A stretch of DNA of 63,489 nucleotides, the filler included, from Reclinomonas americana ATCC 50394 (taxonomy: Eukaryota), in NCBI GenBank assembly GCA_048213135.1. It is 8 parts of 8 records of this genome, joined end to end, with 100 filler letters (N's around TTAATTAATTAA, not from the genome) between each part and the next. Parts side by side here need not be neighbours in the genome. Positions count along the whole stretch, not along the records: positions 32,378 to 57,294 come from AFZH01019022.1; positions 57,395 to 62,304 come from AFZH01019023.1; 6 more parts are not named here. One strand, written 5' to 3'. A program made the position numbers and the translations under genes. The notes beneath the pieces are model-generated. The model worked only from the letters and a program-made list of their open reading frames with translations. It had not been told where the DNA came from and made no database searches. Below, piece after piece: positions 1 to 63,489 of the stretch; the first letter of the stretch is position 1, and each line of letters starts with the position of its first letter.

Positions 1-3000
1 ACTCACCAATTGTACAGCTTATTGATCTTCTTGTTGAGCTCCTTGAGCATGCGCTTCAAACCGGCCTTCTCCTGCGTCGGTGAAGTCGGTGAATCGAGGC
101 CGCCGCGACGCAACACCTGGCCATCGTCAGAGCCCATCGATCCCGATTCATCGTCACTCATTTCCGCACCCAGCCGCGTCGCACGCTCTGCACAGGCAGT
201 GTGAGTGTGATGCGTCGACACAAAGGAGCACTCCAGCATTTGCATACGCACCAACTGCCACACCCAGATCGTGCACCAGGTTCATGTAGTCGTCGGGCGC
301 CGCCGAATGCGACGAGTGCGGTGGCGGCAGCAGCGGTGAGCGGTCGCTGGCCGACGACGACTTGGAGACCACAGACTGCTGCACATCGACATGTGACGAC
401 GCAGCGCGGTTGGGCGACGGTTGCCTGTGCGGCACAGGTGATGCCGTCGTCGCCGATGGTGCCACTCGTCGAGGTGAAGGTGGCTGTGCAGCGCGTGGTG
501 ACGAGCGACGCTGTGGCGACGGCGGCACTGGTTGCGGTGCGCTGGGCTCCACAGGTGGCGACGTTTGCGACTGACGGTCGACACGGGACGGTGACGGAGC
601 GCGTCGTGCCGGTGCGCCATTGCGTGCGCTCGCCGACGGCGAGAAGCCGTCGCGTGATCGTGATGGAGACTCGCGACCATTGGTGGAGACAGCGACCAGT
701 GTGCGCAGAGCCGCATCAGTGTCCACGGCTCCTGCAGACTTGCCGCGACTGCGCGACACCGTGATGAGAGGCGTGCGACGGCGCTTGGAGCACGCAATGT
801 GAAATACACAAACCGTTGTGATGGTGGCGGCTCGCGGTAGTGAGCTTCCGGCGGAGTTGGTGGACGCTTCTTTGCTGACCGTGGCTGCACAACGGCTGGT
901 GGCGGAGGCGGAGGCGTCACGTTGGATGATCCATCGGTGGCTACACAAGCGAAAGCATGAGACACGCACACACGCGAGCGCGTTGCGATCATGAGCCTGC
1001 ACACCTTGACCATCGATGCGCGTCAGATTCGGCAGCGTGCGGCGCAGCGTCTGTCGATACCCTTGCACGCTACGCAAAGAGAGAAAATCATTAGCACGGA
1101 GCGCACAAGTCCCACAAATGACGAGTATGTGGGAACGCAACAGAGCCAGCGGATTGCCGCGCAGAATGATCTCCGTGAGCGCGTAGTTGGCCGACAGCTT
1201 GCGCAGCGACAGATGCTCCTCGGGCCCGAGGCAGTTCTGGCCGAGGTCGAGCTTGCGAAGTTGTCGCAAGTGCGCCAGATTGGAGACCTTGGTGATCTGG
1301 TTGTTGTTGAGCACGAGCTCCTCCAGGTTGGGCGTCTTGCGCAGGCCGTCGATCACGCCAATCGAATTGTGCGACAAGTCGAGAACGCGGAGCAAGCGCA
1401 GCTCCTGCAGACCAGACATTTTCGCCAGCTTATTGTGCGACGCGTAGAGGTATTTGAGAGTGTTGGGCAGCGCCGACAGAGTGGCTGTGCGCAAGCGACA
1501 GTCAGTGACGCATCCAGAAACAATAGCAGAGCAAGGAGCAAAGATCGCAACTGAGTTGATTGTGTGAGACGTCCAGCCACACCAGATTCGAGGCCGAGTG
1601 CACCGCGGGCGGCACCATAGTGAGCGTGCGCTTGGCCAGCGAGAGGCTGCGACCCTCCTCATTCTCCATCTCGCCCATCGACTCCACCAGTTCGGCCTCG
1701 CTAATGTGCTCGCTTCCACGACGGCGCAACGGCGACGTGGCTGACGTCGGTCGTGGTGGCCGGGCTGAAGTCGGCGACGCGGCGCGTGTGGCATAGGACG
1801 ACGGGGTGGTGGAGGCAGCGGCCGCTGTGGGAGTGCCTACTGCACGTCGCGGCGAAGGCGAGGTAGACCGGCGAGGTGATGGCGCAGGCGAGGCGCGCTT
1901 GTTGTATCCCTGCTGCTGCAGCTGCGGTGGTGACTCGGGCTGATAATCGGCATGTTGCTCGCCGTCATGCTCCCACGGTGACACGGCACGGTGATCGCCA
2001 CCGGCACCTCGTTCCGCCACGCCATCGTCGTCGGCCACTGGGATCTCGCGCAGCACCGGCTGGTGGTGTAGCGGCGACGACGATGCCGGGTGGCCAGTGG
2101 GCGAGTGATGGTGTCCAACTCGGTGGCGCGCGTGTGAGTAGCCCGGGGAACCGGCACCAGCTATTTGGCCACCGCCGGAAACAGGCGACAGTGGACCCCG
2201 GGCCTCAGCTTTTGGGTGATGGTGCTGATGATGGAGGGAATGATGGTGCGGGTGTCCGTGCTGATGCTGAGCCAGGTCGTCGATCATGTCCTCGCCCTCG
2301 GAGGCCAGCGAACCCTCGCTGCCGTCGGCCAGTCCGTGATCGAGTGACAGTGTGTTGGACATGCTGGCGGGCGCCTCGCGGGCGTGTTCCAGATCTGCCT
2401 CTCCATCCTCGCCATCCTCCTCCACGTCCGCGTCGCTCCCATGCAAGCGTCGTACCGCGTGGCCGTTGCGCTCCACCGGCTCATCACCCGTGGCCGCGGC
2501 TGCCGTCAGCGAGGCCGAGGACGGCACTGGCGTGACGGGTCCACCGGCTCCGTGTGTGGCCTCTCCCGTGGCGGTGGCAGTTGTCAAGGCCGTGGTGGGT
2601 GACGAACGCGACGAGAACAGGCTGATGCGCACGTGCTGCACGGTGCCCATGGCGTCGGTGGGGTCGTCGTCATCGTCCTCCGCAATCACGGCCGACGACG
2701 GAACCTCGGGCATTGGGTTGGACGAACCCACCGTGTTGTCCGTGTTCAGCGTGCCCAACTCGGGCTCATCCGACGCCGCCGTCAGCCGACTGCCACCAGC
2801 GGCGGCACTGGCCGAAGAAGGCGAGCCCGCAGACATGTACGAGCGCGACGACGGCGAACCGACAACCGGATCGTGCCCCTCGACCGACAGGCTCACTCGA
2901 CGCGGAACCACAGCCACCACCGCCGCACCCTCTGCCACGGGTTCGTGAACGAGCGCACTCGGCTGTACGACGAAGAAGGTGTAGTGTGAGGCACATGTTT

Positions 3001-4485
3001 GTGGAGAGTGACGGCATCTTTGCTTCTCACCGGCAAGCGCGACGACGACGTCGGCGACGGCGGCAGCATTCCAGCGGCCATGGAACCATGCGCAAACGTG
3101 ACCTTGCTCTTTGGCGGCGCCACTGGCGACATGGGCCGGGCGGCCGACGACGCTGCACCACCGCTGGACGGCATCGAAGGCAACGAGGCGTGCGTGGCCG
3201 AACCGGATTCGTCGCCCAGCGGCGTGTGCGGCTCCTCTTCCTCGTCGTCGTCGTCTTCTTCATGGTGACCACCGTTGGCCTGCTGCGATTGCAGGATGAG
3301 ACAACGCGGCAATACAGAGGAGAGACAGTAAGGGAACAAAGGAATCGGCTTGCCTCTGCGCCTGCTGATGATCGCGCGACAACGAGCGGCGGTGGTGCCG
3401 GGTGGTCATCACGCGCAGCACCATTCAATGACACCGCCCCATTTCCGTAGTGATGATGGTGATCGGAATCGCCACCATTCGCAGACGCTGCTGCTGCTGC
3501 TGCTGCTGCTGGACTGGCCGCTCCAACAAGTGACGACGGCGGTCGACGAGTGCGAGGTGCCTGCGTCGACGCAGTGAGCGATAGATACAGAGAGCGCACC
3601 GAACGAGCGACCAAGGTCGGACATACCCGCGTGGCCGTGTACAACTCCTCCAGTGCATCCGGCGTGCACAGCGACGTGTGCACACGAATGTCACGCAGTG
3701 TCTCGTTGTGCACCAAGGCATCAAAGATCGCTCGCGCACCGGCATCCCTATCGCCATGGCTTCAGCATGCGTGCACGGCAGACGACCAAGAAACGCGCAC
3801 TACGCAACGAGATACGATTGCCCGACAGGTTGATGCTCTCAATGCTCTCATTCTCCGTCAACATATCCGCCACCGCACGCGCCGACTTGTCGGTAAGCTA
3901 CCCCCCGCACAAACAAACAATGAGCGACGCACACATCACACGCAGAGAGTGATAAAAACACGCTCACCTGATTGAACTTGAGATTGAGAACCTTGAGCGT
4001 GCGATGCGACTTGAGCAGCGGCATCAGCGGCACCACCTCCGCATCCGTCAGCCGCATACGCTTGAGCGATAGCAGCTCCTGCGCATGACGACCTTGTTTC
4101 ATTTGACACACACACAATGAGCGAATCATCATCAAAGCCTTCATGTGCGTGTGTGTGAGAAAGAGAGTGTGTGTGTGTGTGTACCTTTCGTGGCCACAAA
4201 CTTATCCAGCACACGTCCCACCGACTTGCGTCTTCCCATGGCCAGCTCGCCGACCGCCGACTCCTCTCCATCGCGCCACTCACTCGCCACCGCCTGGAAT
4301 CGCTCACTCAACTCCGGCCCGGCGACTCCACTCGTCGGCGTTGCTGCCACGGGTGGTGACGCACTGGGCGCAGGCGAGGCGGGCGCAGGACTCTGTGCCT
4401 CGTCGACCTCCGCCCCTGCCTCATCGCTCGTCGACTTCTGCGCGGGTGTGGTCGGCGTCTGCGGTGCGCTCGGTTGGTTGCCCAT
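1..4485 (-). CDS. Large multi-exon LRR protein: predicted N-myristoylated start, RNI-like LRRs, long low-complexity linker, SDS22-like LRRs; 3' end runs off the window
   Basis: ATG at 4485 gives MGNQPS (MGxxxS). Spliced exons give LKSHRTLKVLNLKFNQ-LTDKSARAVADMLTENESIESINLSGNRISDAGARAIFDALVHNETL (RNI-like) and LKYLYASHNKLAKMSGLQELRLLRVLDLSHNSIGVIDGLRKTPNLEELVLNNNQITKVSNL (SDS22-like). The junctions I checked keep frame. Confidence 0.75.
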
Positions 4486-4713
4486 TCTTCGCGCGCAAAG
4501 TGCGTTCTCTCTCTGCGTGTGTGTTTTGTGTGGAAGAGTGCGCGCGCGGCTCTCATCTGTCCGCTCCTCTGCTCGCGGCGACTCTCACACCTCGTTGCAT
4601 CAAACGCACGCACAAGCGAGTGCGGTGGAGGAGGAGGAGGCGGGAAAGAGCAGACGCGTGCGTGCGTGTGTGTCAGAGAGTGTGTGAGTGTGAGTGTGTG
4701 CGAGTTAGTGGCC
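4486..4713. promoter_or_regulatory. Putative bidirectional promoter between the LRR gene and the striatin-like gene
   Basis: 228 nt between divergent ATGs at 4485 (-) and 4714 (+). Inferred from position only. Confidence 0.4.
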
Positions 4714-6542
4714 ATGGCCAACCAGGACATCTCGGGTGCGTTGCGGTTGCTGTCGGACGAGTGGAGACGATTCGAGAAGGAGCGTGCGGTGTGGGAGGTG
4801 GAGCGGGAGCAGCTCAAGGTGTGTGTGCGTGCGTGAGTGAGGGGCGAGAGAGAGAGAGAATGAGAGGAATGAGAGAGAAACGCGGAGAAAGATGTGTGTG
4901 TGTGTTGTGTGTGTTGTGTGTTGGAGAGGGGAAGAGAGGTGCGTATGGAGAGTGTGTGTGTGAGCGGAGGCTGTGCTTGCGTGCGTGTGCGTGTGTGTGT
5001 GTGTGTGACATGGCCATGGGTCCCGAGTGCCCTTTTTTCCAATGTTGGCGATGATGATGTTGAGGTGATACTCGCTTTTTCACTCTCTTTCTTTTGTGCT
5101 TGTGTGTGTGTCTCTCGCGTGACACAGTCGAAGATCAAGTCGTGCGAAAGCGAATTGGAGAAGCAGGAGCGGCTGCGCAATGAGCTGTTTACGCGGATCC
5201 GAGAGCTGGAGACGGAACTCAAGCGCACGGGGTGAGAGAGCGAGCGACACATAACAAGTCTCTCTCTCTCTCATGCTCATTCACATGCTTGGTGCGCAGA
5301 GCTGGTGGTGTTGAGGTACCACACGCCAACGGCGGACCGCCGAAAGGTGAACCTGCTCTTGCCCGCCCTTCCCGCGCTGTCTGTGTGTGTTTTGCTCAGT
5401 GCTCACTGGTGTGTAGCTGTGGAGCGAGAGAAGCGGGCGATTGCCATGACCAGCCGCCAGCTGTTGCAAAAGTTGCGTCGTCATTGACCATCGTCATCTG
5501 TGAGTGTGCTGCTGATCTCGCGTTTGTGTGGCCGTAGGATGACGGAGGTGTTCCAGTCGGATGCTCGAGCGAGTGCTGCGTCGGCTGTGGTGTCGTCGCT
5601 GCCGAATGCCGCGACGCCGTCGTATGCCTCTGCCGTGTCGCGCACTCCCGGTCTGTCGGCGGCTCCGTCGCAGCCTGCGGCGTCGGCAAAGCCCGGCTCC
5701 TCGTCGTCGTCGTCGTCGTCGGGTGCGACTGGGGCGCGCGCTGCAGGTGGAAGCAGCAGATCGGCGGCGTCAAGCGCTCAACCAAAAGTCGTTCCCAGTT
5801 GCGGCGGCGTCTATGTGTATGTTTGTGTGTGTGTGATGTGATGCTCACATATCGCGCGCAGAGCCCGAGAAGCTGCCGCTGTCGCTTTCGCCAGCGTTCG
5901 TCGGCGGTCTCACAGATCAGCAACGGCAACTCGTCCTCAAGCCAAAGAAGGCGTCGGAGAAGAGCAGTGTTACCAATGGCAGCGACGACATTGAGCGGGA
6001 GAAGCAAGAGCTACGAGTGAGGCGGCAAGAGGAGAAGAGGAAACGGGAGGAGGAGAAGCGACGGAGAGAACAGGAGAAGAGGGCAGCATTGGCGGCGGCA
6101 ACAGCCGCGGCTACAGGGACACGTGGGAGTGGGGACTCGGCGTCGGCAATTTCAGCGCCGTCGCCCTTGGCCGGTGGAATGTCACCGCTGCCACCACTGT
6201 CGCTTTCGGTAGGCAGCCGGGCGTCGGCGTTTGCGGATCCTGTATCACCCGCGGCGCCGTATCCGGTGGATGTGGAGGCCATGAAAGCTCTCAAGCCGTC
6301 GCTGGTGATTCGCCAACACTCGCGGCCTGTTCGTGCGGTGGCGTTTGCGCCTTCTACCGCCGTTCTGTTTTGCGGTTCGTTGTTGTTTATTGTTGTACTG
6401 TAGCAGTCCCTCCCGAGTCGCTCGACTGACACTTTGGCGATGTGCGTTGTGTGCACAGGTTGCGACGACGCGACCATTAGCGTGTTCCAGCTGGACGTGC
6501 TGCTCACCGACGCCAAACCACCATCCAAGTTGCCGGCGGCTG
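4714..6542 (+). CDS. Striatin-like protein (N-terminal striatin coiled coil, C-terminal WD40), truncated at the contig end
   Basis: MANQDISGALRLLSDEWRRFEKERAVWEVEREQLK-SKIKSCESELEKQERLRNELFTRIRELETELK matches the striatin N-terminal pattern. The first WD repeat, RQHSRPVRAVAFAPSTAVLFCGCDDATISVF, is recovered after splicing. Confidence 0.8.
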
Positions 6543-6642
6543 NNNNNNNNNNNNNNNNNNNNNNNNNNNNNNNNNNNNNNNNNNNNTTAATTAATTAANN
6601 NNNNNNNNNNNNNNNNNNNNNNNNNNNNNNNNNNNNNNNNNN
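6543..6642. other. Artificial 100-nt assembly spacer (N-run with TTAATTAATTAA); the same spacer occurs at 13023-13122, 21193-21292, 25262-25361, 32278-32377, 57295-57394 and 62305-62404
   Basis: Seven identical N44-TTAATTAATTAA-N44 blocks that place stops in all six frames. Confidence 0.97.
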
Positions 6643-9373
6643 AGACACTGCCGCGTCTTCTGCCGCCAGCACCACTACCGCCGCCGCCGCCGCTGCTGCT
6701 GCTGCTGTTTCGGGTGCCACGACTGCGACTGCTCCCACCGCGCCTGCACCAGAGCCAGTCGCGAAACCTGTCGTTAAACTGCCACTGACCACCGCCGACA
6801 GCCAATTGACGGACCAGACGCTGCTGCGACGACTCAAACGAGTTGCGTCGTGTGTTTCGCAATCTTGAGCCACACATGATGTTTGTGTCTCACTATATTC
6901 GGTGTGTCAGTCGGCTCTCGAGCGCATTGTGAGTGCAGTGACTACCAAGAAGCTCGAGGTCAGCGGCCGGGCCAACATGCACAGCCGGGTGGTGGCCTCG
7001 TTGTTGGACATGCCGGTGGAGAGCTTCATGTACGATCTCGACGCTTCCTCGCCACCGTCACCACTGCCGTACAGCAAGCTGGCGCTGCCGCCTGCGAAAA
7101 ACGTGTGGGCCGAGACTGTGGTGGCGCACTGCTTGCAGGACTTTGACGCTCGCTTCGAGACAGCCATGTTGTGCATCTATCGCACGTTCTCGTCGCACTG
7201 CGCGCAAGTGGATGCCGATCCGGCGCACCCTACCATGTACAAGTGGCTGGTGTCTACGCTCAGTGAGCAGCTGTTGACCAGCGGCAGATTCCCGCAGTTC
7301 TCCATGCTGCTGTTGGAGGTGCCGGCGCTATTCCAGCAGCTGGTTGACCAACTCGACGTGTGTTGCACATCGTCGCTCAGGTGTGTGTAGTCTGGCGCAG
7401 TCACCTCAGCTGCGCTTAGTGCTGATGGTGCGGTTTGGTGACTCGGCAGTGCATCCGCCGGTCTCGAGACGCTGCAGCAGCTGGCGGTCGGTCGCTTCGG
7501 CCAGCGCTCGCACGTGTTGGAACTGGTGCTGCGATATTCGATGCGCACTGGTGAGTGTCTACTGGTGGTTGTCGTGGTTGATGAGCTCACATTCACTGGT
7601 GTGTGTGTGTGTGTGTTACGATTGAGCAGAGAAAGAGCTGTGGACGCCGGCCATGCGCACCATCTTCCAGCTGGTCGACAAGTTCGCCGACAGCGAAGAA
7701 GACATTCTCGGCACCGCACATCACCGCCTGCTGCTGCTGTCGCGCATCAACAACCCGTACAAGGCTCCCGATGCGAAGATGGAGGGCTCCGAAGACGTCC
7801 CCGACGCACAACCGCTGGTCGACAACGCGCTGGTGGACGAACTTAAGGCACTCTGCGAGTCCACACCATCGATCGATGTGGAGGAGGCGCATCTGCAAGT
7901 GACGATGCAGAACCATGCGCGTCTGTACTTTGCGCTCGTCTCCATCCGCTCTCCACACTTGATCAGCAAGTTGCGGCACCGCTCACCCTCTTTCCATCAT
8001 GCATATAGCTCACCCTCGTGTGCGATAGTGTGCTGGCCGTGTACGCCTTCTGCAGTGCCACCGTGCGGACGCGATTGCGAGAAATGTTCCACGAGTTGAT
8101 TCGCACCGTGGGTGTTGATTCACTGCACGTGCTCAGTCTGCTGCAGACACGCACGAGTGGTGTGGAGCTGCGAGAGTTTATGCTTGACATTGTCACCTTT
8201 TTGGCCAACAATGGTACGCTCGCTTTGATTGCGACCTCCGCGCATCACCAGCTGCCGACCGTCTCCCTCCCTCCCTCGTCCTTGCAGGTGCGCTGCGTGG
8301 CGACAAGAGCGACTTTTTCGTGCAGGTGGTCAAGGATCTGCTCGAGACGCACGGACGAGATGCACGCTTCCTTGTGCCGGTGCTGCCTGGCATGTCACGG
8401 CGCGACCTGGAGTCGCACCTGGACAGCGTGCTGCAGTTGCCATGTGCGTTTGCGTGCTTGCTTGCAGGTGTTTTTCTCCCCATTCTAACTGAGTGATGTG
8501 CACACAGTGGAGCGCGTGCACGAGGCGCTGGAGCGCTTGCTCACGTCGCCAGTGAGCACGGTGCCGCCACGCGATGTGCTAGTCATGATCCATTTGACGA
8601 ACGCCCCGTTGAGGAACCAAGTGGCTGGTGCGGTCGCTGATTCTGCTCGGTTCCTCTCGTGTGTACTGACTGGTATTCGTATGAAACAGCGGCCACATTT
8701 TGCCTCGGACACCAGGCGGTGGCCAACGAGAAAGTGCTGCGCGAGGCCATTCTCTGTATTGCCGATTTGTTCCCGATACCAAAGCTCACCATGTGGACGG
8801 TGCGTGTTTGTTTGTGCAACGGAGATGCAGTGCGGCGAAAAAGTGTGCTCATCTCTGACACAGTTCATCAAGTGCCACGCCACGTACACATCGCCACTCG
8901 TCAACGCCGCTGTTGTCGATGGGCTGAAGAAGCTCATTGCCAAGCAAGTGTGGGAGGACGCGATGCTGTGGGAGGGCTTTGTCAAGTGCTGTAACGAGGT
9001 GCCGCAGTTGTTCTCATTTGTTCTTGTTCTCACGGTTGCCTGTCGGCTCATTGTCGTTCTCTGTTTTGTGCAGGAGCTGCGTGATTCGTCGTTCCCGGCG
9101 CTGCTTGTGTTGCCGTCGGACCAGCTGGTGGCCTACATGGAGAAGACAGCGTTCCGACAACTGCCGGCTCTGGCGCGCGCCGTCGAGGTCTTGGAGAGCA
9201 AGGGGCATGCTGTGCCGGTGCACGTCCACAGTGCGCTGCAGCGTGCGGGCGAAGCTCAACAACGGCAGCAACAGCCGCGGGAAGAGGAGCAGCAACAAGA
9301 ACCGGAACAACCAGCAGCAGCAGCAGCAGCGATGGAGGTCGATCATAGCGGCGTCAAGCAAGAGAAAAACTAG
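6643..9373 (+). CDS. SYMPK: Symplekin (3'-end processing scaffold), 5'-truncated, multi-exon
   Basis: C-terminal exons give EKVLREAILCIADLFPIPKLTMWT-FIKCHATY...LKKLIAKQVWEDAMLWEGFVKCCNE-LRDSSFPALLVLPSDQL, matching the Symplekin_C motif (L..KQVW....WEGF.KC). Stop at 9371-9373. Confidence 0.85.
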
Positions 9374-9410
9374 CACACAATGAATGCATCTGACATCTAA
9401 AACGGTGGCA

Positions 9411-10520
9411 CTATACTTTCTTCTCTGCAGCAAACAAGTCCTCCTGTCGCGATAGCTCCGGCAGCATCTCCGTCAGCAGCTGCGTCAGCGAGGCCACCGA
9501 TCCGATCTCTGTCCGCGTCGCCACCTGCTTGTCACCGAGCAGCGCAAAGTACGGCAGACGAATCGGCGCGTACTCGTTGCCTGCACCGAGAACGAGTGAG
9601 TGTCGTTGCAGCTGCGGCTGCACGCAACCACGCTGCATGCATACCGAGTCGTGCCACCAACAGCATGCCACGTCGGTCGGCAGTGAGGATCCACGCTTCT
9701 TCCACCGCCTGCGGATCCGTGTGCGTACCCTGCAAGGCTAGACGACACAACGCTCGTACTTCGCGTTCGTGTTCATCGTTCATCCACGACAACACCTCGC
9801 CACTATTCAACGCCACCGCATCGGCAATGGCTCGCTGATACTCGGTGACCTCCACTTGCTCCACCGTGGCCGTTCTGTGCATCTCCATGAGACAGACAAC
9901 TGGAGCCACACGCACACAGCGATGCCGCACGCACCCTCCCGAGTAGTGAATCGACGACACATCCAGCGTGCAAAACACGCACGTGTTGCGTGCAAAGAAC
10001 TCGGCCAGGTTCGCGTGCTGCTTCATCAGGCGCTGCTGCGCCAGCGAGGCCTCATTGCCACGCAGCTCACGCACCTCCCCGAACAGATTGATGCGCGGCA
10101 GCATCACCAGCGGGTCCAGCGGTGCACGCTTCCCTGCGGAAGCCGCACCCGGATGCGGCACCATCAGCGACGCCCGCGCATCGCGCTGCAGGTTGCCTCG
10201 CTGCGGAGAATCGTGTCGCAGGAAAAAGTACGGTCGCCCTCGCACATCCAACGCGTAATGCACACGCCAGCTGACCAGCTCTGCAGCACCAGTGAGCAAC
10301 GCGCGATCGCGACACACGCACAGAGACAGAGAGACGCACCGGCGCCACCCGCAGGCAGTGTGTGCAGGAAGCCGGAGCCTCGCATTTCCATCAGTGTGCG
10401 TGCTGCTGTGCCCAGTGGCAGATCGGCATCGCTGCTGCTGCTACTGCTGCTGCTGAACAAGCGCACAAGAGAGGGGAACGCAGTGGGCCGCGACCAACAA
10501 CAGCGCAGTCGCAGCAACAT
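9411..10520 (-). CDS. HugZ / glutamyl-tRNA-reductase-binding-protein-like split-barrel protein with a DUF2470-like C-terminus and a predicted mitochondrial presequence
   Basis: MLLRLRCCWSRPTAFPSLVRLFSSS leader, then AARTLME, YALDVRGRPYFFL...NLQRDARASLMV, PRINLFGEV and EYQRAIADAVA...LSWMNDEH; three GT-AG introns. An alternative ATG exists at 10562. Confidence 0.7.
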
Positions 10521-10580
10521 GACGACGATGAGCAGCAGGACGACGGACGACGGACGTGACATCGCCTTTCGTTGTTTGAC

Positions 10581-12428
10581 ATGAGTGAGGAGGTGTTGGA
10601 TCCGCGTGGCCGCCGAGTGGTGGAGCGCAACGAGCGCGGCGATGTGATTACCACAGTGTACAGTGCGCAGGGAGAAGCAGTGTGGAAGCGCGTCGAGAAG
10701 CATGCACGAGTGCCGGGGGAAGTCATTGGTCTGTGTGTGCGTTCGGTGTTTGAGGCCTCTCTCTCTCTCTCTCTCTGACTGTATGCACACCAGTGCTCAC
10801 AAAGCGCGAGCTCACGGACGCGCAGGTCGTGGCGTCGCCGCTGCCTGCGCATGTAATGTCGGTGAACTATTCATCGAATGCACTCACGCGCATTCCTGTT
10901 GCGTCTCTCTGGTTTCGACACTCGAGTGCATGCGTGCACTGACCACAGTGAGTGTGTGCGTTTGACAGGATATCAGAGATCGCCGCGCGCTGACGCTGCT
11001 CAACGTGTCGCACAACCAGATTGCGTCGCTCGATGCATTGCCAGAGGCGACGCCGCTGCCCGAGTTCAAAGGTCATTTTTCCGTCTCTTGTCGCACTCTG
11101 TCGCGCTTTTTGTTGACGGTGATGGTGCAGCGTTGATTGTGTCGGATAACGCGCTGACCACGCTGCGACCGCTCGAGACGCGGGCCAGTGTACGCGCACT
11201 GGAGTCGATCGTGGCCAACGCGAATCGCATTCGTGAGCTCGGCGATCTGTCGTTGCTCACGCAGCTCAGGACCCTCGGTGTGTGTGGGTGTGTGTGGGTG
11301 TGCCTGCTTTGCTGCCCGTGTTGACTTGCACTGACTGATGGCTGGCAGTGCTCACCAACAACATGCTGGACGACAAGGCGCTGGCGAGTGCCGGTCTGGA
11401 GAGGTTGCCGCATCTGACCAAGGTGTCGTGTGGCGAGAATGTTCTCACCGAGTTTCCTGGCTACTTGTTGGTGCGTTTTTTTCCGGCGAGATTGCATTCG
11501 CGACGCGCCTCTCCTCGTCCGCTCACTCATCCTCCTTGCAGCGATGCCCGTCACTCAAGGAGTTGCGACTGGCGCACAATCAGATCTCGGCAATCACCAT
11601 GCCGTCGGGCGCCTGTGCACCGCTGACCATTCTCAACATGTCGAGCAAGTGCGTTGCAGTTCGCCTTCAGCAGTCCGTTGCACCTTTGCTAAATACGCGT
11701 TGCATGCTACCCGCAGCATGTTGTCCAAGTTCAAGTCGCTGCGTCGCCTGTCGCAGCTGCCGACACTGGTCAATCTGTCGCTGCGCGGCAACCCTGTGAC
11801 GGAGCGTGATGGCTTTGAAGAGCACCTGCGCATTCTTATGCCGTGGTTGGAGCTGCTGGATGGAACCGTCATGGCGAGAGGAGGAGGAGGAGGAGGAGAA
11901 GGCAGCGGGGAGGCGATGGAGGCCAGAAAACCGCACAAGGTGAAGAAACAGAAGAGCGAGACGGCAGAAGGTGCGGAGCCGATGGAAGACGAGGAGGTGG
12001 AGGAGTCGAGCAAGGAGGAGAAAAAGAAGAAGAGGAAGAGGGAGAAGAAGAAGAAGGCGGAAGAAGCGGCAGAGGAGGACGAAGGAGCGTTGTCGTCGCA
12101 GCCACTCACGGCAGCGGAGATTGGTACCAAGGCCGAGGAAGTTGAGCGTCCACGCAAGGCACTGCAGTCGGGTGTCGTGAGCGGTGGCAACCTGTCGGGT
12201 GACGTGTTTGCACGAGCTGCGCGGAAACGACCACGCGACGCCGAAGCCGGCGACGACGATGGACCGAGCTCGAAACGCAAGGATCAAAAGGAGAAGAAGA
12301 ACAAGAACAAGAACAAGAAGAAGGACAAGGGCAAGTCGAGATCGGACAGTGTCAACGGCGCACCCGCGCTGGCACGACTGCCTGGTCTCAACGATGATCT
12401 GTCGGGTGTCGTGGGAGGCTGGGACTAG
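10581..12428 (+). CDS. LRR protein with a Lys/Glu-rich C-terminus (possibly nuclear or nucleolar)
   Basis: LRR motifs LTLLNVSHNQI, LKELRLAHNQI and LVNLSLRGNPV with an LRR cap; KKKKRKREKKKK tracts; ends GVVGGWD* at 12428. Confidence 0.75.
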
Positions 12429-12469
12429 TCAGCGCACTCGTAAAACATTTTAGATTAACAATTCACCAA

Positions 12470-13403
12470 TGGATGCAGCACAGGTGGAAGGAAGCTCATG
12501 TGTTCTGAAGCAAGAGTTTCTTCACCTGGAGGCATCATCGATATCCGTCGTGCGTTTCCATCCACCGTGCGAAATTGCCTGGCGTCCTTCGAACTCTCCT
12601 CCGTCTCTTCGAAGGGGCAAAGTATGATGGGTTCCTCCGCGTCCTCAGCCAAGGCCAGTGTCGTCCGGTCGAGCCTGCGTTTCCTCTCGTGGAACGTATG
12701 GTTCGACAGGTTCGCCTTTGACAGCCGCGTGCAGCAGATCTTCTCCGTCGCCGAGGCCTCGGAAGCCGACTTTCTGTGCTTTCAGGAGGTTGGTTGGTGG
12801 ACCTCTCTCCTCTCATCCTGCTGCCCATCTCATTGCCTCTTGCTGCTGCGCAGGTCACACCGCGCTTCTTCTGCCTTTGTTGCGCGATGCATTGTGATGA
12901 TGGATGTCAAAAATAACTTCATCACTTACTCGTTGCTGATCGTCGCCAGTGGAGCGCCACCGATCGCTGACCCGCAACTATGTCATGTCGGCCTCACATC
13001 AGCAGCAAGTGGCTCCATACCANNNNNNNNNNNNNNNNNNNNNNNNNNNNNNNNNNNNNNNNNNNNTTAATTAATTAANNNNNNNNNNNNNNNNNNNNNN
13101 NNNNNNNNNNNNNNNNNNNNNNTCCTGTTCCACATGGAATCGCTCACACTATCACCACCACCGCACAGCACGAATCTGGTGCTGAGGGGGCACGGGGAAG
13201 AGACAATGCGCTACGACCGCATCTGCGCTCGTCTGTCGTCCAAGTGGGCGGCCACCAGCATCGAGATGATTGGCACCGAGGCGTTTGTCGATCCGGCGAC
13301 AGGGCACATGCTGCATGCGTCGGACCACTACGGCTTGATGGCGTGCATTGAGGCACGTGACGCAAAAGAGGCCCCACCATCGGCTGCTGCAGCACCACAA
13401 TGA
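12470..13403 (+). CDS. TDP2: TDP2-like EEP (endonuclease/exonuclease/phosphatase) protein spanning the gap at 13023-13122; start uncertain and middle missing
   Basis: LRFLSWNVWF...ADFLCFQE-VTPRFFCL-LERHRSLTRNYVMS..VAPY before the gap. RYDRICARL...IEMIGTE...ASDHYGL (catalytic SDH motif) after it. Confidence 0.75.
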
Positions 13404-13585
13404 ACGATATCGATGATCGCGGAGCAAGTGACCTAGGGGGCGGCGACTGCACCGTTCACTCAATCTACGAGGGCGACGGCATGCATGCACCGCAATAACA
13501 ACTATAGCGGGGGGGTTGGGGGGTGGGGGGGCGAAGGAGAGAAGAAAGAATGGGAGAAGGAAACGGTTTAGGCGCATTTCACGCA

Positions 13586-16500
13586 TTACAGCCACGGCTC
13601 CAGCGAGATGTCGGCAAGACTGGCGCCCTGTTGACCGGCGCACGTCTCCGCCACCATCATGTACGTGCTGGCCAACTTGGCATCGGCCTCGGCAGCACCG
13701 GCACGCGGGTACTTTTGCAGGAAGCGCGCAAACGCCAGTGGATAGATTGGCAGCAAGGTGTCGTGCTGAATGGTGGCGCACGCCAGCAGCGACGTGCGCG
13801 CCTTTTCCAGATCGCCCCGCTGCACGTACAGCAGACCGAGCCACAAATGCACCTGCAGCACGATCACAAACATGAGCATCAATTTAGGTGAGATGCGCGC
13901 ATACATGTCGCCACCACCAACCTCAGCATTGTTGCCATCGGGGAAGGAGAGGGCCTTCTCGTACAGTCGCTCGGCCTCTTCCAAGTTGCTCCGCACAATG
14001 TGGAAAAACGTTCCCAACTGCAAGAACGCCTGCGACATGGTCGGGAACTCGGTGGTGGTGGCAAGTGTCAGAATCTCCTCGGTGCGATCGGCGTCTTCAG
14101 GGCGCGCGGTCGCATACAGGAAGGTGCCGTAGGCCACAGTAATCTGGTAATCGTTCGGGCTGCGCATCACGACCGTGAGACAGAGGCGTGTGAATTGACC
14201 GGGAAAAAACACCAAACCTCAGTGCCACGGCCTTCTCGTACACCTCCTTGGCCTTGAGGTACTGGTCGTCGGGCATGGTGTACTGTGCCTGTGTCAGAGT
14301 GGCTTTCGGCAGACGGTGCTCGATCGACGCTCGTCGAGCCAGGAAGTTGCCGTACGAGGCGAACACCAGTGCCTTGTCGGGGTGCTGCTTCATGGCGTCC
14401 AAATAGGCGGCCTCCGCCTGCGGCCACTTGTCTTGCAGCATCAACAAATCGGCGTGCAGAACCATGGACTCGACGCGGCGCGGCCCGAGTCTCTGCAATC
14501 GTGCCACCACGGGCTCGACTTCACGCACATTCTACACACACACAAAAGAATTCGTGAGAACGGCGTCGATGATGGAAACACCAAGCACACTTCTCACACA
14601 CCGATGCCGTGAGCAAGAGCACTTCCGCGTACTTGGCGTTCGCATCAAAGTTCTTCGGATCGGCCACTGTGGCGGCGTACAGGTGCTCCTTGGCGCGGCC
14701 AGTCGTCAGCGACTGTCCGAGATCGAGCTCGAGCGATCCCAGGTGCCACAGAGCATCGGCATGTGTCTGCACGTGCACACGCGGGGTGAGACGACACGCA
14801 ACACCGCTGCCGTCACAGGAACACAGAAAATAATGCAGACCTTGTTGTACGAAATGGCCTTGCTGTACGCGCGACACGCATGCTTCGCATCCTTGAATCG
14901 CTGCTCGTACAGCAATCCGAGCTGGTAGTGCAGCTCGGCGTTCGTCGGCTGCACCTTCAGCAGCCTCTTGAAGAGAGTGCGAGAAACCAGCGGCTGGTTG
15001 GCGATCCGGTTCAAGAACCCAGCAAACACTTCGTTGAAGGCGAATGCTGCGTTCTGCGGTGGGCAGGCCATGGGGATGCCTATTCATCGTATATCTCGAC
15101 GTGAGACTGCAGCCGCACGAGGATTGCATGCACCCGGCCGCTGCTTACCAAGTTCAAACACGTCGGTGGGATGAATCGGCACGGAGAGGAACAACAGCGC
15201 CGGCAAGGCCAAGTGTTGCAGGATGACCGACACTGGAACCTCGGCCGGTACTGCCGGCGAAGACGACGACGACGATCCCTCGACCGCATCCACACTGCCG
15301 CCGCTGACTGACGAAGCAAAGGCCGAGTAGGCTGCCGCAGCAGATTCGGCGTCATCGCGACCGAGCAAAAAGTAGAATGCAGAGTTGAGCGCCAGAGTTG
15401 GATTGCCTGCATTTGGCTGTCAACTTCCAAGTGGTGTGACCATCGGCTCCGCGACGACACCATCACGCAACTGCGCCAGTCCACATTCTTCATCAGCCGG
15501 GTGGCCACATCAGCCTTCTTCCACAGTACAAGAGTGATGACATAGCACGAGAGGCAGGCCGGCGATCCCGGGAACAGCTTCATCAGCTGATCAAGCGCGG
15601 AATAATATCTCGTCGTGAGAACGCGACAGTGGAGGAACAACAGTTGACACAGACGACGAAAGAAAGTACCTCCTTGAAGGCCGTCTCGCCCTGCTTGAAG
15701 CTCACATTGGCCCACAGATGCAGCGCACGCAGCATGTGCACGTACTCGTCCGCAGGCGCGAGTGCAGCAGCCGTGTCGAATGCTGCCGCCGCGGTGACGC
15801 GGTCACGAGATTTGAGCCATCGCACCAGGCCAACTTCGCTCGCGAACCCTGCGCGAGCCGCTGGATCGGCGACTTCCGAACTGGCACTATCGAGAGACAA
15901 CCAGAATGCAATTTGAGTGATAACTAAAAGGAAGCAACAGATTCCACAGCCGGCGACGCACGCTTCGAGCAACAGAATTGCATTGTCGGGTTTGTTCTCC
16001 ACGTACGCCAACTGGCGTGCATAGCTCGTTACCGCCTGCAAGGAAGTGTGTGAATACTGTGTGCCTCAAAATGCAAGAATGCAGATGTGTGGAGACGGAG
16101 GCAACGCAACGACCGTCGACTGCGGATCCAATTTCACTGCCTCCTGGAACAACTGGCTGACCACGTCGACTGGCTGCTGCGAGGCCACGGCAGACACGGC
16201 GGCAGTGAGCTTCTCGCCGGCTGCGTCAGAGAGGATGGACGGCGTGAGCACAGGTGAGTTGTCGCATGCACAGCTGCACGGACGCAACATTGATCCGACT
16301 GGCGACGACCATCAAAGAGCGAGCGGAACGGGTTCGGCACGTCAGCAACCGGGGCCGGAGGTGCCGACGGTGCTGGTGGAGGTGGTGGTGGGCTGGCCGG
16401 CGACGCCACAACAGGCTCGGGAGTGGCCGGTGGCGATACGACTGACGGCGCAGGCGAATCGACAGCAGCAGTAACCACGGCATTCTTCTTCTCTCGCAGA

Positions 16501-18223
16501 CGTGCCTTCTTCTCCTGATGGCGCAGCTGCTTTGCCGTCAGACGTGGGGGAGATGTCACAGAGCCAGCAGCCTTCTCTGCGTGCTCCTTGTCATCAGAAG
16601 GCGAATTGCCGCCGGATTCGTCACTCTCCTCCACCTCCGCCTCCTCCTCCACTTGCACTTTCTCTTCGACCTTCACCGGTTGCTGCTTGCCCGCCGCAAC
16701 GGTGACGGTTACACACTCCTCATGCGTTGCAGTGGCGACAGCGGTGGTCGTGGTGGTGGTAGTGGTGATGGTGGCGGTCGTCGTGCTGTTGCTGCTGCTG
16801 TAGCTGCGAGTGTCTGTTGCCGTTACCGACGCGCTCACCACCTTGACGGCTGCATTCTCCGCAGACGACGAGACGGGCTTCGGAATCGAAAACACCGTCA
16901 CCGGCGGCACGTCGTCACCAAAGAGACCGCCAATCACCATGGTTTCCGCCTCCGCGGCAGGCGCGACGGGGGAAACGTGACCATTCGCCTTGGGCGCTTC
17001 CACTGGCTTCGGTGCTGTAGCCGCGGCAACGACAGCAGGCTTCGGAGCCGGAGCAGCGGTGACAACAGGAGCTGGCGCTGCTGCTGCCTTCGGTGCCGGT
17101 GCCGGTGCTTGGACCGGCTTGGCAGGAGCGGCAACCGGAGCTGCAGCAGGCTTCGGTGCAGGCTTCGGTGCTTCCGCAGAGACTGGAGCCGGTGCTGGGG
17201 GAGCAGCTGCAGCAGCAGCGGGCTTGGGCGCTGGCTGTGCGGCGGCGACAGGCTTCGGAGCCGGAGCTGGAGCAGCAGCTGCAACAGCAGCGGGCTTGGG
17301 TGCGGCAGGCTTCGGTGCCGGAGCAGTGGCCACTGGAGCTGGAGCAGGCGCAGCAGCAGCAGCAGCAGCGGGCTTGGATGCCGGTTTGGGTGCCTCTGTA
17401 GCAGCTGGCCTCGCCGCAGCAGGCTTCGGTGCCGGAGCAGCAGCCACTGGGGCCGCAGCAGCGGCCACTGGAGCCGGAGCTTGAGCAGCAGCAGCAGCGG
17501 GCTTGGGCGCGGCAGGCTTGGGTGCCTCCGCAGCAGCTGGCCTCGCCGCGGCAGGCTTCGGCACCGCTGGAGCTGGAGTGGCAGCAGGCTTGGGCGCGGC
17601 AGGCTTTGGTGCCTCCGCTGCTGCTGCTGCTGCTGCCTTCGCCTTCGGTGCCGCCTTGCCGTTCTGCGCCGGCTTGGCGGGCGACACCACCACCTCAGTC
17701 GCGCTCACTTGCTGCTGCTGCGGCTGTCGCTGCGGCTTTGCAGGCGCCGCTGTCGTCACCACAGTTGTGCTGCTGACGACCACGGCGGCGGCCGAGGCCG
17801 CAGCGGTCGCAGATACAGTGGACACTTGCTCCTCACTGCGTCCTCGCGTGACGGGTGATGCCGCGGTGACTGTGGCGTGCGGACGGGGGTGTTGGTGGTC
17901 GGAGGTGAGTGAGCAGATGTGCATGTGCACCAGCAACACAAAAACGCGACGGAACTCGTGGAGAGCGTGAACTCGTCCATTTGCACAGAGGCTGGGCTTG
18001 CAGGAACCTGCTCCTGTTGCTGCTGCTGCTGCTGCGAGCTGCTGCGACGATTCATCATGTGTCGCACGCCAGCGGCGACGAGCTGCCAGGTGGAGAGCGA
18101 GTGAGTGCGACATGTCCTCCGCAGCGGGCAGACGAGAGGGGAGAGGGAGAGGGGGAGTGCGCATACCGGCAGAGAGGCCGCCACAGTGGCAAGCAGCGGA
18201 ATGAGAGGATTCCCCTCGGACAT
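13586..18223 (-). CDS. TPR protein with an N-terminal hydrophobic anchor and a long Ala/Pro/Lys-rich repeat linker
   Basis: ATG 18223 gives MSEGNPLIPLLATVAASLP-LVAAGVRHMMNRR. Then a long exon of (A)nPKPA repeats, then TPR-like exons (AEAAYLDAMKQHPDKALVFASYGNFL; LEEAERLYEKALSFP; AELHYQLGLLYEQ). Stop at 13586. Confidence 0.65.
16990..17680 (-). repeat. Coding tandem degenerate repeat encoding APKPAA/AAAP units
   Basis: Recurrent gcaggcttcggtgcc / gggcttgggcgc motifs on the + strand; translation EAPKPAAPKPAA recurs. Confidence 0.85.
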
Positions 18224-18440
18224 GGCGTTCTCCGAGAGAAAAATGTAGAGTGTGACAAGTTTTGTCGGATTGCTTGCTGCTCGGTGGACTTCATTTCGCG
18301 AAGCGTAAAGAAAAGAGAGGAAAAGCCACGCAGGGCAGCGACCATTGAAGTACATAACGCGCATATGTAAGGTGAGAAAGAAGAAAAAAACAAACAGAAA
18401 AGAAAAGATCAACAGTCAAAACTGGCGGCGATGAGCTGGC

Positions 18441-21192
18441 TCACACCTGCGCCGCCGGGTAAGCACCCGAAGGGTGCTGGTTGACGCCGCTGCCGTATGG
18501 CATGCCTGCGGCGTACTGCGGCTGGCGACCTGGAAGTCGGCCGTTGTTGTTGGCGTTGCCGACAGGGCGCGTCAGTTCGTTCGGCTCGTCGTCGTCGGTG
18601 TACGCATCGTCGCCCTCCTCGATCAGGCCCTCCTGCTTGAGCAGCGCCTGCTCCTCGGCGAAATCGGTCCACGCTCGGCTCTTCGTCACCCTGTATAAGC
18701 AGCGAATCAGTACGCATGCACCGACATCTGCAGTTTTGCTGCACGAACCAGCCAGGCACGTCGGGCACCAGATACTTCAGCAGGAACATGACCAACATGA
18801 AACCGTGCTGAATCACAATGAAGGCAAACAAACGAGCGTCCCACGCGCTGAGGTCGATGCTGTGAACGGCGAATCGTGTGAGGGGGAGACGACGGGTGAC
18901 GCACACGGGCGATCAAGGGAACGAAACTTCCAGAAGGAGGTAAAGGCCGTCGACACAATGGTCATCAGCAGGGCATTGACCACAATCGAGATGAACACAA
19001 TAGTCTCCATCACGAACTGCCACGAGCCTATAATAAAAAAAGGTGAGACAGTCAGTCATCCATACGTAATGCCTACTATACACACACGCACCAATATTCT
19101 CGGCGCCATCGGGTGGCGGGCGCTGGTTCTCTCGCAAAATCTTGACAGCGTCGATGCGGATTTCGAAAATGTTGTTGAGGAAGGCCAGTGCCGGAGCCCA
19201 GGGGAACGCAAAGGTGAACATGGTAACGTAGCCAAACTGCACCGCCAGCTCGGCATAGTCGTCAATCGGGCTCTCGTACGGTCCCTGCGTGTTCTGCACG
19301 TCCAACGGCGACGGCAAGCGCAAGCCCTCGCCCAGCTTGGCAGCGTTGCGACGATCGATGCAGGCGCGGATCTTGGTCTTGATGGTCGGCAGCATCAATT
19401 CGATAATGTTGCCCACAATCTACAACGCGGTGAGCACGCGAGACAAGACACAAGGCACAGCAAGGAACCGCAGCAGCAGCAGCACGCACTTGCTTGACGG
19501 TCAAGTTGATCAGCAGCTGGAAGAAGAGCTCCTGCATGCGCGTCTGGCCGAGCACCTGGTACGAGCATGCTTCCGGCACGGCGTTCGGGTCGGCAGGATA
19601 GTTGGTGTTGATCTTGTAGCGGCCGAAAGCGATCAGGAAGAGCGCAATGTTGGAGTTGACGAATTGGAACGAGAAAGTCTTCAGGATAAGTGCGTTCTCG
19701 TAGTCCGTCTTCGTGCGGTAGTTCTCCCAGTTGTTGCAAGCCACGCACACCATCTTGAAAATGATACCGAAGACCACCATGGCAACCACATTGACGATGC
19801 TGCACCCATCATCATCATCACCATCATGTGAGCAGGTTGTGCAAGATGACAAGTCGAACTCTGGGACGCAACGCGGTGATGATGCTCCACTTGGACGCAA
19901 GCTTGCCATTCTCGTCGGACAGGTTGTACTTCCAGTTCTTGATGTACACGGCGACGATAATGGTCGCGGCGAGCTGTGTGGCGGAAGGTAATGGATGTCA
20001 GCACCACGACGAGGGGAAGGAAGGAGAGAAGAGGAGGAAAAAGAGATACACACTCACCACCAGGGCAATTAGAGGACCAGTGACCACGTACGTGAGGTAG
20101 CGGCGAATGGTGGGGTAATAGTGCTCGTACTTGACACCGGCGATGGACTTGGAGACACGAATGGGCAGCTGGAACTTGAGGTCGGGCATTTTCCGGTTCT
20201 TGTCGTCCTCGTTCACAAACGGGCGGATGAGTTCCATCGGGCGCTCTGTGGATCGGTCGACGAATTGCTCGCGGATGTTTTCCTGCAAGCACAGTGAGGA
20301 AACGGGGGGGGGGGGGGGGGAGAGCGTGTCTGCAGCCACTAGCGACAAGAACGCACCGACTCCTCGTAGTCCTCCATGCCCCACAAGTGGGCCTGCTTGT
20401 TTTGCCTTCGTTTCGAGAACTCGTTGAAAAACGTCGCCCACACCATGGTGACAAAGGCCAGCGCCGGTGACAACACGTTGTCCCAGCGCACGGAGTAAAT
20501 GGTGATCGCTGAGCTCTTCTGCGGGCAAGCGTCGAACTTGCCTTGCACAAGACTGTGCACGAGGACGTGGTGAATGGTGCTGTTTTGTCGCAGAACGGAT
20601 GCTTCGAAAACAAGAACGCAACGCCAGAATGCCAACACCAATGCCGACAATGGCGAGGAATCCCAGCCACAGCGTCAACGAGCCGATCCAGTCAAAGTAG
20701 AACGCCACCTTTTCACCGAGGTAGGCACGAATGCCGTCAATATCCTGGCGAGTGAAGATGCGACGGAAGCTGGCCCACGTGGTCTGCAACATTTGCTTAC
20801 GCGGCTCATCGTGCAGCGCAATCAGGCGCTTGATGCGACCTGCCTTGCCCGACTTGGCGTTGATCTTCTTCTCCCTCTCGAGCTCTAAGCACCGCGCACG
20901 ACGTGAGAGGGGGGATGAAAGGAAGACGCAGGGGGGAGACAGAGAAGTGAGCGCAACTGATATCACAGCCGCCGACCTCCGAACGAGCAGTCAGCTTGAG
21001 CATGATCAGCTGCTGCTTCTGCGCCGGTGAAAACAGCGACTCGTAGCCCGGCGTCTTGTCTTGCACCTCAAACTTGTGGCGCTCACGCACACTGAACGGC
21101 GCCACACCAGGCACCGGCTGATCCGTGGTGGTCGGACTCTGCGCGCAGAGCAGCAGTCGGTAACACGCGCACACACACACACACACACACAC
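18441..21192 (-). CDS. ANO: Anoctamin/TMEM16 family Ca2+-activated channel or scramblase, 5'-truncated
   Basis: IRAYLGEKVAFYF; WENYRTKTDYENALILKTFSFQFVNS; DDYAELAVQFGYVTMFTFAFPWAPALAFLNNIFEIRIDAVK...QRP...AENIG-SW are anoctamin hallmark motifs. Confidence 0.92.
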
Positions 21193-21292
21193 NNNNNNNN
21201 NNNNNNNNNNNNNNNNNNNNNNNNNNNNNNNNNNNNTTAATTAATTAANNNNNNNNNNNNNNNNNNNNNNNNNNNNNNNNNNNNNNNNNNNN

Positions 21293-24200
21293 GAAAAGGA
21301 GAGCGTGCAGAGGAGGTGGAAGAAGAAGAAGAAGAGGAAGAAGAGGCAGAGGAGGTGCGTCGCGAGCGGGAAGCCGATGTCGAGCGACGCCGAGTGGCAG
21401 CCGCCGGACAGAACTTGGCCGCAGTGTTGTGCGACCCCGATGGCACAGTTGCGTGCGCACATACACACACGTGTTTGTGTGTGTGAGGGAGAGAAAGAGA
21501 TTGATTGCTGATTTTTTGGCGCGTCATTCCTCTTCTGTGCGCAGGCGGAATGGTTGGCACCGCTGCGTGAGCTGTGGGCCGAGCAGGCGACCGCCAACCT
21601 GTCGCTAGACGCACTGCGTCGCATCAACATCACCGATCACACCATTGAGGAGTTCATGCCATACATTCGCCGTGTCAAGGATGTTGAGTGCTCACTCCTT
21701 CTCCCTCTCTTTGTGCATGTGCATGTGCTGATCGTTGGCGCGCAGGTGTATGCCACGTTTGTCGCCGATCGCGAGGCCGATCGGTATCAGCGAGAGCAGC
21801 AGCACATTCACGAACTGCAGCAGCAGGTGGCGCCGAGGCGGCGCAGGAGAGGGCGGCAGGAGGCGAGTGGAGCGGCTGGTGCGGCGGTGTCCAGTGCGTT
21901 GCCGCGTATCCCGGAGGTGTTCATGGATCCGGCGTTTGACTTGCGCAATCCGGCCACGTTTGAGGCCGTGTCGAGTGTCAGCGCGACACCGCTGTTGTTG
22001 CAAGAAAAGGTGCACTTACCCACCCACCGCCTTGTTCTTCCGCTCCTCGTTTACGCCGCATGCTCACAAACCGATCCACTCCTCTGCACAGCTGTCGTTT
22101 TACATGGACCAGGTGGAGATGCACATTCTGAAGGAGGTGTCGGCACGAGCACAAGCCTTTTTTCGCCTGGTGACGGTGTTCCAGGAGCTCCACGAGTCGG
22201 TGGCAGTGGTGCGACAGTGCGCACACAACTTGCGCACGCAACTGCAGCGTCTCGATCGTGCCGTCCTCATGAGCCGTCTGTCGCTTCTGCAATGCGAGCG
22301 GCGGAAGCACAACTTGAAGCTGCTGCTGAAGAAGATGGAGTGTGTGGCCGCCGTCAAGTCGACAAAGCAAGACATTGCCGAGCTGCTCGCCCGCGAGAGG
22401 CACGATGCCGCCATGCAGGTGGCAGAACGCAGTCATCGCATGGTGACCGCGCAGCAGCTTGCCGATCTGGCGTGTTGTAGGTTGCGTGCTTTTGCTTCGA
22501 CGGCTTCCATGTCTTCTTCTTCCATGTGTGTTCACTGAATCGCGACGCAGAGTACTGATTGCGCAGAATACCGACGCCGTGGCCGAGGTGCAGGATGCCA
22601 TGTGTGATGCGCTTGTGCGCACGCTGCTATCGTGGTTGGAACCGTCACCATCGGCGTCGAATACAGAATCGTCGCCGGCGAAACCGGGCGACCTACCGTC
22701 GTCGTCGTCAGCTTCCCTGTACTCCCCGCACCTGCGCATCGTTCGCGGGCTGCTGTCACGCGGACTCCTCGTGCGTGCCGTCGAAGGCGCACGACCGTCA
22801 ATTCTGCTGCTGGTCAAGACCGCCGTCAAGGATGCCGTGGAGACGGCTCTTGGTGTGTACGGTGACGACGATGCGTTGCTGCGAGCCACGAGCAGGCAAG
22901 TCTCTCTCTCTGCTGCTGTATCGACGTCGTCGTCGTCATTGCACTCACGTGTGCACATCAAACAGCGAGGAGCGACGTGTACTGTCGCTGCCGCAACGCA
23001 TCCGCGAGTTGTCGCATGCACAGTTCATGTTTGTGCTGACCACCGTGTTTGGTGGCCTCATGGATCTCATGGAGAGACTGGGCACCGTCAGCTTTCGGTT
23101 TCTCATGGATGCAGCCGGCGAGGCGTTGGCCTGCTGTGAGGAGGGCGTCTTTTCTGCGCCACAAATCATGTCGGTCTGCGATCAAGTGCAGGTCAGTGCC
23201 AGCACCAGCAGCAACATGTTTGCGTTTGCGTCGCGACTGACCGTTGTGTCGACAGAGTGCGTGCGTGCACACGCTCGTCAGCACGTGCGAGGCGTGCTAC
23301 ATGCGCACCGAGCAGCTGTTGCGCATTCGATCGGAGCAGCACACAAGTTCGTCACTGATGGTGTCGGAGGCGACCGAGCTCATGTCGGTGACGCTGGCAT
23401 TCTCCGATCGTGCTCGAGAGCTGGCGGTGCACTCGCGTGTACATCGCTGGTCGTGGCACCTGGTGCCTGTGCGCGCACCCAACGTGCTCCCGGTGGCGTC
23501 GCTGCAGCCGCCTCCACCGCCATCTACCGTCGTCTCGGTAGCCCTTCGCAACTACGTGCAGTCGCTTGCCCGCGACGTGGTGACGGCCATGTACGAGCGC
23601 ATGCTCACGAAACTGACAGAGGTGTTGGATCGCGAGAGCTGGAACATTGTCGAAGCCCCGTCGCAATTCCAAGACATGATCGGATCGTTGACGCGCCAGC
23701 CGGCGTCGTCGTCGGCAGTCCCCTCCACTGCGCAGCAATCAGCACCACCACCACCACCACCACCTGCGCCGTCATTACCAACGCCGTCGGCCGAGGCTTC
23801 GACTGGCGAATCAGGAGTGGGACCATCGGGAGCGCAGGAAAACGGTCATGTGACAGGCGCCGACGGAGAGCAGAAGCCCGCAGCAGCTGCGCCAACGCCC
23901 ACAGTGCCAGCGGTGCCAGGAAGCACAGAAGCGGCTGCGGGGCCGGCACGTGCCGCCGGTCGTCTGGTCATCAACGGTTCCAGCTATGTGGCTACCACCT
24001 CGCTGCTGGAGATTATCAAGATTCTGCACGAGCTTGGTCGTGTGGCGTCGCAAGTGCCGCACACTGCGTACGAACCGGTGAAGCGCATGGCGGAGCTGAT
24101 CAAGGTGCCGTGGGCTCGTCTGCTCGCTCTCCCTCCCCGTGATCATTGACCTCACGTGAAAACCACGCAGTTCTACAACTCGCGAACGTGCCAGCTGATT

Positions 24201-24985
24201 CTCGGCGCCGGTGCACTGCGTGTGGCCGGTCTCACCACCATTACACCAAAGCACCTCGGTTTGTCGTGCCCCTAGCTTGCTTGGCTGCCTGCGCAACGGG
24301 TGTTCTGATTCGTGTCTCTCTCTCTCTCGCTCCAACACAGCCTTGTCGGCACAAGGTGTCGGACTGCTGGCGGAACTGCTGCCCCTGATTCGGCAAGATC
24401 TGCGTTCCAAGCTACAAGAGGCGCGCATTGCACACCCGGATGCCATGCTCACCGAGCTGGGCGGCGGCCTGGTCAACGATCTGCGAGAGCACCAAAACAT
24501 GATCTTTGACAAGATCGTGTCGATCATGCAGGACCGCCTGCAGGAGCACACCCGCCGACTGGAGAGCAACGACTGGGAGGCACCGATCGAAGGCGCAGCA
24601 CCGTCGCCCACCGCCGTTGGAGCGGTGATGCTGGGTCCACCGTCGCCGTACATCACCGCCATGCTCAAGGAGGTGCAAATGGTATCTCGCGTGCTGGCCC
24701 GTCTGCTCACGCCCGACCAGTTCCAGCTCGTCGTTGGCCAGATCGTGGGCACCTACGATCGCGAGCTCATGGAGCAATTCGACGCACTGCAGGTGGCCTC
24801 CGACGCCTCCATCATGAGGTGCGTCGCACTTGTCGAAGCACTGTAGACACCCGTCAGCTCATCGTCGACGCAGGTTACAAAACGACATTGCATGCATCCT
24901 CGACGCCTTCTCGGCCTACCGCGACTACATTGAGAATCCGGGGCAGTCGCTGCGCGGCTTCCTGCATCGTCTGCAACTGAGATGA
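21293..24985 (+). CDS. VPS54: VPS54 (GARP complex subunit), 5'-truncated
   Basis: GQNLAAVLCDP; IPEVFMDPAFDLRNPATF; LLQEK-LSFYMDQVEMHILKEVSARAQAFF; FYNSRTCQLILGAGALRVAGLTTITPKHL-ALSAQ. The last exon ends HRLQLR* at 24983-24985. Confidence 0.92.
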
Positions 24986-25048
24986 ATGAACGTCGTCGTC
25001 GTCGTTCGCAATCCGAACCTCGTCCCACAGAAGTCCACATCTCCGTCG

Positions 25049-25192
25049 ATGCGAGTGAGCACGCCCCTTCGCGTCACACTACTCGTGACAGTGTGTGTGC
25101 TGCTGGTGCTTGCTGTGTCTCCGGGACAACACCCCACCGCCGATGCCAATGTGATCAAGGCCACTGTCGATGCATGGGGCGACTCATTCTTG
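25049..25192 (+). CDS. First exon of an unknown secreted or membrane protein (rest lost in the gap)
   Basis: MRVSTPLRVTLLVTVCVLLVLAVSPG signal-peptide-like sequence followed by a GTGCGT donor. Confidence 0.5.
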
Positions 25193-25361
25193 GTGCGTCA
25201 AACCTGCTGCGGTGGAGCAGGAGAAGAGTGCAGACACAGGGAAAGACACACATGCACAGAGNNNNNNNNNNNNNNNNNNNNNNNNNNNNNNNNNNNNNNN
25301 NNNNNTTAATTAATTAANNNNNNNNNNNNNNNNNNNNNNNNNNNNNNNNNNNNNNNNNNNN

Positions 25362-27805
25362 TGCTCATCTTGTCGTCGACGACGGCCGCCTGTGCCAATT
25401 CAGCACGGAGAGTGAATACGGCGACACGAACGCACACACACACACATGCATGCAGGCCGGCCTGGACGCAACGCATGGAGTGGTGAGGGGAACCGACTGA
25501 GGTGGTACGTTGGCGCGCCAGGAATCGCACCGATGCGCATTGCCTCTTCGCGAGCGCATGCAAACAGTGAGTTTATGGAGGCAAACAAGCGCCTCGCAAC
25601 AACAAAACACACACACCGTCCACGATTTGGTGACTGGGGATCTCTCGATCCTTTAGGTACGCCCTCACATTGTACTGCTCGCCAAAGATGCTCGTGTCGT
25701 TCAGCACACGCAGAGTACGGACAGCGTCCACCGCTGCATCCACGAACTCAGTAAGAAGACACGCGAAGGCATGGCGACGAGCAGCACAAAAAGACACACT
25801 GCACGCACGATCGACAAACTCCACAATCGCGAATCCCTTGCTACCGGCACGCATTTTGGCCACTGGTCCGACACACAGGCTGAGATACGCCAGCAACTCG
25901 TACTTGCGTTCGTCTGCGGTGCGCGGGAAGCCTGTGATGAAGACAGTGCGACTCTGCGCGCCATCAAAAAACGCGCGATGTATGAGGTCCACCGAGTCCT
26001 TTCTGCACAAAAAAGTGGTCAGTGTGATGGCGAAAGAAGCGCCAGCCTGGCCAGTTTAACACGTAACTGGCTCGGGAGGTACACAGAGCACGAGTCGGTG
26101 AGCGCGTGGTCCACCACCGTGATGCGATTCAGCACTTGCCACAGATCATCTTCAGTCGGTGGCGCGCCAATCGGGATCGTGCGCAGGCGTGTGAATGGTG
26201 ACAGGGAGCGCGGTGGTTCGCGCTCATCAGGCGACCGTGCTCGCCGCGGTGGCGGTGGCGACGCGCGCGGACCGGCAAATCGTGGGTTGTCGTGGCGCGG
26301 AGGTGAGCGCCGACCCGGCGGTGAACGTGTTCGCGAATCGCGCCACCCATCCTGCGGATGCCCGTTGCCCGCACGTGCAGGGTAACGATCACGGTGCGGC
26401 GGTGGTGGCGATGCTGATGACAACGGCGGCGGCAGCGGTGGTGGCGGTGGCAAATGGCGAGCTGGTGGTGGCTGGTGATAACTGTGGTGCGGAGGCGGAG
26501 GATGTGCAAGTGGCACAGGGGGTGGCGGCACCGTGTCGCCACTGTACGGTGGTCGTGAGTCCCGTCGTGGAGAAGACCAGCGACCGCGAGGCGGTGCCGC
26601 AGATGCTGACTGCAGACACACGCACACATACACATACACGCAGCGTGAGCATAGACGCGCGTGAGACAAAAAGTAGACGCCGTACACACCTCGTAACGGC
26701 GAGCAGAGGGTGATGCGCCGCCGCCGCCGCCGTAGTCTGGATAATCGCGTCGCGACACCGAATGTGGCGGCGGAGGTGGCGGCGGCGGTGGTGGTGGCAG
26801 CGGTGGCTGCCGACGATCGCTGTCGCTACCACGCCTGTCATACGAGTCGAACGACGAAGGAGCGCGTCTGTCGTCTGCATTTGCGAACCGATCGGGTGGC
26901 GGCGGTCGGCGGCCTTGGTCGCGGTGATCGTGCTGATCGTAATAGGGATTGCGCTGACGGTGATGGTCTCGGGGGTGATGCACTGTCACTGGTGGCGGCG
27001 GCACCGGCGGTGGCGGCGGCGGTGGTGGTGGCGGAGAATGCTGACGACGATGATGATGATGATGGTGGTGGTGACGGTGATCGTCGTGATGCTGATGCGG
27101 GTGATGCTGCTGCGATGGTGCCGATCGACGCGACTCGTGATGCGATCGATGACGATCATCACCAGCGCGCTCACCGACAGGCGACGGCGACCGCGGCCGC
27201 TTTCGATCCTGCCGGTCCTTGTGTTCACGCTCACGGCGCTCGTTGTGATTGGGCGAGTCCCACGACGACAGCGGCGACGGACTCTGCTGCCCCGTGGTCA
27301 CCTGCAGCGTGTCACCTGCCGCCGCGCCAGTCGACGATGCTGCTCCCTTGTTCGCCACACCCGTATCCTCCGCATCATCCTCCGCCATTCCCACATCGTC
27401 CTCATCATCGTCATCACGCGCATGTCGCGACGAAGGTGCACCCCCACGCGACGCACTGGTGGCCGCCGTGACCGAGTCGGCAGTGGCTGCACGGCTGGCC
27501 GCAGTCACCGAGGTCACCAGTGTGCTACTGCTGCCACTGCCTCCTCCGCCTCTGCTGCTGCCGCCACCGCCACCGCCAGTGCCAGCGAGGGTGGTGGCGG
27601 GGGTGGATGGAGTGGTAGTGGTGGTGGTGTTTGTTGTGATGGCACTGCGCGGGCGCACAACAAAGCCTCCGGGGAACTGCATGCAAAATGCATCATCGAC
27701 GACACAATAAGAGACGTGTGTGTGTGTGTTGCATGTGTGCGTGCATGTGTGTGCGTCTGTGTACGTGTGTGTGCCTGAGATGTATGCACACGAGTCACGA
27801 ACCAT
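25362..27805 (-). CDS. TUT1/Star-PAP-like protein (long Pro/His/Arg low-complexity N-terminus plus RRM); 3'-truncated before any nucleotidyltransferase domain
   Basis: SRTVFITGFPRT...GPVAKMRAGSKGFAIVEFVD...FGEQYNVRAY, then ELAQAAVVDDKMS, resembles the TUT1 RRM and following helix as I recall them. First coding exon is ATG only (CCACCACCATG|GTTCGT at 27805). Confidence 0.55.
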
Positions 27806-28252
27806 GGTGGTGGTGGCGCTTGTGAATGCGCGTCGAGATGATACAGGACCAAGTTTTACGACTTGACTTTCTCGACGCTGCATACTCCAGCGTCGTGGCA
27901 GTGCAGACAAGCAAGAGACGCCCAGTGCACTCACGTGTGTCTATGCTGCGCTGCTGGTGCTGCTGCACGATTGAATGGCGAAGTCGGCGACAACCGGCGC
28001 CGGCATGCAAACGCGTTGTATGCACCGCTGCGCTGCGTGCTTGCTATTGGTCACTGGCAATGCATGAGTACGTCGTCGCAAGGGGCCCGGGGTCGCGCAG
28101 TCGTGCTTGCCCACACCGCACTGCATCAGCGCGAAAAAAAACGCGTGATTCAACGAGAACACCACTGACGCCAGCAGGTATACTTGTGCGGGGGGCGGTT
28201 ACGCCTCCGCAATGACGACTCTCTGTATTCTCTCTCTCTCCCTCTCTCCCTC

Positions 28253-28518
28253 TCAGTCGACCTTGCTGACATCAACACCGTTTCCGCCGACAACTGCACT
28301 ACCGTGCACTCGGCGCTTCAGCGCGCGCACCGTCGACCACTCCCAGGCCACGCCCGCCAACAGCGCCGTGCACTCCAGCACCACAATGCCCAGCATGCCC
28401 CACTCAAAGGCCGGCGGCACCTTTCGATCCTCCACGAGGTGGAATCGGAAAATCGCTGCGCAGCTCCACGTGGTGAGGTCACACACACACACACACACAC
28501 GCACACACACACACGCAC

Positions 28519-28550
<32 letters not shown>

Positions 28551-28902
28551 GCACCAGTGAGGACGTAATAGATGTCGCCGAGCGCCACCAGCACCGCGGT
28601 GAAGAGGCGCATTGGAGATCCAACCCGTCCAACCATCGCGGCCGCCACCTCCATCAGCCCAATCATCAGCACCTGGGGGGGCAGGAGAGTACAGTATGTA
28701 AGCTCGCGCAAACAACGCACTCTGCACAAGGAGGCGACCGCACCAGCACGCCGTGCCCCTCGGTCTGCACCAGGCACACGTCGCGGTGTGCCGATGGTGG
28801 ACACAGAGTGAGCAGTGCCGGGTTGGTGGCCATGGTGAAGCCGCCGAGGATGTTCAGCACCGAGCTCAACGACAGGATCACAGTGAGCGGAGGGAATGCC
28901 AT
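28253..28902 (-). CDS. Small multi-pass membrane protein of unknown function (3 exons)
   Basis: Hydrophobic segments LTVILSLSSVLNILGGFTMA, VLMIGLMEVAAAMV, LFTAVLVALGDIYYVL and WGMLGIVVLECTALLAGVAW; two introns, one (GT)n-rich. Confidence 0.6.
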
Positions 28903-28988
28903 GGCTTCCTTGGATAAATGATTAGATTCCGCAGTGCGTCGTCCTGTCCTCTCAATCAATCATCGTCGACGCGTGTGTGTCTTCACAA

Positions 28989-31513
28989 ATGGACAGAGAC
29001 CTCATCTTCTCTCGGCCGCTGCCTCCACTACCACCTCCACCCACGCCACCGTCCACGCGTGCCAGTAGTGGCAGTTCGCGAGCTTCACTTGGATCACCAT
29101 CGTCCGCAAGTGCATTTGCGCTCGCGACTCCCACACACGCGCACACTGGCAAGAGCAGTGACAGTGACGACAGCACCGACACGGAAGAGGAGGTAGTAGA
29201 GGGCACCACCACAACAACAGCAACAACTGAGAGCGACGAGGGTGTGGTCATCATGTCGGTGCCTCCACCCATGCCACGGACGACGCATCGGATGAAGGAC
29301 GATGAGCGCGTGACTGCCACAGCAACCGCCACTGCGACAAGCTCAATGCCAATGGGCGACGATGAAGCGTGGTCGGATCTGGATGGCGACGAGGACGACG
29401 ATGAGGAGGAAGAGGAGGAGGAAGAGGTGTGATGTTGGCAGTCAACAGCAGCTGCGATTGAGCGCTCATTGTGTATGCGTGTGCAGGGCATGCGGATTCA
29501 CGTGTCGCGTATTCCCGTGTCGCCGGGCTTGGATGAGTACGCGCACATGGCGGCGCAGGTGGCGCTGGATGAGAGCGGGCAGCAGCGGTCGTCGGTGGCC
29601 GTGGAGGCGCAATTGAGACGGCTGGTAATGGACGATCGGTTTGCCAATTCGCATCCGCGGGTGCTGGCGTTGCTGATGCCGGCCAGTGGAGCGCCGCAAG
29701 TGTGCGCCGAGTGCAGTGCGCCCGATCCCGATTGGGCGTCGGTCAATGTTGGCATTTTCTTGTGTATCGGCTGTGCGGGAGTGCATCGCTCGCTCGGAAC
29801 GCATCTCTCCAAAGTGCGTAGTGTGACGCTGGATGAGTGGAGCGAGGAGTTGTTGCAGGTGCGTGCGAGCGTGTGCGGTTGTCGCGTTTGAGGTTGCCTG
29901 CTCAATAACATTTCGCGATTGCTGATGGCAGGAATTTGAGACGGCGTGTACGCATGACCACGCGAGGGAGTGGGAGTACCGCCTGCCACCGTTTTGCAAG
30001 CCACAGGCGCAGGATGCCAACACCCTCAAGGCCTGGTTCGTGAAGCAAAAATACCAAAAGCAGACGTGGCGACGTCGCGAAGGCGATCCTCCTAAATGGA
30101 CAAAAGGTCCGTCTTGCGCCACCGTGAGCGTCTCTGCAAGTCGCACTAATAGTTTATGAGGTGTGCGTGCAGTCATTTATGATGGACCGGGTGCCATGCT
30201 ATCGCAACGCGCCATGGCCAAGTTCCGACCCGCCGACTCGTTGCAAGTGGTGACGATTGCTGCTCGTGGCACCGTTCTCCAGGTGTGTGGGTCGCAGTCT
30301 TCGTGCACATGCTCGTGGCGTACTCCCATTTTCTTTGGTGAGCTCACCGCTCCGGCAGGCGTACCCCGTCGACATTAACCACTCGTCGTTTCCCGTGTAC
30401 GTCGGCACGATTCCCGTCGATGCGCGAGTTGCCATTACCGCACCGCCGTTTACGCCCACAGGTAACATGCTCTTGCGCACTCGCACACACACACTGGCAT
30501 ACTTGTGTTGACGCGTTGCGGGATACGCGTGCTGCAGGTCCACAACGACGCTCCGTGGTCACCGTCACCTCGCCCTCCGACGAGAGTCTCCAGTGGAGTC
30601 TCACCTCGGACTCCGAGCAGGAGGTGATTGAGTGGGCATTGTATCTGCGTGCATCGACGTTCTGGGACGCCTCGGTGCGGCAGTCGTCGCTCGGTTCGCC
30701 GGGCGTTCGTGCGCTGCTGGAGGGTCGCCCCGACAACGACATGCTGATGTTGCTGGTGAGCTTCTCGCTGCGCTTGTCCCCTTGTGCTCAGCGACTCACT
30801 GCGGCGAGGGGGCGGCAATAGCGTGACTTGAGAATACGTGAAGAACACGTGCATGGCTATCTGGAGAAGGTCGGCGGGCGTTTCCGGTCGTGGAAGAAGC
30901 GATACTTTGTGTTGCAAGGATGCACGCTGTTCTATTTTGACAAGCAAAAGGTATCCACGCATGCATGCCTGTGTGAGTGCACTACCTTCAGGACGTGACT
31001 GCTCACGCCACCACGTGTGCTCCGTCGCAGCTCAAACGCCTCAAGGGCAGCATCTCGCTGCGCAACTCGGTGACCACCATGACCGACGAAGCCGGACGCC
31101 ACGGCTTTGTGCTGTCCATTTTGACGCACAGCCGCTGCTTCCAGCTGGCCAGCAAGTCGCGCGACGACCTGCTACGCTGGAAGCTCGCCCTCGATCAACG
31201 CGTGGCGCACTTTCAACAAGGCGCCCTGTATCCGAACGTTTCGTCCGTTTCTCCCTGTTTCCTTTTGTTGGTACACACTTTTCTGACAACCACTGAACTC
31301 CACACGCAGGGCGTGCCTACATTTGGTCGCTGGACCGGCGTCACGCACTCGGTGGACCTGGTGAGTGTCGCCGAGCACGCGTACGCGATAAAACTCTTCG
31401 ACCCTAAAACTCCCCGCAATGCACAGGATGACGGCGACGTGACGGTGGACGGTGGCATCGGCAGCAGCAGTAGCAGCAGCATAAGCAGCATGGCTACACA
31501 CGCTCCACCATAA
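28989..31513 (+). CDS. ArfGAP with PH domains (ADAP/centaurin-alpha-like) and an acidic N-terminal extension
   Basis: CAECSAPDPDWASVNVGIFLCIGCAGVHRSLGTHLSKVRSVTLDEW (zinc finger and catalytic Arg). A degenerate PH domain (SDSEQEVIEWALYL) and a clear PH domain (HGYLEKVGGRFRSWKKRYFVLQ...LASKSRDDLLRWKLAL). Stop at 31513. Confidence 0.88.
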
Positions 31514-31619
31514 GCATAGCACAATTGAGACAAACATGAAACTTCGAATCTCCGCATGTGCGTCCGGCGGGGATTGATTCCACCGCGCTTTTTTGTGTGT
31601 GTTTCAGAGAAGAGAAAGA

Positions 31620-32222
31620 ATGTCAGCCGAGTCTGCCACCCGTCGCGTGCGCATTGTTGCGTCTCCTCTCACTGCACACACATAGCACGTGCGCGAGTGT
31701 GTGTCTCCCTCGTGTGTGTGTGTGTGCACTGATGCCATGTCAAACCCCTGCAGCACGCCGCGCATCTTGCCCCCGTCGATGCATCTGCTGCCAGTGGCAG
31801 TGGCAGCCTTCCGGTGGAGGACCAGCTGGAGATGATCACTGCGGAAGAGGTCGCTGGCTCCTCGTCCAAGTTCGCCGACTCGTTGGAGATCAAGACGTGT
31901 GCGGCACGCGTGGGCCACCTGCGTGCATTCATGGACGGAGCGCGTTGGGTCGACATCAAGGAGGCCTCGCGAGCCATGCTTGATCGTCTGAACCTCGATC
32001 CACGAGTTGCGTTTATTCCAGCCAGCAGCGTATCGCATCTCCGCAGCATCGCATCGCGCGCGAAAATTCTCAACTCCGTGCCTGCTGCTGCTGCTGCTGC
32101 CTCCGCCAGATTCCCGATGTGACTCTGGATGAGGAGCGCGACATTATCCGCTCGCAAGTGTGCGCGTTTCTGCCCAACCTGCCGGTGCGCCTCACCGATT
32201 TGCGAGGTGTGATGATCGCAGG
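31620..32222 (+). CDS. Unknown protein, 5' exons only
   Basis: MSAESATRR, then exons LPVEDQLEMITAEEV...LDRLNLDPR-IPDVTLDEERDIIRSQVCAFLPNLPVRLTDLRGVMIAG. The intron starting at 32006 keeps frame. Confidence 0.5.
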
Positions 32223-32497
32223 TGTCTTGTGTGTGATGGCACAACTGCGGTTGGCTCAGTTGTGTGTGTGTGTGTGTNNNNNNNNNNNNNNNNNNNNNNN
32301 NNNNNNNNNNNNNNNNNNNNNTTAATTAATTAANNNNNNNNNNNNNNNNNNNNNNNNNNNNNNNNNNNNNNNNNNNNGATGCATTGAGTAGAGAGGGTTG
32401 ACGGAAAGCGCTGACCTCGACAATGTGGTGCGATTAACAAGCCTGTAGTAGAATGTGAGTGAGCGTATGCGACCCGCAAGAGTGTACGCCAGTTCGC

Positions 32498-35400
32498 TCA
32501 CCCATCAGCGTCATCCTCGCTGCGCTGGCCCACGTCGTCCACGATGCGATTCGCAGTCAAGAATGCGGCCAACGATGCAGCTTGTTCGTCGTCGGTGGCT
32601 CTTGCCTTCTTCTGACGCCACAGCCGCACAAACTCCTCCTCCGAGAGCGCCGAAGACGAATCGCCATCACCGCGCGCAAGTACAGAACGCTGCCAGGCAA
32701 GGAATTCGTGAAATAGTGCAGACAGTGTCGTTGACTGCGAGACCTGCAAAGAAAAAAGTGTGAGCTGGCACAGCAGCAAGAACGACGGCACGCCAAAGCA
32801 CGCTCACCGACAAGGACCGCTGCTGTCGAACGCTAGTCATAAAGTACATCCAGGCACCGACGACATCCTGCTTCCTCAGCATGGCAAGCACTCGCACACG
32901 GTGGAGATCGACATTGCGCGCCTGTCTTCACATGTCAACGACGCCTTGCTTCATGAAAACGCCGCATCAATTCCACTCACCGGCGAGCCCTCATTGTCGT
33001 CCACCAGTTCGTGCGCAGTCGTCACCTCACTCACCACGAAATGCGGTGACGGCGGCATTTCCGAGTGCCACAACCTGGAATTGTCGCTGCAGTCCAACAA
33101 GTGAGCGTGGACTCGGAGACATAGAAACAAAGGCCACTTGACTCACAAGTGTGTCGCCGCACCACGGCCCATGCGCACGGACGCAAGTCCACTGCCGACC
33201 GACGGCGGTGCACTCATGTCGCCAACCAACTCCTTGTCTGACACAAAGGACAACAGGCGAGCGCGCGAGTCCAGCAGGTCGTTACCGGGGCCATCGGCAC
33301 TAGCACCCATCATGGCGTATTGTGCAAGCCACAGACGCTGGAACTCGTCGGCCGACATCTCCGGTGCCAAGCTCTCCTTGCCCATCCCTGTTCTGTGCAC
33401 CCACTCGAAGAACTCGCGTTGCAGCGCCGCCAGCGAGAAGCCAACGGGGACCTGATGGACCGATCAGTCATGTGACAGGTTTGGCAAGGGGGGGAAATAT
33501 GAAGAACGGAGTGCCGGCGACTTGAGCGCCATTTGTGCACGGATACGAGGTAGAGAAAGCAGTGTCTGTGAGCAAGAATGACATCTAAAAGCACCACTCT
33601 GGCATACTCCGAGTCGAACGCAAGAGCTGCGTCCTGCCCCAGTCTCCACCACGAGCTCATTCTGCATCCAATAGCAACCCATCACGTGTGTGTAATCTAC
33701 CCTTCTTTTCCCTCACTCGAAGTTCGTTTCCCTCTCCAGCTACTCAATCGTCCATCTTCACCAACTCGTTTCGCCCTCTTCCCATTCCTCCTCTCCATCG
33801 AGCTCGTTTCTTCTCAATCAGCTCAGTTGCCCCTCATTTAGCCTTTCCCTCGGTCCACCTTCGCCTTCTCCCGATTCTGCGTTCGTCCCTCCACTGCGAA
33901 GATACCTTCGAACTCGCGCCCCTCCTATCCTCCTCTCTCGCATCAACCATCTGCTCATCTCTGTCTCTCACTCCGACCTCACCATTTCCCATGGCCATCA
34001 TGTCATTTCTGTCCTCCCTTATCGAGGCAGTTGCCAACCTCTTTCTCTCACTCCTCACGCATCAACTTCATTCCTCCTCCATCCTCTCAACCTGTCTCCT
34101 CATCCATGTTCTCCATTCTCCGCCCCTCACATCAAGTTCGTTTCTCCATCGCCTGCTCAACTGTCCTCCCACTCATTTCTTTCCCACTACTATCTGCTCT
34201 CCTCTTTCTCTCGGTTCTTTCTGTTTCTCTTTGTTCTCTTCCTTTTCCTTCTCTCACTGCCTCCTCCTCCCTCCTAATCCCCCCTCCCAGCATCGACGCA
34301 ACTGCTCTCTGTCGGCCATGTTGTGCGTAATGCAACAGCGCGCCAAAAATATCATTCTTTCGCAGTTGGGACACGGCAGTGAGCAAGTGTGTGCTGGATT
34401 CGCCTCGTACTCTCAGTCGAGCAACGCGCGGAGGCAAGGGTGGTGGTGGTGGTGGTGGCGGCGGAGGTGACCGTTGCCCACGAGCAGACACCACCACGGT
34501 GCGGTGACACTGCGCGTGTACAGATGCACACAATCGTTGTTACATCGCGAACTTGATTGCAAACCACGCCCTCCCACTCCACATCAAACTCACCTTGCGA
34601 GCCGACTCTGCACACTCCAAGTCGCTCGTATCATCGGCGGGCATGTCGATGGATGTCACCTCCACCCGCTTGCCGGTTGTTGTTTTGTGAGCAGAAGGCA
34701 ACTGCATTACAATACGCGGCGTGCGCATAAATATCTGCGAGACAACCCACACCACCGGCGCCATGATCACGCCTGCAGACAAGCGTGAGGGACTACGGGC
34801 GCGGTGAATAGATCTGGGTTGCACGAAACCAGAGATAATGCCAATCAGCATTTCGCGAAGGAAGGCGGAACCACCGCCCGTGACGGTGGCTTGCTCGGCA
34901 AACACGGCATTGGTGTACAGAGCGAGGCACACGGCAAACCAAAGAACCTGAAGGAAGTGTGGAGTGAGCAGGTTATCAAGGAATGGAAATGAAGAAAGAG
35001 ACAGAGACACAGTGTGAGTGTCACTTGCGGAAAATGGTCACTCCATATTTCCGGGCCAACGCAGACCACTTGCGGAGAGAAGATAGAGAGGGCGCTCAAT
35101 GTAAAAGTTGCACACGATCGGAAACATGATACGACACAGCGACAGTACGTGTGGTGGCGTCTTACAGACTCCTTTCTTTCCTTCTAAGACGGCAGTGCGA
35201 CGTGCATGAGTTCTCTGCAAAAGTTTGAAACACACCCCCTCTTTCTATCTTGCATTCTCCTCTTCATATTGTGTACCGTGACTGCATACAGCGCGAAAGT
35301 TGCTTGAAGAGTCCTGGTACTTCTCCATCCCCTCGCTCCCTGTTGCCATCTCTCTCCCTCTCATACTGCGCACCGTGACCGCATACAACGCGACAGTCAT

Positions 35401-38400
35401 CTGAAGAGTCCTGGTAGTTCTCCATCCCCCTCTTCGTCTCTCTCTCCTCTGTCGACGTCCTTCTCATGCAGTGCATCGTGACTGCATACAGCGCAATAGT
35501 CTCCTGAAAAGTCTTGCAAGTCCACAATCCCCCTACCTCGCTTTTTCCTTGCTCTCCTCTCCAAATCCCCTCTCTGAGGTGCAACAAGACAACTGCTTCA
35601 AGTCATTGCGCGAAGCCGACACATCTCCCTCCCTCCCTCTCACTCTCATTGTGCGTACGGCGACAGTGCAGTGTGCGGCGGTCATGTGAAGAGTATTGCA
35701 AGTCTACCGTCTCCCTTCTCCTCTCTTTTCCCTCTCCGAGTTGAAAGACAACTACGTCCCTCGTCTGACAGTCTCTCCCTGCACACTCTGCGCGTGGCTT
35801 GCTGAAGACTGCTAAAGAGTCCGGCAAGTTGTCCGTGTCCCTGTCTCCTTGTCTCCCTCTCTCTCTCTTACACCCTGCGCACAGCCACTGTGCACTTTGC
35901 ATCCTTTCCTTCTCGCCCCATCCCTCTCAGCACACGGTTACTACTGTGCTAAACTTCCTCATCGCTCATTCTCCTTTCTCTTCTCCTCTCTTAGTTTGAC
36001 AACTCAACTGTGTGCCTACAGTAAGTGCGTGAGCCGTGTCTCTCTTTCTCTCTGCTGCGAGTTCTCTGTGTGTGCGTCTTTTCGAACTTGCTCCCTTCTC
36101 CCTCTCCCCACCCTTCCACCTCCCTCCCTCTCCCTCCCCTCCCCCTTCCCTCCCTTCCCCTCCCCCTTCCATCCCCTCTCCCTTCCCCCCTTTCCACTTT
36201 CCCGCACCGTCACACGCTGCGTTCGACGGAAGCGATCCGCATTCGGGCACATAATCGTCGACACCCACGAGTGGTCATCTGCACGCAGCCACCACGCTAC
36301 TCAGAAGTGCACTGTTCGCACTAATCAAGCAGCATGCACACACCTCTCACAGCCGCCCACACAGCCACAGCGCGTCTCATCAACCAACTGCGACAACGAT
36401 TGACGCGTATCACCGAGCGCACGAGCTCTGTGCGCGTTCAAGTTAGAAACGAGCGTAGAAACACAAGAGACTCGCAAGAACAATGGCCACAGAACGTCGG
36501 AATCGTGAAACAGCCACGAAATGCCTTTCAAGTGCCGGAAGTGAGTCTGACCAAAAGAACGACAAGAGTGAGCAGTGCGATGCCACAAGGATTATGCGAT
36601 AGTCATACACACCTGCATTTTCTGCCTGCAGCCCGCGCTCGCGCAGGTCGGCGGTGGAGAACACACTGTGCACAATCACACACGCGCACTTTCAGGAACA
36701 ACTTGAGAAAATCGCCCGACGCGATACACACCCGGCAAACTTGACGCCAGCCAGCTCAGCTTGCCGCAATGGTATTTTCAACATGGTGACACATCGGACC
36801 AGCTGCCGGTCGCTCGCCTGGTCCATTTTGTAGCCAATGTACAGCTGGATGAGATAGATGACTTGAATCACTGGTGCACGCGCGCAGGGTGGTGGTGAGT
36901 GGTGAGCAGGCTCGTGGTGACAGCGGGTCGGTGAGTGCTTACCAATGACAATCGAAAATGTCGAGCTCCTCAGCAGCTGGCCCGTGAAGAGTGACAGCAG
37001 GTCGGCAGGACTGAGAATCACCACATTAGCTCACTTGCGATTCGACAACACCGCCGAGTACAGACGCAACGAGACAAAGGTAAAATGAATGTTGAAGATA
37101 TCGTGCACTGCAGAGAGAGAGAGAGAGAGAGCAATGCGAATCAGCACGATTGAACATCCAGACAAAATTCTCCACCCGAAGGACGCACAATTCACGCTAA
37201 AATCCGTCATGTGATTACAACGACACACAAACGACTGCACGTCGTGAGTTCCGCGCGTCACTCGCACAAATCTGTCACGTGTGTGTATTCGTCAGGTCAG
37301 AGCGTAAACGAACAGCACAATGCGTCGTGCGGCGTCGCAACGTTTTGCATCCGTCCGATATCCACTGCTGCCTGGTCTCGTTCCAGAACACACAAAGCTT
37401 GCCGAAGTCGGCAGCAGTAGCTGTAGAAAAAGAAAACAGAAAGGCGCCGTGAGAAGCCCTCGCCTCGCGCGAATGCCATCGTTCGCACGCACGATTGTCA
37501 CTGCGGTACACGGTCCGGTTGCAATCTGTGCAGACACGTAAGCACGTGCGCCTATTCGTCAGCTGACGCACATAATTGCAATGCAAAGCGCAACGGCTGT
37601 CATCCAGGGCCACCAGCGTCGTGTCGCCATCGTCAACTGCCTCGGGTGAGTGCAAGCCACGCACTCCACAACCATCAATGTACTCCAACACATCGCGCTT
37701 TGCCAGGAGGTGAGACACGACACATTCACGGGCAGGCAAGCATGCACATGAGACGTACCAGCTGCGGCGCGACGGCGGCCAGGAGCGCGCTATCTTGACG
37801 AGCAATCTCGAACGTGAACGATTCACCCGCAGTGGCGTTGAGAGCGATCGGCACTCCGTTTGCCGTTTGCAGAGACACTCGCTGGACAGGACTCAGGAAG
37901 ACGGTGGTGGAGTTGCGGCTGTCCGTGTAGGGCAGCAGACCTGTGACAGCCATGTAATGGGAAGACATGCTTCAGACTACTGCACGCAATACACCAGGTG
38001 ACCAACCATTGTCGATAAGTGTCGAGGTGATGATCGGGTAGACACCCTGCAGTCGCTCCGTAACGCTCAATGGGAACTGGTACTGCGTGACCAGGGAGGA
38101 GGCAACGTCATCCGTCGGGGGCACGGTGAAGGTGGAGCTGTTGGAGAACTGTGTGCGCAACATTAACAGTTCTTTTGTCAGCAGTTTTCGAGTGACGTGA
38201 GCAGGCTGCCCGGGCAGCACAGACCTGGATGCCGGGCGCCGTCGCCGACGGCGAAAGGTACGCAGACACCAGCTGTATGTTGGTGCCAATGATGGCAATT
38301 GCAGGATCGCTGGCGGTCTTGGTGTTGACAGCACGAAATCCGACAGTGGACAGTGCCGTGATACCATTATTCGCCATCTCTCCGTTCAGCACTGTGCCCC

Positions 38401-41400
38401 GCGTGGCTCCAAACACCGTATCCACCGTCGACACCAGCAGCTGCACAGTGAGCCAGGGATTGAGCACACGTAGCTGCTCACGACGAACAACTAAAATTTC
38501 CCCTGACAACAATCTGCACTTCTTGTCCTCTCTTCAGTCTCCGCTCTCTCCATCAAGAATCTCGCCACCGACATGCAAGCAGTCGGCGAGTGTGCTTTGA
38601 GAATGAAGTAAATGAGAGGTGTGTCTATTCCTTGCCCTTCCTTCATCTTTCCTCTCTCCGTCTCCCCTTCTTCCTTCTCCTCACGCTATCTCCCTCGCCA
38701 CCAACATGCAGCAATCGGTGAGTGCGCTTGAGAAAGACACAAGTGAGAGACGAGTCTACTCTGTCTCCGTCTCTCCTTCTTCTTTCTCCTCACGCTCTCT
38801 CCCTCGCCACCGATGTCGACTTTCAGCGATCGGTGAGTGTGCTTTGAGAAAGACGCAAGTGAGAGGTGTGTCTACCTCTCTCCGTTTCTCCTTCTTTTCT
38901 CCTTCTCTCTCCTTCTTCTTTCTCCTCACGCTCTCTCCCTCGCCACCGAAATACAGCAATCGGCGAGTGTGCTTTGAGAACCAAGCAAGTGAGAGGTGTG
39001 TCTACCTCTCTCCGTTTCCCCTTCCTTCCTACATCTCTCCCTCCTTCTCCTTCACCTCCTCTCTCTCCCTCTCGCCCTTCTCCCTTCCCCTCCCCCCGGT
39101 TTCCCCATTTCTCTCACCTGCACGGAGGACACTGGAAGATAGCTGCCAATCGTGGCCATGTGCACAGCTGTTTGCATCAGGGAACTTGCGGCGGTTGTTG
39201 CAACGGCGGCCGCGGCAGAGTCACCGCTCTTGCCCATATCACGCAGTGAGCTGACATGCGAATGCGCCAGTGAGTAAACGAGTTTAAGGTACGCTGAAAA
39301 AGGTGGAGATGACAGCACCTGGCCAGATCTCCAGCCACAAACAGCATGGTGGTGGTGGTTTCGGGAGAGAGTGACAAGTCGATTTTCGCAGCGGTCGCCG
39401 ACAACAACATTGCGGCGTCACGAACGGCTGCTCGGTTAGAAGAGACTGCACCGTCCTTGTGAGAATCAAGAAAGAGACGCGCGCGAGATACCCACATGGT
39501 AGCAGGGTGTCTCACCATCGAGCAGCGCAGATTGGTCACCCACAGTCAGTGCCGATACGCCGGCACTCAGCGAGCCCATGGCATCCGCCACCTCACTGTC
39601 GGTAAAGTCGGTAAGGTCAAGCTGCTGCGCTCGGTCAAAGATGCCGCGGAGAAAGGCTCCGTCACTTGCAGTTGTGGACGGTGCGGTCGACTCGAGAACC
39701 ACAATCGTGGAGTAGACATCGACAGACGCGCCGTATACATCGCGAACCGTGACGCCGACTTGCAGGTGATTGCCGGTGGAGGCGCTCCCAGCCAGCGGAA
39801 AGATAACGCCCCTGATAACAGAAATCGTACTGGCCGTGATAAAGACCTGTGGACGAGAAAGGGGAAGGGAGGTCAGCGTGAAATGAAATGCTGCATTTTG
39901 GGGACGAACTGGTTCTTTCAAGACCAACCTTGGTGCCGAGCGACGGGTGCACGTAGAACGGGAGATAGGACACTGGACGCGTGCGCACATACAAGCAGGT
40001 GAGATACAGTTCCATTCGATGAGCACGAGAACAACAGGCGACGCACGAGGTTGATCCTTGTCCACAAAGTCGGTCATTGTGAAGGTAAAGGCGGTGATTC
40101 GGGCCACGCCACTCAGCGGCGTAATGGCAAGAGTGCCAGCAGTCGGCAAATCATTGATGTCGAGTGTGATGGAAGGAACAACTGGGGCGAGGCACGTCGT
40201 CAGGCACTTCTATCACAGCACGGGTACAGCATAGCAAGACCCGGACGTACCTGGAGTGCTCAGCGCGGGCAGTGCCAACAACTCAAACACATACTTCTTG
40301 TTGCCCTCGAAAACACCCTCCTTGATGCGCACAGCAGGCGGCTGTCCAGGAGCCGATGAAGGAAAATCGAAATCAGGCAAACCGAGCACCAGCTCCTGCG
40401 TCGACCCTGCATTGCGCACACAGATGCGAGTTCAGTAACACGACTGCGAATACGTCTCGCTGAATCGCTGATACCTTGCTGATACGCTCGCCACGAGAAG
40501 CTGGTGTCCGTGGGAGTGCCGAATGCAGTGGCGGTGATGGAAATCGAGCGCAGCGGGTTCAGCCGTGCAGTTGAAGCGCCGACAGCCAAAGGTGACGCCG
40601 AGACCTGTGCACGCAACACCATGATGAATAACAACGCCACCTCGCACCCAAGCAACAGAACGTCGACAAACCACTCTGAATGCGACAGATTCTCCTCCTT
40701 GGACTGTCACGTCTGCGGTCGCGTGCCGGTTGCGAGTTCCTCGAGTCACTGTGCACCCGAACGAGTAGCTGCAGGGAAGAGACGTGAGAAGCCCATTTCC
40801 CTCCTTGTTAGGCACTCTGGGTGATGCCGTCACGCAACATGCCCGGCGTGCTGAAGCCAGCAGCAATGGTCAGCACTGCAGACCGCTCCGTCGAAACAAC
40901 GGATGCCCCACAGGGTGTGCCCCCGAAAGAGCATGTCCACGTGAACACCACCGGCACGTCTCGCACCAGCGACCGAGTTCGGTCAACATCCACCAGTGTG
41001 GCCTGCACGGTCACAGGTCCGCCGACACCAACCACCGGCCCTATGGGGGTCAACGACAGCTCCAAGTCATGGAACTCTGTGCGCGCGGGTGACGAAACAG
41101 AACACAAAATGAGTGTGACAAGATGGCAGATACACGCAGAACGCAGCACGCAACGAGTGACAATAGCTTCTGCCGCTGGCGTCAAGTCTCCCGAGTTCGC
41201 GTCCGTGACGACAAACACGAAGAGATCGGAGTAGCCGGTGGCCGCCTCGAGGCCGGCCAGAGTGCACAGCACCGGAGTCGTCGAGGTCCTGTTGAACGTC
41301 AATACCGTGTGAGTGAATGAAAGAGTGATGGAGAGAGCGGGCAACACACACGGAAACTCACCACAAGCAGGGCGATGTCGTAGGATGCCAGTCGATGAGT

Positions 41401-44400
41401 CGCGTTCGCCCGCTTGCTGCGCGCTTCTGAATGACTTGAAAACGTGGATTCGGACTGATCAGAGGCAGTCAGCGCACCAGTAAGGAATATTGTCAGTGCA
41501 GTGACAGGAGGAGGCTCACCCTTCTGCCGCATTAGGTGGGCCGTTGGCTTGCACAAACCTGCACATTACGAGCAAAGCTTTCACAAGGGAACGAGAAATT
41601 CGTAGAAACCCGGTCTCTCTGTCGCCCTCAGTGTCCCTCTCAACGCAACACTGGAGCCGTCGTATAAGTCGGGTTGCCGGCATTCCGCATCGCTGCCGTG
41701 TGCACGAGGAGAGTTTTCCCTGCACAGCCCGCATCAGCACGCTGCGATTCGAATAGAAGATGGAAGCACGCATGCACACGCACCCAAGACCAGCTGCTGA
41801 CGCCCAAAGTCGTTGTCATTGGCCAGCGCCACACTCAGCGTGTAGTTCGTGTTCGGCTGCAGCCCGGTGGCCGTACACACCACGGTGTCGGTGTATGTCG
41901 TCGGCCACGGGCACGGATTCGGCACAGTCGACAGCCAGAGCACTCCGTTGACGAATACCTGCACTCGTTCGCCAGAGGTGCGCTCATGCCATGTTGAAGA
42001 CGACAGTGTCGAAAATGTGCGCCGCATGACAAACGTCACATTTTCTGGATGGCGCAGCAAGTCCATTACGGCCAACTGGTCGGCGATGCTCGTCTCTGCA
42101 GTTTGGGGCGACGCATTCGCACAATCAGTGAGGCACTGGCGCAGCAAAGTAGGGAAACCACTAATCTTCAGTGAGACTGACCGATACCAAGCGAGTAGCT
42201 GCCTGCTCGGTTGAATGCTCCCACGGACGGCGCAGCAGTGTAGTCGACGCAGACAGCGTACCAGGATTTGAATCGATTCAAGAAGAATCCGCTCACCACG
42301 ATTTCGTGACTCGCATCCACGGAGGTGGTGCTCTGCTGTGCAGTCGCCAAGTCGACTGTCAGCGTGCCGTTGCGTGTCGGACCCAACAATGGCGCCACGC
42401 AGGACGTCGCCCACGGCATGCTGACATCGTCGACGGGTTCCAGTCGCACAGCCCGCAGCGAGGTCCGCGGCTCCAGTCCCAGACCGCGAAGAGTGAGTCG
42501 TGCAGTGGGATCGTTCGCCGGAAGAACGAGCGGATAAATTGTCTCCACACGTGCTGCAGTCGGGCGGGGGTGCACAAGTGAGACACTTGCCAGTTTCATA
42601 TAGAGGGGCTTGCATAACAGACCAACAAAAATGTACACCGCCTCCTTGACATTGAAGAAGGCGCCATTTGGGTCGGCTGCGGCGGCGTCGAAACACAGCG
42701 AGTATAGGCCGGCCTGCAGTCCACTAGCCACCGTGATGAGCATGCGAGTGTCGCCATTCGTCGACTGCAGCGACACCGTGTCGGAGCTGTCAATGGTCAA
42801 CGAGCCGGTGGCAACACTGGCCGCCGGCAGGACCGTACACACAGTGGCCTCACGCTCAAAACGGACCCGGCGCAGCAGAAATTGCGGCTGCAGAGCGACG
42901 CCGCTGACGGTAAAGATGGAATTCGGCACGTTTTCGAGAACCGTCACCGGTGTGAAGGAGGCCACGGAGGCTGCAAATGCGACGCAGAGTCAGCAGAGCA
43001 CGCTCAGGTGAGACAGGATGAAGGAGAAAGGCCGGCCAGCGCAAGATGGGCATTGACTGCGTGCAAAGCAAGACACCAACTCTTCCCGGTGTCCGACTCA
43101 CAAGTCTCTGAAACGATGAGCGACTGCTTTTGACTGAGAACAGGCACCTCTTCGTTTTCACGCATCACTCTCCTTTCTCCCCTTCCTCTCCCCCCTCCCC
43201 GCGCTCCCTCTATCTGTCGCCACTCACCAATGGCAGCACTGCCGTACTGCACAAAGAGTGGCTGCGCGTACACCGACAGATCAACACACACGGCATATGT
43301 GTCGAGTGGCAGCGCGCCCGCTTGAATAACAACTTGCGTGCCGTCAGTGTCGTCCGCCACAGCGCCAAAGAGGAACGGCATCGACACTGTGCCCGTTGCT
43401 GGACTGCTGCCAGCAGCAGCACACGTGGTCGACGCCTCAAACCGCACACTCCGCACACTCACATTCGCACGCAATCCGTCACCCGAGATCGTGAAGCGCG
43501 CTGTTGCATCTCGCCGGAAAAATAACAGCGGAGCAACACCGACAATGTGCGGAACATATAGCTCACGCACAATCGGCGACACAGTCGGCAGTTGCTCCGG
43601 CCATTTTTGTAGAGCTGTGGTGGGTGAGTCGGAGACGAGCTCAACGCACACCGTCCAGCGTCCGGCAGGCACACCGGCGGCAAAGAGAATTTGGAGACTG
43701 GTGAAGCTCGCATTGGCAGACAGCGCAGAGGGAGTGATGGAAGTGACTGGCGATGGATACGTGCACAAGGCGCCTCGTTGCAGGACCACACTCCGCAGGG
43801 CGCCCACAGGATCCATGGCGAAGCCGGTGAGTGTGACGACAGAGGAGATTGCGTTTGGAAGCACAGTGACTGGTTGCATCAGCGTGGCGATGGCTGTCGC
43901 GGAGCACAACGTGAGTAAGGAGTGCTTGACGAAGAAGATTCACAAGATGTCAACACAAACCGACATAGAGGCGGCGCGAGGAGACTTGCGTCGGCGCACC
44001 GTCTGGAGCCGCTGCTGTCCATTTCACACAGACGCAAAAGACGCCAGCGGGGATTCCATTGTTACCGTCCATGTTCAGTGGCACCAAGGCGACACTGCCG
44101 TCGGCCACCCCACTCGGATTCGTCACTCGCGCACCAAGTACCACCACGGACCCCGCGGGAAAAGGAGTCAACGCAGCACATGAGGGTGCGGGGGTAAAGA
44201 TGACTTGGTCGATGCTGTCGCTAGTCAGCCCCATGCCTGCACAACGACGCAATCTTGAGCAAACCCCGGCAGAAAGGGGCAGAATTGCGCTACCATGACC
44301 CCTTCCCTCGTTTCCTGCCTCATACATACATACCGATAAGCGTCACCGGTATCAGGGATGCACTGGCGAGAAGTACTGGAGGCGAAAAGGAGTCGGCTCG

Positions 44401-47400
44401 TCCGACCGACACCAAGAGCACGGAGGGTCCAGGGGTGAGGGTATTTGGTGGATCGACGGCATATTCCACACAAATCTGTGAAGCGAACAGTAAGACGAAC
44501 TGCTATTCCGAAATCGGAGTCATCGATGTGCGCGCTTCTTCTTACCTTGTACACGGTCGGCGACAAGCCACCCTGCGGGACAACCACTCGCATCATGTCG
44601 TCGGCTGCGCTCGCAGTTTCTAGAGCGCTGGCACGCAGCGGAGTCTGGTCGCACGTGCCGACAGATGCGGATGATGCCACAGGCGAAAAGTACACGTTGC
44701 GCACGGCCGCAGCAGGTCGAAGGCCCGAGCCGACCAACACGATCGATGAGCCAGACACGGTGGCCAGCACGCTCGGCAGCACCACCGAGGAGGCTCCAGC
44801 TATGCAACGTACAAACAGTCACAACGAGGCTGCAGACTATCATCGACAAAGCACATTGATGTCGCTCACCCAAATTCAACACGCTGCCGACCTTGACAAA
44901 TGAGGCGACAGGATTGCTGTTCAACAAGTCAACGCACACACTCCACTGTCCGAGCAGCAGCGTCGGCATGTTGCCGATGGAAAACGTGAACGCCGGCAAG
45001 CCGTTCAGGGACGGTGCTTGCGTCATCTCTGCCACCACAAAGTTGCGCGACAGCGATGTGCTTGCGGTCAGCGCACCGATGGAACACTGCAGGCCACGCT
45101 CCAGGCGAACTGCGCGTATCATGTCCAATCCAAGACCGATGCCCGCCAGCGTGAGAGGTGCCACGGTGCTGGCGGACGAGATGAAGTCGGGCGAGAACAT
45201 CGTGACGCCTGCGTATCGGAATATAAGAATGAAATGAAAAGATGCCGCTCCTCCTAACAACTCGCCACACACCGCGGCTGCAAATGTTCGTGAACTTGAA
45301 CAGCGGAGGACACGTGCATGATCCGTCGCCAGCGACACCAGAGTTGCATATGCCGCCATTCTGGCACGGGCAAGCTGCGGAAGACAAACGAAGATGCATG
45401 AGCAAGTAACGCGAGAAACAACACGGAATTTGACTCACGAGTGCAAATTGAGCCATACGCCGTTGACGAGCAGTCTGCAGTGGTGAACGACTGAATGCTG
45501 CCTCGCTGCATCGACGATGCATCCAGGATGCGATAATAGTACGTGGTGAGTGGGAAAAGATTTTGAACGCTCGCCGTGACAACAACATTGCTGGTGGATG
45601 GTGACGGAGTGGCGTCGACGGTGGCAATAGGTACTGACAGGCTGCGAACTGCATTAGACAAGTCTGAAAAAGCGCAGCAGACACAAGATTCATAGAACAT
45701 CGGTCAGCGTAGGTCGCAGCACCGTGAGCACGCCAAAGAGAAACGTACCGGAGATGGCCAGAATGCGACTTCGTGGTTCGAATGCGGCACCCACCTACGA
45801 GAAGATGTGTGGTGAGCAAAACAGAATATACTTCTAATACAGCACGTACAACTTACTGGAGTGTTAAATGTTGCAGTGAATGGAGCCCCATTATTGTCGC
45901 CACTTTGCCCATAGCCAACGCCGGCCACTGTTGTAACTCCAAATCCGTCAATCACACGAATGAGTTTGCGTTCATCCTAGTCACACGGAACGTCAGAATG
46001 AGCAAGTTTTGCGCGACGCACATGCTAGAGGCGTAACTGCGACATACGTAACATCAACAACGTAAACATTTCCAGTGACTGGATCGAGGCCAATACCGAC
46101 AGGCGATGTAAACAAAGCGTCTGTCCCCGCACCATCCACGAAGCCTGACATGGAGCTACCAGCAATGAGGGTGGCCACAAATGTGGTGGTGTCAATCCGG
46201 AAGATTCCTGGGATTCCTTCGTCGCACACATACAGAAAACCGCGCAGCTTGTCCAGTGCAACTTGACGCAAGGCAGCTGACGGCGTCACGGTGGACGTAA
46301 TTGCTGGAGTTGTAATGGTTCCGTTATCGATGTTGACGCGCCTACAAGAGCATTCGTGTGTTAGCGGAGGTGATAAGCGAAAACGATTGCAGTCATGTGG
46401 GTCGAACCGAAGTGGGCCTAGCTGGGCAACGTAGGCCACACGAGATGCAAAGTCTGCCGCGATACCCTGCGGATAAGAGAACTGGCCACTGGCCAGCGTG
46501 GAAACTTGTCCGCCAGTCAGTTTTCGCACAACGTGGTTGTTCTGCAGTGAGCATGCTTGAGCACAATGCTAATCAGTGCATCCTGAGCTAAGTGAGCAAG
46601 TAACTCTATCAGCAATGTACACCTCGGTTCCAAGAGGATCCACTGCCACAGCATTTGGGCTGCGAGAGAAAACGGTAAGCATCTTTGCTCGCCAAACAAC
46701 GGCCTGCAAGCAAGGAGACTGACCCATTGAACAAGGCAGATAAAGCCGGTCCATTTTGTAGCCCTGAAGAGTTGTACACTCCGGCGATTGTTGACACGAC
46801 GGCTCCGGGACTGATTTTCCTGATTGTATGACGACTGACGCGGCATGACAACAGTTAGTAGAGCACAGAAGATGATAAAACTGCGTCGACTACGCACTAT
46901 GAATCCGGGACGAAAATGTTGCCAATGTCATCAGCGGCGCCAGCCTGTCAACAGGATATCGATATCAAAAAACTGCGCCCAATTACAGACTACAGAGAGA
47001 CGCAACAGCTGGCCCAACAAATCGTGCCGCCGATCCCACGCCGTCGGCGGAGCCGGAGAGACCGGGTGTCCCAGCAAGCGTGGCCACCACTGGCTGCGAA
47101 CTGAACGGCGAAGTCGACAGCTCAAACCTCGGAGTCACGCCACTGGATTGCACCCTGCCAACGAGAGTGGCGCTGGTGATAGTGATGTCCCCAACAGGCA
47201 GCGTGCTCACAGTTTCCGAGGCTATGATGTGAGAGAAGACCTGTTTTGAGATAGAAATACACAGACAGGGCAGGGTGGTCATTGTTCGCAACTGACAGGT
47301 TCCAGCGGCGAGCGAGTGGAAAAGGCAACAATCAAGCCTCGTGCTGATACAATGTTGGTGGCGCGATAATAGTACGTTGCAGATGGAAACAGCGACGCGG

Positions 47401-50400
47401 TCAGCGATACGATACGAGTCGCTACGGAGCTGCTGGGTGGCCTGGTACTCTGGCGCCAGGAGGGGAGTGCAAGAAGGCGGATGGCGTGGTTGCTTGAATC
47501 TGTAAGGAGGGGGAGAGTGTAAGAACAGATGCCAGTGCATGCAAGCGTCGACGCCAACAAGCAGCACCTGCCACAAACAGGCCCCCGCGAATCCAGGCCA
47601 CACCATTCTGTGAGTGAGCGCCCTGGTTAGCATTTCTGCAGAACATTTTCAGGCAAGACATTCGACCAAGTCCTACCGGCAAGTTGAGTCGCGAACTTGT
47701 CAGGTAGCCATCGGTAGTGCCTGGTACAGTAGCCAAGCCAGCCACGGTGCTGACCTGCGCTTCCGTGGCGTCGATTTGCCTAATGATAGAATTATTTGTC
47801 TGCGACAGAACTCGGTTGAATCGCTCATTCCTATTGCAAAAGTACATGGCTCGAACAGCGACGCAACATCTGCAACGTAAACCACATCATCAAGGCTGAC
47901 GGTGATACCCGCCGGACTGTTGAATGTTGTCTCGTTTATCACGGCGCTATCCAAAGAGCCGACGCTGCCAGGGGACCCAGCGAACAAGGAAACAACGGCG
48001 GAGGCCAGATCGATTGTTCGGATGGTGTGGTTGCCAGTGTCCGCCACGTACAGCAGCGTATCCGCACTCGCCAGTGCCACTGCGCTTGGTGTATTGAACC
48101 GCGCAGTGGAGCCCGTTCCATCTGTGCTACCAGCTGAACCGGATGCGCCAGCAACAACTTGCGTAGCACCGGCTTGTGTAACAGACCTGAGAAGTGCAGC
48201 ATGGTGACGCATTAGTTCCACGGCGAGAGGGCGCACGAATCCATGTGGACAGTACGTACAGAATAGTATGGTGACCGCTGTCGGCCACGTACACCAGCTG
48301 GCTCGCGGTTATGGCCAATCCGCGAGGTGCAGACAAATTTAGATTCGTGGTCAGGGTATCCACTGTGGTGCCACTGATGCGCCGCACATTGGTGTTACCG
48401 TCCTGGAAGCACATCATGTGAGACGATGATGATACGCATAGTGACGGAGCGAGACACCAAAACCTCCACGACAAAAATGTCGCCGGTGGCTTGGTGCACG
48501 GCAACGCCTGTGGGACTGTTTGTGCCATATTGGTCAAAGAGTGAAGATGACATAATGCGCAGAAATATGGTCCGCACACCTCGAAAACATGGCTGACGAC
48601 ACGGATCCATCCAGAGCTCCGGGCTGGCCAGTGCCAGCAATCGTCGACACAAGGCCACTTAAACTCATTCGTCGAATTTTGTGGTTGCTGCACATCGAAT
48701 GAGCGGAGGCAGCGAACCGCGACAAGCGGAATCGATGCAACGCAACTTTCGATCCGCAATGACCATGGAGCCAGTCGACGCATCCGCTGCAATGCCCTGC
48801 AATCCTCGGGTGATCAGCAAGCGGAAGCCACATGACTGCTGCCCCGATCGCTTCATGCTCACCCATGGAGTGAAAAACGCGGCGCTTGCCCCTTGTCCAT
48901 CGGCGGCTCCGGTGACGCCAGGCGCACCAGCAATCGTCGACAGTAGCGTAACACCAGACGCAAATGTGGACGGCGACAGGGAGACATCAAAAGCACAAAT
49001 CATTTCGACACCCGTGCCGTTCGGGTCGATGACACCATTGAGGATCGCTGTTGTGGTGGTGACAGCAGTGGCGACATTGGTGGTGACCAAGGGGGCTATA
49101 CAACCGGCGTGGTGAGAGGCCGAATCCATCAGTGTTTTCACAGACGCACTCACCAGGCGCTGGAGTAAATGCTTGAGAGGTGAACTGCACAGTAGACCCG
49201 ACGCGATTGCTGACCGTGTCTACGGCTCGGTACACATATGTTGTCAACGGCAGAAGAGAGGAGACTGTCGCGGAAAAACTCGTTGGCGTGGTTGCAGTGA
49301 GCGGACTTGCTGAAATCGTCAATGGCGGCAACACGGCCAGTCGTAGGGAGCCATTGGCAGAGTCTGGCACGGCAGTCGTGCATAAGACGGCAGGCAAGGG
49401 TCAAGGAGGACAGCAAGAAATGACTCACCGGCAATCACCAGTCCATGTGCCCACGCAGCCAACCCGCGCTGTGCCGTGGCGTGAGCTGCTGGTGCGCGCT
49501 AAACTCCGACAATGTCTTGACACACTCACCACAGTGCTCAGACGCGATCCGTTGCCTGCCCCGTCAATTAAACCTCCAGTGTCGACGACGCCGAGAAGCG
49601 TGGACACGCTACTCGCAGACTGCTGGACCGCGCGCACAGCATTTCCCTACGCCGCCATAGATGCAACGCATTAACAATCACTCCAATCTCGACATACCCA
49701 CCACCAGGCACGCAGCGCAACGTCAGCAACATACAGCGTGTTGCCATCTGTACTGGTAGCAATGTGCGCCGGCAACTGGAACCGTGCGGAGGTAAGCTCC
49801 CCGTCAAGAGCCCCGGACATCCCAACGGTGCCGGCGACAAGTGAGACGGTGGAGGTGGACAAATCGATCTTGCGAATGACCCGATTGCCGAGATCAGCCA
49901 CGTAGAGAGTGTTGCCATCTGGGGCCAGCGACACTGCCGAAGGGGCATTGAAACGCGCGCTGACGCCAACTTCGTCCGCTGAGCCACTCACACCGGCAGC
50001 CCCAGCGACAGTCGTTACTGGTCCGGCAAATGCGAGGCGGCTGCAAAGCAAAGCGGTTGTGAGAAGCGAAAATCACAAAGCTGTCATCTGGCTGCAACAC
50101 GTCCAACCGAATTGTGTGGTCGAGAGCATCCGCCACGTACACACATTCGTGTGCTAAAGACCCGTCAACGGCGATACCCTGCGGCAACCTAAAGTTGCTA
50201 CTAACGGTGGATACTTGGCCATTGGCAATCTTGCGTAGCGAATGGCTACCCTCCTGTGACCACGGACAATGGATGAGAACAACACATCAACTCTGGGCTA
50301 ACCTGGTGCAGCGCATCATACTCACTTCAGCGACATACACCTCGCGATTCAGACTGTCGAATCCAACCCCCGTTGGGCTGTGAACAGCAATGAGAAAACG

Positions 50401-53400
50401 ATCAGCAACGAGTGTGCAGTGCCGCACTGTCTAACATCTTGCAGTGCCGATCACGCACCGTGAAAAACGTGCTGTTTCCGCCGGACCATCGACGCTGCCA
50501 ATAGCCCCAGTACCGGCCAACAACGTGACCGTGCCGGCGAGCGTCACCGCCCGCACGACATTGGCTCTGTTGAGCATGTGATAGAAAACCATCAGTGGGT
50601 GACTGCGATGACGCGCGAATAAGCATGACGCACTGATAGTCGGTGACGAAGAACGTGCCGCTGCTTGCATCCAATGCCACGCCCTAATTTCTCATCGAAA
50701 TATGGAAAGGATGTTAAAACGCACACTATCAGGTAACAAGCATCCTCACTGCGTGAGCCCGGCGCACCCATGGACTCGGGAATGCCCCGGTGCTGGAGGC
50801 AACCAAGGTGGACAGGACAGGCACTGTGCTGCCAAAGGCGGCGGACGAGAGAGCAAGATGGAAAGCATTGCTGGTGAAGCCCGTGTCAACTGTCGCATTC
50901 AGCACAGCGCTGGTGGAGGTGACAGACGACGCGACCAGCGTGCTCACAACAGGTGCTGCGATGCAAGGAAATGGGTACCAACTTTCAACGGCGCAAAAAT
51001 GACACGCTCACAAACCCGGATTCGCCGGCATCGTGGTAAACTGACTTGACTGGGGGCGAGCCGACAAGTCGGAAGGGCTCACAAACCGATACACGTATGT
51101 CGTCGACGACAACAACTGCCGCACACTCACTGACGCCGAATAGCTGGTGCCACGAATACCGTCACTGGAAGGGCTGATAGCTGTCACATCGGGTGGGATG
51201 GTGACAAGCCGTATGCGTGAAGATCCAGCATCTGACACAAGCACGCACGGTAAACATTCTCATCTGGATCGAAGAGATCACCACTGCACGAACGCACCGG
51301 AAACAAACAGAGTGCCATGCACGGCTGACATCATGCCAGGTGCATTGAATGTAGCGTTGAAGCCGTAGCCGTCGACGGCAGGACCGGTTGCGGAGGATGC
51401 TCCTGCAACAACTATTATCTGACTGCCGGAGAGATATCGGATGCAATTGTTGCCCGTCTACAAGTGGCAACCTTCAGTATGGGGGTAGCAAGAGAGAACG
51501 GGATCATATGAGACGCAACATCAGCCACGAATATTGTCAGCGAATCTGGGTAAACGACGACGCCGGTAGGGTTGTTCATGAGAGTGCCAGTTGCGCCAGA
51601 CATGCCCGGCTGTCCAGCAACGAGAGTGACGACGAATGTGCTCAGGTCCACCGACCGGATCACGTGATTGCCACTGTCGGCCACCAACAGACGCTGTGTC
51701 GTTGAATCCAGTGCGATTCCAATTGGTTGATTGAATGAGGCCGTGATGGCAACACCATTTGCGTATCCGCTGCTTCGTCGAGTGCCAGCCAGCACGCTTA
51801 CAAGCCCACTGGCGGAGGTGCGACTGTGACACAAAGATGATGAGACAGGTGGTACAGCAAGCGTGGCGCTCTGCAGGGCGGAAAACGCACAAAATAACGT
51901 GCAGCGCAGCATCGGCCACATAGAACTCGCCACCGGAGAATTCGGCGACCGCAACACCTCGAGGAGCCTGAAAATCAGTCGTCACTGTGGACACTTGATT
52001 CGCTGACAGGCGACGCAGGCTGTGGTTGCCATCCTACAAGAACACAACAACAATGAATACATGTGCACAGATACCAAAAAAACGAAGCTTTTAATTCGCG
52101 CACCTCGGTGACAAGAATGTCCCCATTGCGTGCGTCCACAACTACGCCAAACGGTCTGTGACGAACGCGGTCATTTAAGCAGATTGCCAATCTCATCACG
52201 TTCTGCGGCATACGCACCGTGAGAAACTGGCCGCAGTATATGGACCGTCTGACGAGCCCGAGACACCAAGAGTGCCGGCCAGTGTGCTCACGCTGCCATC
52301 CATACCCACTGATCGGATCACATGGTTGCTGCACAAAGGAAAGGAAAGTGGGTCCGACTCGCAAATGGAGCAAGGGCAAACACGCGCAGGCGGTACGAGC
52401 GTACTTTGTGTCGCAGACGATAATGCGACCAGAGGTCCAGTCCACAGCCACTCCCTTTTGTGATTGCCAATTACAATGCAAGTAAGTCGCGAGTCTGGCC
52501 ACAGCAGACAACGTTCAACAACAACAAACCATCGGTGACGATAACGACAGGCTGTTGTCCACTGCCGATGACCCAGCTAGTGTGGACACTGTGGCCGCAC
52601 CACTGCCAAAAAGATCGGCTGACGTGGCCAGCTCGAACTTGAAAGAATTGGTCAAAGAACTGGTGAGCGTGGCAGCGCCTGACAACGTGGCCGAATTCAC
52701 ACCGACACTGGTGGCGGGATCGGTGGTCAACGAAGTCACTGAGATCAGCACACGAAAAGTGAGCAATTAGCGTGCCAGTTGTCCCGGGTCACAATATGCA
52801 AGACTGTACCCACCGAGATTCGTGGTGACAGAGGCCGTGGGCGACCGAAAAGGCGAGTTCAGGTCCACCCCGCGATATATGTATGACAAGCCCGAAACCA
52901 GTGCGACGCTAGCCGTCAGAGTGACCGACGTGGATCCAGTCGCAGTGGATGGCGAAGTGACATATGGACTCGGCGGCAGCGTGATGATTCGGATGGCACT
53001 GTCGCCAGTGACAGTATCGTTTGTCGTCAGTGTCACAGTGGAGCCCTCGACGACTACACCGTGCTGCAGAATGGGGGAAATGGCGCAAAATGAGACAGCT
53101 TCCTCGTTGACTAAATGCACGACAGATCGAACCGGTGTTGGGAAAGACGCGGAGGTGAGTGGTCCATCATTGGAGGTGGACCAAGCTGGTGAGCCTGCAA
53201 GTGTGCTCACACTGCCGGATGTCGCAATCACCCGCACCGTGTGGTTGCCGGCCTGGCGCGACAGAAAACGACGTAAATATTACGCATGTTGGTGCGCATC
53301 TCCAGCGCACAAAACAACTCACCTCGACTACGAACAGAGAGCCAGAGAGGTGCTCGTATGCCACTCCTATCGGATCGCGGAACAAGGCGCCACCCGGAGC

Positions 53401-56400
53401 ACCATCAGTATATCCTGGTGACGACGACTGACCGGCCACTGTAGTGACTGCCATGGTGACCAGCACAATCTTGCGCACAATGTGGTTGCCGGTGTCGGCG
53501 ACATAGAGCACTTTCTGATTCGAGTCCAGAGCGAGGCCGATCGGCGAGCGAAATGAGGCACCGGTGCTTACGGCGTCTGTGTTGCCCGGAACACCGACCG
53601 AACCGGCGACGGTGGCCACCAGTCCTCGGAAAGACACACGACTGACAAAAACAAACAAACAGGAGCAGCAGCAATCAGCGTGTGTTAATTCACGCCAAGA
53701 GAGACCTGCATGCGCGAACGCCAGCAACTAACCGCACAGTATGTAAAGAGTCGGTGATAAACAGGCACTCACGATCGGCGAGCGAATCCACAGCGATTCC
53801 ACGTGGCTGCGTGAATCTCGCGTCGCTGCGAATGCCGTCATCGTGACCAGCTGCGCCGACAATAGAGCCCGCCAGGGTCGACAGCACACCAGCGGATAAC
53901 TTGCGAATGGCATTGTTTCCGCTCTGTGCCCACAATTGAGAGGCGCGCACGTGTGGCATGCAGACGAGAGACAGACAACTGCTACATACATCAACAATGA
54001 AAACATCTCCTGTCCCGCGGTCGATCCCAACAGAAGTCGGACTGGGTGGGAGACCCAAAGCCAGCCCTGTCATTACATCGTTGCTTCGCATGCACTGAGT
54101 GAACCACAGACCTGGATAACAGAGCGCCGGTCGGCGCGCCTTCGACAAAGCCGGCGACGCCAATCTGACCGACGAGAATCGTCTGGACTCCGATGACCGA
54201 CACAGAACGAACAACGTGGTCCCTGAGAGGCGAGCATAGAGGCCCGTGAGATGAAAGCAAAACAATGCACACACGCACACACAAAAAAGGACTCCAGCTA
54301 GCTTCACGTGAAAAGTGCGTGCAAATCAACTCGCAAATCACCTCGCATCGGCCACAAGGACGTTACCGCTGCCGTCCACAGTCAAGCCCTGCACCGAGTA
54401 CCGAGAGGTTGACTGACACACACAGTCTCAAAGCCAGTCGAGATGAAGCTACCACCAACCATAAAGCCGACTACTGCAGCGGGATCCGGCGAAGTTGGCG
54501 GAGCTCGCGTAACAGTCTTCAAGGTCGACACCAGTGGAGCATCGCCAAATACATCTGGCGACCTGGCCACCTGCACTGTGCCCTGAACAGAGGACCCGTT
54601 TCGAGGATTCACAAGCGCGCTGAAGGCAGCGGCCGTTAGCGCGCGAGTCAGCGAGTTTGACGACAGCGAGACCGTGGGTGTGGTCCAGGTGGGTGCTGAT
54701 GGGGCAGGTTGCAGTTCAAGCGAGTACCACGTTTTCACAGCACGAAAGAATACCTGCGGAGGTGGTGATGGAAACCACGGTGCCGGAGAGTACGAGTGTC
54801 GATGCTGCCGCACGCACAAAGTATGTCGTCGCCGGCATCAACTGCGAAACCGTCGCGGAAAATGTCACCAGTTGTGAGTTGCCTGCTGCTGTGGACGGAG
54901 AGGCAGCGACCGTGGTTGCTGGCAGTACGACCTGCCGGAGTAGCACATTTCCCGTGTCTGACGCAGCAGCAAGTCAGTCTCTCCGACGACCAAACGAGGC
55001 ATGACAGAGAGGGGCAAACGCGCCAGCAACAAGCAGTCGTCCACGCTTCAAGTCAAATGCAAGCCCACGCTGGCGATTACATGATGAGGGACTGCGTGAG
55101 GGAAGGGAGCGTAAGAACAGCACTGCCCGCACCGGAGACGACAGCCGCGAATCGCTGGCGGATCCGTCTGTCAACCCACTTGTACCAGGCACGCCGGCGA
55201 CAACATCAAGAGAGCCGTCCACTAAAGACAGGCGTCGAACAACATGATTTGGCGTCTGATAACGAATGCAGTGAGTTGGGCAATCGCCGCGAGCAGATTG
55301 GAGGCCTCACGCTTCGCAACATCAGCAATAAACAGCATTTGGCCTGCAACATCGAGAGCAACCGTCGCGACGGCGGACAGCACAGCTGTGGTCGATGGCA
55401 GTGTCGACACTGTCAGCGTCGCAAGGTCGACAAGGCGGATGGTGTGGTTGCCGGCATCGGCGACATACAGCAGGCCGCGATTCGGATCGACGATCACATC
55501 TGCGGGCGAGCTGAACCTGGCCGAGCGTGCGACAGCGTCGATGAAGCCCTGCTGGCCGGGGGAGCCAACAAGCGTGGCGGTGATGCCTCTATACGAGACT
55601 CGCCTGTACGCGCACACAGAATGGGCAAGAGAGATAGGGAAAGGGAGAGAGAGAGAGAGGAAGGAGAGAAGAGAAGGAGAGAGGCAAGCGAGGAGAGACA
55701 CAAGACAGCATAGAGGGAGGAGAGACACACACAGAGAAAGAGAAGCAGAGAGAGAGAGAGAGAGGGTGGAGAGAGAGACACGCCCACACATACACATACA
55801 CGCTATCTCTCTCTTCAACGCAAGCAAGTTGCAATCGTGTTGCAACATAAAGCACTCACCGAATGGTGTGATTCAGCGTGTCGGCCACGTACACACACTC
55901 GTGATTCGTATTGGGATCCGCGGCAAGACCCTGCGGACCGCCAAACTGCGCGGTAACAGTGGTCCCGCGTGGTCGGTCAGCAGTTCCCTGGCTGCCGTTG
56001 CCGGCCAACGTGGACACAGCGGAACCGACAATCGAGCGAACAGCATGGTTGGATTCCTGCAAGTGTGTGCGCGCAGTGAGACGAGGTTGTGCAACGGGGC
56101 AGCGCAATCGCACACAACTTCGGAGACGTAGATGACTTGCGTGTACGGGTCAATGAAAATGTCGGTGGGGCTGAGGAAAGAAGGTCAACAAATACCGTTG
56201 ACGCAAAAGAGCACCGCAAGAGGAAACTCACTGCGAAAAGCGCGCACTGCTGGTGCCGTTGGCAAAGCCCGGCGTTGCGACAACGCCAGCCAAGACACTC
56301 ACGGTGCCAGTGGCAGTCACTTTGCGAATGACATGCGTACTGCACGGTGATATGGAAGAGTGAGTTGCGACACAAACACAGCCGGCTCATGAAAAACAAC

Positions 56401-57394
56401 ATACGCACTCGTACTCTGCGACAAATACATTGCCGGTGGCGTCCACCGCAACACCCTGCATGAAAACAAAGTGGCCGAGCGTGAGCGATCTCACATCAAT
56501 ACGAGGCGGTGCGGTGCCTCTGTCCCACAAAAGCACACACCCGCGGGGAGGAGAACGTGGCCTGCAGAGTGGAGACCGAAATCACTCCGTCGATGGCACT
56601 GGACACGCCAGAGATTTGGAAACTGAGACCGCTCACCGCGGTGCCGGCACTCGAGAGGACAGAGCCCTGCAGCGTGATGGTGGTGCTCGTCGTCGCAGAG
56701 GGAGCGAGGGTGGTGATGGTGATGCCCGTAGGATCACCTGCAACACATTGTAAGAACCCCAGCCAAGATTCTCTCCCTGTCTTTGCCAACGAAACTTTGC
56801 GTGTGCACGACTGGTCGGCGACTCGAGCATGGCACCGACAGCAGCACCACCTTCTCGACGGAGAGCGGCAGACCCGACCTCATCGACATCATCGGCCGCG
56901 CATCGTGATGGCCGGTGTCGCTGCTGTCATCCATCTCCGTCGCGCGAACACGCACGTGTTGCAAACACGACATGTCGTACTCGTCCACTCCCACTGCTGC
57001 TGAGGCGGCGAGCGGCGGCGGGGGCGTCGGCGTCCACCACAACTCGCAACCATTGGCGATGCGCAGGGAGGCAGTCGGCACCTCGGAGACAAGTGAAAAC
57101 GAGTGTCGTTGGTAGCGATTGGCGTCGACAGCGAGGAGTGTGCCAAGGAGGACACCGAGTCCGTGTGAGGAGGGAGGAGGAGGGAGGAGAGGGGGTGAAG
57201 TTGTCGTCGGGAGGAAGTCAATATCCGATGGCGCGACATTGGCTGTGGCGGTGCATGCGGTGAGAAGAAGAAGAAGAAGAGGAGGAGGAGGAGGNNNNNN
57301 NNNNNNNNNNNNNNNNNNNNNNNNNNNNNNNNNNNNNNTTAATTAATTAANNNNNNNNNNNNNNNNNNNNNNNNNNNNNNNNNNNNNNNNNNNN

Positions 57395-57450
<56 letters not shown>

Positions 57451-58191
57451 AGAGAGAATGCGTGATTGCAAACCTTCGGCGATCAAGAACGAGGCCTGGA
57501 TGCGAATGCGCTCCATCCGAGGACCGGCCAGTGGCACCGCAGACGCACGGGCGCCGTTGCTGTCGCTGTCGACTGGCAGCATTCTCACGGCACAACTCAC
57601 AGTGACAATCAACGGCGACCCCAGCACTCCACTCTCGCTCATGACGAGCTCATGGCCGTGAACGCCTCTGCGCACGGCGAAAAGGTGCGAATCCCTGCCG
57701 CCGCCCTCCTCGTCATCCAAGGTGGCACAGTCGTCGATGATCACCGCGAGCAAAGCAGATCCCAGATGGTCTGCGTCGACTCGCAGTTCTCCAATCACTT
57801 CACCGCGTGTTGATGGTGGTGTGTATGCAGGCGATGTGGGCATTAGCAGGAGGTGGGCTGTGCGAAAGTGACAAGCATCAGAACAACATTGCACTGCACA
57901 ATTGATCAATGCAGTGATCTGTGCATGACGGTGGTGTCGAGGGTGCGACGCGGCACCGTCAAACAGTATGCGCGAGGATGGTGCACATGCAGCAGATGCA
58001 GGAGGCTCGAGAAACGGAGAGGAAGAAACGTAGATGAACCGAACACGCACAATGACAAATACACGCTTGCGCTGCTGGCACGTACTAGAACACATCTCAC
58101 CTTTGCGCTGTTCAAGCAGTGGTTCCGAGGCAACACATAGTGTGCACAAGCAGCATGCCACCACGAGCATCAGCAAGAGCGCAGTGCGCAT
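32498..58191 (-). CDS. Giant polycystin-1/REJ-like membrane receptor: signal peptide, cadherin-like domains, 6 NHL-in-FN3 modules, EGF-like domain, 7 Cys-containing repeats, FN3, REJ, GAIN/GPS, TM region and cytoplasmic tail; dozens of introns; spans the gap at 57295-57394
   Basis: Signal peptide MRTALLLMLVVACCLCTLCVAS at 58191. NHL motifs (STLAG..G..DG....ARF..P.G.A.D....YVAD.GNH.IR) throughout 45700-56500. REJ motif PTAGTLAITPLSGVARITAFTFTMTDFVDKDQP, GPS motif and PKD1-like TM helices follow. Linkage of the 3'-most exons (32498-34500) is the least certain part. Confidence 0.75.
34600..37110 (-). other. PKD1-like transmembrane region of the giant receptor
   Basis: Post-GPS helix FSIVI-VIQVIYLIQLYIGYKMD, then WSALARKYGVTIFRK, VLWFAVCLALYTNAVF and REMLIGIISG-VIMAPVVWVVSQIFMRTPR. 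These resemble PKD1/PKD1L TM2-TM3. Confidence 0.6.
35270..35830. repeat. Intronic degenerate ~100-bp tandem repeat
   Basis: The core cgtgactgcatacagcgc...tgaagagtcctggta recurs near 35272, 35370 and 35472, with more decayed copies near 35670 and 35790. Confidence 0.7.
37190..37405 (-). other. GPS autoproteolysis motif
   Basis: Spliced sequence LCVFWNETRQQWISDGCKT-FVRVTRGTHDVQSFVCRCNHMTDFSV fits the C-x2-W...W...GC...C-x-C-x-H-(L/M)-T-x-F consensus. Confidence 0.88.
38561..39020. repeat. Intronic 4-copy degenerate repeat (~110-135 bp period)
   Basis: ctcgccacc...cagcaatcggYgagtgtgctttgagaa...caagtgagaggtgtgtctac starts near 38561, 38694, 38803 and 38939, separated by CT-rich spacers. Confidence 0.8.
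39400..41520 (-). other. REJ domain of the giant receptor
   Basis: VVFTWTCSFGGTPC, YSFGCTVTRGTR..ATADVTV, TSFSWRAY, IKEGVFEGNKKYVFELL, PTAGTLAITPLSG..ITAFTFTMTDFVD, LQVGVTVRDVYGAS. Confidence 0.75.
42185..45210 (-). repeat. Seven ~100-120-aa Cys-containing beta-rich protein repeats
   Basis: Each unit has P.......TL.G.GL....VR.V.F....C....(G/D).(Y/W).VCV(D/E). The C-terminal motifs read GQWSVCVD, YK-ICVE, GVFCVCVK, GRWTVCVE, DTYAVCVD, GLYSLCFD and SWYAVCVD. Confidence 0.7.
45280..45470 (-). other. EGF-like domain
   Basis: CSSTAYGSICT-ACPCQNGGICNSGVAGDGSCTCPPLFKFTNIC. Confidence 0.7.
45475..56737 (-). repeat. Six tandem modules, each an NHL repeat cluster flanked by the two halves of an FN3-like domain
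   Basis: Approximate module spans are 56737-54757, 54710-52815, 52740-51015, 50958-49155, 49105-47290 and 47240-45475. Each starts T..AT.V...SA.L.G.V and ends SA.V..L.P.TTY.YR....FTT. Confidence 0.75.
56790..57920 (-). other. Two degenerate cadherin-like domains
   Basis: ANVAPSDIDFL...GVLLGTLLAVDANRYQRHSFSLV...LRIANGCEL...DEYD...VRVRATE...GLPLSVEKVVLLSV fits the bacterial-type cadherin pattern. The upstream exon GEVIGELRVD...DSHLFAV..ELV is a weaker copy. Confidence 0.55.
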
Positions 58192-58599
58192 GAGGCCTGT
58201 GTGTGTGTGTGTGTGTGTGCTCCAACTGGTGAAAAGCGATTGTCCTTTGACTGCAAATCGAACACGCAGCCCGAGTGTGCTTTGTTTTTGTCTGTTGCTG
58301 ATGGAGGCACTGGCTTGTTGGTGGACGACGATGTCCTTGTTGCGATGGTTTCGTCGCACTCTCTGTGCCCTGCGAACTGCGCTTTCTGTTGTTGGTTCCT
58401 TGCAATTGGGAGAAAAATATATATAGAGAGACGGAGAAAGAAATAGAGAGAGGGAGAGGGAGAGGGAGAGGGGAAGTGGGAGGGAGGGAGGGAGAGGGAG
58501 TACGCCAGGCGAAGAATGCACATGATAACTGTCCTGTGTCGTGTGTCATGTGTCTCCACCAAAGCTGTGACATCAATCTCATTCTCTCTCGCTCTCTCT

Positions 58600-58770
58600 C
58601 TCTCTCTTTCGTAGTCTCTCTCTCGCCCGTCTCTCCCGACAGCCTGCACGTGATAAGTGGTAGTGATGATTGCACGTTGCGTGTGTGTGGCTCGCCAGTG
58701 GGGATATCGATGACATGTGACAGTGTAAGGGGCTTCAAAACCACACCTGTGTCAACGGAGTCACATTGAT
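58600..58770 (+). pseudogene. Decayed WD40 repeat relic upstream of the intact WD40 gene
   Basis: Translates to VSPDSLHVISGSDDCTLRVCG and then loses the pattern (gtaaggggcttcaaaaccacac resembles an 'EVRRLEGH' remnant). Confidence 0.5.
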
Positions 58771-59014
58771 CCTGATGTGTGGGGTGGCTGGCTGCCTCAG
58801 CGAGGGATGGAGGACGTCTCAGAGCATGGCGGGACGCAGGAAGGCACAACGATGACAATTCCGAGCGAGCAATTCACACGCACACGATACAAAGAGAACA
58901 GACTCTTCGTGACCACCACAGGAGAGTACCGACCAGGCGGCTTGCTCTCCGAAGAGAGAAAGTCAACAGAAGCGAGCCAATCAAGAGAGAGGGCACAAGA
59001 GTCCTCTTTATCCA

Positions 59015-59082
59015 ATGGCAGCCAAGGTGCGCTCACACTTGCGTGCGTGTGAGAGGGATTCATGTTGGTGGCTGCTGCCCTT

Positions 59083-59130
<48 letters not shown>

Positions 59131-60204
59131 TGCCCATCTCACTGTGAATGGTCGAAACAGGTCTTGCAGGGTCATACACGGACGGTAAAATCTGTCACAC
59201 TCACTCCCGACGGCCTCCATGTCGTGAGCGGGAGCAACGATGAGACGGCGCGAGTGTGGTCGCTGACGAGTGGCGAAGAAGTGCGACGATTAGAGGGTCA
59301 CGCTGGAAGGGTGCAATCAGTCGCCGTCTCTCCCGATGGTCAGCTTGTTGTGAGTGGCAGCTTCGACAGAACAGTGCGGGTGTGGTGTCTGACGAGCGGC
59401 GCGGAAGTACGACGGTTGGAGGGACACACTGGCGTGGTTTACTCCGTTGTTGTCGCCCCTGATGGTCAGCACATTGTGAGTGGCGGCTTGGACAAGACCA
59501 TCCGCGTGTGGTCCCTGGCGAGTGGAGAAGAAGTGCGACGGTTGGAGGGACACGCTGACTGGGTGCTCTCCGTTGCGGTCACTCCCGACTGCCAACATAT
59601 CGTGAGCGGGAGTGAGGACTCCACGATACGAATGTGGTCACTGGCGAGTGGAGAAGAGGTGCAGAGGTTGGAGGGACACAATGGAAGAGTGTACTCTGTC
59701 GCCGTCACTCTCGATGGTGAGCGCGTTGTGAGCGGAGGTCGTGACATGACAGTGCGCGTGTGGTCTGTCGCGAGTGGGGAAGAAGTGCGGCGGTTTGAGG
59801 GACACACTGACGCGGTGGTATCCGTCGCCGTCGCCCTCAACGGCGAGCTAATTGTGAGCGGGAGTTATGACAAGGTTGTGCGTGTGTGGTCACTGGCGAG
59901 TGGGCACGAGGTGCGACAGTTCAAGGGACACACTGGTGTCGTGTGGTCGGTTGCGGTCACTCCCGATGGGCAGCGCATCGTGAGTGGGAGCAACGACGAG
60001 ACGATTCGAGTGTGGTCCACGCTGCGTGGGCTGGCCCAGCAGGAGCTTGCGGCCGCACGACTTGCCGTACTGGCTGTCAACGAGCTGCTTGCCGAAGAAG
60101 GTGACCGCGATTGGATCCTGGTCGATGTCGTGTTGCGGTGTTTTGTGCTGGAGGACGCAGAGGTGCTTGGGTGGCAGGCGCAGGGGTGGGGGGCTGCTGT
60201 GTAA
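59015..60204 (+). CDS. WD40 protein with 7 highly similar 42-aa repeats and a short C-terminal tail
   Basis: Exon 1 MAAK (59015-59026), intron GTGCGC..CAG (59027-59160), then an uninterrupted exon with seven xLEGHxxxVxSVAVxPDGxxIVSGSxDxTxRVWSLASGEEVR units. Confidence 0.88.
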
Positions 60205-60467
60205 CGTGTTGCGTGTAGTACCTTTTTCGCTCAGTTTCCGAACGTCCAACAACTTTAAGTTCGCTCGTATTTCTCAATCCGTCCAAAGGAAGATATCGTG
60301 CTACTGAAGGAAGTAAGAGTGCTTGAATTCTTTTGGGGTACTTAGGCTGCAAAGCGAACCTGGCATTTGTGTTCCTCCTCCCCATTACACCACAGTGAGG
60401 CTCTTCCATTTCTCATCGCTGTACAAGCAAGCACTCAATGCCCTTCCCCCTCTCCTCTTCCTCCTCC

Positions 60468-62090
60468 TCACGCCGTCACCGCAAACGAGTTCGACGTGCC
60501 GCTAATCGCCGAAATCTTGCCATCCAGCTCCTTCGAGTGGCCAAAGTAGCGAATGCGGTACGTGCCCACCGGCGTCTCCGGCTCAATGTCCCAGTCGATG
60601 GTAATCAGCGAGGCCGCAACATCTGCATGCTCCGCCACGTCAGCTCACTCCACAACCGGTGAGTGACCCGACCATACAACGCAACATTTCTGCTGCCAGT
60701 GGAACCACGTCGACGTGTGCGAGTCCGTGCGCACAACCTGCCAGCCGGTGCCCGTCTGCTGCTCCACCGTGAGGTAGGTCGACTCTGCACACAAGTTGGC
60801 GAGCGCAGTCAGCAAATGGCGAGAAAAGAGAGAAAGGAGGAGAGGTGACGAAGGGGGAGGAGGGCATGGAGGAAAGGGAGAGTGGGAGAGAGAGGAACGG
60901 AGAGAGAGACAGAGAGAGAGAGAGAAAGAGAGAGAGGAACGGAGAGGTGAAGGAGAAAGGAGACAGGTGGAAGAGAGCAGGAGGAGAAGAGAGAAGGGTG
61001 CGGGGAATTGGAGGACAGAGAGAGCGAGGGAGAGGGAGAGAGAGATGAAAAGGAAGGGGCAAGGGGGAAGATAGGGGGAGAAAGAGGGAGGGAGGGATGG
61101 AGGGAGGAGGAGAGAAAGAAACAGGTGGTAGAGGGCAGGGGAGAAGGGTGCGGGGAATTGGAGACGAAGAGGGAGAGAGAGAGATGAAGAAGAGGGCACG
61201 AGGGAGAAGAGAGAAGGTTGGGACGAAGAGGGAGGGAGACTGCATCGTCCAGCGCAGCAACAACGCAACGAGTCATCAGATTGTTCCGCGGGTTGGCGCC
61301 CCAGAAAATAGCCGTCGCACGCTTGCCACGCGCGTAGCTGGCAGCGGGCTGCTGGTGCACGTCGCCAAAGTGGCCACCAAGTGGCGGCTCGTCGAACAGC
61401 ACCGGCGGGATGAACGAAATCTGTCGTCACGTCGTGCCACGTTAAGTGACACGAGTGGAGCATGTCAAATAATACGCCCACAGTGCACTCACCGTCGTAT
61501 TGCGCAGGTCCGGTGGGAATGGTCCAGGCAGACTCGGACGGCCAACAGACATGTCGGTGGCCAGGCGGTAGGTTTCCTGTGAAAAATGACAATTAGAAAT
61601 CACGCTCCATAAGGCTCCGCCCTCCGCGCTCCACATCGCTCACCTGCTGCAAGCCAGCCAGCTCGTGCGGTCCAAAGAGCGTACTGGCCGCCTCATACCG
61701 CTGCCCTCCGTACCTGGAAAGCAGCGCACATCAGACTGTCAATTCTAGTTTCCACAAGCATTCCCATCATGCTCTGCCGACGAAACTCCTCGCGGGTGGT
61801 AATGTACTGCGCGTACGTGTTGGCCAAACCAGTGACCAGCGGCAGCACCTTGAACCGCGAGTTGGTGTCACTGAAGGCCTGCACAATCGTGTTCCGCAAT
61901 CGGCGACCGCTCATGGTTGTCGGCTCGCCTGTGTTACTGCCGTCAGACGAACGCAGCAGAGGAGAGCACGGGTGACGGCTACGCACCTGGGTATGCGGCA
62001 TTGACAACGCGGCCGATACGAATAACCTGCAGCGGGAGAATCCACGGAGCCCACGGCATCGGATAGAGTCTGCAAGAGTGCGACATGAGG
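60468..62090 (-). CDS. ASAH2: Neutral/alkaline ceramidase, C-terminal part
   Basis: PWAPWILPLQVIRIG; GEPTTMSGRRLR; GLANTYAQYITTREE-YGGQRYEAASTLFGP; ANPRNNLMT-QSTYLTVE; IDWDIEPETPVGTYRIRYFG. Stop at 60468-60470. Confidence 0.92.
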
Positions 62091-62144
62091 GAGACATGCG
62101 GAATTGCACCCAGGCCGGTAAGAACCAAGAGAGAGACACACACA

Positions 62145-62304
<160 letters not shown>

Positions 62305-62404
62305 NNNNNNNNNNNNNNNNNNNNNNNNNNNNNNNNNNNNNNNNNNNNTTAATTAATTAANNNNNNNNNNNNNNNNNNNNNNNNNNNNNNNNNNNNNNNN
62401 NNNN

Positions 62405-62647
<243 letters not shown>

Positions 62648-62669
62648 AAAAGCAACACAACGCCGGCGC

Positions 62670-63282
62670 GAACCTGCTGGAACGAGCCCCGGAATAGCAC
62701 ATCGGCCGGTGGTGCGAAAATGGAGTTCAGGTCTCGACGATTGGCACCTGCTTGGAGGAAAAATGGTGAGGATTCTCTCCCTGTTCCCTCCCTTTTGCAC
62801 AAACGCGCTTACCGTCCGACGACGCTGCCACTGCCGCCATTTCCTCGTCGCGTCCACGCTTGCCGTTCCACTTGGCATTGCCTGCATCGTCTTGTCTTGT
62901 CAACACTTGCTCTGTCTCTCTCTCTCTCTTTTCTTCCCTTCCTTCCTCACGCAACGGACATGGGTGGCTGGTGGCGGTGAGACGCCAGGCCGCACGAGTG
63001 GATGATGCGCCATGCCACCAAAGTGATACGGTCCCACATGAGGTGGCAAGGGATCGACGAGTCGCGATACGCGCTGCGGAGGCACCGATGGTGGTGGCGG
63101 TGGTGGAATCATGTCGTCCGAGTCGCGAGAGTCACTGCTGCCTCTGTGTGTATGTATGCGTGTATGTGTGTGTAAGACAGACAGAGAGAGAGGCGGAGGA
63201 AGGAAAGGAGGGAAGGAAGGACGCGGATCGCAACTGTGCGAGAGCGAGATCAATGGCACGATTCACGTCACCGTTGCAAGCC
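62670..63282 (-). CDS. UBXN7/PUX7-like protein fragment (end of the UBA-like domain to the start of the UAS domain)
   Basis: ACNGDVNRAIDLALAQ (UBA-like), PPQRVSRLVDP and RDLNSIFAPPADVLFRGSFQQ (matches the L..LF.PP..L.F.GSF motif preceding the UAS domain). Confidence 0.65.
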
Positions 63283-63489
63283 TGTGGGATGAGAGGGAGA
63301 GTGAGAGGGAGTAAGAAGACAGACTCTCTCTCTCTCTCTCTCTCTGTAGTTGCTGTGACGTACACACAATCACGATGGCGCGAACTGAATGAGAGATGCG
63401 ATCGGCAATCATCCGCACCTCTGTCTCACACATTCTCTCTCTCTCTTGCTCTCTCTCTCTCTCTGTCTGTCTCTCTCTCTCTCTCTCTC

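What the first reader, a model, noticed from the sequence alone, without database searches (positions are those of the whole stretch)
32498..58191. ~25.7-kb gene for a giant polycystin-1-like receptor with an unusual adhesin-like ectodomain
Seen: same-strand exons encoding a signal peptide, cadherin-like domains, six NHL modules, EGF, seven Cys repeats, FN3, REJ, a GPS motif and PKD1-like TM helices, in the order expected for one protein. Known: REJ+GAIN/GPS+TM defines the polycystin-1/PKDREJ class, whose animal members carry PKD, lectin and LRR domains. Inference: this is a several-thousand-residue protist sensory or adhesion receptor (prey, surface or partner recognition). I do not recognise this domain combination.
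Basis: partly seen in the sequence, partly recalled or inferred. Interest (0 to 1): 0.88.

Follow-up and report, generated by a model that had tools for sequence, protein, structure and literature searches.

The report
Giant protist REJ-GPS surface receptor gene

Summary
The domains exist, but on the MINUS strand: N-terminus at 58191, running down towards 32498. Exon-wise Pfam finds NHL in 10 ORFs (best E 2e-9), REJ (7e-12), a GPS split over two neighbouring exons, and weak EGF and FN3. The plus strand gives nothing relevant.

My own spliced model runs from ATG 58191 to an in-frame TGA at 37033-37031. It has 80 GT-AG exons, a median intron of 70 nt, and 4,606 aa. The order is: one signal peptide, six modules of a 5-6-blade NHL propeller plus an FN3-like domain, an EGF-like exon, seven Cys repeats with an IPT/TIG-like fold, a partial REJ, and a complete GPS motif.

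Not confirmed:
- Cadherin domains.
- PKD1-like membrane helices. The frame stops 30 codons after the GPS, and no intron of normal size removes the stop.
- PLAT or PKD_channel in 62 downstream ORFs.

The 4.5 kb downstream holds hydrophobic ORFs and an EF-hand-like tail. These may be the same gene (assembly error) or another gene. The window is a draft scaffold, and one gap (57295-57394) cuts the gene.

Best reading: a REJ-GAIN adhesion receptor of the sea-urchin REJ1 / Naegleria single-pass type. It is a new variant of a known kind. No RNA data could be obtained.

The parts
58101..58191 (-). Exon 1. ATG at 58191 and a signal-peptide-like N-terminus (MRTALLLMLVVACCLCTLCVAS...). The donor GTGAGA follows at 58100.
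   Evidence: sequence and translation; the strongest hydrophobic start among 216 open ATG starts on the minus strand.
56796..57857 (-). Two N-terminal modules of no known family, on exons 57857-57474 and 57242-56796. They are separated by an intron that holds a (GA)n run and the scaffold gap.
   Evidence: no Pfam family at E<=5; the two modules are not alike. AF2 pLDDT 36.8, uninformative.
57295..57394 (.). Assembly gap: 44 N + TTAATTAATTAA + 44 N. It lies inside the putative second intron, so exons 1-2 lie on a different contig from the rest of the gene.
   Evidence: It is one of seven identical spacers in the window, most of them beside microsatellites.
45439..56737 (-). Six tandem modules. 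Each has an NHL beta-propeller of 5-6 detected blades, an FN3-like domain ending in a TTY-x-x-R type motif, and a small beta-rich linker domain. Propellers lie at about 56573-55219, 54465-53132, 52592-51196, 50800-49619, 48832-47461 and 46752-45631.
   Evidence: NHL in 10 ORFs, TEN_NHL in 2, FN3-like in 3 here; a fourth FN3-like hit at 45257-45703; a self-built blade profile gave 34 rows, 31 with E<0.01, in six groups of 5, 5, 6, 5, 6 and 5 (the sixth group's fifth blade is at E 0.01); four of the six FN3-like ends matched the motif pattern; the other two were read by eye.
45273..45374 (-). EGF-like exon with six Cys (CPCQNGGIC...).
   Evidence: EGF E 1.2e-3, 19.5 bits against a cut-off of 21.5; in-frame translation.
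42182..45208 (-). Seven repeats of about 105-120 aa with a conserved mid Cys and a '...VCVD' motif. Predicted as an Ig-like beta-sandwich of the IPT/TIG (E-set) type.
   Evidence: alignment of 7 repeats, mean column identity 36%. AF2 pLDDT 70.9, pTM 0.63, 8 strands. VIA-align Z 8.0-9.6 to plexin, Met and EBF IPT domains and the CNNM4 ectodomain. Foldseek gave only generic Ig-like hits, best E 7e-3; no Pfam at E<=5.
41784..42095 (-). FN3-like exon.
   Evidence: fn3 E 0.016, below the cut-off.
39516..41288 (-). REJ region. The Pfam-matched core lies on exons 40181-40047 and 39846-39516. The upstream exons are assigned by position only.
   Evidence: REJ E 7.1e-12, profile positions 305-420 of 452; the only 3 relatives in 1.84 billion representatives are REJ fragments.
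37189..39430 (-). GAIN-like region (Ala-rich helical exons, then beta-rich exons) ending in the GPS. The GPS exons are 37420-37342 and 37271-37189. The motif is C-x2-W-x6-W-x4-C ... C-x-C-x-H-M/T, with the predicted cleavage between M and T. The 677-nt intron 39117-38441 holds tandem repeats of 109 and 130 nt.
   Evidence: the two GPS half-matches; sequence, with splice junctions curated by hand; tandem repeats. The GAIN fold itself was not tested.
37031..37107 (-). Last exon of the open frame as assembled. It gives a moderately hydrophobic C-terminal stretch (HDIFNIHFTFVSLRLYSAVLSNRK) and then TGA at 37033-37031. If the 81-nt in-frame intron 37188-37108 is retained, a 25-residue hydrophobic segment is added.
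   Evidence: the only GT..AG able to remove the TGA in frame is 24 nt long, whereas the shortest of 88 modelled introns are 46 and 51 nt.
32498..37010 (-). Downstream minus-strand ORFs of uncertain ownership.
- A chain of coding-looking exons at 37010-36280 with introns of 65-105 nt and hydrophobic segments.
- GA-rich low-complexity stretches at 36300-35000 and 34400-33600.
- A hydrophobic exon at 34947-34593 with three TM-like segments.
- A tail at 33463-32498 with a duplicated helix-loop-helix motif and an EF-hand-like loop.
- A stop codon at 32500-32498.
   Evidence: no Pfam family except GPS; nothing in the PDB; best PDB hits are EF-hand proteins, but at E 0.6-0.7; no relatives.

Best explanation
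WHAT IT IS
One very large minus-strand gene encodes a secreted-pathway surface protein of the REJ-GAIN class. In my own model it runs from ATG 58191 to TGA 37033-37031, with 80 exons and 4,606 aa. The domain order is:
1. A signal peptide.
2. Two unassigned modules.
3. Six modules of NHL propeller + FN3-like domain.
4. An EGF-like exon.
5. Seven IPT/TIG-like Ig repeats.
6. An FN3-like exon.
7. A partial REJ domain.
8. A GAIN-like region with a complete GPS motif (His at -2, Thr at +1).
9. A short hydrophobic C-terminus.

HOW IT MOST LIKELY WORKS (inferred, not shown)
- The long, glycosylated, S/T/A/V-rich stalk holds six propellers out as multivalent binding sites for a surface, prey or partner ligand.
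- The GAIN/GPS module cuts itself in the ER. This leaves a huge N-terminal fragment bound non-covalently to a small membrane stub.
- Pulling on the ectodomain could then shed it or expose the stalk peptide.

As assembled, the protein is of the one-helix, short-tail type (like sea-urchin REJ1/8/9), not the 11-TM polycystin-1 type.

Shown here: the domains, their order and strand, the single signal peptide, and the stop after the GPS.
Inferred: the exact exon model, that it is one transcript, the cleavage, the membrane anchoring, and the ligand binding.
For: - Strand and domains: (plus strand empty).
- GPS halves on adjacent exons join in frame into the full motif.
- A continuous path exists: 80 exons, all GT-AG, median intron 70 nt.
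- Only one signal-peptide-like start was found among 216 candidates on this strand. The ectodomain modules have none of their own.
- Six groups of 5-6 NHL blades. Seven Cys repeats align and fold as IPT/TIG-like sandwiches.
- TGA 30 codons after the GPS. No intron of normal length removes it: introns here are 46 nt or longer, and the candidate is 24 nt. Both alternative acceptors for the last intron (37107 and 37010) lead to a stop within about 30 codons (hand reading).
- No PLAT, PKD_channel or 7TM family downstream.
- The family allows this architecture. SpREJ1, 8 and 9 have one TM and SpREJ10 has none; PLAT is present in 5 of 10 SpREJ proteins (PMC1934368, passages).
- GAIN domains occur in protists (PMC3321182, passages).
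Against: - No RNA evidence at all, so the exon model is my own ab initio work and several small exons are doubtful.
- The frame just after the TGA stays open in the same frame, looks coding and is hydrophobic. It is followed by a chain of exons with normal introns, as expected if the gene went on.
- The C-terminal stretch before the TGA is a poor TM helix (18 residues, including His and Arg).
- The sequence is a draft scaffold with seven gaps, so a base error at the TGA or a 1-nt indel nearby is plausible.
- One gap (57295-57394) separates exons 1-2 from the rest.
- Domains were scored exon by exon only, so exon-split domains such as PLAT could be missed.
- The REJ match covers only a quarter of the profile.
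Confidence: 0.5

Rival explanations
1. One 25.7-kb gene runs from 58191 to 32498, and its product continues after the GPS into a multi-pass membrane region with an EF-hand-like cytoplasmic tail. Up to about 8 hydrophobic segments lie between 37100 and 34700. This would be a polycystin-1-like or adhesion-GPCR-like receptor. The TGA at 37033-37031 would then be an assembly error, a strain-specific nonsense change, or bypassed by an unusual event.
For: - The same-frame open ORF directly after the TGA is coding-like and hydrophobic.
- A chain of exons at 37010-36280 has 65-105-nt GT-AG introns.
- Exon 34947-34593 has three TM-like segments, and the tail has an EF-hand-like loop.
- No in-frame ATG lies between 37030 and 36826 for a separate gene (hand reading).
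- GAIN domains normally sit directly before membrane helices (PMC3321182, abstract).
- The draft status of the assembly.
Against: - The TGA is in the sequence, and no intron of normal size removes it.
- No PLAT, PKD_channel, polycystin or 7TM Pfam family at E<=1 in 62 ORFs.
- Nothing in the PDB by sequence.
- No relatives.
- About 2.4 kb of the 4.5 kb is GA-rich low complexity without a coding signal. At most about 500-650 codons remain. By my recollection an 11-TM PKD1-type C-terminal half needs about 1,000 or more.
- The DP score gain from adding the downstream exons is only about 19 of about 1,100 units.
Confidence: 0.3
2. The region holds two or more genes, or is wrongly scaffolded. For example, a small secreted protein (58191-57474) lies on one contig and a separate giant gene starts in the gap. 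Or the ectodomain is split into separate NHL and REJ genes.
For: - The gap at 57295-57394 lies between exon 2 and exon 3.
- Four other introns in the model exceed 200 nt (220, 243, 256 and 677 nt).
- The genome looks compact, so intergenic spacers could be short.
Against: - The contig starting at 57294 begins with an acceptor-led exon without a start codon, and the upstream contig ends in a donor-led exon in a fitting phase.
- No other signal-peptide-like start lies in 57000-37000, except one inside an intron at 44843.
- The long introns hold microsatellites or tandem repeats and fall inside domains: within an NHL propeller, and between REJ and GAIN.
- A GAIN/GPS piece alone would make no sense as a gene.
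Confidence: 0.08
3. A decaying copy (pseudogene) of a formerly multi-pass REJ-GAIN receptor. The TGA would be a real nonsense mutation, and the low-complexity expansions downstream would be signs of decay.
For: - The in-frame TGA is followed by same-frame coding-like sequence.
- Tandem repeats and GA-rich expansions lie in the 3' part.
- Almost no relatives in the databases.
Against: - 13.8 kb of upstream coding sequence stays open across 80 exons with intact splice sites and conserved repeat motifs. That argues for selection on the ectodomain.
- A truncated single-pass or secreted form can be functional (SpREJ1 and SpREJ10).
Confidence: 0.1

Closest known systems
Sea-urchin receptor for egg jelly proteins with one TM (SpREJ1, 8, 9), PKD1 family (PMC1934368)
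   Same: A large modular ectodomain, then a REJ domain and a GPS, followed by at most one membrane segment and a short tail. No PLAT and no channel block. SpREJ8 and 9 also have only partial REJ domains.
   Different: The sea-urchin proteins carry C-type lectin and PKD repeats. This protein has six NHL propellers, an EGF-like exon and seven IPT/TIG-like repeats, and is roughly 4,600 aa. Sequence similarity is confined to the REJ core and the GPS. The membrane helix is not secure here.
Polycystin-1 (PKD1) and PKD1-like proteins
   Same: Ig-like repeats, then REJ, then GAIN/GPS, in the same order. The GPS has His at -2 and Thr at +1. The protein is very large.
   Different: PLAT, the 11 TM segments and the channel-like last six TM were looked for and not found. 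The frame stops 30 codons after the GPS. The Ig-like repeats are of IPT/TIG type rather than PKD type. There are no LRR or lectin domains.
Naegleria single-pass NHL/EGF/REJ-like/GPS/TM receptors, noted earlier in this scan (e1-645210, e1-671588; unpublished AI notes)
   Same: The same unusual combination of NHL, EGF, a REJ-like region and a GPS directly before the membrane.
   Different: They come from another genome and are much smaller genes, without the six-fold NHL module array or the IPT-like repeats. I could not compare sequences, and those notes are unchecked.
Teneurins (NHL propeller with EGF repeats) and plexin/Met (IPT/TIG stalks)
   Same: Two NHL ORFs hit the teneurin NHL profile at about 2e-6. 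The Cys repeats superpose on plexin and Met IPT domains at Z 8.8-9.2. Both are adhesion or recognition ectodomains.
   Different: There is no YD shell, TTR, sema or PSI domain, and no kinase. The resemblance is at the level of single domains only.

Membership tests
PKD1 / REJ family (polycystin-1-like) | REJ domain (Pfam PF02010) | tested here: met
   E 7.1e-12, 45.1 bits (cut-off 25), on ORF 39469-40209. Only profile positions 305-420 of 452 match, so it is a partial REJ. Upstream ORFs gave no further REJ match at E<=5.
PKD1 / REJ family (polycystin-1-like) | GPS motif at the end of a GAIN domain, just before the membrane | tested here: met
   The two halves are on adjacent exons: 22.9 bits (cut-off 22.5) and 19.9 bits. 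Joined in frame they give the four Cys, two Trp and H-M-T. The GAIN fold as a whole was not tested, because the spliced protein could not be folded.
PKD1 / REJ family (polycystin-1-like) | PLAT/LH2 domain after the first TM | tested here: not met
   No PLAT at E<=1 in 62 minus-strand ORFs of 24 aa or more from 32437 to 37291. Caveats: the test was exon-wise, so a finely split domain could escape. Only 5 of 10 SpREJ proteins have PLAT.
PKD1 / REJ family (polycystin-1-like) | [quoted passage not shown] | tested here: not met
   No PKD_channel hit. The frame is closed by TGA 37033-37031. The hydrophobic segments downstream are in ORFs not linked to the gene. PDB sequence searches were empty.
Adhesion GPCR | GAIN/GPS followed by a secretin-like 7TM domain | tested here: not met
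   No 7TM family at E<=1 downstream of the GPS.
NHL-repeat beta-propeller | Repeated NHL blades (PF01436), five or six per propeller | tested here: met
   10 ORFs with NHL at E<=0.01, 7 of them above the 20-bit cut-off. TEN_NHL reaches 27.6 and 27.8 bits (cut-off 27.1). A self-built profile counts six groups of 5-6 blades. That profile is circular, so it gives a count, not independent proof.
IPT/TIG (E-set Ig-like) domain | Pfam TIG match, or an IPT-type beta-sandwich fold | tested here: inconclusive
   No Pfam family at E<=5. A medium-confidence AF2 model (pLDDT 70.9) matches plexin, Met and EBF IPT domains at Z 8.0-9.2, rmsd 2.1-2.6 A, over 80-88 residues. That is near the level where only a common arrangement may be meant. 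Foldseek gave only generic Ig-like hits.
Cadherin | Cadherin repeat (Pfam) with Ca-binding motifs | tested here: not met
   No family at E<=5 on the two N-terminal exon ORFs, nor at E<=0.01 on the longer ORFs. The fold prediction failed.
EGF / FN3 | Pfam EGF and fn3 matches above the cut-off | tested here: inconclusive
   EGF 19.5 bits against 21.5, with a six-Cys pattern visible. fn3 E 0.016. The FN3-like Pur_ac_phosph_N reaches 17-23 bits against 30 in four ORFs.

The most novel reading that the evidence does not exclude
The TGA is an assembly error or is bypassed. The gene then really joins a six-propeller NHL / IPT / REJ / GAIN ectodomain to a compact multi-pass membrane module with a Ca-binding EF-hand tail that matches no known family. 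That would be a non-animal GAIN receptor with a new kind of membrane and signalling half, neither 7TM nor PKD1-type 11TM.
Probability: 0.25. Interest if true: 0.7.

Novelty: new variant of a known kind. Interest (0 to 1): 0.45.

Why it matters
REJ-GAIN modules are known mainly from animal polycystins, sea-urchin REJ proteins and adhesion GPCRs. Their role outside animals is unstudied.

A protist protein that puts six NHL propellers and an IPT stalk in front of a self-cleaving GAIN module would show that this "pull-and-shed" design is an old, freely recombining cassette for surface recognition. If the protein is single-pass, it offers a simple system for asking what GAIN cleavage does without a 7TM or channel partner.

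It is not a new principle, and similar NHL/EGF/REJ/GPS receptors were already noted in Naegleria in this scan. The gene also shows how much of the 3' end depends on draft-assembly quality.

Tried and rejected
SEARCHES THAT FOUND NOTHING USEFUL
- RNA evidence: no RNA holder was listed for 38000-47999. No whole genome is held, so a PKD2/TRPP partner could not be sought.
- Relatives to guide the exon model:
  - Word-index search with the REJ exon: none among 1,631 candidates.
  - Full HMMER over 1.84 billion representatives: 3 short REJ fragments only.
  - Longer relatives of one fragment: 4 REJ proteins of 1,348-1,729 aa with other partner domains. They are alike only in the REJ core.
  - Metagenome loci by profile: 75 pattern matches, none confirmed.
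  - Metagenome loci by an exact 32-mer: 0.
I did not pursue it.
- Downstream ORFs:
  - Pfam at E<=1: only the GPS.
  - PDB by sequence: nothing for 34543-35037 and 36446-36691; a chance-level homeodomain hit for 33146-33463; EF-hand proteins at E 0.6-0.7 for 32501-32803.
  - ESM Atlas best score 0.77, at chance level.
  - Homologue search: none among 175 candidates.
- Rfam and tRNA scans of the window: nothing.
- Earlier notes: none for this genome or for this sequence.

APPROACHES THAT DID NOT HELP
- Codon-usage scans trained on the ectodomain or on neighbouring genes were too weak to settle the 3' end.
- Ultra-short introns as a class are rejected. The 69 short GT..AG candidates are mostly the tails of normal introns, and the modelled introns start at 46-51 nt.
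- My first gene-finder runs over-split the gene into 177 exons and were discarded.
- AF2 of the N-terminal module failed.
- One literature search was badly framed and useless.

A RECALLED LEAD, NOT TESTED
Two downstream hydrophobic stretches (about 36500 and 34930) seemed to me to resemble the polycystin-1 TM2 region. This rests on memory only, and no search supported it.

Full report
WHAT THE WINDOW IS

It is GC-rich (0.53-0.65) eukaryotic DNA with many short introns. No genome is held for it. It is a draft scaffold: seven identical spacers of 44 N + TTAATTAATTAA + 44 N lie in it, most of them beside microsatellites. From memory, this is the kind of six-frame-stop linker used to join contigs. 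Two of the spacers matter here. Spacer 57295-57394 cuts the gene after its second exon. Neighbouring genes are ordinary. They include LRR, striatin-like, symplekin, CREG, anoctamin, Vps54 and ArfGAP (+, 29433-29888). A seven-blade WD40 gene (+, 59053-60201) diverges from the giant gene. A ceramidase gene is also present.

CHECK OF THE OBSERVATION

On the plus strand, 206 stop-to-stop ORFs of 45 aa or more between 32452 and 59459 gave no relevant Pfam family inside the finding. Only low-complexity or chance rows appeared, plus the WD40 gene outside it.

On the minus strand I scanned 165 ORFs of 55 aa or more. They gave:
- NHL in 10 ORFs spread over 45996-56149. The best E-values were 2e-9, 5e-8 and 3e-6. 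Two of the ORFs also hit the teneurin NHL profile.
- An FN3-like family in 4 ORFs.
- A weak EGF match.
- REJ at E 7.1e-12 (ORF 39469-40209).
- GPS in two adjacent ORFs. They cover profile positions 3-34 and 29-44, so they are the two halves of one motif.

The gene therefore reads from 58191 down to lower coordinates.

GENE MODEL

No RNA run could be listed and no relative was close enough to guide splicing. I therefore wrote a splice-aware dynamic-programming exon finder. It used codon log-odds, donor and acceptor weight matrices and an intron-length term, and was trained iteratively. I then corrected the first exons and the GPS region by hand from the sequence.

The curated model has 80 exons, all GT-AG, from ATG 58191 to TGA 37033-37031, and encodes 4,606 aa. 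The median intron is 70 nt and the shortest is 51 nt. Five introns exceed 200 nt, and these hold microsatellites, the gap or tandem repeats. Many small exons are uncertain. The model is a working hypothesis, not evidence of a transcript.

ARCHITECTURE

1. The start is signal-peptide-like. Of 216 ATG-led open 30-codon stretches on this strand between 58600 and 32400, three pass a hydrophobicity filter. They are this start, its own internal Met, and one at 44843 that lies in an intron of the model.
2. Two N-terminal modules match nothing: no Pfam at E<=5, no likeness to each other, and AF2 pLDDT 36.8. The cadherin call is not supported.
3. Six tandem modules follow. A blade profile built from the protein itself finds 34 rows, 31 of them at E<0.01. 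They fall in six groups of 5, 5, 6, 5, 6 and 5 blades, the fifth blade of the last group scoring E 0.01. This is a count, not independent proof. Each group is followed by an FN3-like domain. Four of these matched a motif pattern; two I read by eye.
4. An EGF-like six-Cys exon lies at 45374-45273.
5. Seven repeats of about 105-120 aa with a conserved Cys and a VCVD-type motif follow.
   - An AF2 model of one repeat, using the seven as its alignment, is an eight-strand sandwich (pLDDT 70.9, pTM 0.63).
   - Foldseek gives only generic Ig-like hits, best E 7e-3.
   - VIA-align ranks the CNNM4 ectodomain first (Z 9.6, 101 residues). It is followed by plexin A4, A1 and C1, Met and EBF IPT/TIG domains at Z 8.0-9.2, rmsd 2.1-2.6 A, over 80-88 residues.
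   - I call them IPT/TIG-like with moderate confidence.
6. A weak FN3 exon follows.
7. The REJ match covers only profile positions 305-420 of 452. The only three relatives of this exon among 1.84 billion representatives are short REJ fragments.
8. A GAIN-like stretch follows, judged by composition only. It ends in a complete GPS: four Cys, two Trp and H-M-T.

THE 3' END: THE WEAK POINT

After the GPS exon (37271-37189) comes an in-frame 81-nt intron with good signals. Then a last exon ends in TGA at 37033-37031, 30 codons after the cleavage site.
- The only GT..AG pair that would remove the TGA in frame is 24 nt long. The 88 introns of the model start at 46-51 nt, and the 69 short candidates found are mostly the tails of normal introns.
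- Using the alternative acceptor at 37010 also runs into a stop quickly (my reading).
- By canonical splicing of the sequence as given, the giant frame therefore ends here. It leaves either a weak 18-residue hydrophobic end or, if the 81 nt are retained, a 25-residue hydrophobic segment plus a 24-residue tail.

Downstream (37010-32498) there is more on the same strand.
- The same frame reopens at once with hydrophobic, coding-like sequence.
- A chain of exons with 65-105-nt introns runs to about 36280.
- About 2.4 kb of GA-rich low complexity with no coding signal follows.
- An exon at 34947-34593 has three TM-like segments.
- A tail has a duplicated motif and an EF-hand-like loop, and ends at 32498.

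None of this matches PLAT, PKD_channel, a 7TM family or anything else. The best PDB hits of the last exon are EF-hand proteins, but at E 0.6-0.7. The dynamic-programming score gains only about 19 of about 1,100 units from these exons. I cannot tell whether they belong to the giant gene (through an error, readthrough or decay) or to a second gene. No in-frame ATG lies before 36826.

COMPARISON WITH WHAT IS KNOWN

REJ + GPS places the ectodomain in the polycystin-1/REJ family.
- By the sea-urchin survey (PMC1934368; abstract and passages read), that family includes members with one TM (SpREJ1, 8, 9), two, six, eleven or none. PLAT occurs in only 5 of 10, and partial REJ domains also occur.
- GAIN domains are reported in Tetrahymena, Dictyostelium and Monosiga (PMC3321182; abstract and passages read).
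- The features that define polycystin-1 proper (PLAT, 11 TM, a channel-like block) were tested and not met. I therefore do not file the protein as a PKD1 orthologue.
- As assembled, it is closest in design to the one-TM REJ proteins.
- Earlier notes of this scan (unchecked AI notes, used as leads only) describe single-pass NHL/EGF/REJ-like/GPS/TM receptors in Naegleria and a giant-virus PKD1-like protein. The domain combination is therefore not unique.
- In the paper library, no paper holds "NHL repeat" together with "GAIN domain" or "REJ domain" (0 of 2 listed). In the papers listed that hold "NHL", judging by their titles and abstracts, the term means something else. One search listed 12 of 17 hits, none on such a protein.
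- I saw no supplements.

MECHANISM (INFERRED)

This is a tall, glycosylated stalk (29 N-x-S/T sites, S/V/A/T-rich) that presents six propellers for multivalent recognition. GAIN autoproteolysis gives a large fragment held non-covalently on a small membrane stub. Force on the ectodomain would shed it or expose the stalk. His at -2 and Thr at +1 are present. Met replaces the usual Leu at -1. Cleavage was not tested.

VERDICT

Cadherin and PKD1-type helices are not confirmed.
- Odds: about 0.8 that 58191 to about 37000 is one gene for a REJ-GAIN surface protein; 0.5 that it ends at 37031 as a short-anchored form; 0.3 that it continues to 32498.
- It is a new variant of a known kind, of moderate interest.

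LIMITS

- All domain calls are exon-wise, because a spliced sequence could not be passed to the family, fold or homology tools.
- No transcript data were available.
- The assembly is a draft.

Noticed in passing
window 6543, 13023, 21193, 25262, 32278, 57295, 62305 (each 100 bp): Seven identical spacers of 44 N + TTAATTAATTAA + 44 N, most of them beside (CA)n, (GA)n or similar microsatellites. They look like contig joins of a draft scaffold with a six-frame-stop linker. The true gap sizes are unknown.
   Followed up: partly
window 38651-39071: Tandem repeats of 109 and 130 nt (2.3 copies each, 83-85% matches) inside the 677-nt intron between the REJ and GAIN exons. On the minus strand each unit contains an acceptor-like and a donor-like site around about 42 nt, so duplicated mini-exons cannot be excluded.
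   Followed up: partly
window 32498-33463 (-): Two copies of a helix-loop-helix-like motif (L-x-A-L-x2-E-F-x2-W ... S-x-E/D-E-F-x-R-L-W). The second copy has a loop that fits the EF-hand pattern (D-x-D-x-S ... L ... E). The best PDB hits are EF-hand proteins, but at E 0.6-0.7 only.
   Followed up: partly
window 36016-36300 (-) and 35250-35600 (-): A Gly/Glu/Arg/Lys-rich low-complexity ORF on (GGA/GAG)n-like DNA, and nearby about 110-nt near-repeats ('..ALYAVT..' in two ORFs). It is unclear whether these encode a disordered cytoplasmic region or are non-coding.
   Followed up: no
protein P0003 against window 39511-40170: The nearest database relative (34% identity by tblastn) looks like an unspliced ORF called on genomic DNA of a related organism. 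It carries an unalignable insert at the place where the window has in-frame intron sequence, which hints at a conserved intron position.
   Followed up: no
window 58302-60201 (+): A seven-repeat WD40 gene (WD40 E 4e-81) diverges from the giant gene. Its possible first exon (weak WD40 hit at 58302-58766) would start only about 110 bp from the giant gene's ATG at 58191, which suggests a very compact shared promoter region.
   Followed up: no
window 18916-20990 (-), 29433-29888 (+), 60648-61592 (-), 8489-9370 (+), 9535-10440 (-), 24199-24843 (+), 157-1836 (-): Ordinary neighbouring genes by Pfam: anoctamin, ArfGAP, neutral ceramidase C-terminal part, symplekin C-terminal part, CREG, Vps54 and an LRR protein. 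No PKD2/TRP-type channel was seen among the ORFs of 120 aa or more scanned outside the finding (141 scanned).
   Followed up: partly

Follow-up and report, generated by a model that had tools for sequence, protein, structure and literature searches.

Six NHL propellers probably inserted in FN3-like sandwiches in a spliced gene of Reclinomonas americana

The window, which is the whole 63,489-nucleotide stretch of DNA analysed here (filler included) from Reclinomonas americana ATCC 50394, contains a region in which runs of NHL blades are bordered by segments reminiscent of parts of an FN3-like domain. This locus raises the question of whether the segments before and after each run of blades are two halves of one interrupted sandwich, as the initial annotation of the sequence had proposed. 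The reading favoured here, with a probability of roughly 0.75, is that a spliced eukaryotic gene encodes six modules, each with an NHL propeller inside an FN3-like sandwich, and that these modules were amplified by tandem duplication.

The six modules are encoded on the minus strand by a spliced gene whose introns are short, bounded by GT..AG, and of the eukaryotic kind. Because these introns interrupt the gene, no ORF longer than 307 codons is found with translation table 11 across 44.8–57.6 kb; a bacterial ORF reading was rejected, as no ORF spans the region. The introns are mostly 49–135 nt long, with a single exception of 256 nt, and their removal restores canonical NHL motifs across the junctions. 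Three ab initio DP gene models, scored by codon usage with bonuses for similarity, were discarded because a large number of short introns escaped them. The exon models come from a profile-guided spliced aligner that was checked against a manual model of module 5, in which it recovered eight of eight internal introns; its first exon runs 7 nt past the acceptor of the manual model (49102), and its last exon ends 9 nt short (47306). The spliced models of all six modules are free of stops and have lengths divisible by 3, with an imperfectly modelled first intron in modules 1–4, and valid introns connect the C-flank of one module with the N-flank of the next. Genes in the neighbourhood are eukaryotic (symplekin, a WDR5-like WD40 protein, and a ceramidase). 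The array forms one portion of a large multi-exon eukaryotic gene.

A decayed pseudogene, or a series of assembly errors, in which the interruptions are frame changes rather than introns and the gene is non-functional, would fit with the missing long ORF under table 11, and the window does contain runs of N. However, GT and AG stand at the borders of every interruption, the NHL motifs and six intact modules return when the interruptions are removed, and the interruptions fall at the same alignment column and in the same phase in up to six of the six modules, which is not the outcome of random decay. An explanation by decay or misassembly is thus highly improbable.

Each of the six modules, of approximately 400–423 residues, has about six NHL blades between an N-flank and a C-flank (Table 1). 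The six N-flank and six C-flank pieces alternate strictly, with the NHL blades in between; an N-half opens the array and a C-half closes it. The count of six modules and the span of 45475–56737 given in the initial annotation are correct, NHL similarity being absent above 56560 and below 46014, and the module that it singled out as an example (49105–47290) is module 5 (49095–47297). The four peptides that it quoted were located on the minus strand, at 49093–49016 (PLVTT...DPNG), 49277–49221 (FSATV...YRAV), 45580–45521 (VTASV...RILD), and 45502–45479 (GSIQSFTT); their reading frames differ.

Table 1. Positions in the window of the modelled array, its predicted flanks, propellers and introns, and the domain matches downstream; blade counts refer to the spliced modules
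Feature	Position	Strand	Remarks
Six-module array	45473..56735	-	~2470 codons, 51 modelled exons; profile-guided spliced alignment
N-flank 1	56565..56735	-	predicted strands A-B-C + putative propeller closing strand ...VSTL
Propeller 1	54941..56564	-	6 blades detected
256-nt intron in propeller 1	55604-55859	-	read-through translation is SL-rich low-complexity
C-flank 1	54758..54940	-	predicted last blade strand + C'-E-F-G; Pur_ac_phosph_N profile positions 43-85
Inter-module intron C1/N2 (preferred)	54696-54753	-	phase 1
N-flank 2	54520..54684	-	
Propeller 2	52998..54519	-	6 blades detected
C-flank 2	52818..52997	-	
Inter-module intron C2/N3 (preferred)	52739-52792	-	phase 1
N-flank 3	52578..52736	-	
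Propeller 3	51221..52577	-	6 blades detected
C-flank 3	51029..51220	-	
Inter-module intron C3/N4 (preferred)	50956-51015	-	phase 1
N-flank 4	50804..50955	-	
Propeller 4	49350..50803	-	5 blades detected; sixth weak
C-flank 4	49173..49349	-	
Inter-module intron C4/N5	49096..49153	-	58 nt, phase 1, GTGAGT...TATAG
N-flank 5 (APLVTTNV...)	48932..49095	-	
Module 5	47297..49095	-	nine exons, ~424 aa, six blades; manual model
Module 5, exons 1-5	49095-48863, 48796-48747, 48687-48580, 48515-48464, 48402-48260	-	
Module 5, exons 6-9	48186-47868, 47799-47677, 47607-47568, 47499-47297	-	
C-flank 5	47309..47485	-	
Inter-module intron before N6	47241-47296	-	phase 0; 71-nt phase-1 alternative exists
N-flank 6	47076..47216	-	
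Propeller 6	45653..47075	-	4 blades detected, others degenerate
C-flank 6	45476..45652	-	
EGF-like piece just after module 6	45295..45372	-	Pfam EGF, E = 7e-4, 20.3 bits, cut-off 21.5
REJ domain	39673..40173	-	PF02010, E = 7e-12, 45.1 bits, cut-off 25
GPS motif over two exons	37193..37394	-	PF01825, 22.9 and 19.9 bits, cut-off 22.5

The blades are the part of the modules that is visible to family searches. Matches to the NHL family (PF01436) at E ≤ 0.01 are observed in 10 of the 94 minus-strand fragments; seven of these reach 20 bits or more (21.2–37.5) and exceed the gathering score. A query with a window exon retrieved only bacterial NHL proteins, with blades that are 40–50% identical, and a metagenome scan found no relative of more than 62% identity. 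The product of the gene itself did not turn up in the public collections.

The same module type, free of introns, is present in giant proteins of Verrucomicrobiota. Modules with the order N-half, blades, C-half occur in L044 (identical to L080), L081, L082, L085, L088, and L128, which amount to six distinct genes among 159 loci. A screen of 230 proteins found such modules in 6, and in two of these the module is repeated six times in tandem. The design thus occurs beyond the window gene. In these bacterial modules, both halves are always found together around the propeller, even in L085 and L082, where some modules are separated by 100–190 residues of other sequence. Modules were counted by architecture strings of flanks plus blades; HMMER envelopes of full modules gave only three distinct modules, since repeats fragment the alignments. 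The bacterial modules used for folding are 34–37% identical to the window modules.

Profile comparisons address the nature of the flanks. With hhalign and the window flanks alone, the N-flanks align to columns 2–49 of a 99-column profile of contiguous domains (probability 96.5%, E = 9e-10) and the C-flanks to columns 57–99 of this profile (97.5%, E = 8e-12); when bacterial rows are added, the N-flanks cover columns 2–43 (98.7%) and the C-flanks columns 54–99 (98.9%). The reference comprises 120 contiguous FN3-like domains that were gathered with profiles of the window flanks, so that their likeness to the flanks is partly by construction; what is independent is only that the halves come in this order and adjoin each other. 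A search of 1.84 billion representatives with the N-exon profile led to FN3 arrays. In the 150 library proteins that it listed, 583 adjacent N-to-C pairs were found, with a median gap of 13 residues, and none of these 150 listed matches has the order N-half, blades, C-half. The C-to-N gap of ordinary FN3 arrays has a median of 9 residues. By its sequence, the domain type is the FN3-like one with the pattern ...ATLNG.VNPNG...FEYG...TTYYYR...FTT, here apparently cut in the C-C' region, and these alignments support the N- and C-flanks as complementary halves of one such domain. Contiguous copies of the domain are recognised by Pfam as fn3 or Pur_ac_phosph_N. In the window, 4 of the 94 fragments (C1, C3, C4, and C6) match Pur_ac_phosph_N, at 17–23 bits against a cut-off of 30, and the matches are confined to positions 43–93 of the 93-position profile. 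Compared with solved structures, the N-flank profile gave one irrelevant match (E = 1.4), and the C-flank profile gave matches that are individually non-significant (best E = 0.03).

A model of one bacterial module, module B of L044, was computed with AF2 from a 14-row alignment. The model shows a closed six-bladed fold and has a pLDDT of 92.4 and a pTM of 0.87, which is higher than the value of approximately 0.74 attainable from the ~315 propeller residues of 426 alone. Both flanks are entirely composed of strands, with pLDDT of 85–93 for residues 11–60 and 82–92 for residues 381–420. The best structural matches of this model include 7djl_C (Z 44.3, rmsd 1.6, 303 residues aligned) and the teneurin-like 9ifo (Z 38.0, rmsd 2.3, 313 residues aligned). 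Searches of the module model with Foldseek and VIA-align matched the propeller alone (model residues 46–370), so these structure searches are uninformative on the flanks.

The pairing of the halves was addressed with a competition construct of bacterial modules, C(A)-N(B)-propeller-C(B). In the resulting model, N(B) has pLDDT of 88–94 and C(B) 86–93 with one loop block at 69, whereas the adjacent upstream C(A) reaches only 45–78, with the qualification that the alignment held three rows for C(A) and 14 for C(B), an imbalance that alone could lower the confidence of C(A). The construct favours the C-half beyond the propeller over the adjacent one, and the pLDDT, the pTM and this competition, all from bacterial homologues, suggest that the strands of the N- and C-halves pair within a module. 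For the window itself, a split-chain test with ESMFold2 gave N5 plus C5 a score of 0.34, compared with 0.09 for the best of three controls; contacts are reproduced between runs at 91% or more, and the partner has a pLDDT of 63 or higher. Of 78 solved complexes, 51 reach the mark of this test, as do 2 of 108 mismatched pairs; at scores of 0.60 or below, it is reached by only 5 of the 78 solved complexes and by all four of the passing mismatches (of 180). The test ran without custom alignments, and such halves may pass by their likeness to solved FN3 folds; it weakly favours the pairing of N5 with C5. The domain insertion put forward in the initial annotation is supported by halves that are complementary, by their contiguity elsewhere, by a bacterial module that is predicted to fold as a rigid unit, and by the competition construct.

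In each module, a loop of the FN3-like domain very probably accommodates a six-bladed NHL propeller as an insert. The chain would exit the sandwich after strand C, form the whole six-bladed propeller, and re-enter to complete the sandwich with strands C', E, F, and G. As suggested by the ...VSTLAG motif and by the strand list of the AF2 model, the first strand after strand C would serve blade 6 as its outermost strand, so that the propeller would close on itself with its two ends side by side and could therefore sit in a loop. Short linkers, often rich in proline (~6–15 residues in the window, ~5 in L044), would connect strand G of one sandwich with strand A of the next, similar to ordinary tandem FN3 arrays. 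Joined in this manner, the sandwiches should make a rod from which the six propellers bud sideways. The protein may function in the multivalent display of NHL ligand-binding platforms, as an extracellular adhesion protein or receptor.

A different pairing has to be considered, in which the C-flank of one module combines with the N-flank of the next, as a circularly permuted FN3 domain or by a chain-wise domain swap, and the propellers are beads between these domains. The initial annotation had itself named this pairing as one of the results that would speak against an insertion. The two flanks are neighbours in the sequence, ~6–15 residues apart, and paralogous halves should be mutually compatible. 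However, the adjacent half is the one of low confidence in the competition construct, a lone module without neighbours has confident flanks at the pTM given above, and an array opened by an N-half and closed by a C-half would be left with two orphan halves. In the FN3 topology, the chain enters and leaves the domain at opposite poles, yet the G-to-A linker of L044 has only about five residues, and the widely spaced modules of L085 and L082 still own both halves. Pairing between successive modules is accordingly quite unlikely.

It is unlikely, too, that the flanks are separate small β-meanders or linkers, packed on the propeller or flexible, with an FN3 likeness that is a relic. Such a view would account for the C-half matches in Pfam, all of which are under the gathering score, for an N-half without a match among solved structures, for the weakness of the split-chain support, and for the absence of a sandwich from the fold-search reports. 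Against it stand the alignment of the halves to complementary, non-overlapping parts of one contiguous domain at 96–99% probability, their constant co-occurrence around the propeller in the bacterial modules, the pTM and the flank pLDDT of 82–93, which point to a rigid placement, and the drop in confidence of an orphan half. The insertion of a propeller within one FN3-like sandwich is the reading retained below.

RTX-adhesin split domains are reportedly the subject of work by Graham et al. (2024, Proteins 92:933). In Gram-negative RTX adhesins such as AhLap, FrhA, and others, ligand-binding domains are projected by Ig-like "split domains" (PMC12077191, PMC10865825). As proposed for the window modules, a β-sandwich of the stalk is interrupted there by a whole extra domain with its ends side by side, and this domain points away from the long axis of the giant surface protein; the sequence order of N-half, propeller, and C-half fits the split-domain arrangement of the RTX type. 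The main differences between the RTX adhesins and the window gene are that the host sandwich here is FN3-like and cut in the C-C' region, that the passenger is a six-bladed NHL propeller, that the unit is repeated six-fold in tandem whereas the RTX split domain is located in the distal ligand-binding region, and that the carriers include a eukaryotic gene with introns. RTX-type families are absent from the Pfam and NCBIfam matches of the bacterial carriers L080 and P0276 and from the scanned window fragments. The window design resembles the published split domains and, if the insertion holds, would add to them a new host sandwich, a propeller passenger, a six-fold tandem arrangement, and a eukaryotic gene.

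An FN3-type sandwich and a six-bladed NHL propeller are also combined in extracellular proteins of the teneurin type, which have bacterial ancestry (PMC5851990, PMC13018210). In a bacterial teneurin-like protein, the FN-plug (residues 673–928) is wholly upstream of the NHL domain (929–1255) (PMC13018210), whereas the window sandwich is split around its propeller. YD/RHS families are absent from the Pfam matches of the window fragments. Bacterial multi-NHL surface proteins (for example P0004 and P0012) contain the same FN3-like domain type as the window; in these proteins the domain is uninterrupted and follows the NHL array, whereas in the window the A-B-C half precedes and the C'-E-F-G half follows the propeller. 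A large globular insert in a β-sandwich loop is also known from the integrin β subunit, in which the βI domain is inserted in the Ig-like hybrid domain; the folds and families are unrelated to those of the window module, and the insertion is single rather than tandem. Searches of an open-access library gave nothing relevant on a propeller inserted in FN3 or on the combination of REJ, NHL, and GPS. Standard annotation yields "NHL repeats" alone here, and Pfam misses the FN3 halves both in this gene and in its bacterial counterparts, so the module is probably under-recognised. If the insertion holds, the projection of binding domains from a rod by split domains reaches beyond the RTX adhesins. 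The pair of N-half and C-half profiles offers a search handle for budding ligand-binding domains in giant proteins.

Internal duplication, the origin suggested for the array in the initial annotation, agrees with the gene structure and with the trees. Intron positions at alignment columns 101 (phase 2), 141 (phase 2), 162–163 (phase 0), and 250 (phase 2) are common to all six modules, and that at column 385 (phase 0) is common to five of the six. The tree of the modules, which had been suggested as a check, places those of the window in one clade, with support of 100/99 in IQ-TREE (20 modules) and 0.994 in FastTree (38 modules). The (H/R)EC(V/L)(Y/F) motif, described as common to several modules, is present in three of the six (modules 1, 2, and 4). 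The shared introns and the single clade support the amplification of one intron-bearing ancestral module, six-fold, by tandem duplication within the gene. The introns in common place this amplification later than intron gain, which makes the array a clean example of module amplification.

Downstream of the array and on the same strand, a REJ domain is followed by a GPS motif, the order seen in polycystin-1/REJ-type receptors. The REJ and GPS pieces are possibly in the same transcript as the modules. A search of 42 fragments from 32.4–37.3 kb, in which small exons are easily missed, gave no match to PLAT or PKD_channel at E ≤ 0.1. A possible but rather doubtful history is that a module of the Verrucomicrobiota type entered a eukaryote, gained introns, was amplified six-fold, and became the multivalent, ligand-binding ectodomain of a polycystin-1-like or adhesion-receptor-like surface receptor with REJ and GPS. 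Were this transfer correct, the gene would be a second, independent case in the style of the teneurins of a bacterial surface architecture that became a eukaryotic receptor; with the shared introns and the bacterial relatives, the transfer of such an architecture between domains of life can be put to the test here. The EGF-like piece just after module 6 is probably in the same gene as the six modules.

Between 44.8 and 57.6 kb on the minus strand, the longest ORF crossing the region spans at most 307 codons (table 11), and each of the three frames contains 80–101 stops. The peptide strings quoted in the initial annotation are all found in the window, though spread over different frames. The gaps between coding pieces yield low-complexity sequence (SL-, TH-, or RE-rich) on read-through translation, and short introns with GT...YAG ends are seen in the DNA of the array region. 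With these introns removed, canonical NHL motifs re-form across the junctions, such as FFTPW/GIAAD and VIADRN/NHKIRR (slash, junction), and other genes of the window are of eukaryotic type: a symplekin C-terminal domain, a WDR5-like WD40 protein, a neutral ceramidase, and an LRR. Because intron removal restores NHL motifs and these genes are eukaryotic in type, the array region is, as judged from its sequence, a piece of a eukaryotic multi-exon gene. A reading as a bacterial surface-protein ORF is ruled out by the missing long ORF, the short introns, and the eukaryotic-type genes. Elsewhere, an uninterrupted 380-codon ORF at 59062–60204 (+) encodes a seven-repeat WDR5-type WD40 protein (268.9 bits; cut-off, 250), in contrast to the intron-rich NHL/FN3 array gene. 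At 19262–20966 (-) and 41734–43909 (-), ORFs overlap in three frames of one strand, the same short-intron split-gene signature as in the array.

Three ab initio DP gene models were unreliable and were replaced by a profile-guided spliced aligner, with A3, an alignment of intron-free bacterial modules, as its guide. Compared with a manual nine-exon model of module 5, the aligner recovered all eight internal introns, and only the two outer ends differ. The models of all six modules are free of stops and comprise 401–423 aa in 8–9 exons, with introns of 49–135 nt plus one of 256 nt; the first intron in modules 1–4 is placed imperfectly. Every C-flank exon is joined to the next N-flank exon by a valid GT..AG intron. 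Four boundaries favour a phase 1 intron (58, 54, 60, and 58 nt), and the fifth favours a phase 0 intron of 56 nt, with a phase 1 alternative of 71 nt. Since these introns bridge the modules, the six can be read, at the level of the gene model, as a single polypeptide of ~2470 residues. The gene's own product was not found among the protein and metagenome collections searched. The proposed count of six modules is borne out, with NHL similarity ending at 56560 and 46014.

The anatomy of a module is illustrated by module 5, in which the N-flank, APLVTTNVATAV-TTTAILNGVIDPNG-EMICAFDVS, leads into the propeller, ...SSNHAIRLLAL follows the six blades, and the C-flank reads ...IVSLTASLFPSATYYYRATN...GLIVAFST. 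With a blade HMM, the spliced modules 1, 2, 3, and 5 each yield six blades, module 4 yields five, and module 6 yields four. Pfam NHL repeats match 10 of 94 fragments, 7 of them over the gathering score. The C-flanks of modules 1, 3, 4, and 6 match the FN3-type Pfam family Pur_ac_phosph_N (93 positions) only at positions 43–93, all below the cut-off.

Features of the array gene and of the region downstream of it
Feature	Position	Strand	Description
Module 5	49095-47297	minus	N-flank, strand VTLLSTIAG, six NHL blades, C-flank
EGF-like piece	after module 6	minus	20.3 bits, just below cut-off
Repeated beta-rich coding pieces, ~5 kb	about 40300-45200, EGF-like piece to REJ	minus	no Pfam match
REJ domain PF02010	39469-40209	minus	45.1 bits, E = 7e-12
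GPS motif over two exons	37034-37892	minus	'...CRCNHMTDFSV'

A profile of the six exons that hold an N-flank and the start of the first blade (profile A1), searched against 1.84 billion representative proteins, gave 982 matches. The 150 proteins in the match list are arrays with a C-type match immediately behind an N-type match. They contain 583 adjacent N-to-C pairs and 497 C-to-N pairs, whose matched stretches lie a median of 13 and 9 residues apart, respectively. NHL blades are present in 9 of these 150, and the order N-flank, blades, C-flank in none. From the A1 matches, 120 contiguous domains (median, 98 aa) were aligned as a reference. In hhalign comparisons, the six window N-flanks map to reference columns 2–49 (96.5%, E = 9e-10) and the six C-flanks to columns 57–99 (97.5%, E = 8e-12), a similarity that is partly by construction, the reference having been gathered with window-derived profiles; the order in which the halves follow each other, and their contiguity, do not depend on it. 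Adding 12 bacterial rows changes the ranges to 2–43 (98.7%) and 54–99 (98.9%). Since the flanks align to separate column ranges of one contiguous domain, these alignments indicate that they are complementary halves, with the break in the C–C′ region. Pfam names the contiguous copies fn3, Pur_ac_phosph_N, or PhoD_N. Against solved structures, the C-flank profile gives weak matches (best E = 0.03), mostly to domains that are FN3 by molecule name and with the second half aligned, and the N-flank profile gives no useful match.

Scanning metagenomes with the longest exon as query gave 79 loci, all at or below 62% identity. At one locus, L044, an uninterrupted ORF has the window-type module order three times. 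Its modules B and C have a full A-B-C half, six blades, and a C′-E-F-G half; the N-half of module A is partial and was read by eye, the flank HMM having missed it. The same gene occurs at 100% identity in L080, a MAG labelled uncultured Haloferula sp., and further full-module matches occur in the Verrucomicrobiota loci L081, L082, L085, L088, and L128. In L085:3843-11309 (+) and L128:1209-7703 (+), the split form and a contiguous copy of the domain lie inside single proteins, which offers a natural comparison of the domain before and after insertion. At least one complete module is present in 6 of 230 proteins, from a search among proteins of 1607–5114 aa and an earlier set. Two of the bacterial proteins, P0276 (4235 aa) and P0278 (4166 aa), both from metagenomes, have six tandem modules each, the array format of the window gene. 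The bacterial proteins that carry the module are giant and also contain RCC1 repeats and choice-of-anchor, Ig-like, and cadherin-like domains, and in their modules Pfam finds NHL and at most the C-terminal half of Pur_ac_phosph_N.

The AlphaFold2 model of L044 module B (426 aa, 14-row alignment A3) has a mean pLDDT of 92.4 and a pTM of 0.87. The N-flank forms strands 8–18, 21–29, and 36–42 (block pLDDT 85–93), and the C-flank forms strands 372–375, 383–387, 398–406, 411–413, and 417–420 (block pLDDT 82–92). Because the pTM exceeds the level that the ~315 propeller residues alone could yield, the flanks are predicted to be rigidly placed. The closest structures listed are 7djl_C (Z 44.3, rmsd 1.6, 303 aligned), 6g7w_A (Z 43.5, rmsd 1.7, 303 aligned), and 9ifo_A (Z 38.0, rmsd 2.3, 313 aligned); Foldseek and VIA-align match the propeller alone and are uninformative on the flanks.

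Alternatively, a sandwich could be made by sequence neighbours, the C-half of one module and the N-half of the next. The two pairings make opposite predictions for a natural L044 stretch of 491 aa comprising C-half(A), N-half(B), propeller B, and C-half(B). In its model, N(B) is at 88–94 and C(B) at 86–93 save one loop block at 69, whereas the directly adjoining C(A), with just 3 alignment rows, drops to 45–78, as insertion predicts and the opposite of what neighbour pairing predicts. A split-chain test on the N- and C-flanks of window module 5 gave 0.34, against 0.09 for the best of 3 controls. In calibration, 51 of 78 solved complexes and 2 of 108 mismatched pairs attained the mark; at 0.60 or under, it was attained by only 5 of the 78 complexes and by all 4 passing mismatches (of 180). 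The runs show at least 91% contact agreement and a partner pLDDT of at least 63. The test used no custom alignments, and such halves may pass through likeness to solved FN3 folds; it lends weak support to the predicted pairing. The window array opens on an N-half and closes on a C-half, the G-to-A linkers are short (~5 aa in L044 and ~6–15 aa in the window), and an FN3 domain has its two ends at opposite poles, so the array fits self-contained modules joined as ordinary tandem FN3 domains. The proposal of a propeller inserted in an FN3-like domain is thus supported by the hhalign complementarity, the bacterial module model, and the model of the 491-aa stretch. As the evidence for how the halves pair comes from a homologue and from confidence values, we put the probability of this topology at about 0.75.

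Internal duplication, also proposed initially, is supported by the intron sites and the module tree. Intron position and phase are identical in all six window modules at columns 101 (phase 2), 141 (phase 2), 162/163 (phase 0), and 250 (phase 2), and a fifth site, column 385 (phase 0), is common to five of the six. The window modules form one clade versus 14 bacterial modules (ultrafast bootstrap 100, SH-aLRT 99), which is kept when 18 more modules, including six-module bacterial arrays, are added (FastTree support 0.994, 38 modules); the P0276 and P0278 modules do not interleave with it. Identity is 30–40% among window modules and 34–37% to the best bacterial module. Given the shared introns and the single clade, amplification took place within the window gene, after intron acquisition. 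The HECVY/RECLF motif, put forward initially as a shared mark, gives blade 3 an extra cysteine and holds for modules 1, 2, and 4 (55889–55903, 53759–53773, and 50137–50151, minus strand), a sub-clade of the tree, and is absent from modules 3, 5, and 6. In midpoint-rooted trees the window clade lies among bacterial modules. With their weak deeper branches, these trees give no more than a hint of the direction of transfer.

RTX adhesins are a published precedent for a stalk sandwich that is interrupted by a budding ligand-binding domain (PMC12077191). The window module differs in that its host sandwich is of a different type, its passenger is a whole six-bladed propeller, its format is tandem, and its gene is eukaryotic and spliced. 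The domain matches of the bacterial carriers L080 and P0276 include no RTX features. An FN-type and an NHL domain also occur together in teneurins and bacterial teneurin-like proteins, where they are contiguous (PMC5851990 and PMC13018210) and the FN-type domain is uninterrupted; the FN3-like domain of the window is split around the propeller. The open-access literature searched gave nothing relevant on a propeller inserted in FN3 or on proteins combining REJ, NHL, and GPS.

Downstream of the array, the beta-rich repeats share the recurring pattern ...RAVRLE...C...G.Y.VCVD..., and a search of 32.4–37.3 kb revealed neither PLAT nor a polycystin channel part. The REJ and GPS matches on the array strand suggest a polycystin-1/REJ-like or adhesion-receptor-like protein. 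We infer that the array, EGF, REJ, and GPS pieces belong to one transcript encoding a putative extracellular adhesion or receptor protein, whose FN3-like sandwiches would form a rod that displays six NHL propellers as binding platforms. Two 44-base N-runs 12 bases apart occur seven times in identical form in the window, at 6543–6642, 13023–13122, 21193–21292, 25262–25361, 32278–32377, 57295–57394, and 62305–62404, and are the filler between joined records.
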